Shown one piece after another: positions 1 through 64,000 of a stretch of 64,000 bases of DNA. Numbering within the stretch: the first letter of the stretch is position 1; the number at the start of each line of letters is the position of its first letter. The stretch comes from a virus. The position numbers and the translations under genes are program-made. A model generated the notes under the pieces. The model searched no databases, was not told the origin of the DNA, and saw only the letters and a program-made list of their open reading frames with translations. The stretch lies in the IMG/VR virus record IMGVR_UViG_3300045988_125278. The stretch is one strand, 5' to 3'.

Positions 1-1159
1 TTTTATGATATCAGCTTCAATTTCAAGTCGCTCTAAATAATTTTTATTATCATAAAGTTGCTTTTCTTGTAAAGCTTTAATACATTCATTTACCCAATAT
101 CGTTCTTGAATATTGTCGCTATTAATTAAAGAACAGATAATTGGATATTTATCAAACCAATTTGAAGGAATGAATCCTTTCTTGTAATCCTTTACTTCAA
201 CTTTTGGAATAATTTGTTTTCTTTCTAATGAATAAAAAGAAATTTTATTTTGGATCTCTTGAGTGTTATCAAGAATCCAATTTATCAATTCTTTTCCTGT
301 TTTATTATCTTTATCCCAATCATTAGCATAAGGTTCCATTAATTCAAAAATTTCATCACTTGTCATTAAGTAAGTAAATTTATAAAAATCGTCAACCTCT
401 CTTTCTCCTGGCTTAGAAGTAAGATATGCTTTATGAATGGGTCTATCTTCTTTAGTTAAATAATGCGCATCTGTTCCAACTACCATTTTTAAATCAAACG
501 CCTTGGCGATTTGATAAATTTTATGATTTACAATTATTTGCTCAGCGTCAGTAGATGGCGCACATTCAAGATAAAAATCATCTTTTCCAAATACTTTAAT
601 ACAAAAATTGATATAATCAATTATTTGATTGTAATATTTAGTTTGAGTTTCAATATCTTTATTTAATTCTGCTTGGAACATTGGTAAAATACAGCTACCG
701 AGTTCTCCACCAATACAAGCAGTTGTTGCTATAACATGCCCTTTATATTGTTCCATTACCATTTCAAGTTCACTTTTTAAAGTAGGAACTCGTTCCATAC
801 GTCTATCAACATAACTATGAATCCAAGCAATAGAACTTAATTCTCTTAATGCTTTATGTCCGATGGCATCTTTAGCAATAAGAATAAAGTGGTAATATTT
901 TTGTCCGTTATCTCTTGTATCAGTGAGATAAATTTCATTACCAAGAGCAATAGTAAAATCAGGATTTTCTTCTCTTATTTTTTTTGCATATTGATTTACT
1001 TCCATATGTGCAGAAAGACATTCATGGTCTGTAATGGCGATGCCCGATAATCCTAATTCTATTGCTTTATCAATTAGTGCTGTTGGTCGATTAATACAGT
1101 CAAAGTAAACGGAGATTCGAATACATAGTATGTGAATGGCAATTAAAATATGATCTCAT
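1..1159 (-). CDS. DNA polymerase III alpha-like PHP-domain protein, N-terminal part (partial; continues beyond window start); ATG frame stops after 19 aa and the body continues in the +1 frame
   Basis: Minus-strand translation gives PHP motifs: HSHTMYS in the ATG frame (ATG 1157-1159, GGAGG RBS at 1168-1177), then ...RPTALIDKAIELGLSGIAITDHE...YHFILIAKDAIGHKALRELSS... in the +1 frame after CUUUGAC (1100-1106). Confidence 0.5.
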
Positions 1160-1198
1160 TCTAACTCCGACCCTCCTTTTATTTTAATTTATATTTAT

Positions 1199-1227
1199 AT
1201 AATATCATATTATTTAATAATAATCAA
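1199..1227 (-). promoter_or_regulatory. sigma70-like promoter TTGATT-N17-TATTAT for the DnaE-like gene
   Basis: hexamers on the minus strand; followed by GGAGG RBS. Confidence 0.5.
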
Positions 1228-1477
1228 ATCGAGAGATATAATTATCGCATATACTACGAATATCTCTTAAAAAATCAGCAAAATCTTTTGATCGAGTCGC
1301 TATCTTATGTATATTATCATGAACCATAGAATTTAACATATCTAATTCTACATTTAAGTCATGGGTAAAAAGTTCTAAATTAGAGGTTAAATCCTAAGCT
1401 AAATCCGCGTCTTTAAGAAACATATTATTTTCAAGTATAGCGTTAATACTTGAATTTAAATTAGATGTATTTAACAT
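1214..1477 (-). CDS. hypothetical protein (one in-frame TAG)
   Basis: ORF with ATG at 1475-1477 read through TAG at 1394-1396; promoter-like TTGATT-N17-TATTAT upstream of the neighbouring gene. Confidence 0.35.
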
Positions 1478-1478
1478 A

Positions 1479-2603
1479 TTACTTCCTTATAATTACTAAT
1501 TTATCACTGGCTCTAGTAGCCATAGTATATAAATATTTTTTATGTTCTTCTCGATCAAAAGGATGATTTTCTTCAAATCCTAATACTTTTCCATATTCAC
1601 TACCTTGCGCTTTCCAACAGGTAATAGCGTAAGCATAGGAGAAATCAAGTGGAGGATCGAGGCATTGTTTATTATTTCTTAATTGATAGCATTGGCTACC
1701 TGTAAGAGTCCCTTCACCGGTGATAAGTTGTTTATAATCAATTGGAGTCCCACAAAATTTATCTCCATCGCTTAAAACAATTTGAGTAAACATATAAGTA
1801 ATAGGAACTTCTGAAATATAATAAGGGACTCGAATGTCTTCAGTATAAAAATCTTCAATAGTTCCAACAGTGCCATTAGTTAAAGCCCATACTCGGTTCT
1901 CAGACATGAAATCCCAGTTATTATGTAATCCAATAATTTTATCTCCAATTTGAGGGACATTAGGATCAAATCCTTTTCTTAATCGGACTACATTATTAAT
2001 TTTAGTTCTTGTAGCATTTTTAGCACAAATGATCTAATCTGCCCAATCATACATTTCAGGTATAACTTGACTTTTATCATATACTCTTACTTGTTTTCCT
2101 TCTGGACGATAAGAAATTAAAGATTTGCCTTCTCTAATCCACATTGAAAAACGAATAATTTCACTATCTTGCGCTTGGCGCATAATTTCATCGAGAAAAA
2201 TATGTGGTTTATCTAATACATGATTATTTTCATTAGGATCTACAGGAGGCAATTGACCAGGGTCGCCCGCGGCAATGATATAAATACCATGGGTTAACAT
2301 TAAATCCCATAATTTTTTAGGGAGCATTGATACTTCATCGACAACAATTACTTTATATTGTGCTAATTCACTGTTATCTTTTGGAAAGAATTTAAAAGTT
2401 CCGTTAGCCATCATTTTAGCTTTATATAAAAGTTTATGCGCAGTTGTTGCGTTTGGACAACCTTTTTGTTGAAGCACAGTCGCGGCTTTACCTGTAAATG
2501 CCACATAACAAACTTCTTCTTCTGGATCGACATCAAGAGCAGAAATAATAAATTTAATCAAAGTGCTCTTTCCACTTCCAGTTAAGCGTAGCCAGCAATA
2601 CAA
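1479..2603 (-). CDS. Dda/RecD-like superfamily 1 DNA helicase (body; one in-frame TAG at 2034-2036)
   Basis: Walker A GYAGSGKST, VVDEVSM (DEAD-like), C-terminal KAQGSE...TMATRA motif VI; continuous frame 2603..1479 apart from the TAG. Confidence 0.75.
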
Positions 2604-2660
2604 GTATAACGTTCATTACTTTTGTATCTGGCTACCGCAATTTTCAAACCTTCTTCTTGT

Positions 2661-3179
2661 TTACGAGTTAGAATCAAGTTTTACTTCCTCCATTTCATTA
2701 AAATCTAATTCATTTAAATTCCATAATCCCGCATGAAATTCTTTATGGCAATTAGAACATAATAAGACACATTTTTTACTCTCTTCAATTGCTTTTTCTA
2801 TTGTAATTGAATCAGAAGAAACAATGGTATCTTTTTTACTTGGGTCAATATGATGAAATTCTAGAGCAGCAACACATTTATTATATCCGCATCTATGACA
2901 TTTACCATCGTATATTTTAGTCTTAATAAGTTCAACAAATTTACCTCTAGTAATTGTTTCTCCATCGGGAACACAATTATAACAAATTTTTCGTTTGTTA
3001 GCTGATTTAGTTAATGGAGAAAATTTTTCCCCACAAATTAAACAAGTTTTTCCTACTAAACCTCTATTATATCTTGATGCTTTATTTCTACAACTATCAC
3101 TACAATATTTAGCATCTTTTCGTTTAGCATCAAATTCTTTTCCACAAAAATTACAAATTAATTTCAATTTTATCATCAC
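2661..3179 (-). mobile_element. HNH homing endonuclease gene inserted in the 5' end of the Dda-like helicase
   Basis: Zn-ribbon CxxC pairs plus HNH motif HHIDPSKK...CSNCHKEFH; own RBS AAAGGTGA; flanked by diverged direct repeats of the helicase 5' coding sequence (2616-2661 vs 3283-3324). Confidence 0.8.
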
Positions 3180-3235
3180 CTTTCATAAATATATAAGAAA
3201 GGTTCTAAATGTATTATCGGATTTTGTCAAAAATT

Positions 3236-3325
3236 TTATCCAGCTATACAAGTCCAATGCTCATGGGCGTAATAGCGCTCAACCGCAATTTTTAATCCTT
3301 CTTCTTGTTTACGAGTTAATTCCAT
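3236..3325 (-). CDS. 29-aa N-terminal fragment of Dda-like helicase (MELTRKQEEGLKIAVERYYAHEHWTCIAG*), separated from the gene body by the HNH insertion
   Basis: ATG with GGAG RBS; matches the T4 Dda N-terminus and the duplicated copy ILTRKQEEGLKIAVARYKSNERYTCIAGYA* at 2616-2700. Confidence 0.45.
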   Translation of the reverse strand: MELTRKQEEGLKIAVERYYAHEHWTCIAG

Positions 3326-3530
3326 TTTCACAGTCTCCAGGGTTTAATCTATAATATTTATTTTCATCAACTATAAAATAATCACAAGCCCATTTTAATG
3401 TTCCATAAACACCTGTTGTATGTCTATCTATGTTATCTAATTTAGAAATTAATTCTTGAGCTTTATTATAATAAGAACAATTTTCATAATTAGAACAATA
3501 ATTACATTGTTCTTTCCAGTAAATCCACAT
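3309..3530 (-). CDS. hypothetical Cys-rich small protein
   Basis: ORF track; overlapping start/stop with neighbours. Confidence 0.3.
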   Translation of the reverse strand: MWIYWKEQCNYCSNYENCSYYNKAQELISKLDNIDRHTTGVYGTLKWACDYFIVDENKYYRLNPGDCENGINS

Positions 3531-3808
3531 TAATCATGTTCTCCAATTGCTTCATTAAGAATTTGGTAAAAACGCATACAATCTCTTTCATAAAGGTCTC
3601 TAGCCACGTTTTCAGCTTCTCTTTTAGAATATCCTTTACTATTAATATACATTTCAATATCTTCCTTCATAGCTTTATAGCGAGCTAATTGGTATCTATA
3701 ACAAAGACTATCATATATATAACCTTTAGTATGTTTTTCTCTTTTTTCAAAAAATTCTAAACTATTATCGTATTTATAAGCTTTATCAATCATTTCTTTT
3801 AAATCCAT
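3530..3808 (-). CDS. hypothetical protein
   Basis: ORF; TTGACT-N17-TATTAT promoter at about 3833-3861. Confidence 0.4.
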   Translation of the reverse strand: MDLKEMIDKAYKYDNSLEFFEKREKHTKGYIYDSLCYRYQLARYKAMKEDIEMYINSKGYSKREAENVARDLYERDCMRFYQILNEAIGEHD

Positions 3809-3871
3809 AATATTTTTCTTCTTTCTTCATTTATATTTATATAATACCATATTTTAATTATTTAGTCAAAT

Positions 3872-4318
3872 TTAGAATATAATAAAGTCATTATTTGTAT
3901 TGTCAGCTTTAATTATCATAGGCGGCCCAAAAGAAATAGTTTTTGTGCGTGGTTGATTAGATTCAGAAAAAATTTCAGATTCAAGTTTTTCCCCAAAAAT
4001 TTCTAAATCACTTTTTTCATTTGACTTGTCGGTTTCTTCGTCTGTTCCCGGTTCGGACCAGTATCCTTCTTCTTTATAACCAGTAGTGGAAGCTTTAATC
4101 CATATGTCTGCTAATTTATTTAATACATCAAATAATTTTTCTTCAGAAGAAATTCCTAACTTAGCCAATTGATTGTTTATTTCATCATTAGCTTTTTTAT
4201 ATTCATAACTATAAGATGCTAAAGTTCTTGAAAGCTTTCTAAGGGCTTCGCCCCCTTCCTCTGGGCTTGATTGCCATATCATATTGATATCACTATCATA
4301 ATAATTAAGTTTTTCCAT
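3872..4318 (-). CDS. hypothetical acidic protein
   Basis: ORF; hairpin terminator of upstream gene at 4343-4376. Confidence 0.35.
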   Translation of the reverse strand: MEKLNYYDSDINMIWQSSPEEGGEALRKLSRTLASYSYEYKKANDEINNQLAKLGISSEEKLFDVLNKLADIWIKASTTGYKEEGYWSEPGTDEETDKSNEKSDLEIFGEKLESEIFSESNQPRTKTISFGPPMIIKADNTNNDFIIF

Positions 4319-4342
4319 AATTTACTCCATAAATAAAAATAA

Positions 4343-4376
4343 TGGCTATATGAAGAAATAAATCTTCATATAGCCA
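4343..4376 (-). terminator. hairpin terminator
   Basis: tggctatatgaag...cttcatatagcca inverted repeat + A/T run. Confidence 0.5.
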
Positions 4377-4381
4377 TAAAA

Positions 4382-5221
4382 TTAATTAGTAAAATAATTA
4401 TAAGCAATGGTCGCATTCTTTTGTCTTTGATTCAAAGAACTTGACCCGCAACGCTCATAACATTTCGCAAATGCTTTCGCAACTTCTTTCTCGTCATTTA
4501 AATTTAAAAAAGAATTAAAATTAAATCCTCTTTTATATGAAGAACCAAAAGTATTAAATTCATATTCAATAGTATTTATTAAGAATTCACATTGTGAATC
4601 TAAATTAGAATACCAAACACTTGGATATCCTTTACTCCATTGACAAATTCCATAATAATATTTATTAGAAGCAGTTGGCTGTAAGGATAAAGTATGTCCG
4701 CCACATTCCGCCATCATATTACCTAAAATGCCAGCGCAAACCGCGTCATTCCAACCTTGGTCTTTCATATAAAGCCAAATTTCTGTCGCTACTGGATAAA
4801 TAGATAATTTATCATTCCATTGAGAATTAATTTCGTTTAAACGATTTTGATAAATTTCTAAATATTCATTAGCAGTTTCATATTCTTTTTTAGCAAATTC
4901 AATAATAGGATGATTTTCATCATATCCTAGTGCTCTTGTTGCTTCGGCTAAGTCATGAGCGCTATTTACAATCTCTTGATATTCTTGGATCAGAGATTTA
5001 AGTTCTTTACGATTAACTGTATCGCTAATTTCTCTACTCATAGGCTCCATATCAGCAGTTTCTTCTGTTAAGAAATTATATACAGTTGATGATTCAGAAG
5101 GGATGTAAGCTTCCGAAAAAGTAGTAATTTCGCTATAATTTAAAGCAAGAGCAGATGTTTGTAAAATAAAAATTAATACAAAACAAATAATACTTCCTGC
5201 TAAAATCTTATATCTTTTCAT
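4382..5221 (-). CDS. secreted lysozyme-like peptidoglycan hydrolase (phage tail lysozyme family-like)
   Basis: N-terminal signal/TM segment; AGILGNMMAECGG...YGICQWS motif resembling the phage tail-lysozyme domain also present in the endolysin at 29030-30330. Confidence 0.45.
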   Translation of the reverse strand: MKRYKILAGSIICFVLIFILQTSALALNYSEITTFSEAYIPSESSTVYNFLTEETADMEPMSREISDTVNRKELKSLIQEYQEIVNSAHDLAEATRALGYDENHPIIEFAKKEYETANEYLEIYQNRLNEINSQWNDKLSIYPVATEIWLYMKDQGWNDAVCAGILGNMMAECGGHTLSLQPTASNKYYYGICQWSKGYPSVWYSNLDSQCEFLINTIEYEFNTFGSSYKRGFNFNSFLNLNDEKEVAKAFAKCYERCGSSSLNQRQKNATIAYNYFTN

Positions 5222-5394
5222 AAATGATTTCCTCCTAATAGGTTTTTTAAGTCTATTAGTCGTAGTGTCAATTATTAAAAATAATAAGCAGCCCTATCTA
5301 CAATTTCGTAATCTTCTATAATAATCTAAGGACTAATATTATTATTCCATATATTTCGTTCGCATTTACCAACGATATTAATTGTCACATAACC

Positions 5395-7023
5395 CTATTC
5401 AGAATACAATTTCTCGTATTCCTCCTCGGACGACTTAAACTTGATTAAACTGATGCCATCTGGCATAGTTATCTTCAAGGTAGGATTTTTATCTTTTGAC
5501 ATTAAAGTTAAGTTATTTGATGCAACTTTTACTCCTTCAACGGCAATAGATGCTTCTTCTACCCCTTGGCCCCAAAGTGGTTTAAGTTGAGCAATATCAA
5601 TGATATCTTTTCCAACTAAATCATTAGTGTGATAAATAAAATCAACACTATAAATTGGGGTGAAATCAAAATCTTGTAAAGCAGAATTCGCATATTCAAT
5701 AAATTTATCAAAATTATCATCAATAATACCAAATCCAAAAGCGTTAGGATGTCCTTCCGCATACATAATTAGATTTGATTTTTGACAAAATTCTCTAAAG
5801 TCTTTAAGTGCGGATTTGTCGTATCCTCTGCCGGAGCCTTCCCAACAAATTTGTTGAGTTTCTTCATCTATTGTTTTATTAAGAATTAAAACAGGACGTT
5901 GATATTTGCTCATTAATTGATTGGCCATTAACCCAGTCAAATTTTTGTCAGCAGCAAATCCATCTAACTTAATTCCTAAGATTTTATTACTTAAAAGATT
6001 TTGATTTACGATTATCTATTCAATTTTTTCCAAGCTAGTGTCTCTGATTTTAGTTTGCCTATTCTTGATATTAGTACAATTACGACAAGCTTGTTCTACT
6101 CTTGTTTCTGCTTGACCTTTACATCCACGTTTTGTTGAAGGGACAAGTTCGTATCCCTTAAAATCAAGCATTGACTCGAATAGCATGAGCTTTTCTTCTT
6201 GCGTCCCAACACGAGTAGTTGCATTAACTAAAGGAGCAATATAGAAAGCTACTCCAATAGGCGTAATCTCATTATTAAAATGAAACTAATCTCTATTGAT
6301 TATGCCTCTGAAGTAAGGATTGGTGATTTGTTGTAAGCCTTTATTAATTAAATGTTTTGTTTCAAAATCACGCATATCCATCATGTCGGCCACCATTCCA
6401 AGAGCAACTAAATCCAATATATGATCCGCATACCGAACATTCATAAGTTCATCAATATAACAACAAAACTTATAAACCATTCCTACACCAGATAAAGATT
6501 TAGTTGGATAATCACATAATTGGTTGTTAATAATACAAGCATACTATGATATTTTATCAGCTTCATGGTGGTCTATTACCAACACGTCAATACCATTTTT
6601 ATATAAATATTCGTGTTCTAAATAATCATTTGATGAAGAATCTGGAGCAATTACTAATTTAATATCTTTATCAATACTATCTGGTATAATTCCGTGTTGT
6701 TTTCCTGCATGGACACGATAAAAAATATTGTTTTGCACAAACGCAGGAAAAAGACAGTATAAGTAATTCATGAGTGCGGCCGCCGAAGTATAGCCATCAC
6801 AATCACTATCTACCTATATAAGAACTTTGTCATTTTGTGCAATATGTTTGACGAGCATTTTTGCACCACTTTCTATTCTATCAATAGTTGCTGGTTCGAT
6901 AATGTCATCATCAGTGGTATTAAGATAATGAGGAATATCTTGTAATTTAATTCCTCTATTGGTTAGCACCTGTTCGACCGCTGAATACTGCGGGATGCGA
7001 GGGGCTTTTAGTTGATAGTCCAT
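5395..7023 (-). CDS. DHH-family phosphoesterase / RecJ-like exonuclease (TAG-recoded; may extend to about 5278 through further TAGs)
   Basis: DHH motif LVIDHHEADK; segments 6814-7023, 6544-6771, 6286-6480 and 5395-5940 are in one frame joined by TAG (cta at 6814, 6544, 6286, 5395). Confidence 0.65.
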
Positions 7024-7092
7024 AGGCTATTCAACCTCCTTTCATAATACCACCACTATTATTTAAGAATTTCTATAATTTACTTATTCATA

Positions 7093-7410
7093 TCAGTCCT
7101 CTCCTACTGGATCACCATAGTAATGATAAGCAGTATAAGGAAGGGCTTTTGTGCATGGAAAAATAATAGTTTCAATAACTGAAAGAGGAGTTTGACGAGA
7201 AATATAAGAAATATTACACTTGTGACCTCTAGCATTTTCAGTAGAAATAACTACTTTCCAATAATCTTCATTTTCAAAAACTATAGAATAATGATTGATA
7301 GATTTATTTTTTTCTATTGGTTTTATACCCATTGCTTTATATTGTTCTTCAATTCTTTCTAATTGTTCAGTTCCTTCAATGAAAGTATTACACCAAACAA
7401 TACCTGTCAT
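7093..7410 (-). CDS. hypothetical protein
   Basis: ORF. Confidence 0.35.
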   Translation of the reverse strand: MTGIVWCNTFIEGTEQLERIEEQYKAMGIKPIEKNKSINHYSIVFENEDYWKVVISTENARGHKCNISYISRQTPLSVIETIIFPCTKALPYTAYHYYGDPVGED

Positions 7411-7697
7411 AAACCACTCTCTCCCATCTTATGTCCTAATGGACAAATATGAAAAAGAACAGGAATTTCCATTTCCGTATATCCTTTTTCTAAATCTCCA
7501 TTATACCTAATTACTTTTCGAGTTTCAATTCCACTTGAGATACAATTACTGGTTTTATCATAATATTTATTACATTTATCACAATAAATACAATTTCGGA
7601 GCAAACTATCTCTTTGTTTTTTTAATCCTTCAATTTGCGCACTCAATGAAATAATTGTATCATTTATAGAAATAGGAATATCATAATCATCATTCAT
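7407..7697 (-). CDS. hypothetical Zn-ribbon protein
   Basis: CxxC...CxxC pairs. Confidence 0.35.
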   Translation of the reverse strand: MNDDYDIPISINDTIISLSAQIEGLKKQRDSLLRNCIYCDKCNKYYDKTSNCISSGIETRKVIRYNGDLEKGYTEMEIPVLFHICPLGHKMGESGL

Positions 7698-8797
7698 ATA
7701 AATATCCTTTCCTTATATAATTGTAAAAATTTTTCTTTACCATCATCAATTGGTGAATCTTTGTATTTTGTAATCATATTTTTATCAAAAATAAAAGATA
7801 TAAGCACATCATTTTTAAATTTAGTTCTAATCTTTAAAAGATTTAATTTTAAGTGTTGAAATTCTGCGTCTCCAATTTCTTGGAATTGCCTATCAAAAGC
7901 AATTATAATTTCTTGCGCACCACTATCTAATAATAATTGAATTTGATGCGAAGAAACATTACTTCCGCAACAAGCTACTGATATATTGTTATTCCAACCG
8001 AAATCAGTAGCATATTTCAATACTGATTTTTCACTTTCAAAAATTATTGCTTTTTTCATTATGCCAATGGCATTTTTAGACCAATTTAATCCATATAAGT
8101 TCATTCCAAGAGGATGATTATATAATTGATTATTTATTTTCATTGGTCTATATTTCCCATATAGCTCCGCCTCGTCTTTGCACATAGTGCGTCCGCGCAA
8201 CCCTACAAATCTTCCACTAATATCATAATGCGGAATTGTAATTTGATCGGCTCCTGGATAAAAACCAATACGCGCTTTATTAATTACTTCTTGAGAAATC
8301 CCCTCATCAAGCCAAGGAATTATTTTAATATTATAATTTAATCTATTCAAAATAGAATCATCATAATCTTTTAAAATAATTTTATTATTTTTTAATTCAA
8401 TCTCTTGAATACGAGAATAATTTGATAAAATTTTCCAATCATCTAAAGTTTTACCCATGTCGTCATCTTTTATCATACCTGATAAACCAAAGCGACGAGC
8501 GACCCATAAAACTGAATCATTTAAATCAAATTCTTCATCATATTGAATTTTCATTACTTTAGAACATAATTCAAAAATATCAAAAGTTGAATCACATCCT
8601 GTATAGCATTTAAATAATCCTGTATTTTCATAAAAATAAAGTTTTCTGCTACCTTCTCCAGGAGGATTATGACAAATGGTGGAAGAGAGAATCCCGAATT
8701 CTGTATATTCAGGATCTCCGCCCCATTCAATTAATAAATCATAAATATTTTCAAGCCCAAGAGCTTGACGAATTTCTGATTTATCAAATACTATCAT
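7694..8797 (-). CDS. DNA primase (DnaG/T4 gp61-like, Zn-finger + TOPRIM)
   Basis: CHNPP...CYTGCD zinc finger; TOPRIM-like IIFESEKS and IIIAFDRQ. Confidence 0.7.
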   Translation of the reverse strand: MIVFDKSEIRQALGLENIYDLLIEWGGDPEYTEFGILSSTICHNPPGEGSRKLYFYENTGLFKCYTGCDSTFDIFELCSKVMKIQYDEEFDLNDSVLWVARRFGLSGMIKDDDMGKTLDDWKILSNYSRIQEIELKNNKIILKDYDDSILNRLNYNIKIIPWLDEGISQEVINKARIGFYPGADQITIPHYDISGRFVGLRGRTMCKDEAELYGKYRPMKINNQLYNHPLGMNLYGLNWSKNAIGIMKKAIIFESEKSVLKYATDFGWNNNISVACCGSNVSSHQIQLLLDSGAQEIIIAFDRQFQEIGDAEFQHLKLNLLKIRTKFKNDVLISFIFDKNMITKYKDSPIDDGKEKFLQLYKERIFI

Positions 8798-8966
8798 AAG
8801 TAATTACTTTAGAACAATTTCTCATAAGCCCACACTGTTCATTAACATAATGGACAAGCATTTCTTGCGGACGAAGCTTAGCAAGACTGGGAACAGCTTT
8901 ATAAGAACGAATAATCTCCTTAGCCATTCTATTGCTCATCTTGTATTCAACATTACCACTCTTCAT
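8784..8966 (-). CDS. hypothetical small protein
   Basis: ORF with AAGGAGA RBS. Confidence 0.3.
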   Translation of the reverse strand: MKSGNVEYKMSNRMAKEIIRSYKAVPSLAKLRPQEMLVHYVNEQCGLMRNCSKVITYDSI

Positions 8967-8984
8967 AATTTTTCTCCTTAATTT

Positions 8985-9688
8985 TAAATTAAATCATTTA
9001 ATGAAATATTATCTTTATTTAAATATGAAATTCTAATTAAAGGAATTCCATGTTCTTTACAATAATTATTTTTTAATTCATCACATTTTTGCTAATACAT
9101 AATTTTTTCTTTAGTATTCCATCCTCCAATATAGTTTGTTGAATGTGTTTCTCCATCATATTCGATTAATTTTTTTACCATATTATCATCATCTAATATA
9201 GCAAAATCAAATCTTAAATAACCATTTTTAGGAGATAATAAATCAGAAAAAACGTATTCTTTTTTATAACTAATATTATTTTTCTTAAGGATATTTTCTA
9301 TAATATATTCCCCTTGTGATTGTTTCAGGCAACCACAAGATATAGTAGTTTTTTGTTTTAAACTATTTGAAGATACTTCTGTAATTTTTCCACATTCACA
9401 TTGGCATTCCCAAATAATGCCTCTTTCTTTAGTCCTTTTTCCGCTATCTTTTAAAACTGTTAATTTACCAAATTTCTAGCCCACTAAATTATTTGAAATT
9501 TTTTCTTTGCGTAAACACCCACAAGATTGAGTTAAACCAGAGACTAAGTTTGCTCTTTGTATACTTTTTATTGTACCACAAGAACATTGACAAATCCAAT
9601 ATTGTTGTTTGGATTTTCTTTCTGTATCTAATTTCAATACCGTTAATCTATTAAAAATTTGTCCTGTTAAATCTTTCATTAAATTCAT
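8985..9688 (-). CDS. tandem Zn-ribbon DNA-binding protein with C-terminal nuclease-like domain (one TAG at 9476; possible free-standing endonuclease)
   Basis: Two repeats of FG+LTVL...WxCxCxCG...SCGC (same N-terminal module as the HNH gene at 56579-57145); C-terminal EYDGETH motif. Confidence 0.4.
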
Positions 9689-9742
9689 CTCCTCTATTAT
9701 TTTTAAATGAATAGGAGAGCATTTTAAGAAAAATTGTCCTTG

Positions 9743-10219
9743 TCAAAAAGCACTTTCTTCTTCAAGAGTAATTTTTATATCATCAATAGGAACAAGTTCA
9801 TAAGCATATGTAGTACAAAACATAGGAATAATTCTACAAGTTCCTAAATCTGCTTTACACCATAAAATAACTCCTTTATACCTACCACGTCTATTTTTAT
9901 AAACAGACATTTTAATAGTTGGAGTATCAAATAATTTTGTGTTTAGTATTTTTTCCAATGAAATTAAATCATCATCTTGGACATTTAAAAGAATTGATCC
10001 ATAATCTACTTTATCGGCAATAGATTTTGCTCCACGCAAAAGATTCTGGTCAGGGGTTTTAGAATCAACATAATCACCGTTTAACTGTGTTGCTGACATA
10101 ATAAAAACGCCATACTGATTACAGATATCTTTTAATTTGTTAGATAGCATAAAAAGTATATTATCTTCACGAAGTTTTACTCCGCCACTACGACGAGTAA
10201 TTTCTTCAAGAATTTTCAT
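9743..10219 (-). CDS. DnaB-like replicative helicase, 3' exon
   Basis: ...GVFIMSATQLN...LRGAKSIADKVDYGSILLNVQ matches the DnaB C-terminal region. Confidence 0.7.
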   Translation of the reverse strand: MKILEEITRRSGGVKLREDNILFMLSNKLKDICNQYGVFIMSATQLNGDYVDSKTPDQNLLRGAKSIADKVDYGSILLNVQDDDLISLEKILNTKLFDTPTIKMSVYKNRRGRYKGVILWCKADLGTCRIIPMFCTTYAYELVPIDDIKITLEEESAF

Positions 10220-11252
10220 GCTTGTATGAATATAGTCATGGCACGTTATTCTTATATTTCTATAAGCGCTGACTATCTCTTACCCTCTAAGTAAATAGAG
10301 AGGAAACCATTTCGGCATTTAACTCACTTCGTTTCCTAAAATGAGACTACGTATCAATAGTAGCCCTACTTCCCCGCCCGGAAGGCCTGGGGAATAGTCG
10401 ATACAGGTTATTTAGACGTTTTTCCAAGTTCTTTTATTAATTATATCAGCAATTGTACCTTTAGATACACCATATTTTTCTGCTAATTTGTCATAAGATA
10501 AATTTGTTTTTTCTCTATCTTCTCTAATTTGTTTAACTATATTAGCAGTTAACTTAGTATGGCGCCCTTTTTGAAATACTTCTGGCATAATTAATCCATA
10601 TCTTTTTCCAGTCCAAATATTTAAAAATGAATTATAATGTAATCTATTTACATATTTCTTTTTATATATTTCAGTAGGACTTTCTTTATTTAGATATGCT
10701 TTTCTTAATTCAATAACTTCTTCCTCTGTTAATTTAGCCTAACCCCAAATTTCTTTTTTTCTATATTCTAATGTTTTTGGCTTTTTACAATTCTTTCCGC
10801 CATCTTCAACATTATATCCATTGGGGACTTTTGAATTAAATTTATTTATATAATATATTTCAAGATTATTTAAAATCTCTACATCATCAATATCCTAAAC
10901 TAAGATTTCATAAGAGAAATTTTCATAACCATATTTTCTAAAAGCCTAATGTAACAATGAATTATACTCAATACTTTTAGGATTTTTATAATTACTTTTA
11001 TGACATCTAAATCTCTATTCAGGATTTATTGTTTGACCTATATATTTTTTATTATTTATTTTATTAGTATAACAATAAATAATACCCATTTAATCACTTC
11101 CTTCATTTTTATATGAAAGAAGTCAGAAGTTATTTGACTATAATCGTCCAAATTTTCCCACGGGATTCCCATGCGTTTTCCGTTTAGGGTTCCCCGTTAG
11201 CCTATTCATTTAAATAGACCCCTAGCGATAACTAGGAAAAGTTTTTCATTAT
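10220..11252 (-). mobile_element. group I intron (family copy A, boundaries +/-30 nt) in the DnaB-like helicase gene
   Basis: Splits a contiguous DnaB homologue; conserved core blocks shared with copies B and C (AAAAACUUUUCC..., GGCUAACGGGGAA, AAUCCCGUGGGAAA, CCUGUAUCGACUAUUCCCC...GGGG hairpin, AGAUAGUCA S-like element); contains a GIY-YIG ORF. Confidence 0.6.
10422..11089 (-). mobile_element. intron-encoded GIY-YIG homing endonuclease (4 in-frame TAGs)
   Basis: MGIIYCYTNKINNKKYIGQT...INPE(TAG)RFRCH...YGYENFSYEIL; NUMOD-like C-terminus. Confidence 0.8.
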
Positions 11253-12310
11253 CCCGGCACCCTTTTATTAGGGTCGAATATATATTTTACATCGTGATCT
11301 CGGATGCCTTTTTTGATTTCATTCTCGACATCCTGCAATGAAAAATCAGGTAATTCACGGATATACAATGGACTATCTTTAAGAATTTTCGCGGCTTCTA
11401 TTACTCGTTCTTTTTCATTTCCTTGATATTCATTATAAATAATATGTTCTTCATTTACGTTAGAAAGAAAAGCAAGCATCATTGTTTGAATTTCATTTTT
11501 ATCTTGCTCTGTAGTTATATATAATACTGGTTCTTGGATTCCGTTTTTAATCCAACTTCCAAAAGTATCATCATATATTTTATTACAAGCAATATAACAC
11601 GAATCCGCAATCATAGAACGAGTTTTACCTACACCGGTGGCCGCGGAGCGCAAATAAAACTTTTTAAGTCTCGCACCACGAGTAACTGTATTAATTAATG
11701 GCCCATATAGAGGACTTCCTGCTATTGGATGTTGCTCTAAATCATCAAGCAATTCAAAAATTCCATCACCTGCTTGAACCGCAACTCCCTCAACATCATT
11801 TACATATTCATATTTAATTTGTTCTATGCGGTCATCAATTAATTGTGCGATATGCTCTAATGAAGAATTATCAAGATTATCTTCTTGTAATTGTTTTTTT
11901 TCAGTATCTAAAATATTATCAGGATCATAAATAAAAGAAACATCAATGCCATATCTGTCATAAGCACGAAGTAGAGACATTTTTTTTAAACGACCATAAT
12001 AATAATCAAATGACAAAGGTTTCGCATTTTCAGAAACTTTTAATAACCATTCTTCACCTTTATTAACTTTAAATGTGGCTTCATATTTAGGTCGAGAAGA
12101 AAGAAAATCACTAATATTTTCTAAAGTAATTTTCTAAGCTCCTAATTCATGAATTTTATATATTGCTCCAAAAACAATTCTATGAAATTCATCAGCAAAA
12201 TCTTCATCAGTTATTGTATATCTATCAGTAAAATCCAAAAGCTAAGGAGTATTATATACACACCCTATAATTTGTGTAATCGCTGTTGGGTCTACATATT
12301 TACTCGGCAT
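11249..12310 (-). CDS. DnaB-like replicative helicase, 5' exon (2 in-frame TAGs near the N-terminus)
   Basis: Walker A RSAATGVGKTRSM; N-terminus MPSKYVDP... reached by reading through TAGs; reading frame ends in intron sequence at 11249. Confidence 0.7.
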
Positions 12311-12320
12311 TTAAGTCCTC

Positions 12321-12890
12321 CTATTCATCTAAAAATGTAAAAACTGATCTTTTTCGAGGTTCTTTTTTAGGAATAGGAATTTTTATTTCCTTTAATTTAG
12401 GAACGTAATCAATAACATTTTTATCTTTATTGGATTGTTGAATCATCCAAAGATTATAATAATAATTGTAAGCGTCTTTATAAATAAAAGGTATAATACC
12501 AATTCCACCATTAGCTTTATTTTTATTATTTCCTTTAACCTCATAAAAATAAACTAAGGCTTTTAACATTCCAGAATATGTATATTGATATTCTCTGATA
12601 TAATCATTCATTTGCTTGCGGACGCGAGCATTAATATATGATTCTCCCAATAAATTTTTTACATATTCTTCAAATTTTTCTTTATCTAAATCTTCTTTTG
12701 TTTTTACTTTTTCGGGCGGATTATGAACTTGTAAAGGAGTGTCTTCATTTTCAGCCTATTTAGCACATTCAGGGTGCGCATATCTTCGAGATTTTATTTG
12801 AACATAAGGAAACTTATCTCTATCAAAAGTCTGCTGACAATAAATACATTTAACTTTATGTATATAAATTACTCCTTTCCATTACTTTAT
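12321..12890 (-). CDS. hypothetical Zn-finger protein (one TAG)
   Basis: CIYCQQTFD...YAHPEC; joined to ORF 12321-12650 through TAG. Confidence 0.4.
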
Positions 12891-12896
12891 ATAAAT

Positions 12897-12925
12897 ATTA
12901 TACAATATTTTTAAATAAAAGTCAA
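12897..12925 (-). promoter_or_regulatory. promoter TTGACT-N17-TATAAT
   Basis: consensus hexamers, 17-nt spacer. Confidence 0.5.
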
Positions 12926-12952
12926 ACCGGAGCGACTTTTATCACTCCGGTT
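12925..12952 (-). terminator. hairpin terminator after AAA_24 ATPase gene
   Basis: ccggagcga...tcactccgg. Confidence 0.5.
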
Positions 12953-12968
12953 ATAAATTATATTTTAT

Positions 12969-13964
12969 TTACTTATTTTCCATTTGAGGAAGAAGATCAT
13001 CTTTAATTTCACCAACAATTAAAGATACAAATTCTGCCTGTTCGGGAGTGGCGTCAGAAATTTTCTTACCTTTGCCCAAATATTTATCAATAATTTGAGT
13101 GATACGAGGACCAAAGAATCCAGGATTCTTATTCATCATATCTCCAGCAAGATTTTGGAATTCAGCCATAAGTGCTTCATAATCATAACTAGGAGCTTCA
13201 GGAGCAACGACCATCTTTTCATCAGTGACAAATTTACCACCATTGTCAGCCGCTTCCTTATCAATAGCCTCATGAATGGCGTTAATAAGACTATCATAGT
13301 TCATAGGAATTTCGCTCTCAATATACTTAAAACGACCGCCACAGTCGATAAGGTCATTACCAGAACGAAGAGTTAGGACAGACATTTGGCCTGCTGCTTT
13401 TTGATGAGCATACCCGTAAACATCAGCCATACCGGTGATAATAGTGCGAGTGGATTGAGAAAGATTTGGTCTTACTGCCACAACCTCAGTGCCATCAGGA
13501 CGAGTTACAGTTTGTTCTTTTTCATGTCCGATAAAGAAAACAGCATATCCAAGACGAGTTAAACCTCTAAAGACTTCATTAAATTCATCTTTAAACTTAG
13601 ACCAGCCCTTACCATAACCAAGATCTCCAAGAGATTCAATTTGATTTTGATTACAAATATATTTCTCACAATACTTAGCAGCTTCGTCAATAGTATCTAC
13701 AATAATAGCATTATACATTGCCTTTACTTCTGGACGCTTCAAATCACGATAGACTTGCTTCATTTCTGCCCAAGAAGTAATGTCCGCGGCCATAACACCG
13801 GGAAGGCAGTTATAACCTTGCTCAAAAGCTAAAAGCAAAGAATTCGGCATTTGAGTCGCCAAAGTAGTCTTACCTGTCTTGGGCTTGCCATAAATAAAAG
13901 TAATATAACCAGAAAGATCTTTACTTACCTTATGAGGTTGAATTTTAGTTAAATCAATAGCCAT
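12969..13964 (-). CDS. AAA_24/Sak4-like RecA-fold ATPase
   Basis: ITFIYGKPKTGKTTLA Walker A near the N-terminus. Confidence 0.55.
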   Translation of the reverse strand: MAIDLTKIQPHKVSKDLSGYITFIYGKPKTGKTTLATQMPNSLLLAFEQGYNCLPGVMAADITSWAEMKQVYRDLKRPEVKAMYNAIIVDTIDEAAKYCEKYICNQNQIESLGDLGYGKGWSKFKDEFNEVFRGLTRLGYAVFFIGHEKEQTVTRPDGTEVVAVRPNLSQSTRTIITGMADVYGYAHQKAAGQMSVLTLRSGNDLIDCGGRFKYIESEIPMNYDSLINAIHEAIDKEAADNGGKFVTDEKMVVAPEAPSYDYEALMAEFQNLAGDMMNKNPGFFGPRITQIIDKYLGKGKKISDATPEQAEFVSLIVGEIKDDLLPQMENK

Positions 13965-14062
13965 TATGTTATTTCTCCTTATTTGTTTTAATTATTATCT
14001 CTTTAAGTATTTCTTCTAAATTCAGTATATTACAAAAATCATCATATAAATTAACTTTAGCG

Positions 14063-14091
14063 CGATGACCTCTTATTGTGAGGTCATCGCT
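14063..14091 (-). terminator. hairpin terminator
   Basis: gcgatgacctc-ttattgt-gaggtcatcgc. Confidence 0.55.
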
Positions 14092-14111
14092 ATTTAATGG
14101 CTAATTCATGA

Positions 14112-15059
14112 TTAGAATTTAAAGCCTTCCGTAGCAGTTGATGCAACAGTAGTAGCAGTAGTGGCATTCTGCTTAGAAGCTTTATATTCATCTTGACGCT
14201 GCTTCAAAGTAGCAAGATAAGTCTCACGTGCGGCCATAGCTTCAGTAAGCTCTTTTGCAGTGATAGAACTTTCATCATCCCAAACATAAGGCTCCTTTGC
14301 GCCACCGGTAATGACAAAATCCTTACGAGTGCTCTGAACTTCACGAACATTATCGTCACCGAACGCAGACTCTTCACGAATCTCGCGCTTAATTACTTCA
14401 GATACCTGACGACCCCAAAGCTTTGTGAATACAGGCTCAGAAGGAGAAGCTCCAAGACCCTCATAATAAGCCATAGCTCCAGGATTAGTGGCTGTAAACT
14501 CAACAGGAAGTAAAGACTTGCGGAAATCAAAAATTGCTCCCTTAACAATTACCTTTTCAGGGATATTATGCTCTTCATCAGCATCAACATGAGTCACATT
14601 GGTGATAATCATATCACACTTAAAAGTATTGCGCTGCTTTTCATCATCAATAAGAGTGGTAGTAGTATGAACAAATCCGCCCTCATTGCGCTTAGTGCTT
14701 ACAAGCTCTTCCTTGCCGTTACGATCAGAATAAAATTCATTAAGACCAATTGCGGAATCTACACGAAGCTTAGCAGCTTTATCTTCTCCATCAGCCATAT
14801 AATTACCGATTGTACCATCAATAATATTCTGAAGAATACTATATGTAGCATTAGGAGTGCCCTTAGTAGTAGTTTGAGTTACATAAGTAAAATGAACCTG
14901 GACGATATTAGTAAGAGCATTATCAGTAGCAATACTAATAGTACCAGAAATAAAAGGAGTGCCGGGGTTCTTAGAATTTGGTCCGGTTACCTTATTTTCC
15001 AAAGCATGTTCGTACAAGATACCTTCAATATGAGTAGTATTTTCCATTACTTTCTTCAT
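14112..15059 (-). CDS. hypothetical protein, possibly ssDNA-binding; higher GC, TAG-free
   Basis: ORF with acidic/aromatic C-terminal tail; hairpin terminator at 14063-14091. Confidence 0.35.
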   Translation of the reverse strand: MKKVMENTTHIEGILYEHALENKVTGPNSKNPGTPFISGTISIATDNALTNIVQVHFTYVTQTTTKGTPNATYSILQNIIDGTIGNYMADGEDKAAKLRVDSAIGLNEFYSDRNGKEELVSTKRNEGGFVHTTTTLIDDEKQRNTFKCDMIITNVTHVDADEEHNIPEKVIVKGAIFDFRKSLLPVEFTATNPGAMAYYEGLGASPSEPVFTKLWGRQVSEVIKREIREESAFGDDNVREVQSTRKDFVITGGAKEPYVWDDESSITAKELTEAMAARETYLATLKQRQDEYKASKQNATTATTVASTATEGFKF

Positions 15060-15073
15060 AAATAAATTTCTCC

Positions 15074-15451
15074 TTAATTAAATAAATTCAATAAATTAAT
15101 ATTTTTTCCTTTTTCTGTTAAAGTATAAATAATTGGATCTTGACTAACTTTTTCTACGAAACCATCAGATACTAATTTGCGCATGGAACCCGCAACTCCA
15201 CGGCTAGACACACCGAGATATTCGGCAATTTCTCTTGATTTAACAAGAGGAATATCTTTATTATTATCTTGCATCCATTTAATAATGGCTTTTCCGCCCT
15301 CAGTAAATAGAGGCTTTTCAGTTTCTTCTTTAGCTTTTAACGCTTCCCAATAGATACTAGCATCTTCACTCATTACTACTGGATAGCGGTTTTCATTAGT
15401 GGCAACAATTAATTCTTCAACATAATCAATAAATGCTTGTTTCTTACTCAT
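15074..15451 (-). CDS. winged-helix/MarR-like DNA-binding protein
   Basis: SREIAEYLGVSSRGVAGSMRKLVSDGFV HTH; promoter at 15490-15518. Confidence 0.45.
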   Translation of the reverse strand: MSKKQAFIDYVEELIVATNENRYPVVMSEDASIYWEALKAKEETEKPLFTEGGKAIIKWMQDNNKDIPLVKSREIAEYLGVSSRGVAGSMRKLVSDGFVEKVSQDPIIYTLTEKGKNINLLNLFN

Positions 15452-15489
15452 TTTAAAAAGTTTATAACCTTTCTTTATCTTATATAAAT

Positions 15490-15518
15490 ATTATATAATA
15501 TTTATTTAGAAAAATCAA
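15490..15518 (-). promoter_or_regulatory. promoter TTGATT-N17-TATAAT
   Basis: consensus hexamers, 17-nt spacer. Confidence 0.55.
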
Positions 15519-15537
15519 GTTATGATTAATTTACCAA

Positions 15538-16190
15538 TAGTTCTTCCGCATAAGGAAGAGTTTCAATCCATTTACAGAACTCTCTCCATTCGGGAAGACG
15601 ATGGTTTTTTCTCTAAATATATATGTTTCTTAAACATCTATAATTAGTAGTTAATCTTGCGGTAAGCAAAAATCCAGCAGGATTAGAGTATAGAATTTCA
15701 AGATATTTTTCTTTTCTAATCTCTTCTAACTGCTCAAGCATTTTAATTTTCTCATTTTTATTTTCAGTTTCACAATGCTTAATTCTATCAATAATACTTA
15801 AAAGTTCATTATAAATATCAACTTTCTCACGCATTATCTCAATGATTCTTGGATCAACATATTCATTATATTGTTCATTTAAATCAAATTTAGTAATGCA
15901 ATGCATTGTGGATTGTGAAGATACAAATTCAAGGAATCTATATCTTTCTGCTTCGACCCAAGCCTTATTGGAAAAAGTTAAATCAAAATTAACTCTAATA
16001 CCAGTTAAAAATTGTGCATGAGCCATATTACCACTTTTTGTGGCAGATACAAGATTCTAACATCTTGTCATATCTTTATCATTAATTGGGTGTTGCTCGG
16101 TATCCGTTCTCATTGGATATCCAGAAGCAACCATACTTTCTGGTAAGTCATAGACTCTTACATTACTGACGATTTTATTATTTTTCATAA
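15538..16190 (-). CDS. hypothetical protein (2 TAGs)
   Basis: ORF 15613-16026 extended both ways through TAG (15613, about 16060). Confidence 0.35.
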
Positions 16191-16466
16191 TCAATCCTCA
16201 TTACTTAAAGTATATCCGCTTAGATTATGCCCAAGAGAACGAACAAAACAATCAAGTTCATCAATGAATACCATACTGCCTTTTGGATAATTCCCATTTA
16301 TATAATCATAATATGAAATAAAATTAATTCCAATAATTCCATATCCTTCTGACTTAATTCTCATAGCATCAGGATTAGAACAAGCAATAATAGCATTTTT
16401 CTCTTTGGCTAACAGTATTAATCTACTCGTTTTTCCTGTTCCACGTTTATCAATTATTCTATACAT
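16191..16466 (-). CDS. small P-loop NTPase-like protein
   Basis: DKRGTGKTSRLILLA ... FIDELD. Confidence 0.35.
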   Translation of the reverse strand: MYRIIDKRGTGKTSRLILLAKEKNAIIACSNPDAMRIKSEGYGIIGINFISYYDYINGNYPKGSMVFIDELDCFVRSLGHNLSGYTLSNED

Positions 16467-16468
16467 TA

Positions 16469-16640
16469 TTTTATACTATACCCAAATTCCTTAGCTTTAA
16501 AATAGTCTTGCCAATAATCTTCTCGCATGTCTAACTCTTCACGAGAACATTCTTCTATTACTTCAAAACTAAAATTTTCTACTCCAATAGCTAACATAGC
16601 AGGATAAAGTTTATTGCGCGTGGCAGGTTCTGCACCAATT
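16469..16640 (-). CDS. 3' exon of membrane-anchored coiled-coil GIY-YIG-domain protein (boundary approximate)
   Basis: ...RWKQHIKRG...NKLYPAMLAIGVENFSFEVIEECSREELDMREDYWQDYF is the second half of a GIY-YIG domain; the annotated Met at 16744 lies inside conserved intron RNA also present in copy A. Confidence 0.45.
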
Positions 16641-17897
16641 CCGCGTTTAATATGTTGTTTCCAACGGTCAGCAATATTGCAAATTATTTTATAATTTTGA
16701 CTATCTTTTACTGTTAAAATTTTAACAGGAAACCATTTCGGCATTTAAAGGACTTCATCTCTTAAAATCCTACTACGTATCAATAGTAGCCCTACTCCCC
16801 TGTCCAGAAGACCGAGGGGATAGTCGATACAGGTTCTTTGATTAACGTGCTGGATAATCATAATTTTTTATAAGATATGACTCTCCTTTATTAATTTTAC
16901 TAACTGTATCACGATGTATATTATATTTAATACCAATATCAGACATTGATTTAGAACTATTTCTTAAATCTGATAAAATATTTTTTACTTCTTCAATAGT
17001 AAAATTCTGATTATTCCTAACATTTTTATTTCTAATAGGATAAATATAATTACCATTTTCTTTAAATAAAGTTCCTTGATTAATTGCTCTAATTACCTTT
17101 AAAGGGACTTTATACTTTTGAACTAAATCTGTTTCAATCTATAAATCCCAACGATACAATAAATCTTCCTTTAAATTTAATAATTCCTATTCATTAAGAA
17201 AATAATCTAAAATATTATCTTTTTTCGCAAAATCATGATTATTTTGTCTTAATGGATATGAAAGATTTGGATTAAAATATGTATTTCCTTGAGATATATT
17301 CAAAATAGTATTTTGACTAACTTGATATAAATTAGCAATATCTTTATAAGATAATTTAGTATTATTTATTAACAAATTTATAATTTCATTTAGTTGCTAT
17401 TCATTGAATTTAGAATTACAATTTTCTATTCCTCGTTTGCCAGAAACATTTCCATTTTTTAATATATTATATCCTATTGTTTTATCTGTAGCATTATAAA
17501 AATTAATCCATTTATCTTCTATCTCATCAAGCTATAAAATATCAGAGACCTATTCTAATATTTCAATTGTAGCTTGGTGTTTTTTTAAAGCCTAATCACA
17601 AATTTGAATATTTTTATGATTATGTTCATTGGCTCTAGACTAAATATTTAAAGCCTAACCAATATAAATTTTACCATTATCATAATTAATTTTATAAATA
17701 CCACAAATTTTTAAATTGTCATTAATGTTAGTAATCATTGTTGCTTCCACCGTCCTTCTATATATTTTTAATTTTTATGGAGGATGGATTAATCAAAGTT
17801 TCCCACGGGATTGATTAAAGTTAATTTTCCCCGTTAGCCGGCCATTTCCAAATTTTGGTAATTGACAGACCCCACTGATTAGTGGAAAAGTTTTTCA
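16641..17897 (-). mobile_element. group I intron (family copy B, boundaries approximate) interrupting a GIY-YIG-domain gene
   Basis: Shares 5' and 3' core blocks with copies A and C; separates the GIYKITNLENQMCYVGQA half from the R..H/ENF..E half of one GIY-YIG domain. Confidence 0.55.
16852..17738 (-). mobile_element. intron-encoded GIY-YIG homing endonuclease (about 8 in-frame TAGs)
   Basis: MITNINDNLKICGIYKINYDNGKIYIG(TAG)A...; HTH/NUMOD-like C-terminal repeats. Confidence 0.75.
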
Positions 17898-18710
17898 CCG
17901 GCCAGTATTGACCGCTTGACCCACATAACACATTTGATTTTCTAAATTAGTAATTTTATAAATTCCTGTATGGATTCCTGAGCCAATTACTCGACCAATC
18001 AAATCTGTAGTTGGTTTTTCATAATAGCTTTTCCAAATTACTTTATTTAAAATATCTTTATCACGAAGTCTTGGTTCAATAGAACGAAGAAGACTAATTT
18101 CATCAATATCTATTTGAGGCAACTATAATTTATAGAAATCAGCTTGGTTTTTAATTTCTTCGGCACGCTTTGCAGCATCAACTGCGGCCGCGACTTCTCT
18201 ACTATGTAATTGAATTTCTTCATCTAATTTATTTAATTCTTCTTTTTTAGAATCAATTAAATTAGATAATTCTAAAGAACAATCAACAAGAGTTGATTGA
18301 TATTCATTTTCATATTCTTCTTTAGCTTTTGTATATTTAAATTCTTGTTTATTTAAATCATATTCAAGACGAACGCGAGCATTTTCCATTGATTGTTGAT
18401 AAAAAATGTCCGCTGATTGTTTTGCTTGATTCTATAAAGAATTTAAGCTATTTTCAACTTCGTCTCTCTTGGACTAAAGAATATTTAGATTATTTTCTAC
18501 TTCTTCTTTTCTAGAAGTAATACTTTTTACTGCCGTTGATAATATTGTATACTAATCATCTAAATCTGAATTTTTAGATTCAAGCTCTTTATTTTGTTTT
18601 ACTATTTCTTCATTGAGCTTTTGGATGTTATTTAGTCGTGGACGTAAAATAAAATATATTAAAAATCCACCAACAATAAACGCCAGTATAGCAATTATTA
18701 AAGTAAGCAT
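17895..18710 (-). CDS. 5' exon of membrane-anchored coiled-coil GIY-YIG-domain protein (3 TAGs)
   Basis: N-terminal TM MLTLIIAILAFIVGGFLIYFIL, coiled coil, then ...TGIYKITNLENQMCYVGQAVNTGR followed by TGA inside intron sequence. Confidence 0.45.
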
Positions 18711-18769
18711 AAATACTTAAAAAAGAAGGGGCAGATATTAAATATCTACCCCTTAATAATCTATATTAA

Positions 18770-19039
18770 TTACTCCGCGTCAGGAGCGTCGGGATCAAAG
18801 CTCATGCCAGCGGGAGTGAGAGAGAGGAACTTGACCTGCTTATGAGTGCCATCCTCAAGCTCAACCTCAGCGGGAGTGCGAAGACCGAGACCCTTGCGCT
18901 GAATAGCACTGGTAAAGATACCATCAACAGAACGCTTCTCGAGACCGAGAGCCTCAGCAACATCAGCAGCGGTAACTTCCTGACCGTTAACTTCCTTCAA
19001 ATAATTAAGAACCTTCTTAGAATTTTCCTTCATAGCCAT
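18770..19039 (-). CDS. hypothetical DNA-binding-like small protein; GC-rich, TAG-free
   Basis: ORF with strong promoter TTGACA-N18-TATAAT (19113-19142). Confidence 0.35.
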   Translation of the reverse strand: MAMKENSKKVLNYLKEVNGQEVTAADVAEALGLEKRSVDGIFTSAIQRKGLGLRTPAEVELEDGTHKQVKFLSLTPAGMSFDPDAPDAE

Positions 19040-19130
19040 AATAATAATAATCTCCTTTAAATAATTAAATATTTTTTTTATTTTTTTCTTTTAACCTTTA
19101 GGTTATGTAAATATTATAGTAAAAAATTTT

Positions 19131-19331
19131 TTATTTGTCAAGAATTTTTCCAAGAATTTCTTGAACCATTTCATCAATGGTTGTAATATCATCAAGACTG
19201 TGAACGTGGCTCGAAAGTTCCATAATTTGATTCTGGGCTTTACGAACAGCTTGCGGGTCTTCACTTGTCTGAACGACTAATTCTGCATTAGCAATTTTTT
19301 TTGCGAGATTCTTGAGTTCTTTTGTTTTCAT
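19131..19331 (-). CDS. hypothetical small protein
   Basis: ORF with AAGGAAG RBS and TTGACA-N17-TAAAAT promoter (19365-19393). Confidence 0.35.
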   Translation of the reverse strand: MKTKELKNLAKKIANAELVVQTSEDPQAVRKAQNQIMELSSHVHSLDDITTIDEMVQEILGKILDK

Positions 19332-19364
19332 TTAAAAATTTTCTTCCTTAATTTTTACAAGTTT

Positions 19365-19393
19365 ATTTTACAAAAAATTTTTTTATTTGTCAA
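19365..19393 (-). promoter_or_regulatory. promoter TTGACA-N17-TAAAAT
   Basis: consensus hexamers. Confidence 0.5.
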
Positions 19394-20594
19394 AACATTC
19401 CGCCAAAGTGCAGTCGGTAATGTTCTTATCATCGCGGAATCCTTTAAAAAACCCATGTCTTAAAGTATGGTCTTTGCTATTAATCTCCATACATTGTATA
19501 GAAACTACTCGGTTAAGGTATTTTTTAGGTTCTTTAGCAAAAGCTTCTTTAAGTTCATCGGTTAATCCAGAGGATACCGTTCCAATTTCAATAAGATTTC
19601 CTTTATCATCATAGGCGCCTAACTTCATAGATGTCTTCCATCCATAATAATAGCCTTTGGTAATTGGTTGATAATATTTTTCATTATCTTCTAACAAATT
19701 ACTTCCATTAGCAGGAGGATTCTTTAAATAATTTTTATAAAAATTCCCTTTTACTAATTGGGGTTTCGACCACCCTGCGAAACAATGATCTTCTTCAAAA
19801 CAATTATAAAACATTGGTGTTTTTACTTCCCAATAAGGCCAAGTTGTAATTTCTTTACCATCATAATATTTAGTTGCTCCTTCAAATCCAATACAAATAC
19901 AATCAACATAATCCATCTTTTTAATTTTAATAGAAGACCATGCTGGTCGTTTGTCCGGAACATATGGAGCATCTTTTTTCTTTAAAACCGCACCTTCTTC
20001 ACCCGCGGCAAGGGCGGCCGCAGTAAACTCTTGAATATTATCAAGAACTGCACCTGCAAGTTCCATATAAGAATATTGACTTAAATTAAATTTATCCCAA
20101 ATGGCTTTTAATACCTGATAACGTGTCCAAGCACCCTCATTTTGAATATTAATTCCATTATATTTAATAACATCATGTAAATAATAATGGATTAATCCAC
20201 TGGACTGCTGACGTTTAATCGCTTCAGGTGCTAAACATCCCATAATTTTAGTCACATCTTTAGAAGTTTTACCTGGATAATAAATTTCACCTATTAAAAT
20301 AGTGCCGGAAGGTAAATCTTTGAGTGCTTCATGAATATGAGGGACATTTGCTAACTTTTCAGTTAAAATACCAGTATTTGCACTTACATTACGACTAAAT
20401 AAATAATCATAATGTTCTGTCTTTTCATACTGATACCAATATCCATCTTTTTTCAATTCAGCAAAATATTCACCGCCATTACAAACAACGGGGAAAAGAC
20501 TCTCTTTACCATCGGGCAATTTCCAAATTTTCATCGCTTGGATACAATCTGCTTCTGGAGCATACTTATCAAGCAATTCTTTAGAGAAACTCAT
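19383..20594 (-). CDS. ATP-dependent DNA ligase
   Basis: KxDG motif AELKKDGYW; size and context (between topo II and promoters). Confidence 0.7.
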   Translation of the reverse strand: MSFSKELLDKYAPEADCIQAMKIWKLPDGKESLFPVVCNGGEYFAELKKDGYWYQYEKTEHYDYLFSRNVSANTGILTEKLANVPHIHEALKDLPSGTILIGEIYYPGKTSKDVTKIMGCLAPEAIKRQQSSGLIHYYLHDVIKYNGINIQNEGAWTRYQVLKAIWDKFNLSQYSYMELAGAVLDNIQEFTAAALAAGEEGAVLKKKDAPYVPDKRPAWSSIKIKKMDYVDCICIGFEGATKYYDGKEITTWPYWEVKTPMFYNCFEEDHCFAGWSKPQLVKGNFYKNYLKNPPANGSNLLEDNEKYYQPITKGYYYGWKTSMKLGAYDDKGNLIEIGTVSSGLTDELKEAFAKEPKKYLNRVVSIQCMEINSKDHTLRHGFFKGFRDDKNITDCTLAECFDK

Positions 20595-20623
20595 TGATTT
20601 ATTTCCGTCCTATCTTTAAATAT

Positions 20624-20652
20624 ATTATAGAAAAATTTTTTAAAAAAATCAA
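20624..20652 (-). promoter_or_regulatory. promoter TTGATT-N17-TATAAT for the ligase gene
   Basis: consensus hexamers. Confidence 0.55.
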
Positions 20653-20655
20653 GTA

Positions 20656-20678
20656 AAGGAGGATATAATCCTCCTTTA
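20656..20678 (-). terminator. hairpin terminator after topo A gene
   Basis: aaaggagg-atataat-cctccttt. Confidence 0.55.
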
Positions 20679-20685
20679 TAAGATT

Positions 20686-23061
20686 TTATACCTTAGTTGC
20701 TGACTTAATCTTGCTAGACTTAATAATCTGATTACCAACAGAAATACGCCCAAGAGCAGGAATGTCTTTTGCGGAAACGCAAATAGATGCTTTATCCCCT
20801 GTAATAAGTAGATTATCTTCATCAGCAATTAACGCAGTTGCGGTCAATGGACCGGTAGACCCACTCGTTTTATATATATTAAGTCCTTTACCACCACGTT
20901 TTTGCAAAGTCAATTCATTTAAAGATAATTTCTTTCCTAAGCCATTTTCGCTAAATACTGCTATAGAATCAGTATCATGTCGAATTGGCATAGTAGAAAT
21001 TACTTCATCACCTTCGTTAAGATTAATACCTTTAACTCCAGCGGTAGCGCGAGAGGTCGCGGTAATGTCTGTAGAATTAAATTTAATTCCCATGCCATTT
21101 TTAGTTGTTAATATAATAGGCTCATCTTTAATTAAACATACAGATGCTAAACTATCGCCTTCGCGCAAACTAATTGCGACAATACCAGTCTTTTTCTTCG
21201 TATTAATATACTCTTCCAAAGCAGTCTTCTTTACAAGTCCATTCTTAGTAGTAAACAATACATATTTGGCATCAGTATCTCTATAAATTGAATACATTGT
21301 CTCAGGATTTTCATCAGGAGCCATATTTACAAGACTCTTAATAGATTGGCCTTGTGAGCTATTCGTTCCTACTGGAATATTGTCAACTAAAAGTCGATAC
21401 ATTACACCTTTATTTGAGAAAATCATTAGAGAATCAATGGTATTAGTTCTTAAAACACAAGAGGTAATATCTTCTTGAGATTTAATACCTTTACCATTTT
21501 TCTTTTGCGTGCGATAAGAAGCAGTCGGGATACGCTTAATTGTTCCACCCTCAGTCATTACAACAACACACTTTTCAGGTTCAACATACTCAATTTCTTT
21601 ATCTTCTTTTTCTACTGGAGCTTGAATGATTTTAGTAATACGCGCATCACCATAAGTATTTTTAATAGTAATGAAAATCTTTTCAAGTTCATCAGTGGGG
21701 TCTTTAAGAATTAAAGCTAAACGCTCACTCTCTTTAATTAAATTATCTCTTTCCTCTTGGATTTCAACTTTTTCTAAACGAGCTAATCTACTTAATTTAA
21801 TATCAAGAATTGCTTTAGCTTGATCTTCATCTAATTTATATTGAGTCATTAAAGCTTGACGAGCAACAACCGCGCTCTCGCTCTTTTTAATAAGAGCAAT
21901 TATATTATCAATATCTTCAAGTGCTTTAAGGATACCATTTAAAATATGAATACGAGCTTGTGCTTTATCATATTCATATTTTGTTTTTCTCAATATTACA
22001 TCTTTTTGATGACTAATATAAATTTCAATAAGTTGTTTAAGATTTAAAAGTTTTGGTTTCTTATTAACAAGAGCAACCTGATTAAAACTATATGTTTCTT
22101 CAAGACGAGATAACTTATAAAGTTTAGAAATAATAGGCTGAGCACTAACACCCTTATCAAGTTCAATTACAAAACGCACTCCATCTTTAGTGCTTTCATC
22201 TCTAATAGCAACAATGCCATTTAATTTGCCCTCTTCACAAAGTTTATCAATATCTTCACAAAGAGTATCTTTTGAAACTTTATAAGGAATTGTAGTAAAT
22301 ACAATTAAATCATGTGTTTTTTCATGCTCAATTACATAATCAGCCCTCATACGAGCTCGACCTTTACCAGTTAAATAAGCAGTTTTTAATTCATCTTTAT
22401 TGATAACAGTTCCACCAGTAGGAAAATCAGGGCCTTGGACAAATTGAAGCAAATCTTCAACTTTACACTCGCTATTACGCAAAGTGTAAATAATTGCATC
22501 CATAATTTCAATTAAATTATGTGGAGCAAAAGAACAAGCCATGGCAACTGCAATACCAGTAGTGCCATTTACAAGAAGGTGCGGAATTCGGCCCGGCAAA
22601 TACACTGGTTCATTTTCAACATCAGTATAAGCTAATTGCCAATCGCAAGTATTCTTTTTAATGTCAGCAAGCATTTCTTCGCCAATTTTAGATAATTTAC
22701 ATTCAGTATAACGATAAGCTGCTGGTTCTCCACCATCACGACTACCATTATTGCCATGGAATGAAATTAACGGATAACGCATCGTCCAAGGTTGGCTTAA
22801 AAGACATAAAGCTCCATAGATAGAGCTATCACCATGAGGATGAAAACGACCCATTGCATCACCGACAGGCTGAGCGCACTTAACAAACTTTTTATTATTA
22901 AGATATCCTTTATCAAACATATCATAAAGAATACGTCTTGCAACTGGTTTTAATCCATCTTCCGCAGATGGAATTGCTCTATCAGTTATTACACTTAAAG
23001 AGTAATCCAGGAAGGATTGCTCCACTTCATTAACTATTGGAGTTTTTAGAATCTCTCCCAT
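20686..23061 (-). CDS. type II DNA topoisomerase, GyrA/ParC-like subunit (T4 gp52-like)
   Basis: AQPVGDAMGRFHPHGDSSIYGALCLLSQPW...RYTECKLS catalytic-Tyr region. Confidence 0.85.
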   Translation of the reverse strand: MGEILKTPIVNEVEQSFLDYSLSVITDRAIPSAEDGLKPVARRILYDMFDKGYLNNKKFVKCAQPVGDAMGRFHPHGDSSIYGALCLLSQPWTMRYPLISFHGNNGSRDGGEPAAYRYTECKLSKIGEEMLADIKKNTCDWQLAYTDVENEPVYLPGRIPHLLVNGTTGIAVAMACSFAPHNLIEIMDAIIYTLRNSECKVEDLLQFVQGPDFPTGGTVINKDELKTAYLTGKGRARMRADYVIEHEKTHDLIVFTTIPYKVSKDTLCEDIDKLCEEGKLNGIVAIRDESTKDGVRFVIELDKGVSAQPIISKLYKLSRLEETYSFNQVALVNKKPKLLNLKQLIEIYISHQKDVILRKTKYEYDKAQARIHILNGILKALEDIDNIIALIKKSESAVVARQALMTQYKLDEDQAKAILDIKLSRLARLEKVEIQEERDNLIKESERLALILKDPTDELEKIFITIKNTYGDARITKIIQAPVEKEDKEIEYVEPEKCVVVMTEGGTIKRIPTASYRTQKKNGKGIKSQEDITSCVLRTNTIDSLMIFSNKGVMYRLLVDNIPVGTNSSQGQSIKSLVNMAPDENPETMYSIYRDTDAKYVLFTTKNGLVKKTALEEYINTKKKTGIVAISLREGDSLASVCLIKDEPIILTTKNGMGIKFNSTDITATSRATAGVKGINLNEGDEVISTMPIRHDTDSIAVFSENGLGKKLSLNELTLQKRGGKGLNIYKTSGSTGPLTATALIADEDNLLITGDKASICVSAKDIPALGRISVGNQIIKSSKIKSATKV

Positions 23062-23554
23062 ATTTTTTAAGGACCTCCTCAGCTGTAATTTTTCCAGTAG
23101 CGAGACCGTCTGCTAACTCATTCCACAAATGGCCATCATGCCCGGAAATTTTTCTCAAATCAATTTTGACTTCTTTCTCTGTTTCATAATAATCTTTAAT
23201 TAAATCAAGATTTTCTGGAACTTTTTTATTGGATTTAATCCAATTATTACGCTCCCATCCATACATCCAATTGGTAAAAGTATTTACACAATAGGCTGAA
23301 TCACTATATACAGTAGGGATATCATTAGTCCATTCTCCATTATCATGTTTACCATATTTTTTCAACACATGAAGAATAGCTTTAATTTCTTCTCTGTTAT
23401 TTGTAGTATCTTCAAAAGCGTTTATTTGACAAGCATCAATTACAACACCATTCTCAGGATTGCTATCATATTCAACAACAACAAACCCATAACCACCGCT
23501 ATTATTTTTTTGTCCGTTTTTGCGACATGAACCGTCAGTATAAATCGCAATCAT
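23030..23554 (-). CDS. rnh: ribonuclease HI
   Basis: IAIYTDGSC...NNREE...VYSDSAY...HDGHLWNELAD DEDD motifs. Confidence 0.8.
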   Translation of the reverse strand: MIAIYTDGSCRKNGQKNNSGGYGFVVVEYDSNPENGVVIDACQINAFEDTTNNREEIKAILHVLKKYGKHDNGEWTNDIPTVYSDSAYCVNTFTNWMYGWERNNWIKSNKKVPENLDLIKDYYETEKEVKIDLRKISGHDGHLWNELADGLATGKITAEEVLKKYGRDSKNSNS

Positions 23555-23828
23555 ATGATGGCCTCCCTAAAAATTCATTTTCTCCACAATCAATATGAAA
23601 AGAAGTATTAGTAAAAATAGTAATTTTATCAATAAAATAATCGTTAATAATATTTACTTTATTGTCTGGAAATAACTTTTGTAATTGCTCGTGGAGGTCT
23701 CTACAAGTAATTATATCAATATCTTTATTAACATGAGCTAAAATAACGTCATCTTTACGAATAGGAATTATTTCAATAGGCGTTCCTTTATAATTACTTA
23801 CATATCCCTTATCAGTTTTATACATCAA
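23535..23828 (-). CDS. hypothetical protein
   Basis: ORF. Confidence 0.3.
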   Translation of the reverse strand: MMYKTDKGYVSNYKGTPIEIIPIRKDDVILAHVNKDIDIITCRDLHEQLQKLFPDNKVNIINDYFIDKITIFTNTSFHIDCGENEFLGRPSYDCDLY

Positions 23829-24030
23829 TATTGGCCCTTTCTGCGTTTAACTCAATGAAAGATTTACGAGGGCCGACTGATTCCCCCATCAAATCCATAA
23901 ATGTTTTATTTACAAGATTCATATCATCCATTGTAATTTGTTTTAAGGTGCGAGTTTCTGGATTCATAACCAATTCCATCTCATGGGTGTCCATTTCGCC
24001 TACATGTTTCTCCAATATTACTATTGGCAC
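23818..24030 (-). CDS. type II topoisomerase GyrB-like subunit, 3' exon (true 5' boundary inside 23995-24030)
   Basis: KHVGEM...ELVMNPETRTLKQITMDDMNLVNKTFMDLMGESVGPRKSFIELNAERANIDV matches the GyrB C-terminus (KGLGEMNPE...LMGD.VEPRR.FIEENA). Confidence 0.75.
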   Translation of the reverse strand: MPIVILEKHVGEMDTHEMELVMNPETRTLKQITMDDMNLVNKTFMDLMGESVGPRKSFIELNAERANIDV

Positions 24031-24990
24031 TGACTAGTTCTTCGCTCCGGCTAACGTATTAACTGCCATCATCACGCCTACCTTTTTGAAAGTATGTATC
24101 AATAATACTTCCTACTCCCCGACAAAGGGGATAGTCGATACAGGATTAAACTACGATATTTTTCCAATTCTAATAACTCCATATATTTGTAAAAGAACCA
24201 TATGTAAGTTTATTAGAATAATCTTTATAAACTTCTCTTATATTTTCTCCATTTTTACGACGCAATCTTATTTGATAAACATCTTGTTCGGTCATTTTAG
24301 AGCGTCCATTTTTACTTCCCTAATTAGAAGTATTATGTTTATGAAAATTTTTATTTTCAATTGTATATACTTCTGGCATAATATTTTTCCAAGTATCACC
24401 ATTCCAAATTTTATGGAAGCCAGATTCACCAATTAAATTTTTATAATCTTCATAAACTTCATTTTTTCTTTCTTGATTATTATAACGAGTTCTAATATTA
24501 ATAACATCTTGTTTAGTTAATTTATGACTCGGATGACTTTCTTCAGTATTAAATTGCCCTCCAGGAGTCATATTATACTAATCAGGATAAGTATTATAAT
24601 ATTTTATATAATACTATTCTCTATCATTAAGTTCTTCGATAGAACATTCTTCTAATATCTCAAAAGAAAAATTATTTATTCCATATTCTAATATATCTTT
24701 ATATAACTTTTTATTTTTTTCTCTATACCAGTTATATGATTTTTTATGTTCTCTAAAACGCTATTCTATTTGTGTGCTTTGTCCTATATAAGATAAGTTA
24801 TTTATTTTATTGGTTATTTTATAAATACCAATCATTTTAATTACCTCACTAATTATAAGTAAGATAATATCGTAGTTCTTCCCACGAGATTATCTCCACT
24901 AATATTTAACGCTCATTCATTTCAATTTTTCCTGAAATGTCCTAAATATTAGCAAGACTGCCTCGTTAGCCGCCAACTGGAAAATTTTAC
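24000..24990 (-). mobile_element. group I intron (family copy C, boundaries approximate) in the GyrB-like topoisomerase gene
   Basis: Splits the GyrB homologue; conserved blocks CUUUUCC-hairpin, GGCUAACGAGGCA, AAUCUCGUGGGAAG, CCUGUAUCGACUAUCCCC..GGGG hairpin, ACUAGUCA. Confidence 0.55.
24157..24835 (-). mobile_element. intron-encoded GIY-YIG homing endonuclease (about 5 TAGs)
   Basis: MIGIYKITNKINNLSYIGQSTQIE(TAG)RFREH...YGINNFSFEILEEC. Confidence 0.75.
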
Positions 24991-26798
24991 CAATTCGCGA
25001 CCCCGCCGATCAGCGGAAAAGTAGGTAAGGGCCAGACTTCCTCGTACCCTTTCATACGTCCTAACTCAAAAGATCGGTTCATAGTTTTTCTGAATGTTTC
25101 AAGAGCAACGTCATCTTTAAGATATTTAATATTCGTGCCCCAAGTCGCTTTATAAAGAGGTGGAACCGCCGCGTAAATATAACCTTTTTTAATTAATTCA
25201 GGCGCAAACTTCCAAATAAATGTAAGAAACAAAATACGAATATGACTACCATCAACATCGGCATCCGCTGTAATAATAATCTTACCATAACGTAATTTGG
25301 ATTCATCTACAATTACTTTACCATCTTTAACTTCAAGGCCAAAAGCATCAATCATCGCACTAATTTCTTTATTTCCTAACGCTTTGTGCAAATCTGTCTT
25401 TAAAGTATTAAGAATTTTACCTCTTACGGGTAAAACTGCTTGTGTATTGCGGTTGCGAGCTTCCTTAGTGGGGCCTTCTGCGGAACGACCTTCAACAATA
25501 AAAATTTCACATTCGCTCCTATTTTTACTATTGGCATCACTTAATGTGCCGGGTAAAATAGTTCTTTTCTTCGTATCAACTTTACGAACGGTTTCTTTAG
25601 CCTTTTTCGCTTTTTCACGGGCCGCACGCGCCAACATTGCCTTATCTACAATAGCTTTAGCATCTTTTGGATTATTGTCAAGCCAAACTTTTAAATCTTT
25701 TGATACAAGGCGTTGAACAATAGTTCTTGCTTCACTACTGGATAGAACATCTTTAGTTTGACCAGAGAAAACCGGGTCAGGCATAATAAATGAAAGAACA
25801 AGACTTAATCCTTCTTTGAGTTCTTCACCAGTGATATTAGCATCTTTCTCTTTTAAAAGACCTTTATCACGAGCGTATTCATTAATAGAAGTAGTAAGTG
25901 CTGTTCTAAAACCGGTTAGATGTGTTCCACCACTATTAGGAATTGAATTAGTATAAAGTTTATAAGTATCGCTATAGGTATCATTATACTCCATAGCAAT
26001 TTTTACACCAATTCTATCTTCAATATTTTCAGTATAAAAAATTGAAGTAAGAGAAGTTTTATTGCTATTTAAATCTTTAATATAATCAAGAATACCATTT
26101 TTTGAAGTAATTTCTTCTTCTGGCTTATCAAGATAAGTAAAATGAAATACCATACCAGGAGAAAGATAAGCTAATTCTTGAATTTGTTTTCTTAAAGCAT
26201 CATAATCAAGAAGAATACCTTCTTTAAAAATGCTTTCATCTGGTAAAAATTTAACCCAAGTTCCAGTCTCTTTACCGGCCCATTTTTCTTCTTGATAATC
26301 TTTTAATTTTCCTTTTTCAAAAGACGCAACAGCATGTTTACCATCGCGGAAAGATGCAACTTGAAAATAACGAGAAAGAGCGTTAGTGGCTTTAGCGCCA
26401 ACGCCGTTCATACCGCCAGATGTATTATATCCAGTTTTTCCATTACTGTCAAATTTTGCACCGGTATGAAGTTTAGTATAAATATTTACCAATGTTTCAC
26501 TACCGTCTTTAGCTTTTCCAAAAGGAACACCACGTCCATTGTCGCGGATTTCAACATAACCATCTTTAGATACTGAAATATCGCAACGAGTACAATGACC
26601 ATTTAAATATTCATCAACTGCGTTTGAAATAATTTCAAGAGTAATATGTTTAACTCCATCAGGCCCAGTAGAACCGATGAACATACCAGGTCTAAGACGA
26701 ATTGCTTCCATCCCTTCTAAAGTTTTTATATCTTTAATACCATAATCATCTTTTCCTCTTTTGAGGATAATTTCTTGACTCAATCTAAATACCTCCAA
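24987..26798 (-). CDS. type II topoisomerase GyrB-like subunit (ATPase + TOPRIM), 5' exon; TTG start
   Basis: GHKL ATPase region HITLEIISNAVDEY...GMNGVGAK; TOPRIM IVEGRSAEG; frame ends in intron sequence at 24987. Confidence 0.8.
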   Translation of the reverse strand: MEVFRLSQEIILKRGKDDYGIKDIKTLEGMEAIRLRPGMFIGSTGPDGVKHITLEIISNAVDEYLNGHCTRCDISVSKDGYVEIRDNGRGVPFGKAKDGSETLVNIYTKLHTGAKFDSNGKTGYNTSGGMNGVGAKATNALSRYFQVASFRDGKHAVASFEKGKLKDYQEEKWAGKETGTWVKFLPDESIFKEGILLDYDALRKQIQELAYLSPGMVFHFTYLDKPEEEITSKNGILDYIKDLNSNKTSLTSIFYTENIEDRIGVKIAMEYNDTYSDTYKLYTNSIPNSGGTHLTGFRTALTTSINEYARDKGLLKEKDANITGEELKEGLSLVLSFIMPDPVFSGQTKDVLSSSEARTIVQRLVSKDLKVWLDNNPKDAKAIVDKAMLARAAREKAKKAKETVRKVDTKKRTILPGTLSDANSKNRSECEIFIVEGRSAEGPTKEARNRNTQAVLPVRGKILNTLKTDLHKALGNKEISAMIDAFGLEVKDGKVIVDESKLRYGKIIITADADVDGSHIRILFLTFIWKFAPELIKKGYIYAAVPPLYKATWGTNIKYLKDDVALETFRKTMNRSFELGRMKGYEEVWPLPTFPLIGGVANW

Positions 26799-27529
26799 AT
26801 ATAATTTTTATGGGTATTTCTTTTACCTCTACAAACAGCGGATATAGTAGAAGAATTTCCTCCACAAAATTGTGCTGCTAATTGTAAACTATCGAATTCT
26901 TTTATAAGATTATTATTTTTATCAAATGCTCCTACTTTACGGCTTGTTTTTATTATTCTATTAGACTAAATTTGATTAGTCTTTTTTTCAGGTTCAATAA
27001 TTTGATTTTCTTCATCTAAAAATCTAAATATTCTATTTCCTGTAGTTAGTCTAATCCCATTACATACATTACTAATTTTAAATCTATCTAAATTAGTCTA
27101 TTCTCCCGCTTCAGCCAATGAATTCCAAATATTTAAAATATTTTTATCTTTATCAATTTCACAAACTTTTTTTCCATATTTTTTTCTTTTTGTATTACTC
27201 ATTTTTGAAGCAATTTTAGGATCAAACATAGGACTTTCTGTATTATCAGTCTAATTATATCCTTTTGGAAAAATACAGTCTTCTTTAATAATATAATCAT
27301 GCTCTATTTTAATCATATCTTCCCAATTTTTAGCATTACTAATAATTTCAAATGTAAAATTATCTATCCCGTATTCACGGAAATCTTGCATCAGTGGATA
27401 ATTATAATGATGATCTTTCGGATTTTTAGAAGCTCCAATATGATGTCTCCAACGTCTATGCACATCAATCGAAGAACCAATATATATTTTATTATTTATT
27501 TTATTAGTAATTTTATAAATTTGATACAT
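26781..27529 (-). mobile_element. free-standing GIY-YIG homing endonuclease (3 TAGs) overlapping the topo gene start
   Basis: MYQIYKITNKINNKIYIGSS...HRRWRHH...YGIDNFTFEII; C-terminal NUMOD/IENR-like repeats. Confidence 0.75.
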
Positions 27530-27603
27530 AGAAATTCACAACCTTTCTATTATATCTTAAAATTTATTTAGATATATTTTTTACATTCCTGCCCCATTCC
27601 TGG

Positions 27604-27828
27604 TCAACCGCACTCATATTCGTTATAAACAATTTTTTCAAAATCTTCTTTAGAGATTTCGGGCAAAGTATATAAATAACCATTAGCTTTATCATTATAA
27701 TAAAATAAAAAACTATTATAATCATGATTTTCTAATGCTTTTTCGATACTATTAATTACTGTTGGAATATAATCTCTAGAAAGATGATCATACCAATAAT
27801 AAACGATACCTTCAGTTGTCGTTGCCAT
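27604..27828 (-). CDS. hypothetical small protein
   Basis: ORF. Confidence 0.3.
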   Translation of the reverse strand: MATTTEGIVYYWYDHLSRDYIPTVINSIEKALENHDYNSFLFYYNDKANGYLYTLPEISKEDFEKIVYNEYECG

Positions 27829-28423
27829 TAGATTCCTCCTTAACTTTAGGAATAATTTGATTTAATTTATAATCATAAGCTAAATCATTATATAACTTTT
27901 TTAAATATTTCTTATTAAGTAATTCTTCAATAGGAGTTCCATTTTTCCACCTAAGAAAAATTACATTAACAAAAGATTTAACAACTGGGTGCATCAAAAC
28001 TTCTTCGCGCTTTTTGAGCCACCAGTTTAATTCACTTTCTGCATTAAATTTATCTTTCATATATGCGGCTCCCGCACCCAAATAATCACAAAGAAGTTCA
28101 ACGGTATCTTCATAGGGCATTAATAGTGCTTTTGGATGGCCTACTCCGCCATCTTTAATATCGTCAATCCAATACTCCCAATGATGAGTATTGTGGCCTT
28201 TATGATGTTGCCATGCTTTACTAAATCCATTAACATCTTTACAATTATCAATTGGAGAACGATTACCGGTCCAATAGTGAGCGGATTCAATGAATTCAAT
28301 AGGAGTAAACTTGGATAAATCATGCTTAATACCGCGCCAAGGGATACCAGCCATTTTACAATATTTAAATACATACTTTTTATGTGTTAAAACAGTATTT
28401 AAATGATTAATATAATTACTCAT
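27812..28423 (-). CDS. hypothetical protein
   Basis: ORF; promoter TTGACT-N17-TATAAT at about 28449-28488. Confidence 0.4.
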   Translation of the reverse strand: MSNYINHLNTVLTHKKYVFKYCKMAGIPWRGIKHDLSKFTPIEFIESAHYWTGNRSPIDNCKDVNGFSKAWQHHKGHNTHHWEYWIDDIKDGGVGHPKALLMPYEDTVELLCDYLGAGAAYMKDKFNAESELNWWLKKREEVLMHPVVKSFVNVIFLRWKNGTPIEELLNKKYLKKLYNDLAYDYKLNQIIPKVKEESNGNDN

Positions 28424-28528
28424 ATTTTTTTCTCCAATAACATATTTCTTTATTTTATAAATATATTATAACAAAAATATTTTGGAAAGTCAAAAAATCG
28501 TGGCTTAAAATGCCGATTTAAATAAAAC

Positions 28529-28558
28529 TTGACAGAGATAAAAAATTTTTTGTATAAT
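28529..28558 (+). promoter_or_regulatory. orphan plus-strand sigma70-like promoter TTGACA-N18-TATAAT followed by a hairpin (candidate about 60-nt sRNA 28565-28630)
   Basis: Consensus hexamers read on the plus strand; no plus-strand ORF downstream; hairpin 28596-28628 plus T-run. Confidence 0.35.
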
Positions 28559-28632
28559 ATATTTAAGAGAAGCGCCCAGAGATATAAATAAAAAAATTGG
28601 ATAGTATATTTTATATACTATCCAATTTTATA

Positions 28633-29028
28633 TTAAATACCATAATCAGTATTTATAGGATCACTATTATCGCTATAATCGTCTTCGGTATAATAACTCA
28701 TAGAAGTAGTTTCAGTATTATCTACTGTTGGTGTATTATTTAATTCTTCTTTATAATTATTATAAGCTTCATCAAGCTCTTTCATAACTGACGCATATTT
28801 AACGCCATCTTTGGTATTTTCAGCCATTGATTTTTTATAATAGTATACTTGGCTCACGCCATATGCCGCCCAAGGAAGACTTGCGCTTGCGGTAAGCCAA
28901 GGTAAAGAACCCATATATCCATTATAAATACAATAAAATGCTAAAACAATATATGCTAATGTTGAAATCCAAATTAAGGCAGACTCTTGAATTAACAGAG
29001 TTTTAGAAAATTCTCTTTTTTGTTTCAT
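28633..29028 (-). CDS. holin-like membrane protein (2 TM + charged C-terminal tail)
   Basis: Hydrophobic segments LIWISTLAYIVLAFYCIY and LPWLTASASLPWAAYGV; immediately downstream of the endolysin. Confidence 0.45.
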   Translation of the reverse strand: MKQKREFSKTLLIQESALIWISTLAYIVLAFYCIYNGYMGSLPWLTASASLPWAAYGVSQVYYYKKSMAENTKDGVKYASVMKELDEAYNNYKEELNNTPTVDNTETTSMSYYTEDDYSDNSDPINTDYGI

Positions 29029-29029
29029 A

Positions 29030-30330
29030 TTACACCAACCCTTTATCTTTCATAATTCTATAAAGAACTACAATCATTTCTTCACGAGTCATAAATTTTT
29101 TATACATTTTACGATTTAAATTATCGCCTTTAATATATCCTTTACTTTCAGCCCAAGTTCTTTCCGTATCAGACCAAGAACTTGCATTTTTTTCGGCTTG
29201 TTGATTTAAATAAACTTCCATCATCTCATTAAATTTATCCTAAGTCATATCTTCATCCTCCTCATTAATATTTATATTATCACCAATTTTTTGTTTAAAT
29301 AACTACCATTGGTAATCGCCACTTGTTCTATAATAGCTATTCATGTCAGTTCCGCATAATGGACGAGGGCATAATTTACCAGTCACATCATAGTGGCGAA
29401 TAACGCGGTTCGCTGGTATATTGTATTTCTACATTAATTGCTTTACTAATTGTACCGTATTTTCTAATGCTCTTGGATCAAAATACCAATCAGTATCACT
29501 GGCTACAATATTAGATTTATTTATTTTACAGGGTCTTACTTCAATTCCAATAGAATTGGCATTTCTACATTCAGGATGCTTATATCCTTTTCTTGTGCCA
29601 CAGTGCCAAGCAATATCTTCATCTTTAACGCTACGATAAATAATATCTTTTTCATCAACACAATAATGAGCTGATGATTTAGCGACAGGATTTTTAAAAT
29701 AATTACTAATATTTTTTGCAGTCCCTAAAGAACCAAAATAATGTATTACAATATATTTTATTTTTCTATTATTACCTTTTTGATAATTAGATGTTGTTAA
29801 ATTATCTACAATTTTCATATCTTCACCTTTTCCTATAAATTGATCATATATTTCAACTCCATAATATAATCTCTACTATTGGATTTTTAAACTCTAATCT
29901 TTTGGTCGTTCAAACTATGTTAAAACTATATTTGAAGCAGTCTATATATCTTTACAATTTATTAAAGTATTCCAAACGGTAGGATAATATGTAGAAAGTT
30001 GATAAATTAAAAATTCAAGTTGTGTATTTAAGTTTCCTATTGAAGTATTTTTCTTTTTTGTAAAATCATATAATTGTTTTTTAAGACTCCAATAGGTCCA
30101 TTGAGCTAAACCATATCCAGCTTTATCATAAATGAAATTAGTATATTTACCATTATCTACTTGTTTTGTATACTATTCATCATTTAATCCAAGTGTCTTT
30201 TCAAAACTATTTTGAAGATTTTTTGGATTAAAATTTGATTCAGCTTTTAAGTTTCCCATTAGCCCGGCTGTTCCATAAGGATTTTTTATTTGTTTATATA
30301 AATAATTCCAAGCTATTTCAATATTAGTCA
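29030..30330 (-). CDS. multi-domain endolysin: lysozyme-like domain + N-acetylmuramoyl-L-alanine amidase (Amidase_2/PGRP) + C-terminal binding domain; 8 in-frame TAGs
   Basis: GTAGLMGNLKAESNFNP...YGLAQWTYWS; IVIHYFGS...AHYCVD...IAWHCG...SIGIEV...RHYDVTGKLCP; ORFs 29429-29818 and 29030-29224 are joined in frame through TAGs. Confidence 0.7.
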
Positions 30331-30393
30331 TATTATCCTCCTTTCTATAAAATAAAAAAGAAAGAGAAGAAGTAAATCTTCTCTTTCTTATAA

Positions 30394-31656
30394 TTACATA
30401 TGTTCAGCTAATGCCGCAATTTTAGAACGATGAATTTGTTTTAATTCAATTTCGCCATATACATCTGATCCTCTAAATACTTTAGAAGCACGACGCATAC
30501 CATTATTGGCTCCGGCAAAAGCGATATCATCAACTTGAGTTTTATCATCGCCATCAATGATACAAATACCATCTTCACCGATACGTTGTAAAGTCAATTT
30601 CATAAGCGAAATATCCATATTTTGTGCTTCAGAAATATAAATACCCGCTTTCATTCCAGTAGTATCATAACCGCGGATATCACTTAATGGTAAAAGAACT
30701 AATTGTTCATTTTCAATCATGCGCTCAACGGCTAAGCGACCACCAAATTTACTAATTAAAAGATTGCCGATTTGACTATCAAGTAATTTTTCATCTCTAG
30801 TGCCAGGATAAAAACCTAATTTTGCGGAATTTTTAGTGGCAATTGTATTACAAAATACAATGATTTTATCAATACGTCCACGTTCAAATTGATTCATCAA
30901 AAAGGCTAAACTTAAATAAGTTTTACCTGAACCCGCGGGGCCACGAACCATAGTAATAGTATTATTAATAAGACTATCTGCGAATAAAGTTTGATAAGGG
31001 TCATCTTTCATAGGTTTTACTTTTCCAAATTGAGTAGAATCAAAATTACCAAATGAAATAGGACGATAACCATCACCAGTATAACATACTTTATCAACGA
31101 TATTATTATCTTTATCTTTTATAATTAAATATTCATTAATATGTAAATTATAAACATTTTCATATTGGTTAGAATAGAAATCAGCCATTTCCGCGTTTGA
31201 CATTGTAATTTCTACATATCCCTTATATTCATCAATTAATTCTTCATCTATGCTTTGGATATGATCTTTGTCAAAGAAAAGATTTGCCATCGCTTTTAAT
31301 GATAAATCATTAGTGATAAATATAGTATTTGGATGAGCTAATTTAAATTCAATTGCGGTAGATAAAATTTTACTATCATCAGTAATTGGAAGGTTAGAAT
31401 CTTCAATTATTTTTAATCCGTCTAATTTAAATAGTTGGATAATATAATTATCAGGGTTTTTATTCAATTTATGTAATACTTTACGAGCTGAATATTTAAC
31501 ATCAGCATCTTTATTTGATGATGTTTTTATATTTTCTAATTCTTTTAAAGTAATAGAAGATATAACAGGTGTATATTCTTCCTCTTGGAGGAATGTATCA
31601 ACCGCCATCAACAAACTACAAGTATCATAAAATTTATACATCTTCGTACTCATCAT
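30394..31656 (-). CDS. phoH: PhoH-like ATPase with N-terminal PIN domain
   Basis: MVRGPAGSGKTYLSLAF...PhoH signature region. Confidence 0.75.
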   Translation of the reverse strand: MMSTKMYKFYDTCSLLMAVDTFLQEEEYTPVISSITLKELENIKTSSNKDADVKYSARKVLHKLNKNPDNYIIQLFKLDGLKIIEDSNLPITDDSKILSTAIEFKLAHPNTIFITNDLSLKAMANLFFDKDHIQSIDEELIDEYKGYVEITMSNAEMADFYSNQYENVYNLHINEYLIIKDKDNNIVDKVCYTGDGYRPISFGNFDSTQFGKVKPMKDDPYQTLFADSLINNTITMVRGPAGSGKTYLSLAFLMNQFERGRIDKIIVFCNTIATKNSAKLGFYPGTRDEKLLDSQIGNLLISKFGGRLAVERMIENEQLVLLPLSDIRGYDTTGMKAGIYISEAQNMDISLMKLTLQRIGEDGICIIDGDDKTQVDDIAFAGANNGMRRASKVFRGSDVYGEIELKQIHRSKIAALAEHM

Positions 31657-31947
31657 CTTCTTCCTCTTCTATGTTTGGTATAGCAAATCCGACTGCGTGA
31701 ACTGAAGTTTTTGTATCGGTTGCTAATTTTTCGATTTGGGAATTATACTCTGCTATTTTTAGAGTTAATTTTCCCTTTACCAATTCGAGAAAAGTTGTCA
31801 ATAAACTAACTAAACTATCTCCTATTGGGTATAAAAATGCGATAAATATTATTCCGAATATAAATGTTAAAATAAATATTCACCCTTTCATTAGGGATTT
31901 GAAGATTTTACCTCTTAACATTTATAAAAATTTATATGCTTTTATTT

Positions 31948-32385
31948 TTAATTCTTGGCCTCATTACGATGTTTACGAATACTCTGGTAAAATTTATCTT
32001 TTTCTTTTATGATATAATTTAATTCTTCTTTAGCATTTTTAATAGAATCATTTACATAACTAATATCTTCTTGTCTTTGGCGGATTTGTCGTTGAAGCAT
32101 TTTATTTTCATAAGATTTAGGATTAAAATATTTGCTTCTATTCATTGAATAATATAATTGATTTAAAGCTCCAAGTTGAATTTTTAATTCTTTTTTATAG
32201 GCTTGTAAAACTTTAATATAAGCTCGTTTATAAGCAAAATTACATCCAGTTTTTTCATTTGCCATATCCATATCGTCAGGGTGGCATTTAGCAATACCAT
32301 AAATAATATTACCATCTTTATCTTCAATTAAACAAGAAGCTTCGCCTGATTCAGGGTTATAACTAAATAAAGGTTCTTTTTTCAA
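31948..32385 (-). CDS. hypothetical coiled-coil protein
   Basis: ORF. Confidence 0.35.
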   Translation of the reverse strand: MKKEPLFSYNPESGEASCLIEDKDGNIIYGIAKCHPDDMDMANEKTGCNFAYKRAYIKVLQAYKKELKIQLGALNQLYYSMNRSKYFNPKSYENKMLQRQIRQRQEDISYVNDSIKNAKEELNYIIKEKDKFYQSIRKHRNEAKN

Positions 32386-32487
32386 AGTAGTAGAACTCCT
32401 TTCTATCTATTTCTATAAATATATTAACATAAAAATTATTAAAAAGCAAAAAAATAAAGGCGAAAGCATTATACTTTCGCCTTTATT

Positions 32488-33780
32488 TTAATTTAATAAT
32501 TCATCTATCCATTCTTGCTTCATATTATTTGGAAATTCTTCGTCTATATTATGTTTTTTATAATATTTATTCCAAAATTCAATATTGGCAAGAGCGCGAG
32601 CTTTATGCATAGGACAAATATAAGTAACTCTTTTATTAAGAATTCCAGTATCTTGATAATTATATGCTTGACACCAAGCACAACCATTAGCAATAGGACA
32701 TTCACGACATTCGTCAGAAGATTGAGTATAAGAATTAATTGCTTTTAATTCTTTTGTTAATTGTTTTTGTTTTTCTGTTGTTGCTATTTCATTTTTATTT
32801 ACATTTCCTATAATAAGAGGTGGGACGGAATCGCCCAGAGCATCTTCCATATATCGTAAGCAGGGGTATAAATTACCAGTATAATTCATAGCAATCATAC
32901 TTCCATTTCCGCCGCACCAATTCTATAGATCATCTTTATTAGTCCAATCTTTTGGTCTAAATAATTTCAAATCTGGATATTCAAAAAATGAAATATATAC
33001 ATCTTCTTCTAAATTATTATCAAGGAGATATTGTCCTAATTCTTGTAATTGTTTATAGTAAATTTTGGCGTGTTCTAAAGTCCAACCTTTTTCAAAAATT
33101 ACATTCCCTAATATAGAAGTAAATCCTATGTCTAAAAGAGCTTTTACGGCATCATTTAAATACATAACATTATCAGGAGATAAAGTAATTTTTGAACAAG
33201 GATATTCTCCGGTTTTTTTACGCCAATCTTTTATTGCTTTTACAACAATATCATAACTACCTGACCCATCAGGGAATTTTCTACAAGCATCATGCAATTC
33301 TTTATTACCATCAATACTAATAGAAACAGATAGCCATTGCTTATATTTATCTAAAAATTTTTGTACTTTTGGATCAAAATATAATGTTCCATTAGTACAA
33401 ATTAAAAATCTTGTAAAATAAATTAATGGACTGTTCATTTCAATTAATTTAGAAATTGTATAATCCATTACTTTATCTATTAAATCTAAATTTAAAAAAG
33501 GTTCTCCACCAATAAAATCAAAGACTAAACCTATAATATTATCTGGGTCAAAGTAATCATTTTTCTAAGGATTTACTATTAACATATCAATATATTTTTT
33601 AGCTGTTTCAAAATCCATTAAATGATTTTTTTTACAAGTTTGATAACAATAACTACATCTTAAATTACAAGCGTCAGTGACCTGTAAAGTTATATCAAAA
33701 ACTTTATCGCTTTCATTTTTCCATAGTTCTGGATATAATCTTTGAATTGTATCACTATACTATTCGAATTTACGTCTCAT
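32488..33780 (-). CDS. radical SAM / SPASM-domain enzyme (anSME/peptide-maturase-like); 2 in-frame TAGs
   Basis: CNLRCSYCY radical-SAM cluster motif, GGEPFL; C-terminal CRECPIANGCAWC...ICPMH SPASM-like Cys cluster; three track ORFs are in one frame joined by TAG at 32923 and 33468. Confidence 0.7.
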
Positions 33781-34085
33781 TCAGCATTATCATTAATTGT
33801 TATTGTAATAATTTTTGCTTGGAAGTCAATACTCCAATAGGCATTATTACCATATTTTTCTAAATCATAATATTTTCCAACTTTATTTCTAATTTTATCA
33901 TATTCAATAAATTTTTCAACGTATTCTTGATGATATCTTTTATAATTATCAGTATCCATATTATTAAATGAAGTGCTATTCATCATATAAGTAATAATAC
34001 TTTGACGAGCAAGAAGATCTTGATAAGCTCGTTCTAATTTATCATTTAATTCTACATTATTAGCATTTACTGTAATTGTTTTCAT
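33777..34085 (-). CDS. hypothetical 102-aa protein between precursor-like gene and rSAM enzyme (possible partner/RRE-like)
   Basis: ORF, co-oriented, overlapping stop/start. Confidence 0.35.
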   Translation of the reverse strand: MKTITVNANNVELNDKLERAYQDLLARQSIITYMMNSTSFNNMDTDNYKRYHQEYVEKFIEYDKIRNKVGKYYDLEKYGNNAYWSIDFQAKIITITINDNAE

Positions 34086-34207
34086 TATTTTTCTCCTTTT
34101 TATCTTATAAATTAACTTTTTAAAATTTTAGAATATAAAGACTTTAAAGCAGTAATTGCTTTCTGCATTTCAGATTTAGTACAGACATTTCCATTATAAG
34201 AAGTGTT

Positions 34208-34873
34208 CTACATTTTAGAAATATTTGTGAATATTTCATTTTTTAAGTTTGTATTAACTTTACTGTTAGAAGAAACTTTTGTAGGTAAAGTACTATATCC
34301 ACGCCTAGATAATTCTTTATTTAACATAGTATAAATATTTGCAATATCAGCAGCATATAAAACGATTCTTAAATTAATAGAATTATAAAGATTTACATTA
34401 GCTGAAGTGGTACATCCATTATCGCAGCCTCCCGTACAATTGCCAGTACAAGCAGAACAGTCATGCCTACAACTAGCACTACATCCAACACATCCGCCAG
34501 AACAGCTTCCACTACAATCGGTGCGACAACTAGCACTACATCCAACACATCCGCCAGAACAGCTTCCACTACAATCGGTGCGACAACTAGCACTACATCC
34601 AACACATCCGCCAGAACAGCTTCCACTACAATCGATACTGCAAGAACCGCCACATCCAGAGCAACCTACATCACATCCGCCTGAACAACTATTACTACAA
34701 ACTCCTCCGCATCCAGAGCAATTTCCATCACAGTCTCCTCTACAACTTCCTTGGCATTGGCTAGTGCCGCAAGTTTCACACATAGAACAATTACCGCCAC
34801 AACCATGGTCACATCCATTACTACAGCTTATAAAGCAAGTTCCGACACAACCCTATGTAGTACAATTAGCCAT
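34208..34873 (-). CDS. Cys/Gly/Ser-rich repeat protein (about 221 aa, one TAG at codon 7) with 19-aa tandem repeats CSGSCSGGCVGCSASCRTD
   Basis: ATG at 34871-34873 with AAGGAGGA RBS; CxxC/CxxxC-dense N-terminal 160 aa; non-Cys C-terminal 60 aa. Confidence 0.6.
34466..34640. repeat. 57-bp tandem repeat, about 3 copies, inside the Cys-rich gene
   Basis: acatccgccagaacagcttccactacaatcggtgcgacaactagcactacatccaac repeated at 34490, 34547, 34604. Confidence 0.85.
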
Positions 34874-34887
34874 ATGTTATGTCCTCC

Positions 34888-35340
34888 TTACATTAAATTT
34901 TTTACAATATTTTCTAATTCATCTAATTTGTTAAATAATTGATATTTAATAAATATGCTACTTAATAAAGAATAATATCTTAAAGAATTATTTTCTTTTA
35001 TTTTATAATTCTTAAAGAATTCTATATTATTTTCTTTTGTGTCTGAATCTAACTTTACTTCTAAAAATAGATAATCAATAGCAGTTAAAACTTGAGTATT
35101 ATTTTTTAGATAACTAATTTTATTAATGAAATCTTGTAATTTGTCAATCTATTCTAAATTTCTAAGATTTTCAAAATTTTGAATATTATAAAAAATTATT
35201 GCAATAGTTTCTTGATATTCGATATCAGAAATTTCATTTAACTATAAAATCAATTCATTGTCATCAAATAAAATACCATTTTCTAACTCTTTAGAAACTT
35301 TAATTTTTAAAAGTAAAACATCTTTTTCGGATAGAGACAT
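34888..35340 (-). CDS. hypothetical protein (2 TAGs)
   Basis: ATG 35338-35340; reads through TAGs to TAA at 34888. Confidence 0.35.
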
Positions 35341-35530
35341 TTTATTCATCCTTTCTTTAATATAAATTATAGCAAAATTTTTTTGATTTTGCAAATTTTA
35401 TTTACCTAATTTATTTATAAATACTGGGTTTATTTTTAATGAAAAATGACCATTTAACATTTTATTAAAAAAATTTCTATGGGCGTGAGTGATTGGAACT
35501 ACGGCCGATCGCGTTGATCAGGGATAAAAA

Positions 35531-35564
35531 AATAGACACTATGAAATAAATCATAGTGTCTATT
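35531..35564 (-). terminator. hairpin terminator after flotillin gene
   Basis: aatagacactatga-aataaa-tcatagtgtctatt. Confidence 0.55.
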
Positions 35565-35568
35565 TAAA

Positions 35569-36954
35569 TTACTTATTCAATGCTTTTGTAAGCATCTCTT
35601 TAATGTCGATGCCATTTTCAGACATTGCTTCGATGACCTGGTTTGCGGAACCCATAACATCCTTTACAAGACGAGCAGAGTTTCCATCACCATACTGGAC
35701 GATCTTATCCACATTGGTAAGAGGGGCGGCCGCGTTTGCCACGATTTGAGGCATTGCATTAAAATACATTTCAATGATAGAGGCTTCACCCATCTTCTTC
35801 TGTGCTTCTGCTTTCTTGTCGATTGCTGTAGCTTCAGCTTCACCAACGGCCGCAATACCAGCAGCTTTCTGCTCGGCTGCGAACTTTTCCGCTTCAGCGC
35901 GAGCACGCATAGCTTTTGCTTCCTGCTCGATCTCATAAGCCTTAGCTTCAGCATCCTTCTGACGACGAATCAGGTCTGCTTCAGCAGCTTTTTCCGCAGC
36001 ATACTTATCAGCATCAGCCTGCTTACGAACCAATGCAGTCAGTTCGTATTCCTTAAGCTCGATTTCCTTCTGCTTCAATTCAGCTTCACGCTCAGCCTTT
36101 GCGATATTCGCATTAGTTGCGGCAACATCCTTGAGCTTACGCTGATTTTCAGACTCAATGCCGGCGGCTGCCTCTGCCTGAGCTTTCTTAGTATCAGCTT
36201 CCTGCTTCAACTGAGCCTGCTTGATAGCAAGATCGTTATTGCGGATTGCGATTTCCTCAGCGGCCTTAACCTTAGCGTCATTAGACTGCTTAGCATTTTC
36301 CGCACGAGCGACCTCAATCTCACGTTCCGCATTGGACTTAGCGATCGCCGCGTTCTTGCTAATCTGAGCAACATTATCAATACCGAGGTTAGTGATAACA
36401 TCATTATCATCAGAGAAGTTCTGAACGTTAAAGGTAATCAACTCAAGACCATAACGTGCCAGATCAGGAACTGCGTTCTCCTGAACTTTCTCGCTAAACA
36501 GCTTACGATCGCTAACCATATCAGTCAACTTCATCTGACCGACGATCTCACGAATATTGCCCTCAAGAAGGTCGTTAATTTTACGAGAAATTTCATCACA
36601 ACCTACATTAAGGAAGTTCTGAGCGGCGAGCGCAATCATTTCAGGATCTCTACCTACACGAACGGAAACGGTAGAATCAACACGAACGTTAATGTATTCG
36701 GCAGTAGGAACCGCAGATCCAGTCTTTACATCAATTTGAATAGCTCCGAGAGCAAGCTTATCCAAACGTTCGAAGAAAGGAATCTTCAAGCCAGCTTTAC
36801 CAACAAGAATTCGAGGTTTCTTATGGACACCACTGATGATATAAGCCATATCAGGCGGAGCTTTTACATAACCATTGAGGAAAATGAAAACTACCAGTAG
36901 CGCAATAAGAACTACAGGAATTGCCGGAAGGATAAATGAAATAATAGCGGGCAT
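35569..36954 (-). CDS. flotillin/SPFH (band-7) domain membrane protein; higher GC, TAG-free
   Basis: N-terminal TM; SPFH core; long Ala/Glu/Lys-rich coiled-coil region typical of flotillin/YqiK; hairpin terminator 35531-35564. Confidence 0.75.
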   Translation of the reverse strand: MPAIISFILPAIPVVLIALLVVFIFLNGYVKAPPDMAYIISGVHKKPRILVGKAGLKIPFFERLDKLALGAIQIDVKTGSAVPTAEYINVRVDSTVSVRVGRDPEMIALAAQNFLNVGCDEISRKINDLLEGNIREIVGQMKLTDMVSDRKLFSEKVQENAVPDLARYGLELITFNVQNFSDDNDVITNLGIDNVAQISKNAAIAKSNAEREIEVARAENAKQSNDAKVKAAEEIAIRNNDLAIKQAQLKQEADTKKAQAEAAAGIESENQRKLKDVAATNANIAKAEREAELKQKEIELKEYELTALVRKQADADKYAAEKAAEADLIRRQKDAEAKAYEIEQEAKAMRARAEAEKFAAEQKAAGIAAVGEAEATAIDKKAEAQKKMGEASIIEMYFNAMPQIVANAAAPLTNVDKIVQYGDGNSARLVKDVMGSANQVIEAMSENGIDIKEMLTKALNK

Positions 36955-36980
36955 AAATAATTCTCCTTATTTATTTAATT

Positions 36981-37244
36981 TTAAATTTTATACTTATATT
37001 TGAATAATGCTTCAATAGCATCATCAATCGAATTATAGTATCCATTATGTTCAAATTCTCCATCTTCATCCCATAAGAAAGAGATTTCTACACCTAATGG
37101 ACCTTGTTCCAATTTTTCTTTTACTTCTTTGTAAATTGCTTCTTCCATTTGTCTTGTTATTAATTTTTCCCAATCTTCATAGGACATTTTTCCAGTAATG
37201 AGTTTTTTTGTTAAATCATTACCTTTATAATCATAAAGTGCCAT
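36981..37244 (-). CDS. hypothetical protein
   Basis: ORF. Confidence 0.35.
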   Translation of the reverse strand: MALYDYKGNDLTKKLITGKMSYEDWEKLITRQMEEAIYKEVKEKLEQGPLGVEISFLWDEDGEFEHNGYYNSIDDAIEALFKYKYKI

Positions 37245-37254
37245 TTAGTTTTCC

Positions 37255-37800
37255 TTATTCATCAAGAAATGCTTTACATTCCTCAACTTTGGCTTTCATA
37301 GCATCAATGATTACATCAAGATTAATGGGGTAGCCATGGTGAGAATCAACACCTACATGATACATATAAGGTCGATCTTCAAAGAAATTAGTGGTTTGAT
37401 GAGTATGACCGTAAAGATTCAAAGTCATTTGATGAAGATTTTCTCTTTCAAGATTACCAGTCATACAAGGGAAATGGGTCATAAAGAAATGGTATTTACG
37501 ATAATTTAGCATAATCGCCCAATCCATTTCAACAACATTAGGCAAATCCGCATAAAGCTTCTGCCGAGTTGCTGTATCATGGTTGCCAAATACAATATGA
37601 AATTTGCCCTTAAGACGTTTAACATATTCAATATTAGAAGGCTCTCCAAGCATTAGATCACCAAGAATATAAACGTCATCTTCATCAGAAATGATGCTAT
37701 TCCATTTCTCGACGTAATCTTCATTCATTTCTTTAATTGAAGAATAACCACGAGCTTTCCAAATAAATTCACGGTCATGGCTAACCAAAGTGCATATCAC
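37255..37800 (-). CDS. metallophosphoesterase (calcineurin-like)
   Basis: DVYILGDLM...GNHD...THFP...YGHTHQ. Confidence 0.6.
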   Translation of the reverse strand: MICTLVSHDREFIWKARGYSSIKEMNEDYVEKWNSIISDEDDVYILGDLMLGEPSNIEYVKRLKGKFHIVFGNHDTATRQKLYADLPNVVEMDWAIMLNYRKYHFFMTHFPCMTGNLERENLHQMTLNLYGHTHQTTNFFEDRPYMYHVGVDSHHGYPINLDVIIDAMKAKVEECKAFLDE

Positions 37801-37825
37801 TTGTTAAAAAGATAGCACCCATATT

Positions 37826-38565
37826 TTAATCACCTATCCTTTCCCATTTTCGTCCACCAACTTTGCTATATCTACTTGATCCAGCGAGACATTTACTTAA
37901 ACTACTTCGATCTACTTTTTCTTTTCGAGCAGCTTCGCTAATACTATCATAGTAAACAATATCATTTGGGTTATTTATATTAATTCCTTTTATTTTGGTA
38001 CGTCTTTTTCGAGTTTTTGCTTTTGGAATTATAACATTATTATTTTCATCCAATGATCGAAAAATTAAATTATTACAACTATGAGCTTCTCCATCACATA
38101 TTTTTTTTATTGTCGTAGCTCTTTTATCGCCATCCCACCCTTGAGCTCTTGCAGCTTCATGATAAGAACTATAAATAGAAATAATTTCATTCTATTCATT
38201 TACTAAAGCACATTTTTTACTAATTTTTTTTATATGCTTTTGAGTATTCTCAAGAGTGATAATATTAGATTTAGTATTTTCAGTCTAATTATATCCATTA
38301 GGACATAAAGAATTATATTTTAAAATCATTTGATGCTCATAAGTTTCCATCGAATTAACATCATTAAAATCATTTCTTAAAATTTCAAAAGTAAAATTTT
38401 CTACTCCATATTTTCTAATAGCACACTATAAAGGATAAAAATAATTTGAATTATTTAGATTAAAAGCATTATTAATGTGCTATTTCCATCTAGTTTCAAC
38501 ACGAGTACTTGAGCCTATATAAGATTTTTTATTAATCTAATTAGTAATTTTATATACAACATTCA
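37826..38565 (-). mobile_element. free-standing GIY-YIG homing endonuclease (about 6 TAGs)
   Basis: MNVVYKITN(TAG)INKKSYIGSS...YGVENFTFEIL; C-terminal NUMOD-like repeats. Confidence 0.7.
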
Positions 38566-38634
38566 TTTATTAATCACTCCTTCATATATTAATGAGAAAA
38601 TAATTAATAAAATTAACACTTCTTGACCCACAAT

Positions 38635-39141
38635 TTAGACATGAGATTGCCATGTATGAATCACTTCTCCTTTTTCGTTAACCTCTTGAATAAGGTTATA
38701 TTTAATATATTCTTTAAAAGTGGGAGGAGTAAAAGAATTTGCCATACTCCGAATTACTTCTTCTGGAACTTGCGCTCGACCATCACGCTGTTTATTGCGC
38801 TCAATGCAAACTTCAACAGGAACATTAAAATAAATAACATTCACATTAAGATTTGCATATCCTTTTGCGTTAATTGCTTTAAGAAGTTTCTTGCGGGAGC
38901 CGGGTCCAAGATGCGTGGCATCCGCATACACATCATCATAGTCTCTTAAAGAAAGGGTGATTGCTTCAACAAAAGCATGCCATACACTTTCTTCTTTGGC
39001 GAAATAGCTTTCATCATCATTTAACATTTGAAAACGAAGAGCATCACGAGAAACAACACAACCACATTGAGGCCAACGATTTTTAAGGAACGTGCTTTTG
39101 CCCGATGCTGGCACTCCGGACATAATCCAAAGATTCTTTTG
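38635..39141 (-). CDS. polynucleotide kinase-like P-loop kinase (AAA_33/T4 Pnk kinase-domain-like)
   Basis: LWIMSGVPASGKSTF Walker A; ...SRD... Confidence 0.55.
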   Translation of the reverse strand, partial: QKNLWIMSGVPASGKSTFLKNRWPQCGCVVSRDALRFQMLNDDESYFAKEESVWHAFVEAITLSLRDYDDVYADATHLGPGSRKKLLKAINAKGYANLNVNVIYFNVPVEVCIERNKQRDGRAQVPEEVIRSMANSFTPPTFKEYIKYNLIQEVNEKGEVIHTWQSHV

Positions 39142-39358
39142 CTTCATCTTTATACACTCCATTCTCAAAATTTTCTTTAAATTCTTCTACTTCTTCTGGA
39201 GTTCTACACTCAATATGATTTACTTCTTCTTTACAGTAAATACAATATAACTTTTTACGATGAAATTTACCATGTTGAAAACTTACTCGACGAGATAAAG
39301 GAATTCCTTTTCGTCCACAATTCATACAATAAAAATCATGGTTTTCATAAGATGCCAT
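39083..39358 (-). CDS. hypothetical Zn-ribbon protein
   Basis: CMNCGRK...CIYCKEE. Confidence 0.3.
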   Translation of the reverse strand: MASYENHDFYCMNCGRKGIPLSRRVSFQHGKFHRKKLYCIYCKEEVNHIECRTPEEVEEFKENFENGVYKDEAKESLDYVRSASIGQKHVP

Positions 39359-39363
39359 TTGAA

Positions 39364-39555
39364 TTACTCCTTTGAGCGAGAAGGAACCGCGATATTAATA
39401 AAAATCTTAATGACAAACATTTGCCAATAAGTAATGCTTGGAAAGCAAAACCAAGGAATAAGAGCGGTATTCCAAATAAATAACATAATAGCTACTTCAA
39501 TAAACATAAGAGCTACACCCGCGATTGCCATAGAAATATCATCATAATCGTCCAT
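39364..39555 (-). CDS. small membrane protein
   Basis: hydrophobic ORF with promoter at about 39581-39620. Confidence 0.3.
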   Translation of the reverse strand: MDDYDDISMAIAGVALMFIEVAIMLFIWNTALIPWFCFPSITYWQMFVIKIFINIAVPSRSKE

Positions 39556-39625
39556 TTTTTATCAATTCCTTTCTTAACTTTCTATAAATATTATAACTTA
39601 TTTTTTATAAAAATCAATAAAGAAT

Positions 39626-39904
39626 TTATACTTCCTTTAAACGATTTTCACATTCCTCAGCATCATACTCAATAGTTAAATTTGTAGCATCAAGATAGCC
39701 ACTATCATAATAAAGTATATCATGTTTAACAGTAGCATTTTCATAAATTTCTGCTTCACCAGTATCTTTTACAATTTCAAAAAGATCGCATAAAAATCTA
39801 CAAGCAGATTCAATAGTGTCAAATTCAAGAGCTTTATCATCCCAACAGAGTGGATTAACACCCTCTTTTGTTTCATAAATATGATATTTCATACCTCTAA
39901 CCAT
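39626..39904 (-). CDS. hypothetical protein
   Basis: ORF. Confidence 0.3.
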   Translation of the reverse strand: MVRGMKYHIYETKEGVNPLCWDDKALEFDTIESACRFLCDLFEIVKDTGEAEIYENATVKHDILYYDSGYLDATNLTIEYDAEECENRLKEV

Positions 39905-39915
39905 TATTTTTCTCC

Positions 39916-40635
39916 TTACATAGTAAATTCAATAGTCTCGAATGTATCAAGGTCAATAAGACAAGTTTTTCCAGTAGCAAAGGAACCATTATCAATATCG
40001 CACTTATGTCCATCGCAATACCAAAAATGATTCATATTTTCCAAATCAAAATCTTTATAGCTTTTACCTACTGCAATATAAGGATCATAATTAGGCATCA
40101 GCAGAAAAGGTGTATGGCCATGAATACAGAAAGTGCGGTTCGCGGGCGAACCTTCGGGCCACGGGTCATAGAAATGATCTCGGCTCCAAATTAAATTATA
40201 AGAATTAGGGCTATCGCCAAGAGTATAGCCGGCATGAGAAAGAAGAATAATTTGATTATTCTTATTCACATAGGTTTCTTGCAGAGGAAGTTTAGCAAGT
40301 TCACGATACCAACCAGGATTGGCACGTTCTCTAATTTGCCAATCTTCAAATGTTTTTGCTCCATTGTTATTACAAAGAAGAGCATATGCTTGACTAAAAT
40401 TTTCATCTTTAAGATAATCTTTCATAGCTTCAAATAACATATCTTCATGATTACCTTTAAGATAAATAACTCTTTTATCAGCAATGGCATCTTTAATAAT
40501 TTCCCAACCGTCATTTCCGCGGTCCGCGCAATCACCCAGACAATAAAGAATGTCGTTAGAATCAAGGTATTTCATAATTTGATCCCAAAGAGGCTTCATG
40601 CCATGAATATCACTAACCGCATAGGTTTTATTCAT
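39916..40635 (-). CDS. Ser/Thr protein phosphatase-like metallophosphatase (lambda PPase/ApaH-like)
   Basis: DIHGM...GDCADRGNDGWEI...GNHED. Confidence 0.65.
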   Translation of the reverse strand: MNKTYAVSDIHGMKPLWDQIMKYLDSNDILYCLGDCADRGNDGWEIIKDAIADKRVIYLKGNHEDMLFEAMKDYLKDENFSQAYALLCNNNGAKTFEDWQIRERANPGWYRELAKLPLQETYVNKNNQIILLSHAGYTLGDSPNSYNLIWSRDHFYDPWPEGSPANRTFCIHGHTPFLLMPNYDPYIAVGKSYKDFDLENMNHFWYCDGHKCDIDNGSFATGKTCLIDLDTFETIEFTM

Positions 40636-40706
40636 AAAATATCAATCCTTTCTTAATTTATATATATATTATAATATATTTTTATAAAAAAATCAAGAGT
40701 GAGAAA

Positions 40707-40904
40707 TTATCCCACTCTTGTAAGTTTCATAAATAGATTGCAAATATTTAGTCCTAAGCAACTTGCTAAAATCCAAATATTCCAATATAACATTTTGTCA
40801 GTGTCTTTATACTTTTTAATAAAAGTGCATTGAATCCCCTGGATAAAACAAAAACACCAAATGGCAAAACAAGCCCAAAACAAAGCTAAAAACAAATAAT
40901 ACAT
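40707..40904 (-). CDS. small membrane protein
   Basis: hydrophobic ORF. Confidence 0.3.
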   Translation of the reverse strand: MYYLFLALFWACFAIWCFCFIQGIQCTFIKKYKDTDKMLYWNIWILASCLGLNICNLFMKLTRVG

Positions 40905-41348
40905 TTAATTTCCCTCTTTTAATTCTTTTCTTACTCGCATTAGAATTTTTCCAAGTTTATTATGTGCCATTTTATCTTGACATTTAATACAATGGCAGAC
41001 ACCCCAAGTGTTATCACACCAAGTATTTCCTTCTTCAAGCCAAGCTTCTCCGGTTTTTTCAAGGGCAGCCCGCAGAGTTGGGTTTTGTGTAAATTTAGCT
41101 TTTACGCCTTTATACATAACATCTTCTTTAATGTCTTCCCAGTCTTTACGAATTACACAATGTCTTCCTAATCTCTTGGATTTGCCAGGAGTAGGAGCCA
41201 ATCTAATTTCTTCTGCATCCCCGGGGTTCGCTGCTTTCATTGCCTGAAAATAGTTTTCTACCGTGAGATATCTTTTTCCTTCTATTGTAATTGGAGAGTA
41301 AAAAAAGTTGCTTAAAAAAGCAAAATCTTCTTCAAATTTATCAATCAT
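40905..41348 (-). CDS. NADAR-domain protein (YbiA-like, ADP-ribose/NAD-related N-glycosidase fold)
   Basis: FAFLSNFF...ENYFQAMKA...RLG motifs typical of DUF1768/NADAR. Confidence 0.55.
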   Translation of the reverse strand: MIDKFEEDFAFLSNFFYSPITIEGKRYLTVENYFQAMKAANPGDAEEIRLAPTPGKSKRLGRHCVIRKDWEDIKEDVMYKGVKAKFTQNPTLRAALEKTGEAWLEEGNTWCDNTWGVCHCIKCQDKMAHNKLGKILMRVRKELKEGN

Positions 41349-41576
41349 TTAAATTTCCTCAAAGTTCTGAAGATCTAATTCGGCTAAATCTTCAAAATCA
41401 AAATCTTCATTGTCATCAATATTGACACCATACATTTCAGCGCCTTCTTTAAGATACTGTCTTCGGCCTTCCATATACCATGTCCAGTTATCAACGCCAT
41501 CTCCTTCAAGAACATTAAGCTCATTTTCAGCTTTAAGAAGCTCAAGAAGTCTTTCCTTAGAAATAATATAATTCAT
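41349..41576 (-). CDS. hypothetical acidic protein
   Basis: ORF with promoter at about 41605-41635. Confidence 0.3.
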   Translation of the reverse strand: MNYIISKERLLELLKAENELNVLEGDGVDNWTWYMEGRRQYLKEGAEMYGVNIDDNEDFDFEDLAELDLQNFEEI

Positions 41577-41648
41577 AATAATATCACCTTTCTTATTATA
41601 TAAATATTATATAATAATTTTTTAAAAAAATCAAAAAGAAGATAAGAA

Positions 41649-42191
41649 TTACTTCTTATCTTCTTTTTCTTGAATAAAAGTTTTAATTGGTTCGCTTACA
41701 AAACAACAAATATCACACGCGACTTTTACTGACTCTTCTGGATCGTGTTTCAAGTATAGTGCGGTTGTTGCATAAGGAGCACCCGCTCCAATAGCAAAAT
41801 AGTCTTTAATCTCTCTTACCATAAACTTACAAATATGGAAAAGATGTTCTTTATAGGCAATAAGAAATTCATTTTTTAGAAATCCATCACCGATAAGAGT
41901 ATTTTTCCATTTCGAAAATTCAATAATGTAATTAAGAATTTCTCGTTCATTAGCTTCAACTGGTTGATGATTCTCCATATAAAGCCACATTAAGCTTTGT
42001 TCATCACCATAACCAACTCCGCCAAGAATCATATCGTTAATTTTAGCAATTTTAGCAAAATTAACATTAGGTTCCTTCTCATAGCCATTAGTAAGAATAC
42101 TATCAGCACTCATTACAATTCTATCATCATAAACTTTAGCTGCGACAACGCTCATTTCAATCCTCCAACTGACAGATATAAACATCTTCAT
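41649..42191 (-). CDS. HslV/ClpQ-like Ntn-hydrolase peptidase
   Basis: ...IAIGAGAPYATTALYL...VACDICCFVS resembles HslV IAIGSGGPYA...ALDIAGDICIYTN. Confidence 0.5.
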   Translation of the reverse strand: MKMFISVSWRIEMSVVAAKVYDDRIVMSADSILTNGYEKEPNVNFAKIAKINDMILGGVGYGDEQSLMWLYMENHQPVEANEREILNYIIEFSKWKNTLIGDGFLKNEFLIAYKEHLFHICKFMVREIKDYFAIGAGAPYATTALYLKHDPEESVKVACDICCFVSEPIKTFIQEKEDKK

Positions 42192-42228
42192 GATGGAGAA
42201 TTTTTCTAATCATTAATTGAATAATATC

Positions 42229-64000: not shown

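What the first reader, a model, noticed from the sequence alone, without database searches (positions are those of the whole stretch)
1479..3325. Dda-like helicase 5' end disrupted by an HNH endonuclease gene, with the first 30 codons duplicated on both sides and a frame break at the Walker A motif
Upstream copy (3236-3325, own RBS): MELTRKQEEGLKIAVERYYAHEHWTCIAG*. Downstream copy (2616-2700): ILTRKQEEGLKIAVARYKSNERYTCIAGYA*. The DNA repeats are accgcaattttYaaWccttcttcttgtttacgagtta. After ...IAGYA comes TAA, and the Walker A GSGKST continues in the -1 frame (GCT TAA CT GGA AGT GGA AAG). A 5-nt TAACT looks inserted relative to an intact gene. Possible explanations are homing with target duplication plus frameshift or pseudogenisation, a split helicase, or ribosomal bypassing as in T4 gene 60. 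The HNH stop codon lies inside the duplicated target.
Basis: seen in the sequence. Interest (0 to 1): 0.6.

Follow-up and report, generated by a model that had tools for sequence, protein, structure and literature searches.

The report
Helicase gene needing a ribosome hop
A phage helicase gene is interrupted, inside its ATP-binding motif, by a stop codon plus two bases that came in with a mobile HNH endonuclease gene; over 100 related phage contigs keep a 5-10 base interruption here while the gene stays under strong selection, so ribosomes most likely hop over it, as in phage T4 gene 60 but over a far shorter distance.

Summary
On the minus strand a Dda-like helicase has three parts:
- a 29-codon parental 5' stub (3325..3236);
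- an inserted HNH gene (3179..2661);
- a second, cassette-borne copy of codons 1-31 (2677..2585) ending GCT-TAA-CT (gap 2584..2580) just before GGA AGT GGA AAG (Walker A).

Deleting the 5 nt gives the canonical CIAGYAGSGKST and a 397-aa protein 97-98% identical to intact homologues.

Independently assembled, diverged contigs carry the same break. I found 120 loci, 86 distinct junction contexts and 41 distinct gap strings of 5-10 nt.
- Every gap starts with TAA or TGA.
- Every gap follows a GCY Ala codon (83 of 86 contexts).
- Every gap ends in GCN or a one-mismatch neighbour (ACN, GTN, TCN).
- A stable hairpin directly precedes the take-off codon.

Helicase bodies downstream remain under strong purifying selection (dN/dS 0.004-0.1). 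HNH homologues lie upstream of 30/93 gapped and 0/65 intact helicases. The 31-codon segment plus gap moves between divergent helicases.

Best explanation: a mobile HNH-plus-bypass cassette, in which peptidyl-tRNA-Ala hops over the stop. It resembles T4 mobA/gene 60 in organisation but differs in target gene and gap length; shared ancestry was not tested. I found no prior description. No protein evidence exists yet.

The parts
3236..3325 (-). Parental helicase 5' stub (copy 1): 29 codons plus TAA. It is cut off after GCT GGA TA by the insertion.
   Evidence: Identical or nearly identical to the N-terminus of intact relatives (P0001-P0004, MELTRKQEEGLKIAVERYYAHERWTCIAG|YAGSGKST). Homology to the HNH-less relative L001 ends at window 3237.
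3180..3235 (-). Left end of the inserted cassette: spacer and ribosome-binding region upstream of the HNH gene.
   Evidence: Absent from L001 and present in L002/L003. No promoter-like site above chance.
2661..3179 (-). HNH endonuclease gene, about 168-172 aa (the start could be GTG 3179, ATG 3176 or TTG 3167).
   Evidence: PHROG 2255 'HNH endonuclease', E=9e-24. Pfam HNH_2 scores 20.4 bits, just under its cut-off of 21. It carries the motif EFHHIDP...CSNCHKEFH. Homologues lie upstream of 30/93 gapped helicases and 0/65 intact ones.
2686..2691 (-). Shine-Dalgarno sequence GGAGGA, 8 nt upstream of the TTG start of the cassette-borne helicase 5' end.
   Evidence: GGAGGAAGTA(A/G)A is present in most gapped alleles examined; a few have variants (GGAGAAGTAAA, GGGAGGAAATAAA) and L016 has none. 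It is also present where the HNH gene is absent.
2585..2677 (-). Cassette-borne helicase codons 1-31 (copy 2), TTG start, ending with the take-off codon GCT (2587..2585).
   Evidence: This segment can be nearly identical between genomes whose helicase bodies are saturated with changes: L003-L010 N-terminal dS 0.05 versus body dS 1.3, and L030-L032.
2588..2635 (-). Hairpin directly 5' of the take-off codon: GUAGCCAG-AUACAA ... UUGUAU-(UG)-CUGGCUAC.
   Evidence: MFE of the 57 nt upstream is -19.1 kcal/mol (z -4.4) in 37 gapped alleles and -8.2 (z -0.3) in 52 intact alleles, with no overlap and P=1e-15. 90.8% of cells are paired versus 21-45% when the partner is slid. It is present in all gapped loci found by protein search alone.
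2580..2584 (-). Coding gap TAACT: stop codon TAA (2584..2582) plus CT. The putative landing triplet is ACT (2582..2580).
   Evidence: Conserved as T[AG]AC[CT] in 34 distinct junction contexts. Other alleles have 6-, 7-, 8- and 10-nt gaps that always start with TAA or TGA and end in GCN, ACN, GTN or TCN.
1479..2579 (-). Helicase body from the resume codon GGA (Gly32, first Gly of GSGKST) to stop TAA 1481..1479. It contains one in-frame TAG (2036..2034) read as Gln.
   Evidence: Pfam AAA_30 at 3e-23 and UvrD_C_2 at 3e-12. T4 Dda 3UPU at 5e-16. 36 synonymous versus 1 non-synonymous difference to L002, and 56 versus 1 to L003.

Best explanation
The helicase gene carries a mobile cassette that replaced the recipient's sequence at the Walker A codons. 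The cassette has four parts: an HNH homing endonuclease gene, its own diverged copy of helicase codons 1-31 with a strong ribosome-binding site, a hairpin, and a short 'coding gap' (stop codon plus 2 nt here).

Proposed expression (inferred):
1. Ribosomes start at TTG 2677 and read 31 codons.
2. They pause with peptidyl-tRNA-Ala on GCU (2587..2585) in the P site and UAA in the A site.
3. The tRNA lets go and the mRNA slides 5 nt.
4. The tRNA re-pairs with ACU (two of three positions).
5. Decoding resumes at GGA, giving a full-length helicase with the normal P-loop ...CIAGYA-GSGKST...

Refolding of the GC-rich hairpin whose 3' arm abuts the take-off codon may supply the forward pull. It may also limit the hop to about 5-10 nt (inferred).

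Proposed role of the gap at the DNA level (inferred by analogy with T4 MobA): it breaks the endonuclease's target in the conserved P-loop coding sequence. Carriers would then be immune while intact alleles are cut and converted.

[quoted passage not shown] The downstream gene is under strong purifying selection. The HNH gene occurs only next to gapped alleles. The 5' segment plus gap moves horizontally.

Not shown: the protein product, the efficiency of bypass, and the cleavage specificity of the HNH enzyme.
For: 1. Restoration. Removing the gap gives a 397-aa protein 97-98% identical over its full length to intact homologues. It aligns ungapped with the Dda P-loop.

2. Independent assemblies. 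The same break occurs in L002, L003, L004 and L010. In all there are 120 loci, 86 junction contexts and 41 gap strings from viral, metagenome and MAG collections. In a protein-based scan that did not select for the gap, 10 of 79 helicase loci were gapped.

3. Hallmarks of a hop.
- Every gap begins with TAA or TGA. This includes all 20 loci found with a pattern that did not specify what follows the Ala codon.
- The take-off codon is GCY in 83/86 contexts, against 25/52 at the same codon of intact genes (P=3e-11).
- The last triplet of the gap is GCN in 24 of 37 gap strings of at least 6 nt (3% expected).
- All 37 fall in {GCN, ACN, TCN, GTN} (19% expected per string).
- Where the first landing base mismatches (ACN), the third base is Y in 6 of 7 strings. 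This fits re-pairing better than decoding of Thr, for which ACA makes up 29% of Thr codons.

4. One product from all gap lengths. Gaps of 5, 6, 7, 8 and 10 nt all give the same canonical P-loop only if skipped.

5. Selection.
- dN/dS of the body is 0.004-0.1 over dS 0.08-0.64 in 30 pairs of gapped alleles.
- In one such clade of close relatives, none found with an HNH gene upstream, the gap string itself changed (TAACC, TGACC, TGACT).
- The HNH gene and the body are about equally diverged between the window and L002. The gap was therefore in their common ancestor.

6. Cassette behaviour.
- HNH lies upstream of 30/93 gapped and 0/65 intact loci (P=1e-8).
- The N-terminal segment has dS of at most 0.05 where body dS exceeds 1.3.
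- L010 keeps only the last 45 nt or so of the HNH gene but keeps the gap.
- Intact and cassette alleles co-occur among 98-99% identical phages of one sample.

7. Hairpin. It is specific to gapped alleles.
- Ala16 is GCC in 37/37 gapped alleles and 2/52 intact ones.
- AGA/ATT and CGA/ATC co-vary (P=3e-6).

8. Precedent. The MobA element of T4-like phages has the same layout: an HNH gene overlapping out of frame with an N-terminal segment homologous to the replaced target, then the bypass. That bypass protects against MobA and persists after endonuclease loss.
Against: - There is no protein, ribosome-profiling or reporter evidence.
- In the window's own class the landing triplet (ACU) is only a two-of-three match.
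- No nascent-peptide signal like that of gene 60 is evident. The only consistent amino-acid difference from intact alleles is E16A.
- No internal Shine-Dalgarno sequence is seen near the landing site.
- Formal covariation support for the hairpin is weak. RNAalifold recovers only the invariant outer stem, with 0 compensatory pairs. On the named structure only 2 pairs show double changes.
- Part of the locus set was retrieved with patterns containing both hairpin arms. This biases the hairpin statistics, although the 8 distinct sequences from the unbiased scan agree.
- GCN landing codons could be the recipient's original Ala31 codon kept by descent rather than by selection. Their codon usage resembles that of intact Ala31.
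- Sequences are phylogenetically related, so the P values overstate independence.
- The geometry by which a hairpin ending at position -1 could act during a 5-nt hop is conjecture.
- HNH target specificity and immunity are inferred only.
Confidence: 0.8

Rival explanations
1. Shift and decode. The ribosome skips only the stop codon and any spacer (+2, +3, +4 or +5 nt) and then decodes the last triplet of the gap. The helicase would carry one extra small residue (Thr here; Ala, Val or Ser elsewhere) in the P-loop: ...GYA-T-GSGKST.
For: The last triplet of every gap encodes a small residue: A, T, V or S. In the window the substitutions seen in the gap (TTA/TTG/CTA, ACT/ACC) are also synonymous in the helicase frame.
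Against: - It would need four different skip lengths without tRNA re-pairing, which has no known mechanism.
- It would insert a residue into GxxxxGK[ST]. That motif shows no length variation in 69 intact homologues or against Dda.
- It does not explain why GCN dominates (24/37) while Gly codons and AGY Ser codons are never seen.
- It does not explain why ACN is almost always ACY although ACA is 29% of Thr codons.
- It does not explain why the take-off codon is restricted to GCY.
Confidence: 0.08
2. Truncated or two-piece helicase. The 31-residue peptide terminates at the stop codon, and the body is made separately. It would start from an internal start in the helicase frame (TTG 2603, MYCWLRLTGSGKST...) or by re-initiation.
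For: The helicase frame is open from 2612 and contains TTG 2603. A comparable TTG exists in the 7-nt class.
Against: - There is no Shine-Dalgarno sequence before that TTG.
- The TTG is a by-product of the conserved codons ACT TGT.
- It is impossible for the in-frame 6-nt class, where the stop lies in the same frame directly before the P-loop and no start follows.
- The 31 N-terminal codons stay conserved like those of intact helicases (N-terminal dN about 0-0.014), as expected if they are part of the enzyme.
- A P-loop cut between two chains is implausible.
Confidence: 0.04
3. Selfish disruption. The cassette has inactivated a dispensable helicase, and the gene is decaying or tolerated as a pseudogene.
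For: Gene callers treat it as broken: P0005 is a 311-aa truncated call. Homing elements can be parasitic.
Against: - dN/dS is 0.004-0.1 across 30 gapped pairs.
- 29 of 32 distinct reconstructed genes (46 loci with a body over 1,000 nt before de-duplication) fall within 381-417 aa, with no other defect.
- The stop codon is maintained as TAA or TGA in 86/86 contexts.
Confidence: 0.03
4. Removal at the RNA level. The 5-10 nt would be excised from the mRNA, for instance by hairpin-guided cleavage and ligation or by an intron-like element.
For: A conserved hairpin abuts the gap.
Against: - No Rfam intron or ribozyme matches even at E of 10 or less.
- To my knowledge no splicing system removes 5-10 nt.
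- A conserved stop codon and matched flanking codons are signatures of a translational event, not of splicing.
Confidence: 0.03
5. Sequencing or assembly indel in this window.
For: None beyond the frame break itself.
Against: The same break occurs in 120 loci from many projects and assemblers, with substitutions that preserve the stop codon.
Confidence: 0.01

Closest known systems
Phage T4 gene 60 bypass and the mobA HNH cassette (Bonocora et al. 2011, from my own knowledge; Manning & Atkins 2022, bioRxiv 10.1101/2022.08.31.505936)
   Same: - An HNH endonuclease gene inserted in a conserved replication gene.
- The endonuclease ORF overlaps, out of frame, the start of an element-borne N-terminal segment homologous to the replaced target (17 nt here, 8-32 nt in MobA elements).
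- A take-off codon is followed directly by a stop codon, and the landing codon is matched or wobble-matched.
- The bypass persists in genomes that have lost the endonuclease.
- The insertion lies in an invariant motif.
   Different: - The target gene is a Dda-like helicase P-loop rather than the topoisomerase Toprim domain.
- The gap is 5-10 nt rather than 50 nt (20 nt at the shortest in MobA elements).
- There is no take-off stem-loop within the gap, no mini Shine-Dalgarno sequence, and no dedicated nascent-peptide signal.
- Instead a hairpin lies wholly 5' of the take-off codon.
- The take-off tRNA is Ala, not Gly or Asp.
- The recipient's 5' end is left as a 29-codon stub rather than a functional ORF1.
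- Homology of the HNH protein to MobA was not tested.
Synthetic 'stop-hops' and +5/+6 hops in E. coli (Weiss et al. 1987, from my own knowledge; reviewed in Atkins et al. 2016, PMC5009743)
   Same: Peptidyl-tRNA leaves a codon 5' of a stop codon and re-pairs to a matched or similar codon a few nucleotides downstream. In the 6-nt class here (GCC TAA GCA GGC), 9 nt specify one amino acid.
   Different: Those were engineered, low-efficiency events. The review states that no natural in-frame stop-hop occurrences are known. Here the configuration is natural, conserved and required for an apparently essential enzyme.
'Byp' inserts in the mitochondria of the yeast Magnusiomyces capitatus (Lang et al. 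2014, as cited in PMC5009743)
   Same: Short inserts in conserved genes are skipped in translation. Two-of-three pairing at landing sites is tolerated.
   Different: Those occur in a mitochondrial translation system, are 27-55 nt long and number 81. They have an unused codon rather than a stop codon in the A site and are not linked to an endonuclease.
Free-standing homing endonucleases of T-even phages (Seg and Mob) with intronless homing
   Same: An endonuclease gene sits beside its target gene. The flanking sequence is co-converted, and immunity comes from sequence differences at the target.
   Different: Here the immunising difference would be a frame-breaking insertion that has to be rescued during translation.

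Membership tests
Programmed translational bypass (hop) site | A non-coding insert interrupts a conserved ORF, and skipping it exactly restores the conserved protein. | tested here: met
   Removing TAACT gives the canonical CIAGYAGSGKST and a 397-aa protein 97-98% identical to intact homologues. The same holds for all gap classes.
Programmed translational bypass (hop) site | The landing triplet, just 5' of the resume codon, matches the take-off codon. | tested here: met
   The take-off codon is GCY in 83/86 contexts. The landing triplet is GCN in 24/37 gap strings of at least 6 nt, and the rest are ACN, GTN or TCN. In the window itself it is ACT, a two-of-three match.
Programmed translational bypass (hop) site | A stop codon or slow-to-decode codon sits in the A site at take-off. 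| tested here: met
   TAA or TGA is present in 86/86 contexts, and is preserved through TAA-to-TGA changes between close relatives.
Programmed translational bypass (hop) site | A single polypeptide spanning the gap is actually made. | not testable with these tools
   Needs mass spectrometry or a reporter. The only indirect evidence is purifying selection on the body, dN/dS 0.004-0.1.
T4 gene 60 / MobA element (homologous family) | Inserted in the topoisomerase II large-subunit gene, with a roughly 50-nt gap, a take-off stem-loop and a GGA or GAY take-off codon. | tested here: not met
   The target is a Dda-like helicase, the gap is 5-10 nt, and the take-off codon is GCY. This is an analogue in organisation, not a member of that family.
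Homing-endonuclease cassette (free-standing HNH) | An HNH nuclease gene is present next to the target gene only in a subset of otherwise collinear genomes. | tested here: met
   L001 and L034-L041 lack it while the window, L002 and L003 have it. HNH lies upstream of 30/93 gapped and 0/65 intact loci. PHROG HNH family at 9e-24.
Homing-endonuclease cassette (free-standing HNH) | The endonuclease cuts the cassette-free allele, and the carrier allele is resistant. | not testable with these tools
   Inferred from the insertion point in the P-loop codons and from the MobA precedent.
Homing-endonuclease cassette (free-standing HNH) | There is evidence of horizontal spread or co-conversion of the flanking sequence. 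| tested here: met
   The N-terminal segment plus gap has dS of at most 0.05 between genomes whose helicase bodies have dS above 1.3 (L003-L010, L030-L032).
Group I or II intron carrying an HNH ORF | A ribozyme core flanks the ORF, and the exons join to restore the gene. | tested here: not met
   No Rfam intron match at E of 10 or less in 1000-4500. The HNH gene lies upstream of a complete, separately initiated 5' segment. The frame break is 5 nt and persists without the HNH gene.
Programmed +1 or -1 ribosomal frameshift | A fixed one-nucleotide shift occurs at a slippery site. | tested here: not met
   Gap lengths of 5, 6, 7, 8 and 10 nt give three different frame relations, one of them in frame. 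There is no slippery heptamer, and tRNA-Ala cannot re-pair at -1 (read directly from the sequence).
Dda/RecD-like SF1B helicase | Walker A and B motifs and a UvrD-like C-terminal domain. | tested here: met
   Pfam AAA_30 at 3e-23, AAA_19 and UvrD_C_2 at 3e-12. PDB hits Dda 3UPU at 5e-16 and RecD 3E1S at 3e-13.
Pseudogene | Relaxed selection and accumulation of further defects. | tested here: not met
   36 synonymous versus 1 non-synonymous change (window-L002) and 56 versus 1 (window-L003). Of the 32 distinct reconstructed genes, 29 are 381-417 aa; the exceptions are L022 (138 aa) and L128 (747 aa).

The most novel reading that the evidence does not exclude
This would be the first natural family of short-range 'stop-hops'. 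It would also be a second HNH-linked bypass cassette that resembles T4 gene 60/mobA only in organisation; independent origin is suspected but homology was not tested. The cassette uses a different signal: a GC-rich hairpin that ends at the take-off codon and whose re-zipping may set the 5-10 nt hop distance. It would further point to a general strategy in these endonuclease-rich gut phages. Frame-breaking 'immunity' insertions in essential replication genes would be tolerated because the ribosome recodes them. The same window carries a conserved CUU UGA C +1 site in the DNA polymerase III alpha gene.
Probability: 0.55. Interest if true: 0.92.

Novelty: new variant of a known kind. Interest (0 to 1): 0.85.

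Why it matters
- **How rare natural bypassing is.** Efficient programmed bypassing is known in nature from very few systems. The 2016 review states that natural in-frame stop-hops are unknown, and that short-distance counterparts of gene 60 had 'long been presumed'. The 2022 survey still found bypass cassettes only in topoisomerase genes.
- **What this family offers.** It has at least 41 natural variants of gap length and landing codon, plus a distinct upstream hairpin. That gives a ready-made mutational series for testing what drives take-off, sliding distance and landing.
- **Evolution of selfish elements.** It shows how a homing endonuclease can invade the most conserved motif of an essential enzyme without an intron or intein.
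- **Annotation.** Gene callers currently truncate these helicases (for example P0005, 311 aa). Metagenomic phage catalogues therefore mis-annotate them.

Tried and rejected
- **Assembly error:** rejected by independent contigs.
- **Group I/II intron or another known RNA:** an Rfam E-value scan of 1000-4500 gave only chance hits.
- **Pseudogene:** rejected by dN/dS.
- **Single frameshift or readthrough:** rejected by the mix of gap lengths.
- **Internal start:** no Shine-Dalgarno sequence, and impossible for the 6-nt class.
- **Diversity-generating or shufflon-type explanation for the duplicated 5' ends:** the differences are not A-biased and there are no inverted repeats. I dropped this on reading the sequence.
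- **Cultured relatives:** blastn against 50,697 phage records found no close relative of the region. It also found no gapped allele. The best N-terminal match, Enterococcus phage VRE9_1, is intact (IAGFAGTGKT).
- **Promoter and terminator scan of 1300-3700:** not above chance.
- **RNAalifold on 51 hairpin sequences:** it recovers only the invariant outer stem and no compensatory pair. The inner stem uses different registers in different lineages, so covariation support is modest.
- **Literature:** searches for bypassing or hopping in phage helicases found no prior description.
- **tRNAs:** the window has no suppressor tRNA and no tRNA-Ala.
Full report
**1. What is in the window**

Genes in this 32% GC window run almost entirely on the minus strand. 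TAG is read through genome-wide: many ORFs continue in the same frame across TAG, for example 7026..5395 and 63493..62075. TAA and TGA still terminate.

In the region of the finding the order on the minus strand is:
- a 73-aa ORF;
- a 29-codon ORF, MELTRKQEEGLKIAVERYYAHEHWTCIAG* (ATG 3325, stop 3238..3236);
- a 56-nt spacer;
- an HNH gene (3179..2661);
- a second helicase 5' end that overlaps the last 17 nt of the HNH gene out of frame. It reads TTG 2677 ...ILTRKQEEGLKIAVARYKSNERYTCIAGYA and is preceded by GGAGGA (2691..2686);
- the junction GCT(2587..2585) TAA CT(2584..2580) GGA(2579..2577) AGT GGA AAG AGC ACT;
- the rest of a Dda/RecD-like helicase, running to 1479.

The helicase assignment rests on Pfam AAA_30 at 3e-23 and UvrD_C_2 at 3e-12, and on PDB Dda 3UPU at 5e-16. 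Its only other in-frame stop, TAG 2036..2034, aligns with an invariant Gln. Only the coordinates given for the downstream copy are off, by about 25-35 nt.

**2. Not an artefact, and not a dead gene**

- A conceptual deletion of TAACT gives a 397-aa protein. It is 97-98% identical over its whole length to intact database proteins whose N-terminus is MELTRKQEEGLKIAVERYYAHERWTCIAGYAGSGKST.
- A relative without the HNH gene (L001) is collinear with the window up to ...GCTGGATA and again from GGAAG.... Copy 1 is therefore the recipient's own 5' end. Everything from 3235 to 2580 is inserted DNA that replaced the 4 nt TGCG.
- Contig L002 is an independent assembly. It is 97% identical over 2 kb with 63 substitutions and no indel, and has the same architecture with GCT TGA CT GGA.
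- L003 has GCC TAA CC GGA.
- L004, whose HNH is 84% identical, has GCC TGA AGGCA GGC ACT GGT AAA.
- L010 has lost all but about 45 nt of the HNH gene yet keeps GCT TAA CT GGA.
- Between the window and L002 the helicase body differs by 36 synonymous and 1 non-synonymous change (dN/dS 0.006). Against L003 the figures are 56 and 1.
- The HNH gene is about as diverged as the body. The break was therefore already present in the common ancestor, and the body has stayed under strong constraint since.

**3. How widespread it is, and its anatomy**

Three kinds of scan were run.

(a) The pattern TGTATYGCTGGCTACGC says nothing about what follows the Ala codon. It hit 20 helicase loci in IMG/VR. All 20 have a stop codon and a short gap before the Walker A codons.

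(b) A protein-based scan (search for related loci) returned 80 helicase loci. Of the 79 with a recognisable Walker A, 69 were intact ([IV]I[AS]G[YF]A|G[ST]GK[ST]T with no length variation) and 10 were gapped.

(c) A pattern built on the hairpin arms plus GCN-TRA was run on viral, genome and metagenome collections.

Together these gave 120 gapped loci, 86 distinct junction contexts and 41 distinct gap strings. The gap lengths by context are:

| Gap length (nt) | Contexts |
|---|---|
| 5 | 34 |
| 6 | 11 |
| 7 | 19 |
| 8 | 21 |
| 10 | 1 |

- Every gap starts with TAA (58 contexts) or TGA (28).
- The preceding Ala codon is GCY in 83 of 86 contexts. The same codon in intact genes is GCG 13, GCA 14, GCT 19, GCC 6 (P=3e-11).
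- The last triplet of the gap is GCN in 24 of the 37 strings of at least 6 nt, where 3% is expected from composition.
- All 37 fall in {GCN, ACN, TCN, GTN}, that is, Ala codons or single-mismatch neighbours. 19% is expected per string.
- In the 5-nt class the landing triplet has to start with the A of the stop codon. It is always ACY.
- Skipping the gap gives the same canonical P-loop in every class.
- Of 32 distinct reconstructed genes (46 loci with a body over 1,000 nt), 29 are 381-417 aa, with no other defect.
- dN/dS of the body is 0.004-0.1 in 30 gapped pairs with dS 0.08-0.64.
- This includes a clade none of whose members was found with an HNH gene upstream, in which the gap string itself changed (TAACC, TGACC, TGACT).

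**4. The hairpin**

All gapped alleles have an inverted repeat, GUAGCCAG(AUACAA)...(UUGUAU)UG-CUGGCUAC. Its 3' arm ends at the nucleotide before the take-off codon (window 2635..2588).
- The 57 nt upstream of the take-off codon fold at -19.1 kcal/mol on average (z -4.4) in 37 gapped alleles.
- In 52 intact alleles the figures are -8.2 (z -0.3). The two sets do not overlap (P=1e-15).
- Codon 16 is GCC (Ala) in 37/37 gapped alleles, but is mostly Glu in intact ones.
- Gly29 is GGY in 37/37 gapped against 27/52 intact.
- AGA/ATT and CGA/ATC co-occur (P=3e-6).
- Lineages with ...ATA TCT GGC... form a continuous helix in another register.
- On a named structure 90.8% of cells pair, against 21-45% for slid controls. 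Only two pairs show double changes, and RNAalifold recovers only the invariant outer stem.
- Two of the three scans selected for the arms, which biases these numbers. The 8 distinct sequences from the protein-based scan all have the hairpin, at -16 to -21 kcal/mol.

The hairpin is thus specific to gapped alleles and conserved against synonymous drift. Its role is inferred.

**5. The link to the HNH gene**

- The ORF belongs to phage HNH endonuclease families: PHROG 2255 at 9e-24, tblastn hits to annotated HNH endonucleases, and Pfam HNH_2 just under its cut-off.
- Homologues lie within 1.5 kb upstream of 30/93 gapped loci and 0/65 intact loci (P=1e-8). They occur with gaps of every length class.
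- The 31-codon segment plus gap is nearly identical between genomes whose helicase bodies are saturated with change. L003-L010 has N-terminal dS 0.05 against body dS 1.3. L030-L032 has an identical N-terminus against body dN 0.48. The segment therefore moves horizontally.
- Intact and cassette alleles coexist among 98-99% identical phages from the same sample.

**6. Interpretation**

The simplest reading that fits all classes is a programmed hop. Peptidyl-tRNA-Ala on GCY faces a stop codon, detaches, and re-pairs 5-10 nt downstream on an Ala or near-Ala triplet. Decoding then resumes at the first Gly codon of G[ST]GK[ST]T.

The layout mirrors the MobA element of T4-like phages in four respects:
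- the HNH ORF overlaps, out of frame, an element-borne N-terminal segment homologous to the replaced target;
- a take-off codon plus stop follows;
- the landing codon is matched;
- the bypass is retained after endonuclease loss.

There the bypass insert has been shown to protect against MobA.

The present element differs in several ways:
- a different target gene;
- a gap 5-10 times shorter;
- no stem-loop within the gap;
- no mini Shine-Dalgarno sequence;
- no dedicated nascent-peptide signal;
- a 5' hairpin instead.

Recent work argues that pairing of mRNA as it exits the ribosome drives forward bypassing in gene 60. By analogy, re-zipping of the 8-bp GC-rich outer stem could pull 5-10 nt of mRNA through the ribosome. 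That is conjecture.

The 6-nt class (GCC TAA GCA GGC) has the configuration of the synthetic 'stop-hops'. The 2016 review says no natural occurrence of these is known. I found no description of this helicase system in the searchable literature.

**7. Rivals**

- Skip-and-decode, giving one extra residue in the P-loop, cannot be excluded without a peptide. It needs four different skip lengths with no re-pairing and a length change in an invariant motif. It also does not explain the GCY and GCN preferences or the ACY restriction.
- An internal start or a two-chain enzyme fails for the in-frame class and lacks a Shine-Dalgarno sequence.
- Pseudogene and assembly error are contradicted by the data.
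- An intron or other RNA-level removal has no support.

**8. Verdict**

The most likely mechanism is a short programmed translational bypass carried by a mobile HNH cassette (confidence about 0.8). This is a new variant of a known but very rare kind of system, and it is experimentally very tractable.

Noticed in passing
window 1159..1 (- strand); frame break at 1105..1099: The DNA polymerase III alpha (PHP domain) gene starts at ATG 1159 and is broken at CTT TGA C. This is the core of the prfB-type +1 frameshift site. Shifting +1 restores ...YSNLRLL|DCINRPTALIDKAIELG... The 18-nt core TTACTTTGACTGTATTAA recurs in polymerase genes of 7 other viral contigs with diverged flanks (L212, L213, L215, L217, L218, L220, L221). 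Relatives L001 and L002 have an in-frame CGT CTA TTA GAT TGT instead. This is probably a second recoding site in the same window. Contigs that have it can carry the intact helicase allele, so the two polymorphisms segregate independently.
   Followed up: partly
whole window, e.g. 7026..5395, 63493..62075, 2036..2034: TAG is used as a sense codon. Chains of same-frame ORFs are split only by TAG. The helicase TAG aligns with an invariant Gln. TAA and TGA remain stops. The window has 6 tRNA genes (Cys, Lys, Gly, Ser x2, Thr at 55.9-61.4 kb), but none is a suppressor tRNA.
   Followed up: partly
window 61243..60599, 38566..37826, 27529..26780, 24835..24146, 17750..16842, 11089..10412 (- strand): Six GIY-YIG (Seg-like) endonuclease genes in 64 kb, several with NUMOD domains (Pfam). 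The genome is unusually rich in homing endonucleases.
   Followed up: partly
window 57154..56579 and 54773..53592 (- strand): There is an apparent paralogue of the helicase-associated HNH protein (…CILCKEKF…QFHHRDPKEKEF…CANCHAEVH) among the tRNA genes. It has no Pfam hit at 1e-3, and I judged the similarity by eye only. There is also a GmrSD_N plus HNH protein.
   Followed up: no
L001 7198..7842: The HNH-less relative L001 has an extra 214-aa ORF between the helicase and the next gene. The window and L002 lack it. It may be another mobile insertion.
   Followed up: no
window 2694..2907: The HNH core is 70-84% identical at the DNA level to HNH genes of very different phages: Yersinia fHe-Yen9-04, Synechococcus S-WAM2, Prevotella Lak phages, Xanthomonas XbC2 and T5-like Salmonella phages. 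That is more than expected for such distant genomes.
   Followed up: no
L022 (IMGVR_UViG_3300045988_168855) and L128: One gapped helicase (L022, gap TGAGTT) ends after 138 aa and may carry a further interruption. L128 gives a 747-aa reading, possibly a fusion.
   Followed up: no
P0005 / L002 6001..6936: Public gene calls for cassette-bearing genomes truncate the helicase to 311 aa, starting at an internal Met downstream of the Walker A motif. The gapped helicases are therefore mis-annotated in protein catalogues.
   Followed up: yes
L140-L147 (GTDB genome contigs): Gapped helicase loci occur on 22-175 kb contigs binned into MAGs labelled Gemmiger, Mollicutes, Anaeroplasmatales, Clostridia, Bacilli and Clostridium. 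The sources are human and ruminant gut. These are probably mis-binned phage contigs, and give only a weak hint at Firmicutes-type hosts.
   Followed up: no

What the first reader, a model, noticed from the sequence alone, without database searches (positions are those of the whole stretch)
10220..24990. Three copies of one group I intron family, each with a GIY-YIG homing endonuclease ORF, in the DnaB-like helicase, the GyrB-like topoisomerase and a GIY-YIG-domain gene
Host proteins are cleanly split: DnaB (...VKYIF | ...ILEEI...SATQLN), GyrB (ATPase/TOPRIM | KHVGEM...NPETR...LMGESVGPRKSFIE), and a GIY-YIG domain (GIYKITNLENQMCYVGQA | RWKQHIKRG...ENFSFEVIEE). The intervening sequences at about 10220-11252, 16641-17897 and 24000-24990 share conserved RNA blocks on the minus strand. 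The 5' block is AAAAACUUUUCC + hairpin + GGGGUC, GGCUAACGGGGAA, AAUCCCGUGGGAAA. The 3' block is CCUGUAUCGACUAUUCCCC-N-GGGG hairpin (P7/P8-like, GACUA) and AGAUAGUCA (S-like, UAGUC). The block AUGCCGAAAUGGUUUCC read as a Met start in the track is conserved RNA in copies A and B, not a protein start.
Basis: seen in the sequence. Interest (0 to 1): 0.7.

Follow-up and report, generated by a model that had tools for sequence, protein, structure and literature searches.

The report
Three mobile self-splicing introns, recoded phage
Three related self-splicing group I introns, each carrying its own DNA-cutting "homing" enzyme gene, interrupt a helicase, a topoisomerase and a nuclease gene of a phage that reads the stop codon TAG as glutamine; this is a well-known kind of mobile element in a fairly new setting.

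Summary
Three intervening sequences on the minus strand share one ribozyme core: A 10242-11276 in a DnaB-like helicase, B 16680-17910 in a GIY-YIG-domain gene, and C 24003-25045 in GyrB. A covariance model built from more than 100 metagenomic relatives scores them at 101-119 bits. It finds no fourth copy in the window, and it independently hits the proven T4 td intron (40 bits, E=6e-6). Covariation supports P3, P4/P5, P7.1, P7.2 and P9. Each 5' exon ends in U opposite a guide-sequence G, and each intron ends in G. The predicted spliced proteins are collinear with uninterrupted alleles in close relatives.

Four corrections apply:
- The "P7/P8-like" hairpin is P7.1.
- Rfam RF00028, the suggested check, fails here, but T4 td also falls below its threshold.
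- The three GIY-YIG ORFs are open only if TAG is read as sense (4, 8 and 5 in-frame TAGs). The whole window is TAG-recoded, probably to Gln.

The endonuclease ORFs are the most TAG-rich genes (46% of Gln-type codons against 10% elsewhere). Each also has a hairpin covering its ribosome-binding site, as in T4 I-TevI. Stop-codon loading of an intron endonuclease is already published for TGA-recoded phages. Verdict: a new member of a known kind.

The parts
10242..11276 (-). Intron A (1035 nt) in the DnaB-like helicase gene. Exon 1 ends ...AAATATATATT at 11277 and exon 2 starts CCATGACTAT at 10241.
   Evidence: Splicing gives ...DVKYIF-HDYIHTSMKILEE. This 130-aa junction segment is 100% identical to, and contiguous with, at least 12 intron-less alleles. 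It aligns without a gap to Thermus DnaB. CM R1 scores the 3' core at 118.9 bits.
11156..11253 (-). Intron A 5' ribozyme core: guide sequence GATAAT 11248-11253, P3 5' strand 11237-11244, two hairpins 11221-11236 and 11199-11220, P4-P5-P4' 11160-11197, P6 5' strand 11156-11159.
   Evidence: Coordinates. Helices from family covariation and RNAalifold.
11096..11123 (-). Hairpin (11 bp) whose 3' arm holds the Shine-Dalgarno-like GAAGGAAG of the intron A endonuclease ORF.
   Evidence: dG -15.2 kcal/mol, z -2.6. T4 I-TevI has the same arrangement (control; PMC2988022).
10412..11089 (-). Intron A endonuclease ORF, 225 aa, GIY-YIG plus C-terminal HTH, with 4 in-frame TAG codons.
   Evidence: Pfam GIY-YIG 35.1 bits (cut-off 22.6) over profile positions 1-78 of 78; HTH_3 25.7 bits. 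TAG makes up 4 of 7 Gln-type codons.
10242..10408 (-). Intron A 3' ribozyme core: P6 3' strand and J6/7 10400-10408, P7 5' 10394-10399, P7.1 10371-10393, P7.2 10345-10366, P3 3' 10304-10312, P8 10283-10303, P7 3' 10271-10276, P9 10251-10266, terminal G at 10242.
16680..17910 (-). Intron B (1231 nt) in a gene for a protein with an N-terminal hydrophobic stretch (read by eye as a transmembrane helix), a coiled coil and a GIY-YIG domain. Exon 1 ends ...CAAGCGGT at 17911 and exon 2 starts CAATATTGCTGAC at 16679.
   Evidence: Splicing gives YVGQAV-NIADRWKQH. It is collinear with 80 uninterrupted homologues; for example L122, 96% identical, reads YVGQAVDLSARWKQH. The Pfam GIY-YIG match spans the junction. 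CM R1 scores it at 102.4 bits.
16842..17738 (-). Intron B endonuclease ORF, 298 aa, GIY-YIG plus HTH-like repeats, with 8 in-frame TAG codons. It is preceded by a weaker hairpin covering the Shine-Dalgarno sequence at 17746-17788.
   Evidence: Pfam GIY-YIG 34.0 bits. YIG-TAG-A sits where homologues have YIGQA. Hairpin z -1.1.
24003..25045 (-). Intron C (1043 nt) in the GyrB-like topoisomerase gene. Exon 1 ends ...ATGAAAGGGT at 25046 and exon 2 starts TAGGCGAAATGG at 24002.
   Evidence: Splicing gives RMKGLGEM, which aligns without a gap to E. coli GyrB RYKGLGEM. P1 is AAGGGU/GCCCUU, 6 bp with a U.G pair. Contig L069 has an ORF-less intron at the identical site. CM R1 scores it at 101.0 bits.
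24146..24835 (-). Intron C endonuclease ORF, 229 aa, GIY-YIG, with 5 in-frame TAG codons. It is preceded by an 11-bp hairpin covering the Shine-Dalgarno sequence at 24840-24868.
   Evidence: Pfam GIY-YIG 36.0 bits. Hairpin dG -17.3 kcal/mol, z -3.6.
9743..12310 (-). Host gene 1: DnaB-like replicative helicase. Exons are 11277-12310 and 9743-10241. There are 2 TAG codons in the N-terminal part.
   Evidence: The spliced product matches Pfam DnaB_C (57.1 bits, residues 207-471, across the junction) and the DnaB N-terminal domain.
16466..18710 (-). Host gene 2: conserved coiled-coil plus GIY-YIG nuclease-domain gene. Exons are 17911-18710 and 16466-16679. There are 4 TAG codons.
   Evidence: Pfam GIY-YIG 38.4 bits, residues 249-329. 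PHROG endonuclease families match the C-terminal domain only. The gene is present and uninterrupted in 80 related contigs.
23818..26798 (-). Host gene 3: GyrB-like type IIA topoisomerase ATPase/TOPRIM subunit. Exons are 25046-26798 and 23818-24002. There are no TAG codons.
   Evidence: Pfam matches: DNA_gyraseB 175 bits, Toprim, HATPase_c, and DNA_gyraseB_C over residues 576-635, across the junction.

Best explanation
The three elements are mobile group I self-splicing introns of a single family related to the phage T4 td and Twort (IA2) type.

Splicing (inferred from the fold; not tested). Each intron is transcribed as part of its host gene. It folds into a ribozyme with these elements: P1 formed by the last exon bases and an internal guide sequence with a U.G pair; P3; P4-P6; P7 with the IA-type P7.1 and P7.2 hairpins; P8; P9; and a terminal G. 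It then removes itself and joins the exons, so that DnaB, GyrB and the GIY-YIG-domain protein are made intact.

Homing. The loop of P6 holds an I-TevI-like GIY-YIG endonuclease gene. By analogy with T4, this enzyme cuts intron-less alleles in co-infecting relatives, and repair copies the intron in, together with a few flanking exon bases. Mobility is supported here by presence/absence polymorphism. The cleavage itself is inferred.

Recoding. The host phage reads TAG as an amino acid, most likely Gln, and the three endonuclease genes can only be translated in that mode.

Timing. The ORFs are heavily loaded with TAG. Each also has its ribosome-binding site buried in a hairpin. Endonuclease synthesis is therefore probably held back until late in infection. 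This would also keep ribosomes out of the ribozyme while it folds. This step is inferred, by analogy with T4 I-TevI and with a published proposal for TGA-recoded phages.
For: Homology and fold:
- The family 3'-core model R1 hits T4 td, which was not in the training set, at 40.2 bits, E=5.6e-6. It hits two introns in the split DNA polymerase of Enterococcus phage EF1 at 109.3 and 40.5 bits.
- On 47 family members the 3' core has 96.7% paired cells, against 34-44% when the partners are slid. It has 207 double-change cells, against 22-41 slid. No shuffle in 500 reached the observed values.
- The whole fold on 60 members has 94.7% paired cells against 40-47% slid, and 562 double-change cells against 96-136 slid. 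P3 is 95.2% paired with 73 double changes, P4/P5 96.6%, and P7.2 99%.

Splice sites:
- All three 5' exons end in U and all three introns end in G.
- The guide-sequence G lies 7-8 nt before P3 in 49 of 60 members.
- The guide sequence changes with the exon. Examples are AAGGGU/GCCCUU, AAGGAU/GUCCUU, AAUGGU/GCCAUU, CGGU/GCCG, GCGU/GCGC, UAUU/GAUA and UGUU/GACA.
- The spliced products are collinear with uninterrupted homologues.

Endonuclease:
- All three ORFs match Pfam GIY-YIG over its full length and above the cut-off.

Mobility:
- The flanking exons are 96-99% identical to intron-less alleles. The nearest sampled relatives of introns A, B and C are only 83%, 93% and 97% identical.
- ORF-less versions occur at the same GyrB site (L069) and at the same GIY-YIG-gene site (L057).
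- The exon bases next to the insertion sites differ between intron-plus and intron-minus alleles.

Recoding:
- Only TAG interrupts otherwise full-length genes. Examples are a RecJ-like gene with 7 TAGs, a lysin with 9, a radical-SAM gene, and the DnaB N-terminus.
- TAG positions align with Gln-rich columns (15.4% against a 3.4% background). In the YIGQ column there are 45 Gln and 16 TAG.
- An orthologous Gln codon in host gene B is TAG in relative L138.

Timing:
- TAG makes up 17 of 37 Gln-type codons in the intron ORFs, against 52 of 502 in other genes (Fisher p=2e-7).
- Hairpins covering the Shine-Dalgarno sequence score z -2.6, -1.1 and -3.6. The T4 I-TevI control scores -3.6.
- The T4 precedent is in PMC2988022. 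The precedent for recoded phages is in bioRxiv 10.1101/2021.08.26.457843.
Against: - Rfam RF00028 finds nothing in the window at its gathering score, nor at E<=10 over 9500-26000. On the 3' half of intron A alone it gives 12.7 bits, E=0.49. The ORF-less relative of intron C reaches only 23.4 bits. However, the positive control T4 td also fails, at 40.3 bits against a threshold of 50.
- P1 is only 4 bp in introns A and B. The automated P1 search beat a shuffled guide sequence only modestly (mean stem 5.0 against 4.05 bp).
- P7 and part of P7.1 never vary, because the relatives were collected with an exact 18-nt pattern that covers those strands. These helices therefore carry no covariation evidence.
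- The hairpin upstream of the intron B ORF is weak.
- None of the six tRNAs in the window is a TAG suppressor, so the decoding agent is not seen.
- No expression data exist. Splicing, cleavage and timing are all inferred.
Confidence: 0.88

Rival explanations
1. The introns are real, but the endonuclease ORFs are dead pseudogenes broken by TAG stops. The introns would then be immobile relics, like the T4 nrdB intron with its defunct I-TevIII.
For: Under the standard code each ORF is cut into pieces of 83 aa or less. No suppressor tRNA is present in the window.
Against: The only internal stops are TAG. There is no TAA or TGA and no frameshift across 225-298 codons in any of the three ORFs. The same pattern occurs in essential genes of the window. 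In the family, 34 of 74 endonuclease ORFs show TAG-only interruptions, and those TAGs fall on Gln-rich columns. The Pfam domain match runs through the TAG positions.
Confidence: 0.06
2. The host genes are genuinely split. Separate polypeptides assemble after translation, and the conserved RNA blocks serve another role, such as regulation or a non-splicing RNA.
For: No splicing data exist. Rfam does not recognise the RNA.
Against: The exon 1 reading frames run into the conserved RNA and end at arbitrary stops. The junctions fall inside indivisible motifs (KG|LGEM, the Walker-B-like IF|HDY, and between the YIG motif and the conserved Arg of GIY-YIG). They restore exact collinearity with uninterrupted alleles. 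The RNA is homologous to the self-splicing td intron.
Confidence: 0.03
3. The introns need a protein cofactor or host factor and are not autonomous ribozymes. They would splice in vivo only.
For: P1 is short (4 bp) in introns A and B. The family lacks a P2 hairpin between P1 and P3 and has two extra hairpins after the P3 5' strand. In Bastillevirinae phages, four of the eight introns that spliced did so only in infected cells (PMC11878797 abstract).
Against: The complete catalytic core is conserved and covaries. Close structural relatives (td and Twort) self-splice in vitro; this is from my own knowledge.
Confidence: 0.15

Closest known systems
Phage T4 td group I intron (IA2) with the GIY-YIG endonuclease I-TevI
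   Same: The core blocks are shared: UAACGGGGAAC...AAUCCCGUG, CGACUAUCCC-loop-GGGGAGUAGGG, and GAGAUAUAGUC. P7.1 and P7.2 are present. The endonuclease ORF sits in the P6 loop. A hairpin covers the ORF's ribosome-binding site. The intron lies in a DNA-metabolism gene at a conserved motif. The family model hits td at 40.2 bits.
   Different: td has a P2 hairpin between P1 and P3. In this family P3 follows the guide sequence after 2-3 nt, and two hairpins lie between the P3 5' strand and J3/4. The host genes differ (DnaB, GyrB and a GIY-YIG gene, rather than td). The ORFs need TAG read as sense.
Group I introns of Herelleviridae phages (Twort, SPO1, Bastille, and Enterococcus phage EF1)
   Same: Multiple related introns per genome in replication genes. 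The 3' core of intron A is 80% identical over 166 nt to an element in the split DNA polymerase III alpha gene of EF1. R1 scores that element at 109.3 bits.
   Different: The host phage lineage differs and uses the standard code. The EF1 neighbour intron carries an HNH endonuclease, not a GIY-YIG one.
Group I intron endonuclease in TGA-recoded 'Agate' phages (Borges et al., bioRxiv 10.1101/2021.08.26.457843)
   Same: An intron-encoded homing endonuclease inside an early gene is preferentially loaded with the reassigned stop codon. The authors propose that this delays endonuclease production until late in infection.
   Different: That case is TGA to Trp and concerns one gene family. Here the reassignment is TAG, probably to Gln, with three introns in one genome. 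The same intron family is also seen with TGA-sense ORFs (L012, L072, L103) and with standard-code ORFs.
Self-splicing introns in crAss-like phages that use alternative codes (Yutin et al., PMC7886860)
   Same: Gut phages that combine stop-codon reassignment with group I introns in essential genes. I know this only from the title and term counts.
   Different: I did not read the paper beyond the listing. The window shows no near match to any GenBank phage. Its gene content (GyrA/B, DnaB, ligase, RNA-repair genes) and the roughly 190-200 kb relatives point to a different lineage.

Membership tests
Group I intron | Conserved core helices P3, P4, P5, P6, P7, P8 and P9 in the canonical order, with the P3/P7 pseudoknot | tested here: met
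   RNAalifold plus covariation on 47-60 relatives. P3, P4/P5, P7.2 and P9 covary. P6 and P7 are present but invariant. P8 is a variable hairpin seen by eye in each copy and is not in the consensus.
Group I intron | 5' splice site after a U that pairs with a G of the internal guide sequence in P1 | tested here: met
   The exons end in ...ATT...GGT and ...GGT. The guide-sequence G lies 7-8 nt before P3 in 49 of 60 family members. The guide sequence changes with the exon across 29 distinct exon/guide pairs. The statistical excess over shuffles is modest.
Group I intron | The intron ends in G (omega-G) directly before the 3' exon | tested here: met
   Introns A, B and C end in ...ACGTG...ATTTG and ...ACATG. 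These are the only positions that also restore the reading frame and collinearity with intron-less alleles.
Group I intron | Sequence and structure homology to an experimentally self-splicing member | tested here: met
   R1, built without td, hits the 3' core of the T4 td intron at 40.2 bits, E=5.6e-6. The blocks are alignable by eye.
Group I intron | Reaches the Rfam RF00028 gathering score (50 bits) | tested here: not met
   No hit at the gathering score or at E<=10. The 3' half of intron A scores 12.7 bits. The ORF-less relative of intron C scores 23.4 bits. The td control scores 40.3 bits and also fails, so this criterion is insensitive for ORF-bearing IA2-type introns.
Group I intron | Guanosine-dependent self-splicing | not testable with these tools
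   This needs an in vitro transcription and splicing assay, or RNA from infected cells.
Subgroup IA (td/Twort-like) | Extra P7.1 and P7.2 hairpins between the P7 5' strand and the P3 3' strand | tested here: met
   P7.1 has 4 bp, one of which covaries (C:G 27, U:A 20). P7.2 has 7 bp, all covarying.
Subgroup IA (td/Twort-like) | P2 hairpin between P1 and P3, as in td and Twort | tested here: not met
   P3 begins 2-3 nt after the guide sequence. Two hairpins lie between the P3 5' strand and J3/4 instead. P3.1 is listed as an optional group I helix in PMC3873408. I could not assign the exact subgroup.
GIY-YIG homing endonuclease (I-TevI-like) | N-terminal GIY-YIG catalytic domain | tested here: met
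   Pfam PF01541 scores 35.1, 34.0 and 36.0 bits against a cut-off of 22.6, covering nearly the whole profile, after TAG is read as Gln.
GIY-YIG homing endonuclease (I-TevI-like) | C-terminal DNA-binding module joined to the catalytic domain by a linker | tested here: inconclusive
   HTH_3 is above its cut-off in ORF A. ORF B has only sub-threshold HTH matches and ORF C has none.
GIY-YIG homing endonuclease (I-TevI-like) | Cleaves the intron-less allele near the insertion site | not testable with these tools
   Candidate substrates are available: L201-L212 for DnaB and L121-L130 for host gene B.
TAG-reassigned (code 15-like) phage | In-frame TAG in conserved genes, at positions where homologues have Gln | tested here: met
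   TAG-only interruptions occur in many genes. TAG positions fall on Gln-enriched columns; the YIGQ column has 45 Gln and 16 TAG. An orthologous Gln codon is TAG in L138.
TAG-reassigned (code 15-like) phage | Phage-encoded suppressor tRNA (anticodon CUA) or another decoding device | tested here: not met
   The six tRNAs in the window are Cys, Lys, Gly, Ser, Ser and Thr. The window is about one third of a genome of roughly 190-200 kb, so the gene may lie elsewhere.

The most novel reading that the evidence does not exclude
One mobile intron-endonuclease family has spread among phages that use three different genetic codes: standard, TAG read as Gln, and TGA read as Trp. It is found at the same GyrB, DnaB and GIY-YIG-gene homing sites. 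After each move the endonuclease ORF becomes selectively enriched in the local reassigned stop codon. The reassigned stop then acts as a built-in timer. Together with the hairpin over the ribosome-binding site, it stops ribosomes within the first ~25-28 codons early in infection. This protects ribozyme folding and delays DNA cleavage until the code switch. It is a second, independent solution to the problem that T4 solves with a late promoter.
Probability: 0.35. Interest if true: 0.6.

Novelty: new member of a known kind. Interest (0 to 1): 0.4.

Why it matters
- Annotation. Gene callers that use the standard code will report six broken host-gene fragments and about a dozen short ORFs here. 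Rfam will not flag the introns. A family-specific model (R1, and the alignment behind it) recovers them, along with more than 100 relatives in IMG/VR.
- Biology. The locus gives a clean natural test bed for the published idea that reassigned stop codons time the expression of selfish endonucleases. It offers three introns in early replication genes, ORFs with 42-57% of Gln-type codons as TAG, and near-identical intron-less alleles that can serve as cleavage substrates.
- Evolution. The same intron family occurs with TAG-sense, TGA-sense and standard ORFs. It can therefore be used to ask how mobile elements cross genetic-code boundaries.

Tried and rejected
- Rfam cmscan of the whole window at gathering scores gave only tRNAs.
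- Rfam at E<=10 on 9500-26000 gave no group I hit.
- Rfam on 12 loci with ORF-less family members gave no hit to the family. It found only two unrelated introns in L023.
- Rfam on the 3' half of intron A alone gave 12.7 bits. I rejected Rfam as a decisive test after T4 td itself scored 40.3 bits against a threshold of 50.
- Megablast of 20 kb of the window against GenBank phages found no match, so the phage cannot be named that way.
- I first assumed a td-like layout with P2 before P3 and a P3 5' strand just upstream of UAACGGGG. Covariation placed the P3 5' strand directly after the guide sequence instead.
- Sliding the splice site of intron B within the repeated CAATA was rejected, because only one position leaves a terminal G.
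- Alternative DnaB junctions (YIYYIH and YIFDPKIL) were rejected by collinearity with intron-less alleles.
- The automated P1 search is permissive. For intron B it picked a different 5-bp pairing than the one shared by the other members at the same site.
- An intein explanation was rejected. The inserts are not in frame and contain stops in the host frame.
- phAss-1, a published TAG-recoded phage (PMC10607447), was checked for introns. None is mentioned.

Full report
**What is in the sequence**

All genes in 9.7-27 kb run on the minus strand. Three genes are interrupted:
- a DnaB-like helicase (ORF pieces 11249..12016/12310 and 9743..10219);
- a gene ending in a GIY-YIG domain (17895..18122 and 16466..16744);
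- a GyrB-like topoisomerase subunit (24987..26798 and 23818..24030).

An 18-nt string, CCTGTATCGACTATYCCC, is present exactly once in each gap.

**Is it a group I intron? The suggested test fails, so I used others**

Rfam finds no group I intron in the window:
- nothing at gathering scores;
- nothing at E<=10 on 9500-26000;
- on the 3' half of copy A alone, RF00028 reaches 12.7 bits, E=0.49.

As a control I fetched the classical T4 td intron (L002). Rfam gives it 40.3 bits, below the 50-bit threshold, and aligns only its 3' half. The Rfam result therefore says little for ORF-bearing introns of this type.

Most have the 5' block about 800 nt upstream, so they carry an ORF. About a dozen have it 50-190 nt upstream and are ORF-less.

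From 47 non-redundant 3' cores I made alignment A3. RNAalifold recovers P7, P7.1, P7.2 and P9. The pair counts are as follows:
- 96.7% of cells are paired, against 34-44% when the partners are slid;
- 207 cells carry a change on both sides, against 22-41 when slid;
- none of 500 shuffles reaches the observed values.

One caveat applies. P7 and part of P7.1 cannot vary, because the collecting pattern covers them.

A covariance model built from A3 (R1) was run without filters:
- the three window copies score 118.9, 102.4 and 101.0 bits;
- nothing else in the window scores above 16.3 bits (E=0.28);
- T4 td, which was not used in training, scores 40.2 bits, E=5.6e-6;
- two elements in the split DNA polymerase of Enterococcus phage EF1 score 109.3 and 40.5 bits. 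One of them lies next to an ORF that the record annotates as 'HNH homing endonuclease # Phage intron'.

**The 5' half and the whole fold**

I joined the 5' and 3' cores of 60 non-redundant members and folded the alignment. Counting pairs on that fold gave 94.7% paired against 40-47% slid, and 562 double-change cells against 96-136 slid.

| Helix | Sequence in copy A | Support |
|---|---|---|
| P3 | AAACUUUU / AAAuGGUUU | 95.2% paired, 73 double changes |
| P4/P5 | - | 96.6% paired |
| P6 | GGGA / UCCU | invariant |
| P7.2 | - | 99% paired |
| P9 | - | 88.6% paired |

The P3 5' strand starts only 2-3 nt after the guide sequence. There is therefore no P2 between P1 and P3. Instead, two hairpins sit between the P3 5' strand and J3/4 (UAA). 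This differs from td and Twort. Extra helices named P3.1 are listed as optional group I elements (PMC3873408), so I treat this as a family trait and not as a novelty. The ORF sits in the P6 loop, as in td.

**Splice sites**

Three rules were combined: the reading frame, the requirement for a U before the 5' splice site and a G at the intron's end, and the position of the guide-sequence G.

| Intron | Coordinates | Exon 1 ends | Intron 3' end and exon 2 start | Spliced protein |
|---|---|---|---|---|
| A | 10242-11276 | ...ATATATT | ...ACGTG \| CCATGAC | KYIF-HDYIHTS |
| B | 16680-17910 | ...GCGGT | ...ATTTG \| CAATATT | GQAV-NIADRWKQH |
| C | 24003-25045 | ...AAGGGT | ...ACATG \| TAGGCGAA | RMKG-LGEM |

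Four lines of evidence support them:
- The GyrB product aligns without a gap to E. coli GyrB RYKGLGEM.
- The DnaB product aligns without a gap to Thermus DnaB at the IIIDYLQL motif.
- A 130-aa segment across the DnaB junction is contiguous in 80 IMG/VR loci. It is 100% identical in at least 12 of them, with 96-97% nucleotide identity.
- The host-B segment is contiguous in 80 loci, with up to 96% identity.

Pfam domains (DnaB_C, GIY-YIG and DNA_gyraseB_C) run across all three junctions.

The guide-sequence G lies 7-8 nt before P3 in 49 of 60 family members. The guide sequence tracks the exon across 29 distinct exon/guide pairs. The excess over a shuffled guide sequence is modest (mean stem 5.0 against 4.05 bp).

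**Mobility**

The window's exons are 96-99% identical to intron-less alleles in relatives. The nearest sampled relatives of introns A, B and C are only 83%, 93% and 97% identical.

Contig IMGVR_UViG_3300045988_118866 (194 kb) illustrates the polymorphism. It has no intron in DnaB (L210), none in host gene B (L122), and an ORF-less intron at the same GyrB site (L069).

Exon bases next to the insertion sites differ between intron-plus and intron-minus alleles. In DnaB the codon is TTC in the window and TTT in the intron-less alleles. In host gene B the residues are NIAD in the window and DLSA in the intron-less alleles. This is the pattern expected from co-conversion or from target-site immunity.

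The same three sites recur in many unrelated contigs.

**The endonuclease ORFs and the genetic code**

Under the standard code the inserts hold only short ORFs. If TAG is read through, each holds one ORF of 225, 298 or 229 aa with 4, 8 or 5 TAGs and no other stop. All three match the complete Pfam GIY-YIG domain above its cut-off.

TAG-only interruptions are also found in other genes across the window: a RecJ-like gene, an amidase/lysin, a radical-SAM gene, and the DnaB N-terminus.

I classified 74 distinct endonuclease ORFs from the family:
- 34 are open only with TAG read as sense;
- 28 are standard;
- 3 are open only with TGA read as sense;
- 9 are ambiguous.

In the same alignment, TAG cells fall on Gln-rich columns (15.4% against a 3.4% background), and the YIGQ column has 45 Gln and 16 TAG. 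TGA cells fall on Trp columns (39% against 1.6%).

No suppressor tRNA is among the six tRNAs in the window.

**Timing**

TAG supplies 17 of 37 Gln-type codons in the three intron ORFs, against 52 of 502 in the other genes (p=2e-7). GyrB, the ligase and the primase have none.

Each ORF has a Shine-Dalgarno-like sequence inside the 3' arm of a hairpin:
- A: 11 bp, z -2.6;
- B: weaker, z -1.1;
- C: 11 bp, z -3.6;
- T4 I-TevI control: z -3.6.

In T4 such hairpins block translation from early transcripts, and a late promoter frees the ribosome-binding site (PMC2988022). Borges et al. already reported a group I intron endonuclease in an early gene of TGA-recoded phages that is preferentially recoded. 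They proposed that the in-frame stops delay its production.

The timing model for this locus is therefore an inference from two precedents. It is not a new concept.

**Verdict**

The observation and the interpretation both stand, with the boundaries corrected and the dependence on TAG recoding added.

The kind of element is classical. The setting is worth recording but is not surprising to a specialist. That setting comprises three copies in one TAG-recoded genome of about 190-200 kb, a family invisible to Rfam, one host gene that is itself a GIY-YIG gene, and the same family found in three genetic codes.

Noticed in passing
window 1-64000 (e.g. 5275-7041, 29030-30403, 32488-33780, 11249-12310); tRNAs at 55972-61397: The whole window behaves as TAG-recoded. 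Many full-length genes are interrupted only by TAG. None of the six tRNAs (Cys, Lys, Gly, Ser, Ser, Thr) has a CUA anticodon, so the decoding agent must lie elsewhere in the genome.
   Followed up: partly
window 26780-27529 and 37826-38566: Two free-standing GIY-YIG endonuclease-like ORFs. One lies directly upstream of gyrB. Both are TAG-rich (TAG share of Gln-type codons 0.33 and 0.62), like the intron-encoded ones. I identified them from their motifs only and did not scan them against Pfam.
   Followed up: no
window 58360-58965: An ORF between tRNA genes whose sequence (…WWYMDDGS…) looks like a LAGLIDADG-type endonuclease. I did not test this against any profile.
   Followed up: no
window ~49300-54800 (also 35569-36954 and 43220-44599): These genes have higher G+C (0.40 against about 0.30). 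Their Gln codons are almost all CAG instead of CAA, and they have no TAG; for example, 49298-51796 has 0 CAA and 28 CAG. They include matches to an RNA-binding/RNA-repair-type protein (phrog_850), an RNA ligase and a nucleotidyltransferase. This may be a recently acquired module.
   Followed up: partly
window 11199-11244, 17836-17893, 24968-25025: The family has no P2 between P1 and P3. Two covarying hairpins lie between the P3 5' strand and J3/4. This differs from T4 td and Twort, although the rest of the core is homologous. P3.1 is a named optional helix, but I could not place the family in a subgroup.
   Followed up: partly
L001 (Enterococcus phage EF1, MF001358.1) 945-1076 and 3006-3174: The GenBank record splits 'DNA polymerase III alpha subunit' into pieces and annotates 'hypothetical proteins' where the family model finds two group I intron 3' cores (40.5 and 109.3 bits). 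The introns themselves are not annotated.
   Followed up: partly
L023 13518-13821 and 14842-14969: Two further group I introns of another type, recognised by Rfam (59.3 and 52.0 bits), lie in the same IMG/VR contig that also carries a member of this family.
   Followed up: no
L012, L072, L103 (IMG/VR contigs): Members of the same intron family at the GyrB site have endonuclease ORFs with 4-7 in-frame TGA codons. These align with Trp in homologues, so the family also lives in TGA-recoded phages.
   Followed up: partly
window 16680-16684 vs 17906-17910: Intron B begins with CAATA, and exon 2 also begins with CAATA. This short direct repeat at the two junctions makes the boundary ambiguous from sequence alone. 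It could reflect P10 pairing or the homing history.
   Followed up: no

What the first reader, a model, noticed from the sequence alone, without database searches (positions are those of the whole stretch)
16469..18710. Membrane-anchored coiled-coil protein ending in a GIY-YIG nuclease domain that is itself split by a GIY-YIG-encoding intron
Exon 1 (17895-18710) encodes a TM segment, about 150 aa of coiled coil and the first half of a GIY-YIG domain. The second half lies 1.2 kb downstream after intron copy B. A GIY-YIG nuclease tethered to the membrane by a long coiled coil is an unusual architecture, reminiscent of RNase Y-like topology. That makes it a candidate host-takeover or anti-defence nuclease rather than a homing enzyme.
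Basis: partly seen in the sequence, partly recalled or inferred. Interest (0 to 1): 0.55.

Follow-up and report, generated by a model that had tools for sequence, protein, structure and literature searches.

The report
Intron-split membrane-tethered phage GIY-YIG nuclease
A gut phage that reads TAG as glutamine carries a conserved gene for a DNA-cutting enzyme anchored to the cell membrane by a long helical stalk. In this phage the gene is interrupted by a mobile self-splicing intron, and the enzyme family is large but has never been described or correctly annotated.

Summary

- **Gene structure.** Exon 1 (18710-17911, minus strand) and exon 2 (16679-16466) join in frame to a 337-aa protein.
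- **Protein.** It has an N-terminal transmembrane helix, a single helix of about 170 residues, a 50-residue helical adaptor, and an I-TevI-type GIY-YIG domain with intact catalytic residues. The protein ends right after that domain.
- **Intron.** The 1,231-nt insert (17910-16680) is a group I intron. Its own GIY-YIG/HTH homing endonuclease ORF sits in the P6 loop.
- **Proof of the junction.** A 97-98% identical phage contig lacks the intron and encodes the uninterrupted 337-aa protein.
- **Not a homing enzyme.** The family has at least 480 clusters at 50% identity. It was found only on phage-sized metagenomic contigs, with no isolate phage or isolate genome. The nuclease domain is always C-terminal, with no DNA-binding module. 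The gene sits in conserved synteny next to the gyrase-like genes in the replication and nucleotide-metabolism module.
- **Annotation gap.** No Pfam, NCBIfam, PHROG or PADLOC family covers the whole architecture. Public annotations are truncated by standard-code gene calling.
- **Function.** This is inferred, not shown. My best guess is a cytoplasm-facing, membrane-restricted DNA endonuclease that clears host or foreign DNA. Processing of replication intermediates is a close rival.

This is a new architecture of a known nuclease fold, of moderate interest.

The parts
17911..18710 (-). Exon 1 of the nuclease gene. It runs from ATG 18710 through codons 1-266 plus two bases of codon 267, with in-frame TAG (Gln) codons at 18554-18552, 18476-18474, 18434-18432 and 18125-18123.
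   Evidence: Code-15 translation. It aligns at 96% DNA identity to bases 1-801 of the intronless gene in L001.
18645..18707 (-). N-terminal transmembrane anchor, residues about 2-22. The predicted topology is N-terminus out and C-terminus in the cytoplasm.
   Evidence: The best 19-residue hydropathy window (residues 4-22) scores Kyte-Doolittle 2.96. Of 123 full-length family representatives, 115 have such a segment, with net charge +2.0 on the C-terminal flank against 0.0 on the N-terminal flank. The orientation is inferred from the positive-inside rule.
18132..18638 (-). Long helical stalk, residues about 25-193, probably a coiled coil. It is variable in sequence and length across the family.
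   Evidence: AlphaFold2 predicts one continuous helix across 2-193 with pLDDT 80-93. This stretch has no Pro or Gly and shows heptad-like hydrophobic periodicity over 43-98 and 141-210. Oligomerisation is inferred, not tested.
17976..18128 (-). Family-specific helical adaptor domain, residues about 195-245, with consensus DFYxIxL..D..DI..LR...PRL.R.EA..K.IW..YYQKP...L.
   Evidence: It is conserved in the 38-sequence alignment, with W226 and L237 invariant. AlphaFold2 places helices at 199-210 and 218-241. A profile of this domain alone found only fragments of the same family.
17911..17966 (-). First part of the GIY-YIG catalytic domain: GIY at residues 249-251 and YVG at 262-264.
   Evidence: Pfam PF01541 and the hhalign match to I-TevI.
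16680..17910 (-). Group I intron 'copy B', 1,231 nt. The 5' splice site follows U17911 and the last intron base is G16680.
   Evidence: It is absent from the 97-98% identical contig L001. The P/Q/R/S core elements are conserved and shared with intron A and at least 100 viral-contig stretches. An ORF-less relative matches RF00028 at 38.8 bits, E=1.2e-8. Covariation supports P5, P6/P6a, P7.1 and two hairpins in the P8/P9 region. The window copy itself gets no Rfam hit.
16842..17738 (-). Intron-encoded homing endonuclease ORF of 298 aa, with an N-terminal GIY-YIG domain, HTH modules and 8 in-frame TAGs. It lies in the loop of P6a.
   Evidence: Pfam GIY-YIG matches residues 12-83, with HTH hits at 112-148. 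The 10-bp helix CUUUGAUUAA/UUAAUCAAAG flanks the ORF and covaries in 10 of 10 pairs across 51 introns.
16466..16679 (-). Exon 2: the last base of codon 267 through codon 337, then stop TAA at 16468-16466. It carries the second part of the GIY-YIG domain (R272, H276, E320).
   Evidence: It aligns at 96% DNA identity to bases 814-1014 of the intronless gene. R272, W273, H276, K278 and E320 are invariant in 38 sequences.
16667..16678 (-). A 12-nt patch starting one base 3' of the insertion site that differs from the intronless allele: AATATTGCTGAC (Asn-Ile-Ala-Asp) against GATCTTTCCGCA (Asp-Leu-Ser-Ala). Flanking DNA is 96% identical.
   Evidence: Intron-bearing alleles in L059 and L029 share the Ile-Ala-Asp version. 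This fits co-conversion at homing or a resistant target site; that reading is an inference.
18726..18754 (-). Intrinsic-terminator-like hairpin (13 pairs followed by a T run), 16 nt upstream of the start codon.
   Evidence: Its function has not been tested.
16191..16466 (-). A 91-aa ORF with Walker A-like (GTGKTS) and Walker B-like (VFIDELD) motifs. Its ATG overlaps the nuclease stop codon (TAATG).
   Evidence: Homologues lie directly downstream of the nuclease gene in L114 and L118, but not in all lineages. There is only a weak Pfam AAA hit, E=0.009.

Best explanation
**Shown: the gene and its intron**
- The gene encodes a conserved, non-mobile phage enzyme.
- Its parts are a single-pass membrane anchor, a helical stalk of about 170 residues, a 50-residue helical adaptor unique to the family, and an I-TevI-type GIY-YIG catalytic domain with an intact active site.
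- The protein ends right after the catalytic domain.
- In this phage the gene is interrupted between the YVG motif and the catalytic Arg by a mobile group I intron.
- That intron carries its own GIY-YIG/HTH homing endonuclease.
- Removing the intron in silico restores the 337-aa reading frame.
- The gene is a core member of the module for replication and nucleotide metabolism. It lies next to the gyrase-like topoisomerase genes.

**Inferred: topology and assembly**
- The anchor is N-out and C-in, so the nuclease faces the cytoplasm on a stalk roughly 25 nm long if fully helical.
- The stalk pairs two or more chains. This would bring single-site nicking domains together.

**Inferred: mechanism I commit to (about 0.3-0.35 for this specific role)**
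- The enzyme cuts DNA that comes near the inner face of the membrane. That DNA is host, or other unprotected, DNA.
- Its activity is kept away from phage DNA by location rather than by sequence specificity.
- The cuts would feed the RecJ-like exonuclease, NrdD and ThyX functions encoded in the same module in relatives.
- Full-length protein requires TAG suppression and, in this phage, intron splicing. It probably also requires read-through of an upstream terminator.
For: **Gene structure and intron**
- In-frame join, and a Pfam match that spans the junction.
- Intronless 337-aa homologues and the syntenic intronless contig L001.
- Group I features: conserved core, covariation, and an RF00028 match of a compact relative.
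- The same site is occupied in distant homologues: L029, L059, L126, and the truncated representatives P0320, P0343, P0361, P0373 and P0375.

**Active I-TevI-type domain**
- PDB profile search finds I-TevI at E=3.6e-15.
- hhalign against I-TevI gives 97.9% probability.
- Foldseek against 1mk0/1ln0 gives target-normalised TM-score 0.80-0.84.
- G249, Y251, Y262, G264, R272, H276 and E320 are invariant in 38 sequences that fall to 23-31% identity.

**Not a homing enzyme, but a core gene**
- At least 480 clusters at 50% identity have E<=1e-30, mostly aligned end to end.
- The protein ends 89-99 residues after the GIY motif in all 123 full-length representatives.
- Synteny gyrB-gyrA-(ligase)-[nuclease]-(ClpP)-Thy1-YorF-AAA_24-DnaB holds in relatives at 25-30% identity. 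A RecJ-like DHH gene and NrdD/NrdG lie in the same module.

**Membrane anchor and topology**
-.

**Phage-only distribution**
- Every full-length hit in the genome collection lies on a MAG contig, up to 176 kb long.
- Among deposited phage genomes, only the metagenome-assembled Phass-1 carries it. Phass-1 shows the same architecture once TAG is read as Gln.

**Expression constraints**
- TAG density is 1.48 per 100 codons, against 0 in the ligase, gyrB, AAA_24, YorF and primase genes.
- A terminator-like hairpin lies 16 nt upstream of the start.
- Borges et al. (bioRxiv 10.1101/2021.08.26.457843) propose that in-frame recoded stops delay translation.
Against: - No experiment or expression data supports any step of the biological role.
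- The substrate (DNA or RNA; host, phage or foreign) is unknown.
- The catalytic domain is not related to T4 EndoII beyond the shared motif (hhalign probability 5.9%). 'EndoII-like' is only a functional analogy.
- Host-degradation nucleases such as T4 EndoII are early genes (my own knowledge). Four in-frame TAGs argue against very early synthesis.
- TAG gating is itself weak evidence, because the DnaB-like gene (2 TAGs) and the 220-aa ORF in the Thy1 position (2 TAGs) also contain TAG.
- The I-TevI Asn90 equivalent is Ser335 in this clade, though it is Asn in most other clades.
- Coiled-coil oligomerisation was not modelled.
- The window copy of the intron is not recognised by Rfam, and P3 could not be assigned.
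- No self-protection mechanism for phage DNA was identified.
Confidence: 0.6

Rival explanations
1. The enzyme is a replication or recombination nuclease. It works at a membrane-attached phage replisome, nicking or resolving replication and recombination intermediates alongside the adjacent type II topoisomerase, ligase and helicase. The membrane anchor would play the role that p16.7 plays for phi29.
For: The gene sits inside the replication module and is repeatedly adjacent to the gyrB/gyrA-like genes in lineages 25-30% identical. It has in-frame TAGs, as the DnaB-like gene does, which suggests similar timing. The TM, coiled-coil and C-terminal DNA-acting domain topology matches phi29 p16.7 (my own knowledge, not tested here).
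Against: The catalytic domain is of the I-TevI type, not the UvrC or Slx1 structure-specific type; Foldseek to UvrC gives only E about 0.1. No known replication system needs a GIY-YIG nuclease. No interaction evidence exists.
Confidence: 0.25
2. The enzyme provides superinfection exclusion or competitor clearance. Tethered at the membrane, it cuts DNA of other phages or plasmids as that DNA enters the cell.
For: The membrane anchor is conserved in 115 of 123 full-length representatives, with the catalytic domain predicted on the cytoplasmic side. There is no sequence-specific DNA-binding module. These phages also carry other conflict genes, here a GmrSD_N-HNH endonuclease and an EcoRI-like methyltransferase.
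Against: The gene is not in an accessory or variable region but in the conserved replication module. Exclusion genes are usually made early, yet this gene needs TAG suppression. Nothing shows how the phage's own entering DNA would escape.
Confidence: 0.15
3. The gene is a free-standing or decaying GIY-YIG homing endonuclease that happens to be fused to a hydrophobic N-terminus.
For: The best sequence and structure matches are homing endonucleases: TIGR01453, PHROG homing-endonuclease families, and I-TevI. The window holds several GIY-YIG homing-type genes.
Against: The nuclease domain is C-terminal with nothing after it. No NUMOD, IENR1, zinc-finger or HTH module is present. Synteny and full-length architecture are conserved across at least 480 clusters. 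The C-terminal 140 residues are nearly invariant among phages 57-95% identical overall. The gene is present in both the window and L001, while the true mobile elements differ between them.
Confidence: 0.05
4. The enzyme is an RNase Y-like, membrane-bound endoribonuclease that acts on host or phage mRNA.
For: It has the same topology as RNase Y: an N-terminal TM helix, a coiled coil and a cytoplasmic catalytic domain (my own knowledge of RNase Y; for this protein).
Against: No KH or HD domain is present. The closest characterised GIY-YIG enzymes matched here (I-TevI, UvrC, PD-T4-3, Hpy188I) are DNA endonucleases. The gene context is DNA metabolism.
Confidence: 0.05

Closest known systems
I-TevI catalytic domain (T4 td intron endonuclease; PDB 1mk0, 1ln0)
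   Same: It shares the GIY-YIG subfamily and fold. The profile search gives E=3.6e-15 over I-TevI residues 2-92, hhalign gives 97.9%, and Foldseek gives target-normalised TM-score 0.80-0.84 at 30% identity. The Tyr, Tyr, Arg, His and Glu catalytic residues are conserved.
   Different: I-TevI has the nuclease at its N-terminus, followed by a linker, zinc finger and HTH that pick the target, and it is mobile. Here the nuclease is at the C-terminus with nothing after it. It is preceded by a TM anchor, a stalk and a novel adaptor, and the gene is a conserved syntenic core gene.
T4 endonuclease II (DenA)
   Same: It is a phage GIY-YIG nuclease without a separate DNA-binding domain. Its gene lies next to nucleotide-metabolism genes: nrdB in T4, and Thy1 and NrdD in relatives here. 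It is the functional model for host-DNA nicking.
   Different: No specific sequence relationship was found (hhalign probability 5.9%). DenA is soluble, small (144 aa) and made early. This protein is membrane-anchored and needs TAG suppression.
RNase Y (Bacillus) and phi29 p16.7, as topology analogues
   Same: Both have an N-terminal single-pass anchor, a coiled coil, and a cytoplasmic domain that acts on nucleic acid.
   Different: The catalytic or binding domains are unrelated: KH plus HD in RNase Y, and a DNA-binding dimer domain in p16.7. No homology was detected. The comparison rests on my own knowledge of those proteins.
Uzume (UzuA) single-gene defence system
   Same: UzuA also has a GIY-YIG domain at its extreme C-terminus, about 180 residues into the protein. 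Of 38 family members, 29 hit the UzuA profile (best E=1.4e-9). The mechanism of Uzume is also unknown.
   Different: The window protein and P0001 match only profile positions 184-275 of 278, which is the nuclease domain. Homing-endonuclease profiles score better. This family was found only on phage-type contigs, not in bacterial defence islands.
Phage group I introns with GIY-YIG homing endonucleases (T4 td/I-TevI; Bacillus nrdF intron, PMC2248736)
   Same: It is a self-splicing-type intron in a conserved catalytic motif of a phage DNA-metabolism gene. The endonuclease ORF sits in a peripheral loop. The intron is present or absent between near-identical genomes.
   Different: The host gene is itself a GIY-YIG nuclease. 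The endonuclease ORF is TAG-recoded (8 TAGs). This intron lineage scores below the Rfam RF00028 gathering threshold even in ORF-less form.

Membership tests
GIY-YIG nuclease superfamily (PF01541), I-TevI-type catalytic domain | GIY and YIG motifs on the first two strands | tested here: met
   The motifs are GIY 249-251 and YVG 262-264. G249, Y251, Y262 and G264 are invariant in 38 sequences.
GIY-YIG nuclease superfamily (PF01541), I-TevI-type catalytic domain | Catalytic Arg, His and metal-binding Glu (I-TevI R27, H31, E75) | tested here: met
   R272, H276 and E320 are invariant and align to the I-TevI residues.
GIY-YIG nuclease superfamily (PF01541), I-TevI-type catalytic domain | Conserved Asn at the end of the domain (I-TevI N90) | tested here: not met
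   The window protein and its clade have Ser335 (GYSIK). Most other clades of the family keep Asn (GYN).
GIY-YIG nuclease superfamily (PF01541), I-TevI-type catalytic domain | Three-stranded sheet flanked by helices (GIY-YIG fold) | tested here: met
   The AlphaFold2 model has pLDDT above 90 over most of the domain. Foldseek to 1ln0/1mk0 gives rmsd 1.9-2.3 Å and target-normalised TM-score 0.80-0.84.
GIY-YIG nuclease superfamily (PF01541), I-TevI-type catalytic domain | Nuclease activity | not testable with these tools
   This needs a biochemical assay of the spliced protein or of its soluble domain.
GIY-YIG homing endonucleases (I-TevI, Seg, intron-associated; TIGR01453) | A C-terminal DNA-binding region (zinc finger, NUMOD, IENR1 or HTH) that selects the target | tested here: not met
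   TIGR01453 matches only profile positions 2-87 of 215. No DNA-binding Pfam domain was found. The protein ends 89-99 residues after the GIY motif in all 123 representatives.
GIY-YIG homing endonucleases (I-TevI, Seg, intron-associated; TIGR01453) | Sporadic presence or absence among close relatives; located in an intron, an intein or between conserved genes | tested here: not met
   The gene is present at the same position in the window and L001, whereas introns A and B and a 760-nt insert differ between them. The position is syntenic in distant lineages.
Group I intron (the insert 17910-16680) | U before the 5' splice site paired to G in the internal guide (P1); terminal G; P10 with the 3' exon | tested here: met
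   By direct reading of the sequence, exon CGGU(17911) can pair with intron GCCG. The intron ends in G16680. Intron CAAUACUG can pair with exon 2 CAAUAUUG in 7 of 8 positions. The same boundaries occur in L029 and L059.
Group I intron (the insert 17910-16680) | Conserved catalytic core (P/Q/R/S elements: P4, P6, P7) supported by covariation | tested here: met
   The elements are P GCUAACGGGGAA, Q AAUCCCGUGGGAAA, R GACUA and S AGAUAGUC. Across 51 ORF-trimmed cores, double changes occur in 4 of 9 pairs of P4/P5, 10 of 10 of P6a, 4 of 9 of P7.1, and 4 of 4 and 3 of 3 of two hairpins in the P8/P9 region. Between 88% and 100% of cells are canonical. P3 was not assigned.
Group I intron (the insert 17910-16680) | Match to Rfam RF00028 at the gathering score | tested here: not met
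   The window copy gets no hit, whether searched whole or in halves. The ORF-less relative L085 scores 38.8 bits, E=1.2e-8, against a gathering score of 50, over the full model 1-253.
Group I intron (the insert 17910-16680) | Precise removal restores the host reading frame | tested here: met
   The join gives a 337-aa protein collinear with intronless homologues.
Group I intron (the insert 17910-16680) | Self-splicing | not testable with these tools
   This needs in vitro transcription and splicing, or cDNA.
RNase Y | KH and HD catalytic domains after the TM and coiled coil | tested here: not met
   No KH or HD hit was found in the window protein or in any of 38 members.
Uzume UzuA | Full-length match to the UzuA profile and a bacterial defence-island context | tested here: not met
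   For the window protein and P0001, only profile positions 184-275 of 278 match. Every full-length locus in the genome collection is a MAG contig of up to 176 kb.
T4 EndoII (DenA) | Specific sequence relationship beyond the GIY-YIG motif | tested here: not met
   hhalign gives probability 5.9% over 27 columns.
DUF4041 / T5orf172 coiled-coil nucleases | Pfam DUF4041 and T5orf172 domains | tested here: not met
   Neither family appears among the Pfam hits of the window protein or of 38 members at E<=0.01.

The most novel reading that the evidence does not exclude
This is an undescribed, widespread core gene family of large gut phages, many of them TAG-recoded. In it, a homing-endonuclease catalytic domain has been domesticated, stripped of its DNA-binding module, and tethered to the inner face of the membrane by a long dimerising stalk. 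Under this reading the nuclease is targeted by location instead of by sequence. It would destroy host or invading DNA at the membrane while sparing the phage's own DNA, and its synthesis would be timed by stop-codon recoding.
Probability: 0.3. Interest if true: 0.65.

Novelty: new variant of a known kind. Interest (0 to 1): 0.45.

Why it matters
- **An unrecognised family.** A family of at least 480 sequence clusters sits in the replication module of abundant uncultivated gut phages. Standard-code gene calling chops it at TAG codons and at the intron. Public records show a 141-aa 'GIY-YIG nuclease family protein' or two 'hypothetical' fragments. Recognising the full architecture corrects those annotations.
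- **A concrete target.** It gives a testable protein for asking how a nuclease with no evident sequence-specific DNA-binding module can be used safely by a phage. Membrane tethering would be a different answer from DNA modification or sequence specificity.
- **A clean homing case.** A GIY-YIG homing intron has invaded the catalytic motif of a GIY-YIG host gene. Near-identical intron-plus and intron-minus genomes are available for homing studies.
- **A test of recoding.** The gene bears on the proposal that in-frame recoded stop codons time the synthesis of potentially harmful proteins.

Tried and rejected
- **Rfam on the window.** The whole window at gathering score, 16400-18200 at E<=10, and each intron half separately gave no group I hit. 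The 900-nt ORF in P6 and the divergence of this lineage explain this. A compact relative gave a sub-threshold but significant match.
- **Rfam on six ORF-less loci.** At gathering score this returned only an unrelated intron in L043.
- **Megablast of 14000-23000 against deposited phages.** No match.
- **tblastn against deposited phages with three family members.** Only Phass-1 shares more than the nuclease domain.
- **Profile of the adaptor domain alone.** I was looking for other architectures. It returned only fragments of the same family.
- **Family libraries.** Pfam, NCBIfam, PHROGs and PADLOC have no family for the whole protein. The DUF3450, DivIC, ZapG, SMC, LmuB, JetC and Rz-spanin hits are coiled-coil or TM noise below cut-offs.
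- **Hypotheses rejected.** DUF4041/T5orf172 and RNase Y: the defining domains are absent. T4 EndoII kinship: rejected by hhalign.
- **AlphaFold database fold search.** The library was not available.
- **Literature searches.** Searches for a membrane-anchored or transmembrane GIY-YIG phage protein found nothing relevant. The Phass-1 paper does not mention the gene.
- **Neighbouring small ORFs.** The 66, 89, 91, 125 and 220 aa ORFs gave only weak wHTH or AAA hits.
- **P3 of the intron.** It could not be assigned from invariant sequence.
Full report
**1. What is in the sequence**

The window is AT-rich (about 30% GC), with genes almost all on the minus strand.

Under the standard code, the flagged region is four separate ORFs of 52, 88, 75 and 92 aa. 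The breaks between the first three are all TAG. Allowing TAG as a sense codon merges many minus-strand ORFs across the window. The window therefore comes from a TAG-recoded (code 15) phage.

Read that way, 18710-17895 is one ORF of 271 codons, with TAGs at codons 53, 79, 93 and 196. Its last four codons and the TGA stop are intron sequence.

**2. The join**

- Joining 17911 to 16679 gives a 337-aa protein.
- Pfam GIY-YIG matches residues 249-329, across the junction at residue 267 (E=1.6e-9). NCBIfam TIGR01453 matches 248-336.
- The protein database holds uninterrupted 337-aa homologues at 95% identity and full coverage, and a graded series down to 57%.
- One of them lies in contig L001, which is collinear with the window at 97-98% DNA identity.
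- L001 aligns to 18710-17910 and 16666-16466 with nothing in between. It also lacks a second insert, in the DnaB-like gene.
- The 1.2 kb is thus a presence/absence polymorphism between near-identical genomes, and its removal restores the frame.
- The 12 bases starting one base 3' of the site differ between the alleles: Asn-Ile-Ala-Asp against Asp-Leu-Ser-Ala. Flanking DNA is 96% identical.
- Two other intron-bearing alleles carry the Ile-Ala-Asp version. I read this as co-conversion or a target-site difference. That is an inference.

**3. The insert is a group I intron**

Rfam does not recognise it in the window, whole or in halves. The following evidence supports the assignment.

- The exon ends in U, which can pair with G of an internal guide (CGGU with GCCG). 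The insert ends in G. The guide's 5' part can pair with the start of exon 2.
- Intron B and the DnaB intron A share a core with the classical P, Q, R and S elements, and they differ by compensatory changes in the hairpins.
- A 23-nt core motif occurs in 103 viral-contig stretches, some without an ORF.
- One compact relative matches RF00028 over the whole model at 38.8 bits, E=1.2e-8, below the gathering score of 50.
- I built 51 non-identical ORF-trimmed cores and folded the alignment.
  - The 10-bp helix that closes the ORF-containing loop (P6a) has double changes in 10 of 10 pairs.
  - P5, P7.1 and two hairpins in the P8/P9 region also covary.
  - Between 88% and 100% of cells are canonical.
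- P3 was not assigned.
- The intron ORF (17738-16842) is a 298-aa GIY-YIG plus HTH protein with eight TAG codons.
- The 3' core also resembles sequences in Enterococcus phage EF1 and in Lak phages.

**4. The same site is used in distant homologues**

- Loci L029, L059 and L126 are split after the same codon.
- At least five representative clusters end at GQAV plus a few intron-encoded residues.

**5. The protein**

- **Anchor.** Residues 2-22 are strongly hydrophobic; the best 19-residue window (4-22) scores Kyte-Doolittle 2.96. Nothing precedes them, and Arg/Lys follow.
- **Model.** AlphaFold2 on the 95%-identical P0001, with a 38-sequence alignment, gave mean pLDDT 86.
  - One helix spans 2-193.
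  - Two helices follow at 199-241.
  - An alpha/beta domain covers 249-332.
- **Stalk.** It has no Pro or Gly and shows heptad-like periodicity.
- **Nuclease domain.** It is of the I-TevI type.
  - PDB profile search: E=3.6e-15.
  - hhalign: 97.9% probability.
  - Foldseek: target-normalised TM-score 0.80-0.84.
  - The Tyr, Tyr, Arg, His and Glu catalytic residues are invariant down to 23-31% identity.
  - The I-TevI Asn90 position is Ser in this clade.
  - T4 EndoII is not specifically related.

**6. The family**

- **Size.** A full scan of 1.84 billion representatives found 480 clusters at E<=1e-30, mostly aligned end to end and 300-390 aa long.
- **Architecture.** Of 123 full-length representatives, 115 have the N-terminal hydrophobic segment, with a positive C-terminal flank. 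All 123 end 89-99 residues after the GIY motif.
- **Adaptor domain.** The 50-residue adaptor is conserved, and a profile of it finds only this family.
- **Distribution.** Every full-length hit in the genome collection lies on a MAG contig, up to 176 kb, binned as Mollicutes, Clostridia, Bacilli and similar taxa.
- **Deposited phages.** Only the metagenome-assembled Phass-1, a 'code 15 clade' phage, carries it. There it is annotated as two fragments but is full length once TAG is read as Gln.
- **Truncated public record.** A member of the 90% cluster is deposited as a 141-aa 'GIY-YIG nuclease family protein'.
- **No covering family.** No Pfam, NCBIfam, PHROG or PADLOC family covers the architecture. 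For the window protein and P0001, UzuA matches only over the nuclease domain.
- **Literature.** I found no paper describing it.

**7. Context**

- In the window and L001 the gene order is: gyrB-like, RNase H, gyrA-like, ligase, two small ORFs, the nuclease, a 91-aa Walker-motif ORF, a 220-aa ORF, a wHTH ORF, YorF, AAA_24, DnaB-like, primase.
- Relatives at 25-30% identity keep the nuclease immediately after, or close to, gyrB/gyrA. They are followed by ClpP, Thy1, YorF, AAA_24 and DnaB, with NrdD/NrdG and a RecJ-like DHH gene in the same module.
- This is the signature of a conserved core function in DNA metabolism, not of a selfish element.

**8. Expression features**

- A terminator-like hairpin of 13 pairs lies 16 nt upstream of the start codon.
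- TAG density is 1.48 per 100 codons. That is comparable to the homing endonuclease genes and to the 433-aa ORF at 29030-30331 (2.08; it looks like a lysin by eye, not searched). It is zero in the ligase, gyrB, AAA_24, YorF and primase genes.
- Borges et al. propose that such codons delay translation, and they noted recoded intron endonucleases in early genes.
- The DnaB-like gene also has two TAGs. I therefore take this only as evidence against immediate-early synthesis.

**9. Interpretation**

*Shown.* This is a real, intron-split gene for a membrane-anchored protein with a long helix and an I-TevI-type GIY-YIG domain. It is conserved, syntenic and confined to phage-type contigs. It is not built like a homing endonuclease.

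*Inferred.* The catalytic domain faces the cytoplasm. The stalk oligomerises. The enzyme cuts DNA near the membrane.

I commit, at about one chance in three, to clearance of host or other unprotected DNA, with the products feeding the neighbouring nucleotide-salvage functions. Restriction to the membrane would replace sequence specificity as the safety device.

The rivals are:
- processing of replication or recombination intermediates at a membrane-bound replisome (0.25);
- exclusion of incoming DNA (0.15);
- a homing enzyme (0.05);
- an RNase (0.05).

**10. Verdict**

- The fold and the intron type are known. The architecture and the family are not described.
- Interest is moderate, at 0.45.

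Noticed in passing
window 10241-11276 (-): This is a second copy of the same intron lineage ('copy A', about 1,036 nt). It splits the DnaB-like helicase gene (exons 12310-11277 and 10240-9743) and has a 225-aa GIY-YIG ORF at 11089-10412. It is absent from the 98% identical contig L001.
   Followed up: partly
window 23818-26711 (-): The gyrB-like gene stops at 24987. It is followed by a 229-aa GIY-YIG ORF (24835-24146) and then a gyrB C-terminal piece (about 23994-23818). This is probably a third intron, present in L001 too, with a different core: the 23-nt motif of introns A and B is not there.
   Followed up: no
window 8984-9742 (-): This is a 760-nt insertion relative to L001. It carries a 234-aa ORF with repeated Cys-rich units and a DUF2726 domain, and is probably a free-standing mobile endonuclease-like gene.
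   Followed up: partly
window 49298-55941 (-): This block has higher GC (0.40 against 0.30). It encodes a major-vault-protein-like protein (MVP_shoulder, Vault_3; 832 aa) and a DUF2828/DUF7788 protein (508 aa). It also encodes a GmrSD_N-HNH endonuclease (388 aa) and an EcoRI-like adenine methyltransferase (375 aa). This is an odd gene set for a phage.
   Followed up: no
window 16191-16466 (-): A 91-aa ORF has Walker A-like and Walker B-like motifs, and its ATG overlaps the nuclease stop codon. Homologues follow the nuclease gene in L114 and L118 but not in Phass-1, L112 or L113. It is possibly a lineage-specific partner.
   Followed up: partly
Public records: MCI7444382.1 / DAU68657.1; Phass-1 OQ749652.1 63005-63985: The family is mis-annotated because of standard-code gene calling. 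One record is a 141-aa 'GIY-YIG nuclease family protein' that starts just after the last TAG. In Phass-1 the gene appears as two 'hypothetical protein' fragments of 46 and 144 aa.
   Followed up: yes
L029, L059, L126; P0320, P0343, P0361, P0373, P0375: Homologues down to about 32% identity are interrupted at exactly the same codon (after GQAV). At least L029, L059 and P0361 carry introns of the same lineage. This site is a recurrent homing target across the family.
   Followed up: partly
window, e.g. 12849-12925, 15442-15518, 20598-20673, 39542-39618, 59332-59408: A repeated element of about 60-75 nt lies upstream of many minus-strand genes. It reads as TTGACA, a spacer, then TATAAT on the coding strand, and is presumably the phage's promoter family.
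   Followed up: no
window 34412-34765: There are five tandem copies of a 57-nt unit (reported as 114-nt register copies). They lie inside or next to a minus-strand ORF.
   Followed up: no
window 55972-61397 (-): Six tRNA genes are present (Cys, Lys, Gly, Ser, Ser, Thr), but no CUA-anticodon suppressor tRNA lies in this window. The suppressor needed for TAG decoding must lie elsewhere in the genome.
   Followed up: no
window 15526-16188 (-): A 220-aa ORF with two TAGs sits in the position that Thy1 (ThyX) occupies in relatives L148 and L149, yet it gets no Thy1 Pfam hit. It is possibly a divergent pyrimidine-modifying enzyme.
   Followed up: no

What the first reader, a model, noticed from the sequence alone, without database searches (positions are those of the whole stretch)
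32488..34873. RiPP-like cassette: Cys-rich tandem-repeat protein co-oriented with a radical-SAM/SPASM enzyme
A 221-aa protein (MANCTT(TAG)GCVGTCFISC..., strong GGAGG RBS) has its first 160 aa almost entirely C/G/S, including three tandem 19-aa repeats CSGSCSGGCVGCSASCRTD. It is followed by a 102-aa ORF and then a radical-SAM enzyme (CNLRCSYCY, GGEPFL) with a C-terminal SPASM-type Cys cluster. This is the architecture of SCIFF/ranthipeptide/sactipeptide systems, where a SPASM rSAM enzyme installs thioether crosslinks on Cys-rich peptides. Such cassettes are not a described feature of phages. The product could be a crosslinked structural protein, a metal-binding protein or a toxin/anti-defence peptide. 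All three genes contain in-frame TAGs, so they are native and translated only under amber suppression.
Basis: partly seen in the sequence, partly recalled or inferred. Interest (0 to 1): 0.8.

Follow-up and report, generated by a model that had tools for sequence, protein, structure and literature searches.

The report
Phage Cys-repeat protein with radical-SAM maturase
A roughly 195-kb gut-type phage carries a four-gene operon in which a radical-SAM enzyme of the curated but biochemically untested "CXXX-repeat" family sits next to its 40-cysteine target protein; the same module is common in phages and prophages of anaerobic Firmicutes, where it sits among tail-fibre genes, so the target is probably a chemically stapled virion fibre and not an antibiotic peptide.

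Summary
The Cys-rich protein is 253 aa, not 221: its "stop" TAG is Gln in relatives and the ORF continues to a conserved end. The 102-aa ORF has no in-frame TAG.

The radical-SAM enzyme passes the curated cut-off of NCBIfam TIGR04115, "radical SAM peptide maturase, CXXX-repeat target family" (405.8 bits, cut-off 350). The 102-aa ORF is a divergent homologue of that system's small partner, TIGR04116 (hhalign 91.7%). The Cys-rich protein has 40 Cys at 3-5-residue spacing, mostly C-x3-C. So this is a member of a known, bioinformatically defined, experimentally uncharacterised system.

The system is not rare in phages. At least 512 IMG/VR loci and at least 563 loci in species-representative genomes, mostly Clostridia, encode relatives. 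In the sampled loci, phage baseplate, tail and lysis families are the commonest neighbours. In some siphovirus-like contigs the Cys-repeat protein has a conserved anchor domain, a CXXX "shaft" and a swappable C-terminal tip, as a tail fibre does.

Best reading: a late, amber-recoded cassette that installs many thioether cross-links in a fibre-like structural protein. The chemistry and the virion location are inferred, not shown. I rate it a new member of a known kind, of moderate to high interest.

The parts
35366..35395 (-). sigma-70-like promoter (TTGCAA, 17 nt, TG-TATAAT) upstream of the operon
   Evidence: Consensus scan, 10 of 12 matches with an extended -10. The total number of such sites in the region is not above the shuffled expectation, so this is only suggestive.
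35530..35565 (-). terminator-like hairpin ending the upstream SPFH/flotillin-like gene; marks the 5' border of the unit
   Evidence: 15-bp stem followed by a T run
34888..35340 (-). first operon gene, 150 aa, 2 in-frame TAGs, function unknown
   Evidence: Conserved in all related viral contigs whose locus extends that far. No Pfam, NCBIfam or PHROG hit.
34112..34873 (-). CXXX-repeat protein gene, 253 aa (in-frame TAGs at codons 7 and 222 read as Gln)
   Evidence: Weak hits: TIGR04114 repeat 13.4 bits (cut-off 20) and phrog_6085.
34412..34864 (-). Cys lattice: codons 4-154, 40 Cys spaced 3-5 residues apart (mostly C-x3-C)
34469..34634 (-). 57-nt x 2.9 perfect tandem repeat (three 19-aa units); copy number differs between related phages
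34115..34399 (-). about 95-aa non-Cys C-terminal domain (...LYAADIANIYTMLNKELSRRGY...LYSKILKS), predicted helical
   Evidence: 73 of 95 columns invariant among relatives. hhalign 66%, E 6e-5 to the N-terminal domain of prophage CXXX proteins. The same repeat + C-domain architecture occurs in L055, L059, L066, L078, L080 and L081. The AF2 model is low-confidence.
   Evidence: The aligned residue is Q (a standard Gln codon, not TAG) in L005-L008, and the ORF continues conserved.
33777..34085 (-). 102-aa partner protein, a divergent TIGR04116-like CXXX-system protein; no TAG; its stop overlaps the rSAM start (ATGA)
   Evidence: TIGR04116 scores only 13 bits. hhalign gives 91.7%, E 8e-7 against small ORFs of other CXXX loci, including a TIGR04116-positive one. 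AF2 pLDDT 85.
32488..33780 (-). radical-SAM/SPASM maturase, 430 aa, TIGR04115 family; 3 in-frame TAGs (codons 7, 72, 286)
33646..33669 (-). CxxxCxxC radical-SAM cluster motif (C38, C42, C45)
32614..32916 (-). SPASM region with seven family-invariant Cys (289, 307, 358, 361, 367, 370, 389)
   Evidence: Pfam SPASM 20.8 bits (gathering score 21.5). The seven Cys are invariant in alignment A8.
32451..32489 (-). intrinsic-terminator-like hairpin starting at the rSAM stop codon (18-bp stem plus T run)

Best explanation
This is a phage copy of the CXXX-repeat protein-maturation system.

Shown:
- A four-gene operon encodes a 150-aa protein of unknown function, a 253-aa substrate, a 102-aa partner protein translationally coupled to the enzyme, and a TIGR04115-family radical-SAM/SPASM maturase.
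- The substrate has a 40-Cys lattice (mostly C-x3-C) followed by a roughly 95-aa helical domain.
- Three of the four genes need TAG read as Gln.

Inferred mechanism:
- The maturase lacks the N-terminal RRE domain of CteB. I propose it is recruited, together with the 102-aa partner, by the non-Cys domain of the substrate, which would act as an uncleaved built-in leader or follower.
- It then uses 5'-deoxyadenosyl radical chemistry to convert many of the Cys thiols into intramolecular thioether (sactionine/ranthionine-type) cross-links to neighbouring small residues.
- The result would be a rigid, redox-insensitive, protease-resistant rod.

Inferred role:
- By analogy with relatives, the product is a virion component associated with the tail fibres. 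It would be made late in infection of an anaerobic host, where disulfides cannot serve as cross-links.
For: Family assignment:
- TIGR04115 scores 405.8 bits against a cut-off of 350, and the match is full-length.
- About 50%-identical proteins are named 'radical SAM peptide maturase, CXXX-repeat target family' by NCBI.
- The rSAM motif and seven SPASM Cys are invariant.
- The closest solved structure is the thioether-forming CteB (5WGG, E 9e-22). The alignment starts at CteB residue 97, after its N-terminal domain (that this domain is the RRE is from memory).
- The next-best NCBIfam models are all Cys-thioether maturases: PapB, SCIFF and CcpM.

Partner protein: hhalign 91.7% to small ORFs of other CXXX loci, plus the ATGA overlap with the rSAM start.

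Substrate:
- The Cys lattice is conserved while the X positions drift.
- 137 of 160 related loci carry a protein with at least 12 CxxxC units on the rSAM strand.

Structural role:
- In two Caproicibacterium prophages the order is Baseplate_J, Mu gp48, tail fibre, Cys-rich protein, small ORF, rSAM, GH25 endolysin.
- Baseplate, tail and lysis families are the commonest neighbours in 19 sampled bacterial loci.
- In siphovirus-like contig L142 the order is tape measure, Dit, minor tail protein, virion structural protein, Cys-rich protein, small ORF, rSAM.
- There the Cys-rich protein is anchor domain + CXXX shaft + C-terminal tip. Anchor and shaft are 93-95% identical between contigs, while the tip is only 16-60% identical. 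That is the pattern of receptor-binding fibres.

Other points:
- No protease, exporter or immunity gene lies in the operon, and the substrate has no signal peptide.
- The in-frame TAGs make expression dependent on amber suppression. The endolysin also carries them (9 TAGs).
Against: - No experiment exists for any member of the family, so the thioether chemistry is extrapolated from paralogous families scoring far below their own cut-offs.
- The window protein has no tip domain, and its domain order is reversed (repeats first).
- In this window the cassette is not next to recognisable tail genes. Its neighbours are SPFH/flotillin-like, PhoH-like, and an endolysin about 2 kb downstream.
- The site between tail fibres and lysis genes is also a classic moron site in temperate phages.
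- Homology between the window's C-domain and the prophage N-domain is only moderate (66%).
- The 102-aa protein is not RRE-like, so the recruitment step is conjecture.
- TAG codons also occur in non-late-looking genes such as a RecJ-like gene and homing endonucleases. 'Late' is therefore not proven.
Confidence: 0.6

Rival explanations
1. The cassette makes a released bioactive RiPP-like product (a bacteriocin, toxin, anti-defence or signalling molecule). It would be carried as cargo (a moron) and not as part of the virion.
For: The enzyme belongs to the RiPP-maturase superfamily. More distant relatives in Clostridium sit next to tandem 59-68-aa Cys-rich peptides that look like true precursor peptides (L085, L086, L090, L093-L095, L099). 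The site between tail-fibre and lysis genes is a common cargo site. In the window the neighbours are not tail genes.
Against: The operon has no leader peptidase, ABC exporter or immunity gene, and the substrate has no signal peptide. Substrates in the family are 123-650 aa with up to 145 Cys. Some have a tail-fibre-like anchor/shaft/swappable-tip layout. In-frame TAGs should prevent expression from a silent prophage in a standard-code host.
Confidence: 0.15
2. The enzyme does modify the Cys-repeat protein, but not by thioether formation. Alternatives include Cys to formylglycine or dehydroalanine, epimerisation, C-methylation, or another C-C or C-S link.
For: SPASM enzymes catalyse many reactions. 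anSME (78 bits), QhpD (106 bits) and cyclophane formers (50-60 bits) all give partial matches. No conserved acceptor residue is visible: the X positions are S, G, T, A, N or D without a fixed pattern.
Against: After TIGR04115 itself, the best-scoring characterised families and the closest solved structure are all Cys-thioether formers (PapB, SCIFF/CteB, CcpM). What is conserved in the substrate is the Cys itself.
Confidence: 0.15
3. The Cys-rich protein is a metal- or Fe-S-binding (metallothionein-like) protein, and the adjacent rSAM enzyme has an unrelated substrate.
For: The protein is 25% Cys over its first 160 residues, with small residues between the Cys.
Against: A CXXX-repeat protein sits beside the rSAM gene in 137 of 160 loci across distant lineages. 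Curators named the family for that pairing. The C-x3-C / C-x2-C lattice runs on for hundreds of residues, which is unlike the compact clusters of metallothioneins.
Confidence: 0.07
4. The ORFs are low-complexity artefacts or pseudogenes broken by TAG stops.
For: Under the standard code both the rSAM gene and the Cys-rich gene are interrupted.
Against: With TAG as sense the ORFs are full-length and match family models end to end. TAG positions carry Gln in relatives and in the family consensus. The Cys columns are conserved.
Confidence: 0.01

Closest known systems
NCBIfam/TIGRFAMs CXXX-repeat peptide modification system (TIGR04115 maturase, TIGR04116 partner, TIGR04114/04117 Cys-repeat targets). 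It is defined bioinformatically. From memory, it comes from Haft & Basu 2011; I could not retrieve that paper.
   Same: The maturase passes the curated cut-off (405.8 vs 350). The gene set is the same trio: target, small protein, maturase. The target has the C-x3-C lattice.
   Different: The small protein and the repeat score below their curated cut-offs (13 vs 50; 13.4 vs 20). The TIGR04116 model fits a Bacteroidota-like, TAT-signal variant such as L002 (104.6 bits). Here the non-Cys domain is C-terminal. The genes sit in an amber-recoded, roughly 195-kb phage. No biochemical function is known for the family.
PapB / freyrasin (ranthipeptide maturase, NF047865)
   Same: A SPASM rSAM enzyme acting on a substrate with many regularly repeated Cys motifs. 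It is the second-best NCBIfam hit (194 bits).
   Different: The score is far below the cut-off (340). From memory, PapB links Cys to Asp/Glu in CX3D/E motifs of a short peptide; here there is no regular acidic acceptor and the substrate is a 253-aa protein.
CteB / SCIFF maturase (PDB 5WGG; TIGR03974)
   Same: It is the closest solved structure (E 9e-22). It shares the rSAM core and the two-cluster SPASM domain, and it forms thioethers.
   Different: The window enzyme lacks CteB's first ~96 residues (from memory, these include its RRE domain), and a separate 102-aa protein is encoded instead. The TIGR03974 score is 134 against a cut-off of 425.
QhpD/QhpC (TIGR03906) and anSME (TIGR03942): rSAM/SPASM enzymes that modify proteins and not exported peptides
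   Same: They are a precedent (from memory) for rSAM cross-linking or modification of a protein that stays part of a larger assembly.
   Different: The matches are only distant (106 and 78 bits, against cut-offs of 453 and 349). The substrates are unrelated.
Modular phage tail fibres / receptor-binding proteins (conserved N-terminal anchor, repetitive shaft, exchangeable C-terminal tip)
   Same: Relatives in L142, L160 and L163 have exactly this layout and occupy the RBP position after tape measure, Dit and a minor tail protein.
   Different: The shaft is a Cys lattice paired with a dedicated rSAM enzyme, unlike a beta-helix, coiled coil or collagen repeat. The window protein itself has no tip domain.

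Membership tests
TIGR04115 radical SAM peptide maturase, CXXX-repeat target family | Whole-protein HMM score at or above the curated cut-off (350 bits), full-length match | tested here: met
   405.8 bits, E 2e-121. Residues 30-402 match profile positions 4-359 of 359.
TIGR04115 radical SAM peptide maturase, CXXX-repeat target family | CxxxCxxC radical-SAM cluster motif and a SPASM domain with seven Cys for two auxiliary clusters | tested here: met
   C38/C42/C45 and C289, 307, 358, 361, 367, 370, 389 are all invariant in a 15-sequence family alignment. Pfam Radical_SAM scores 42.1 bits. Pfam SPASM scores 20.8 bits, just under its gathering score of 21.5.
TIGR04115 radical SAM peptide maturase, CXXX-repeat target family | Encoded next to a protein with tandem CXXX repeats | tested here: met
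   The 40-Cys lattice protein lies 332 nt upstream (stop codon to start codon) in the same operon. 137 of 160 related loci show the same pairing.
TIGR04115 radical SAM peptide maturase, CXXX-repeat target family | SAM-dependent modification of the Cys-repeat target | not testable with these tools
   This needs anaerobic reconstitution and mass spectrometry. I found no published assay for any member.
TIGR04116 CXXX repeat peptide modification system protein | HMM score at or above the curated cut-off (50 bits) | tested here: not met
   13 bits, E 0.084, although the alignment is near full-length (14-94 vs 10-89 of 90).
TIGR04116 CXXX repeat peptide modification system protein | Homology to the roughly 90-100-aa protein encoded beside the maturase in other CXXX systems | tested here: met
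   hhalign 91.7%, E 7.9e-7 over 91 columns against a profile that includes the TIGR04116-positive L002 protein (104.6 bits). There is a shared W-x-[IVL]-[DN]-[FY] C-terminal motif (Y/F for W in L001).
TIGR04114 Cys-rich repeat (rSAM target, CXXX) | Repeat HMM at or above the cut-off (20 bits) | tested here: not met
   13.4 bits over 4 stretches. The C-x3-C pattern itself is present 28 times.
SCIFF / ranthipeptide / sactipeptide maturases (TIGR03974, NF047865, NF035951, NF045574) | HMM score at or above each family's cut-off | tested here: not met
   Scores of 134, 194, 71.5 and 57 bits against cut-offs of 425, 340, 720 and 625.
RRE / PqqD-type recognition element (proposed for the 102-aa ORF) | PqqD/RRE sequence match or a winged-helix fold (three strands then three helices) | tested here: not met
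Anaerobic sulfatase-maturing enzyme (TIGR03942) | HMM score at or above the cut-off (349) | tested here: not met
   77.9 bits.
Phage tail fibre / receptor-binding protein | Position in the tail module, and an anchor/shaft/exchangeable-tip architecture | tested here: inconclusive
   Met for relatives. The window protein lacks a tip, is not next to tail genes, and matches no tail-annotated family.
Phage tail fibre / receptor-binding protein | Presence in the virion | not testable with these tools
   This needs virion proteomics or cryo-EM.

The most novel reading that the evidence does not exclude
The CXXX-repeat system is a virus-building chemistry. A radical-SAM enzyme would staple the shaft of a phage tail fibre (here a tip-less fibre or whisker) with dozens of thioether bridges. 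Phages of strict anaerobes would thereby get a redox-proof substitute for disulfides. This would be the first RiPP-type post-translational cross-linking shown to be part of virion assembly. It would also assign a function to a family with thousands of members (7,468 proteins at E <= 1e-20 among the 8,000 candidates scored).
Probability: 0.35. Interest if true: 0.8.

Novelty: new member of a known kind. Interest (0 to 1): 0.55.

Why it matters
The family has been curated and named, but I found no biochemical or biological study of it. The context gathered here points to one testable function: rSAM-installed cross-links in phage tail-fibre-like proteins of anaerobic Firmicutes.

If that is correct, several things follow:
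- RiPP chemistry would be linked to virion architecture.
- It would explain why antiSMASH-type tools may report 'ranthipeptide-like' clusters inside prophages.
- It would offer a naturally hyper-stapled, modular protein scaffold.
- In this phage the cassette also depends on TAG-to-Gln recoding, which ties its expression to the phage's own decoding switch.

Tried and rejected
Literature:
- Full-text searches for 'CXXX repeat', 'TIGR04115', and combinations of radical SAM, SPASM, phage, tail fibre and cysteine-rich returned nothing relevant.
- Four candidate papers held no mention.
- Haft & Basu 2011 could not be retrieved.

Sequence searches:
- Megablast of 10 kb against GenBank phages found no match.
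- tblastn of the non-Cys domains against GenBank phages found no match.
- Word-indexed protein searches with the C-domain and the 102-aa ORF found only near-identical relatives.
- The exhaustive HMMER search with the C-domain profile used only 71 positions and gave 6 hits.
- A genome scan with the single rSAM protein as query found nothing. The alignment-based scan worked.
- PHROGs had no family for the non-Cys domains or the 150-aa ORF.

Structure:
- The AF2 model of the C-domain was too poor (pLDDT 48) for a fold search.

Ideas rejected:
- That the cassette is SCIFF, PapB or anSME: scores are below the cut-offs.
- That the 102-aa ORF is an RRE.
- That apparent fusions of tail fibre and Cys-rich protein in L043, L052 and L056 are real. 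They are artefacts of reading a TAG stop as Gln in standard-code genomes.
Full report
**1. What is in the sequence**

The window is 32% GC. Essentially all real genes lie on the minus strand, and it reads best with TAG as a sense codon. ORFs of at least 100 aa cover 48.5 kb under the standard code and 65.4 kb with TAG as sense. Several genes are restored to full length in this way.

Between two terminator-like hairpins (35565-35530 and 32489-32451), and behind one promoter-like site (35395-35366), lie four co-oriented genes:
- A 150-aa ORF (35340-34888).
- The Cys-rich gene (34873-34112), with an AAGGAGGA ribosome-binding site.
- A 102-aa ORF (34085-33777).
- A 430-aa radical-SAM gene (33780-32488), whose ATG overlaps the previous stop codon (ATGA).

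**2. Checking the observation**

The Cys-rich protein has 40 Cys in residues 4-154, spaced 3-5 residues apart and mostly C-x3-C. C, G and S make up 65% of the first 160 residues.

Two details are wrong.
In four related phage contigs that codon is CAA/CAG. In all eight contigs the frame continues through a conserved 31-residue tail to TAA, giving 253 aa.
- The 102-aa ORF has no in-frame TAG. The Cys-rich gene has two, the rSAM gene three and the 150-aa ORF two.

TAG = Gln is supported in three ways:
- Gln at rSAM codon 7 in L008 and L010.
- Gln at Cys-rich codon 222 in L005-L008.
- The family consensus DLQNWCGG at rSAM codon 286.

No suppressor tRNA lies in the window.

**3. It is real and under selection**

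Eight IMG/VR contigs of 47-197 kb, five of them 163-197 kb, carry the same unit at 87-99% amino-acid identity (rSAM). In the Cys-rich protein 34 of 36 Cys columns are invariant, against 45 of 104 non-Cys columns in the lattice. The C-terminal domain is 73 of 95 columns invariant. Length varies between 234 and 253 aa through gain or loss of 19-aa units at different places.

**4. Identity of the enzyme**

NCBIfam places the rSAM protein in TIGR04115, 'radical SAM peptide maturase, CXXX-repeat target family', at 405.8 bits (cut-off 350), full-length. The next models all fall far below their cut-offs:

| Model | Score (bits) |
|---|---|
| PapB | 194 |
| SCIFF maturase | 134 |
| CcpM | 128 |
| QhpD | 106 |
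| anSME | 78 |

Other evidence:
- Pfam sees Radical_SAM and a borderline SPASM domain.
- C38/C42/C45 and seven C-terminal Cys are invariant across a 15-member alignment.
- Proteins about 50% identical are named with the TIGR04115 name by NCBI and JGI.
- The closest solved structure is the thioether-forming CteB (5WGG, E 9e-22). The alignment begins at CteB residue 97, so the window enzyme lacks CteB's N-terminal domain (the RRE, from memory).

**5. The 102-aa ORF**

It scores only 13 bits on TIGR04116 (cut-off 50). However, a profile of it and its close relatives aligns over 91 columns with small ORFs found beside the maturase in other loci. One of those is a Bacteroidota-like protein (L002) that hits TIGR04116 at 104.6 bits. 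hhalign gives probability 91.7%, E 8e-7.

**6. The substrate family**

Scans with the rSAM alignment found at least 563 loci in species-representative genomes and at least 512 in IMG/VR. The best 80 genome loci are almost all Clostridia.

In 137 of the 160 loci retrieved, a protein with at least 12 CxxxC units lies on the rSAM strand. There are 131 distinct proteins, of 123-650 aa with 17-145 Cys. Cys spacing is 4 residues (4403 cases) or 3 (1785 cases). The X positions are almost only S, G, T, A, N or D, with no fixed acceptor residue.

Architectures found:
- Most have a roughly 105-aa N-terminal domain (I-[TS]-x-x-x-h-x-x-L-K-x-x-h-x-x-E-h-x-R-R...) followed by the repeats.
- A minority (16 distinct proteins) have the window's order: repeats, a conserved C-[DN]-N-[GA]-C-[ST] junction, then a C-terminal domain ending ...L[YM]xxx[IL]xx.
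- The two non-Cys domains align at hhalign 66%, E 6e-5. This is suggestive but not conclusive.

**7. Genomic context in relatives**

- Caproicibacterium: two prophages carry the order Baseplate_J, Mu gp48, tail-collar fibre, short fibre, Cys-rich protein, small ORF, rSAM, a 105-aa ORF, GH25 endolysin.
- Pfam scans of neighbours in 6 + 13 further bacterial loci: the commonest families are Baseplate_J (2 + 5), YQBQ, Mu_Gp48/DUF2612/Tail_P2_I, Phage_tail_fib (2 + 2), Dit, sheath initiator, amidases, holin and terminase.
- L001, L043, L052 and L056: the ORF just upstream is a tail-fibre-type protein.
- L142 (a ~58-kb siphovirus-like contig): the order is tape measure, Dit, minor tail protein, 796-aa virion structural protein, Cys-rich protein, 109-aa ORF, rSAM.

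In L142 and its relatives the Cys-rich protein is a single TAG-free ORF made of an N-domain, a ~235-aa CXXX 'shaft' and a 112-168-aa non-Cys tip. Between contigs the N-domain plus shaft is 93-95% identical, while the tip is only 16-60% identical. That mosaic is the signature of receptor-binding fibres.

**8. Context in the window**

- Upstream: an SPFH/flotillin-like gene.
- Downstream: a 145-aa ORF, a PIN-PhoH protein, then a lysozyme-amidase endolysin (9 TAGs) and a membrane protein that could be a holin.

The cassette is therefore near the lysis genes, as in the prophages, but not beside recognisable tail genes. The structural module of this roughly 195-kb phage lies outside what I could read.

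**9. Mechanism**

Shown: family membership, operon structure, translational coupling, the conserved Cys lattice, dependence on amber recoding, and phage tail-module association across the family.

Inferred:
- The enzyme cross-links Cys to neighbouring residues as thioethers. All the nearest characterised relatives do this.
- The non-Cys domain, with the 102-aa protein, recruits the RRE-less enzyme.
- The product is an uncleaved structural rod. There is no protease, exporter or signal peptide.

The restriction of top hits to anaerobic Firmicutes fits a redox-insensitive substitute for disulfides made by an oxygen-sensitive enzyme.

Rivals (a released bioactive product, other chemistry, metal binding) are not excluded. 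Short peptide-type substrates do exist beside more distant relatives in Clostridium.

**10. Novelty**

The system is already a curated family, so this is a new member. It belongs to the less common repeat-first architecture and sits in an amber-recoded large phage.

I found no paper on the family or on its phage association. GenBank phage records almost lack it: the best is 37% identity in unannotated faecal scaffolds, and there are no hits to the non-Cys domains. The tail-fibre reading is therefore a concrete hypothesis that appears not to have been tested.

Noticed in passing
window 55972-61397 (tRNAs) and 34112-34873: The phage tRNA cluster encodes Cys(GCA), Gly(UCC), two Ser, Thr and Lys. 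Cys, Gly and Ser dominate the Cys-rich protein. Its Gly codons are 23 of 37 GGA, against 70 of 317 in nine other long genes (Fisher p = 1e-6). GGA is the codon read by the phage tRNA-Gly(UCC).
   Followed up: partly
window 49298-51796 and 51913-53478 (minus strand): An 832-aa protein has major-vault-protein domains (MVP_shoulder 77 bits, Vault_3 33 bits). The next gene encodes a DUF2828/DUF7788 protein. Both are TAG-free. A vault-like pair is unusual in a phage.
   Followed up: no
whole window: TAG recoding is mosaic. Genes with many in-frame TAGs: the endolysin 29030-30331 (9), GIY-YIG-type genes 16842-17750 (8), 24146-24835 (5) and 37826-38566 (5), a RecJ-like gene 5275-7023 (6), and a Gly-rich ALK_LTK_GRD protein 62075-63637 (4). 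Genes with none: the 603-aa topoisomerase-subunit-like gene (by eye, not tested), a DNA ligase, an RNA-ligase-like gene, the MVP-like gene and the SPFH gene; the 817-aa GyrA-like gene has one. ARAGORN found no suppressor tRNA in the window.
   Followed up: partly
window 10412-11089, 16842-17750, 24146-24835, 26780-27529, 37826-38566, 60599-61243: At least six paralogous genes have GIY-YIG-like N-termini (M..IYKITNKINNK.YIG). By eye they look like homing endonucleases scattered between core genes. I did not confirm this with a family search.
   Followed up: no
window 35569-36954: An SPFH/Band-7, flotillin-like membrane protein (461 aa) is encoded immediately upstream of the cassette, with its own terminator.
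   Followed up: no
L018 4888-8317 and L013 6400-10850: Other TAG-recoded phage contigs carry the cassette. L018 adds a second, 312-aa radical-SAM gene and has two Cys-repeat proteins. L013 (a 196-kb contig) has two tandem small partner ORFs and a 300-aa, 50-Cys substrate on the opposite strand.
   Followed up: partly
L002 2222-6270: A Bacteroidota-like variant: the Cys-repeat protein carries a twin-arginine signal peptide. It is followed by the rSAM gene, a second SPASM-like protein, the TIGR04116 protein, and ORFs that by eye look like TatA and TatC (not tested). This points to an exported product in that branch.
   Followed up: no
L085, L086, L090, L093-L095, L099 (about 1.2-1.9 kb downstream of the rSAM gene): More distant rSAM relatives (36-41% identity) in Clostridium and relatives (e.g. 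Sporosalibacterium) sit beside 59-68-aa Cys-rich peptides (MKHLFDQKST...CSGCSTMCGDSC...), in tandem copies in L085 and L086. These look like a true precursor-peptide branch.
   Followed up: no
L011 9326-9643, L019 8338-8628, L021 8319-8588, L142 10325-10678: In four of the prophage and viral loci inspected, a conserved 89-117-aa ORF directly follows the rSAM gene. The window has a terminator at that position instead.
   Followed up: no
phage records (e.g. MH221128, KX397368): Jumbo phages of Salmonella and Erwinia, and some Campylobacter phages, encode rSAM/SPASM proteins 25-27% identical over 85-91% of the query. They are annotated only as 'radical SAM superfamily protein', and their substrates are unknown.
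   Followed up: no
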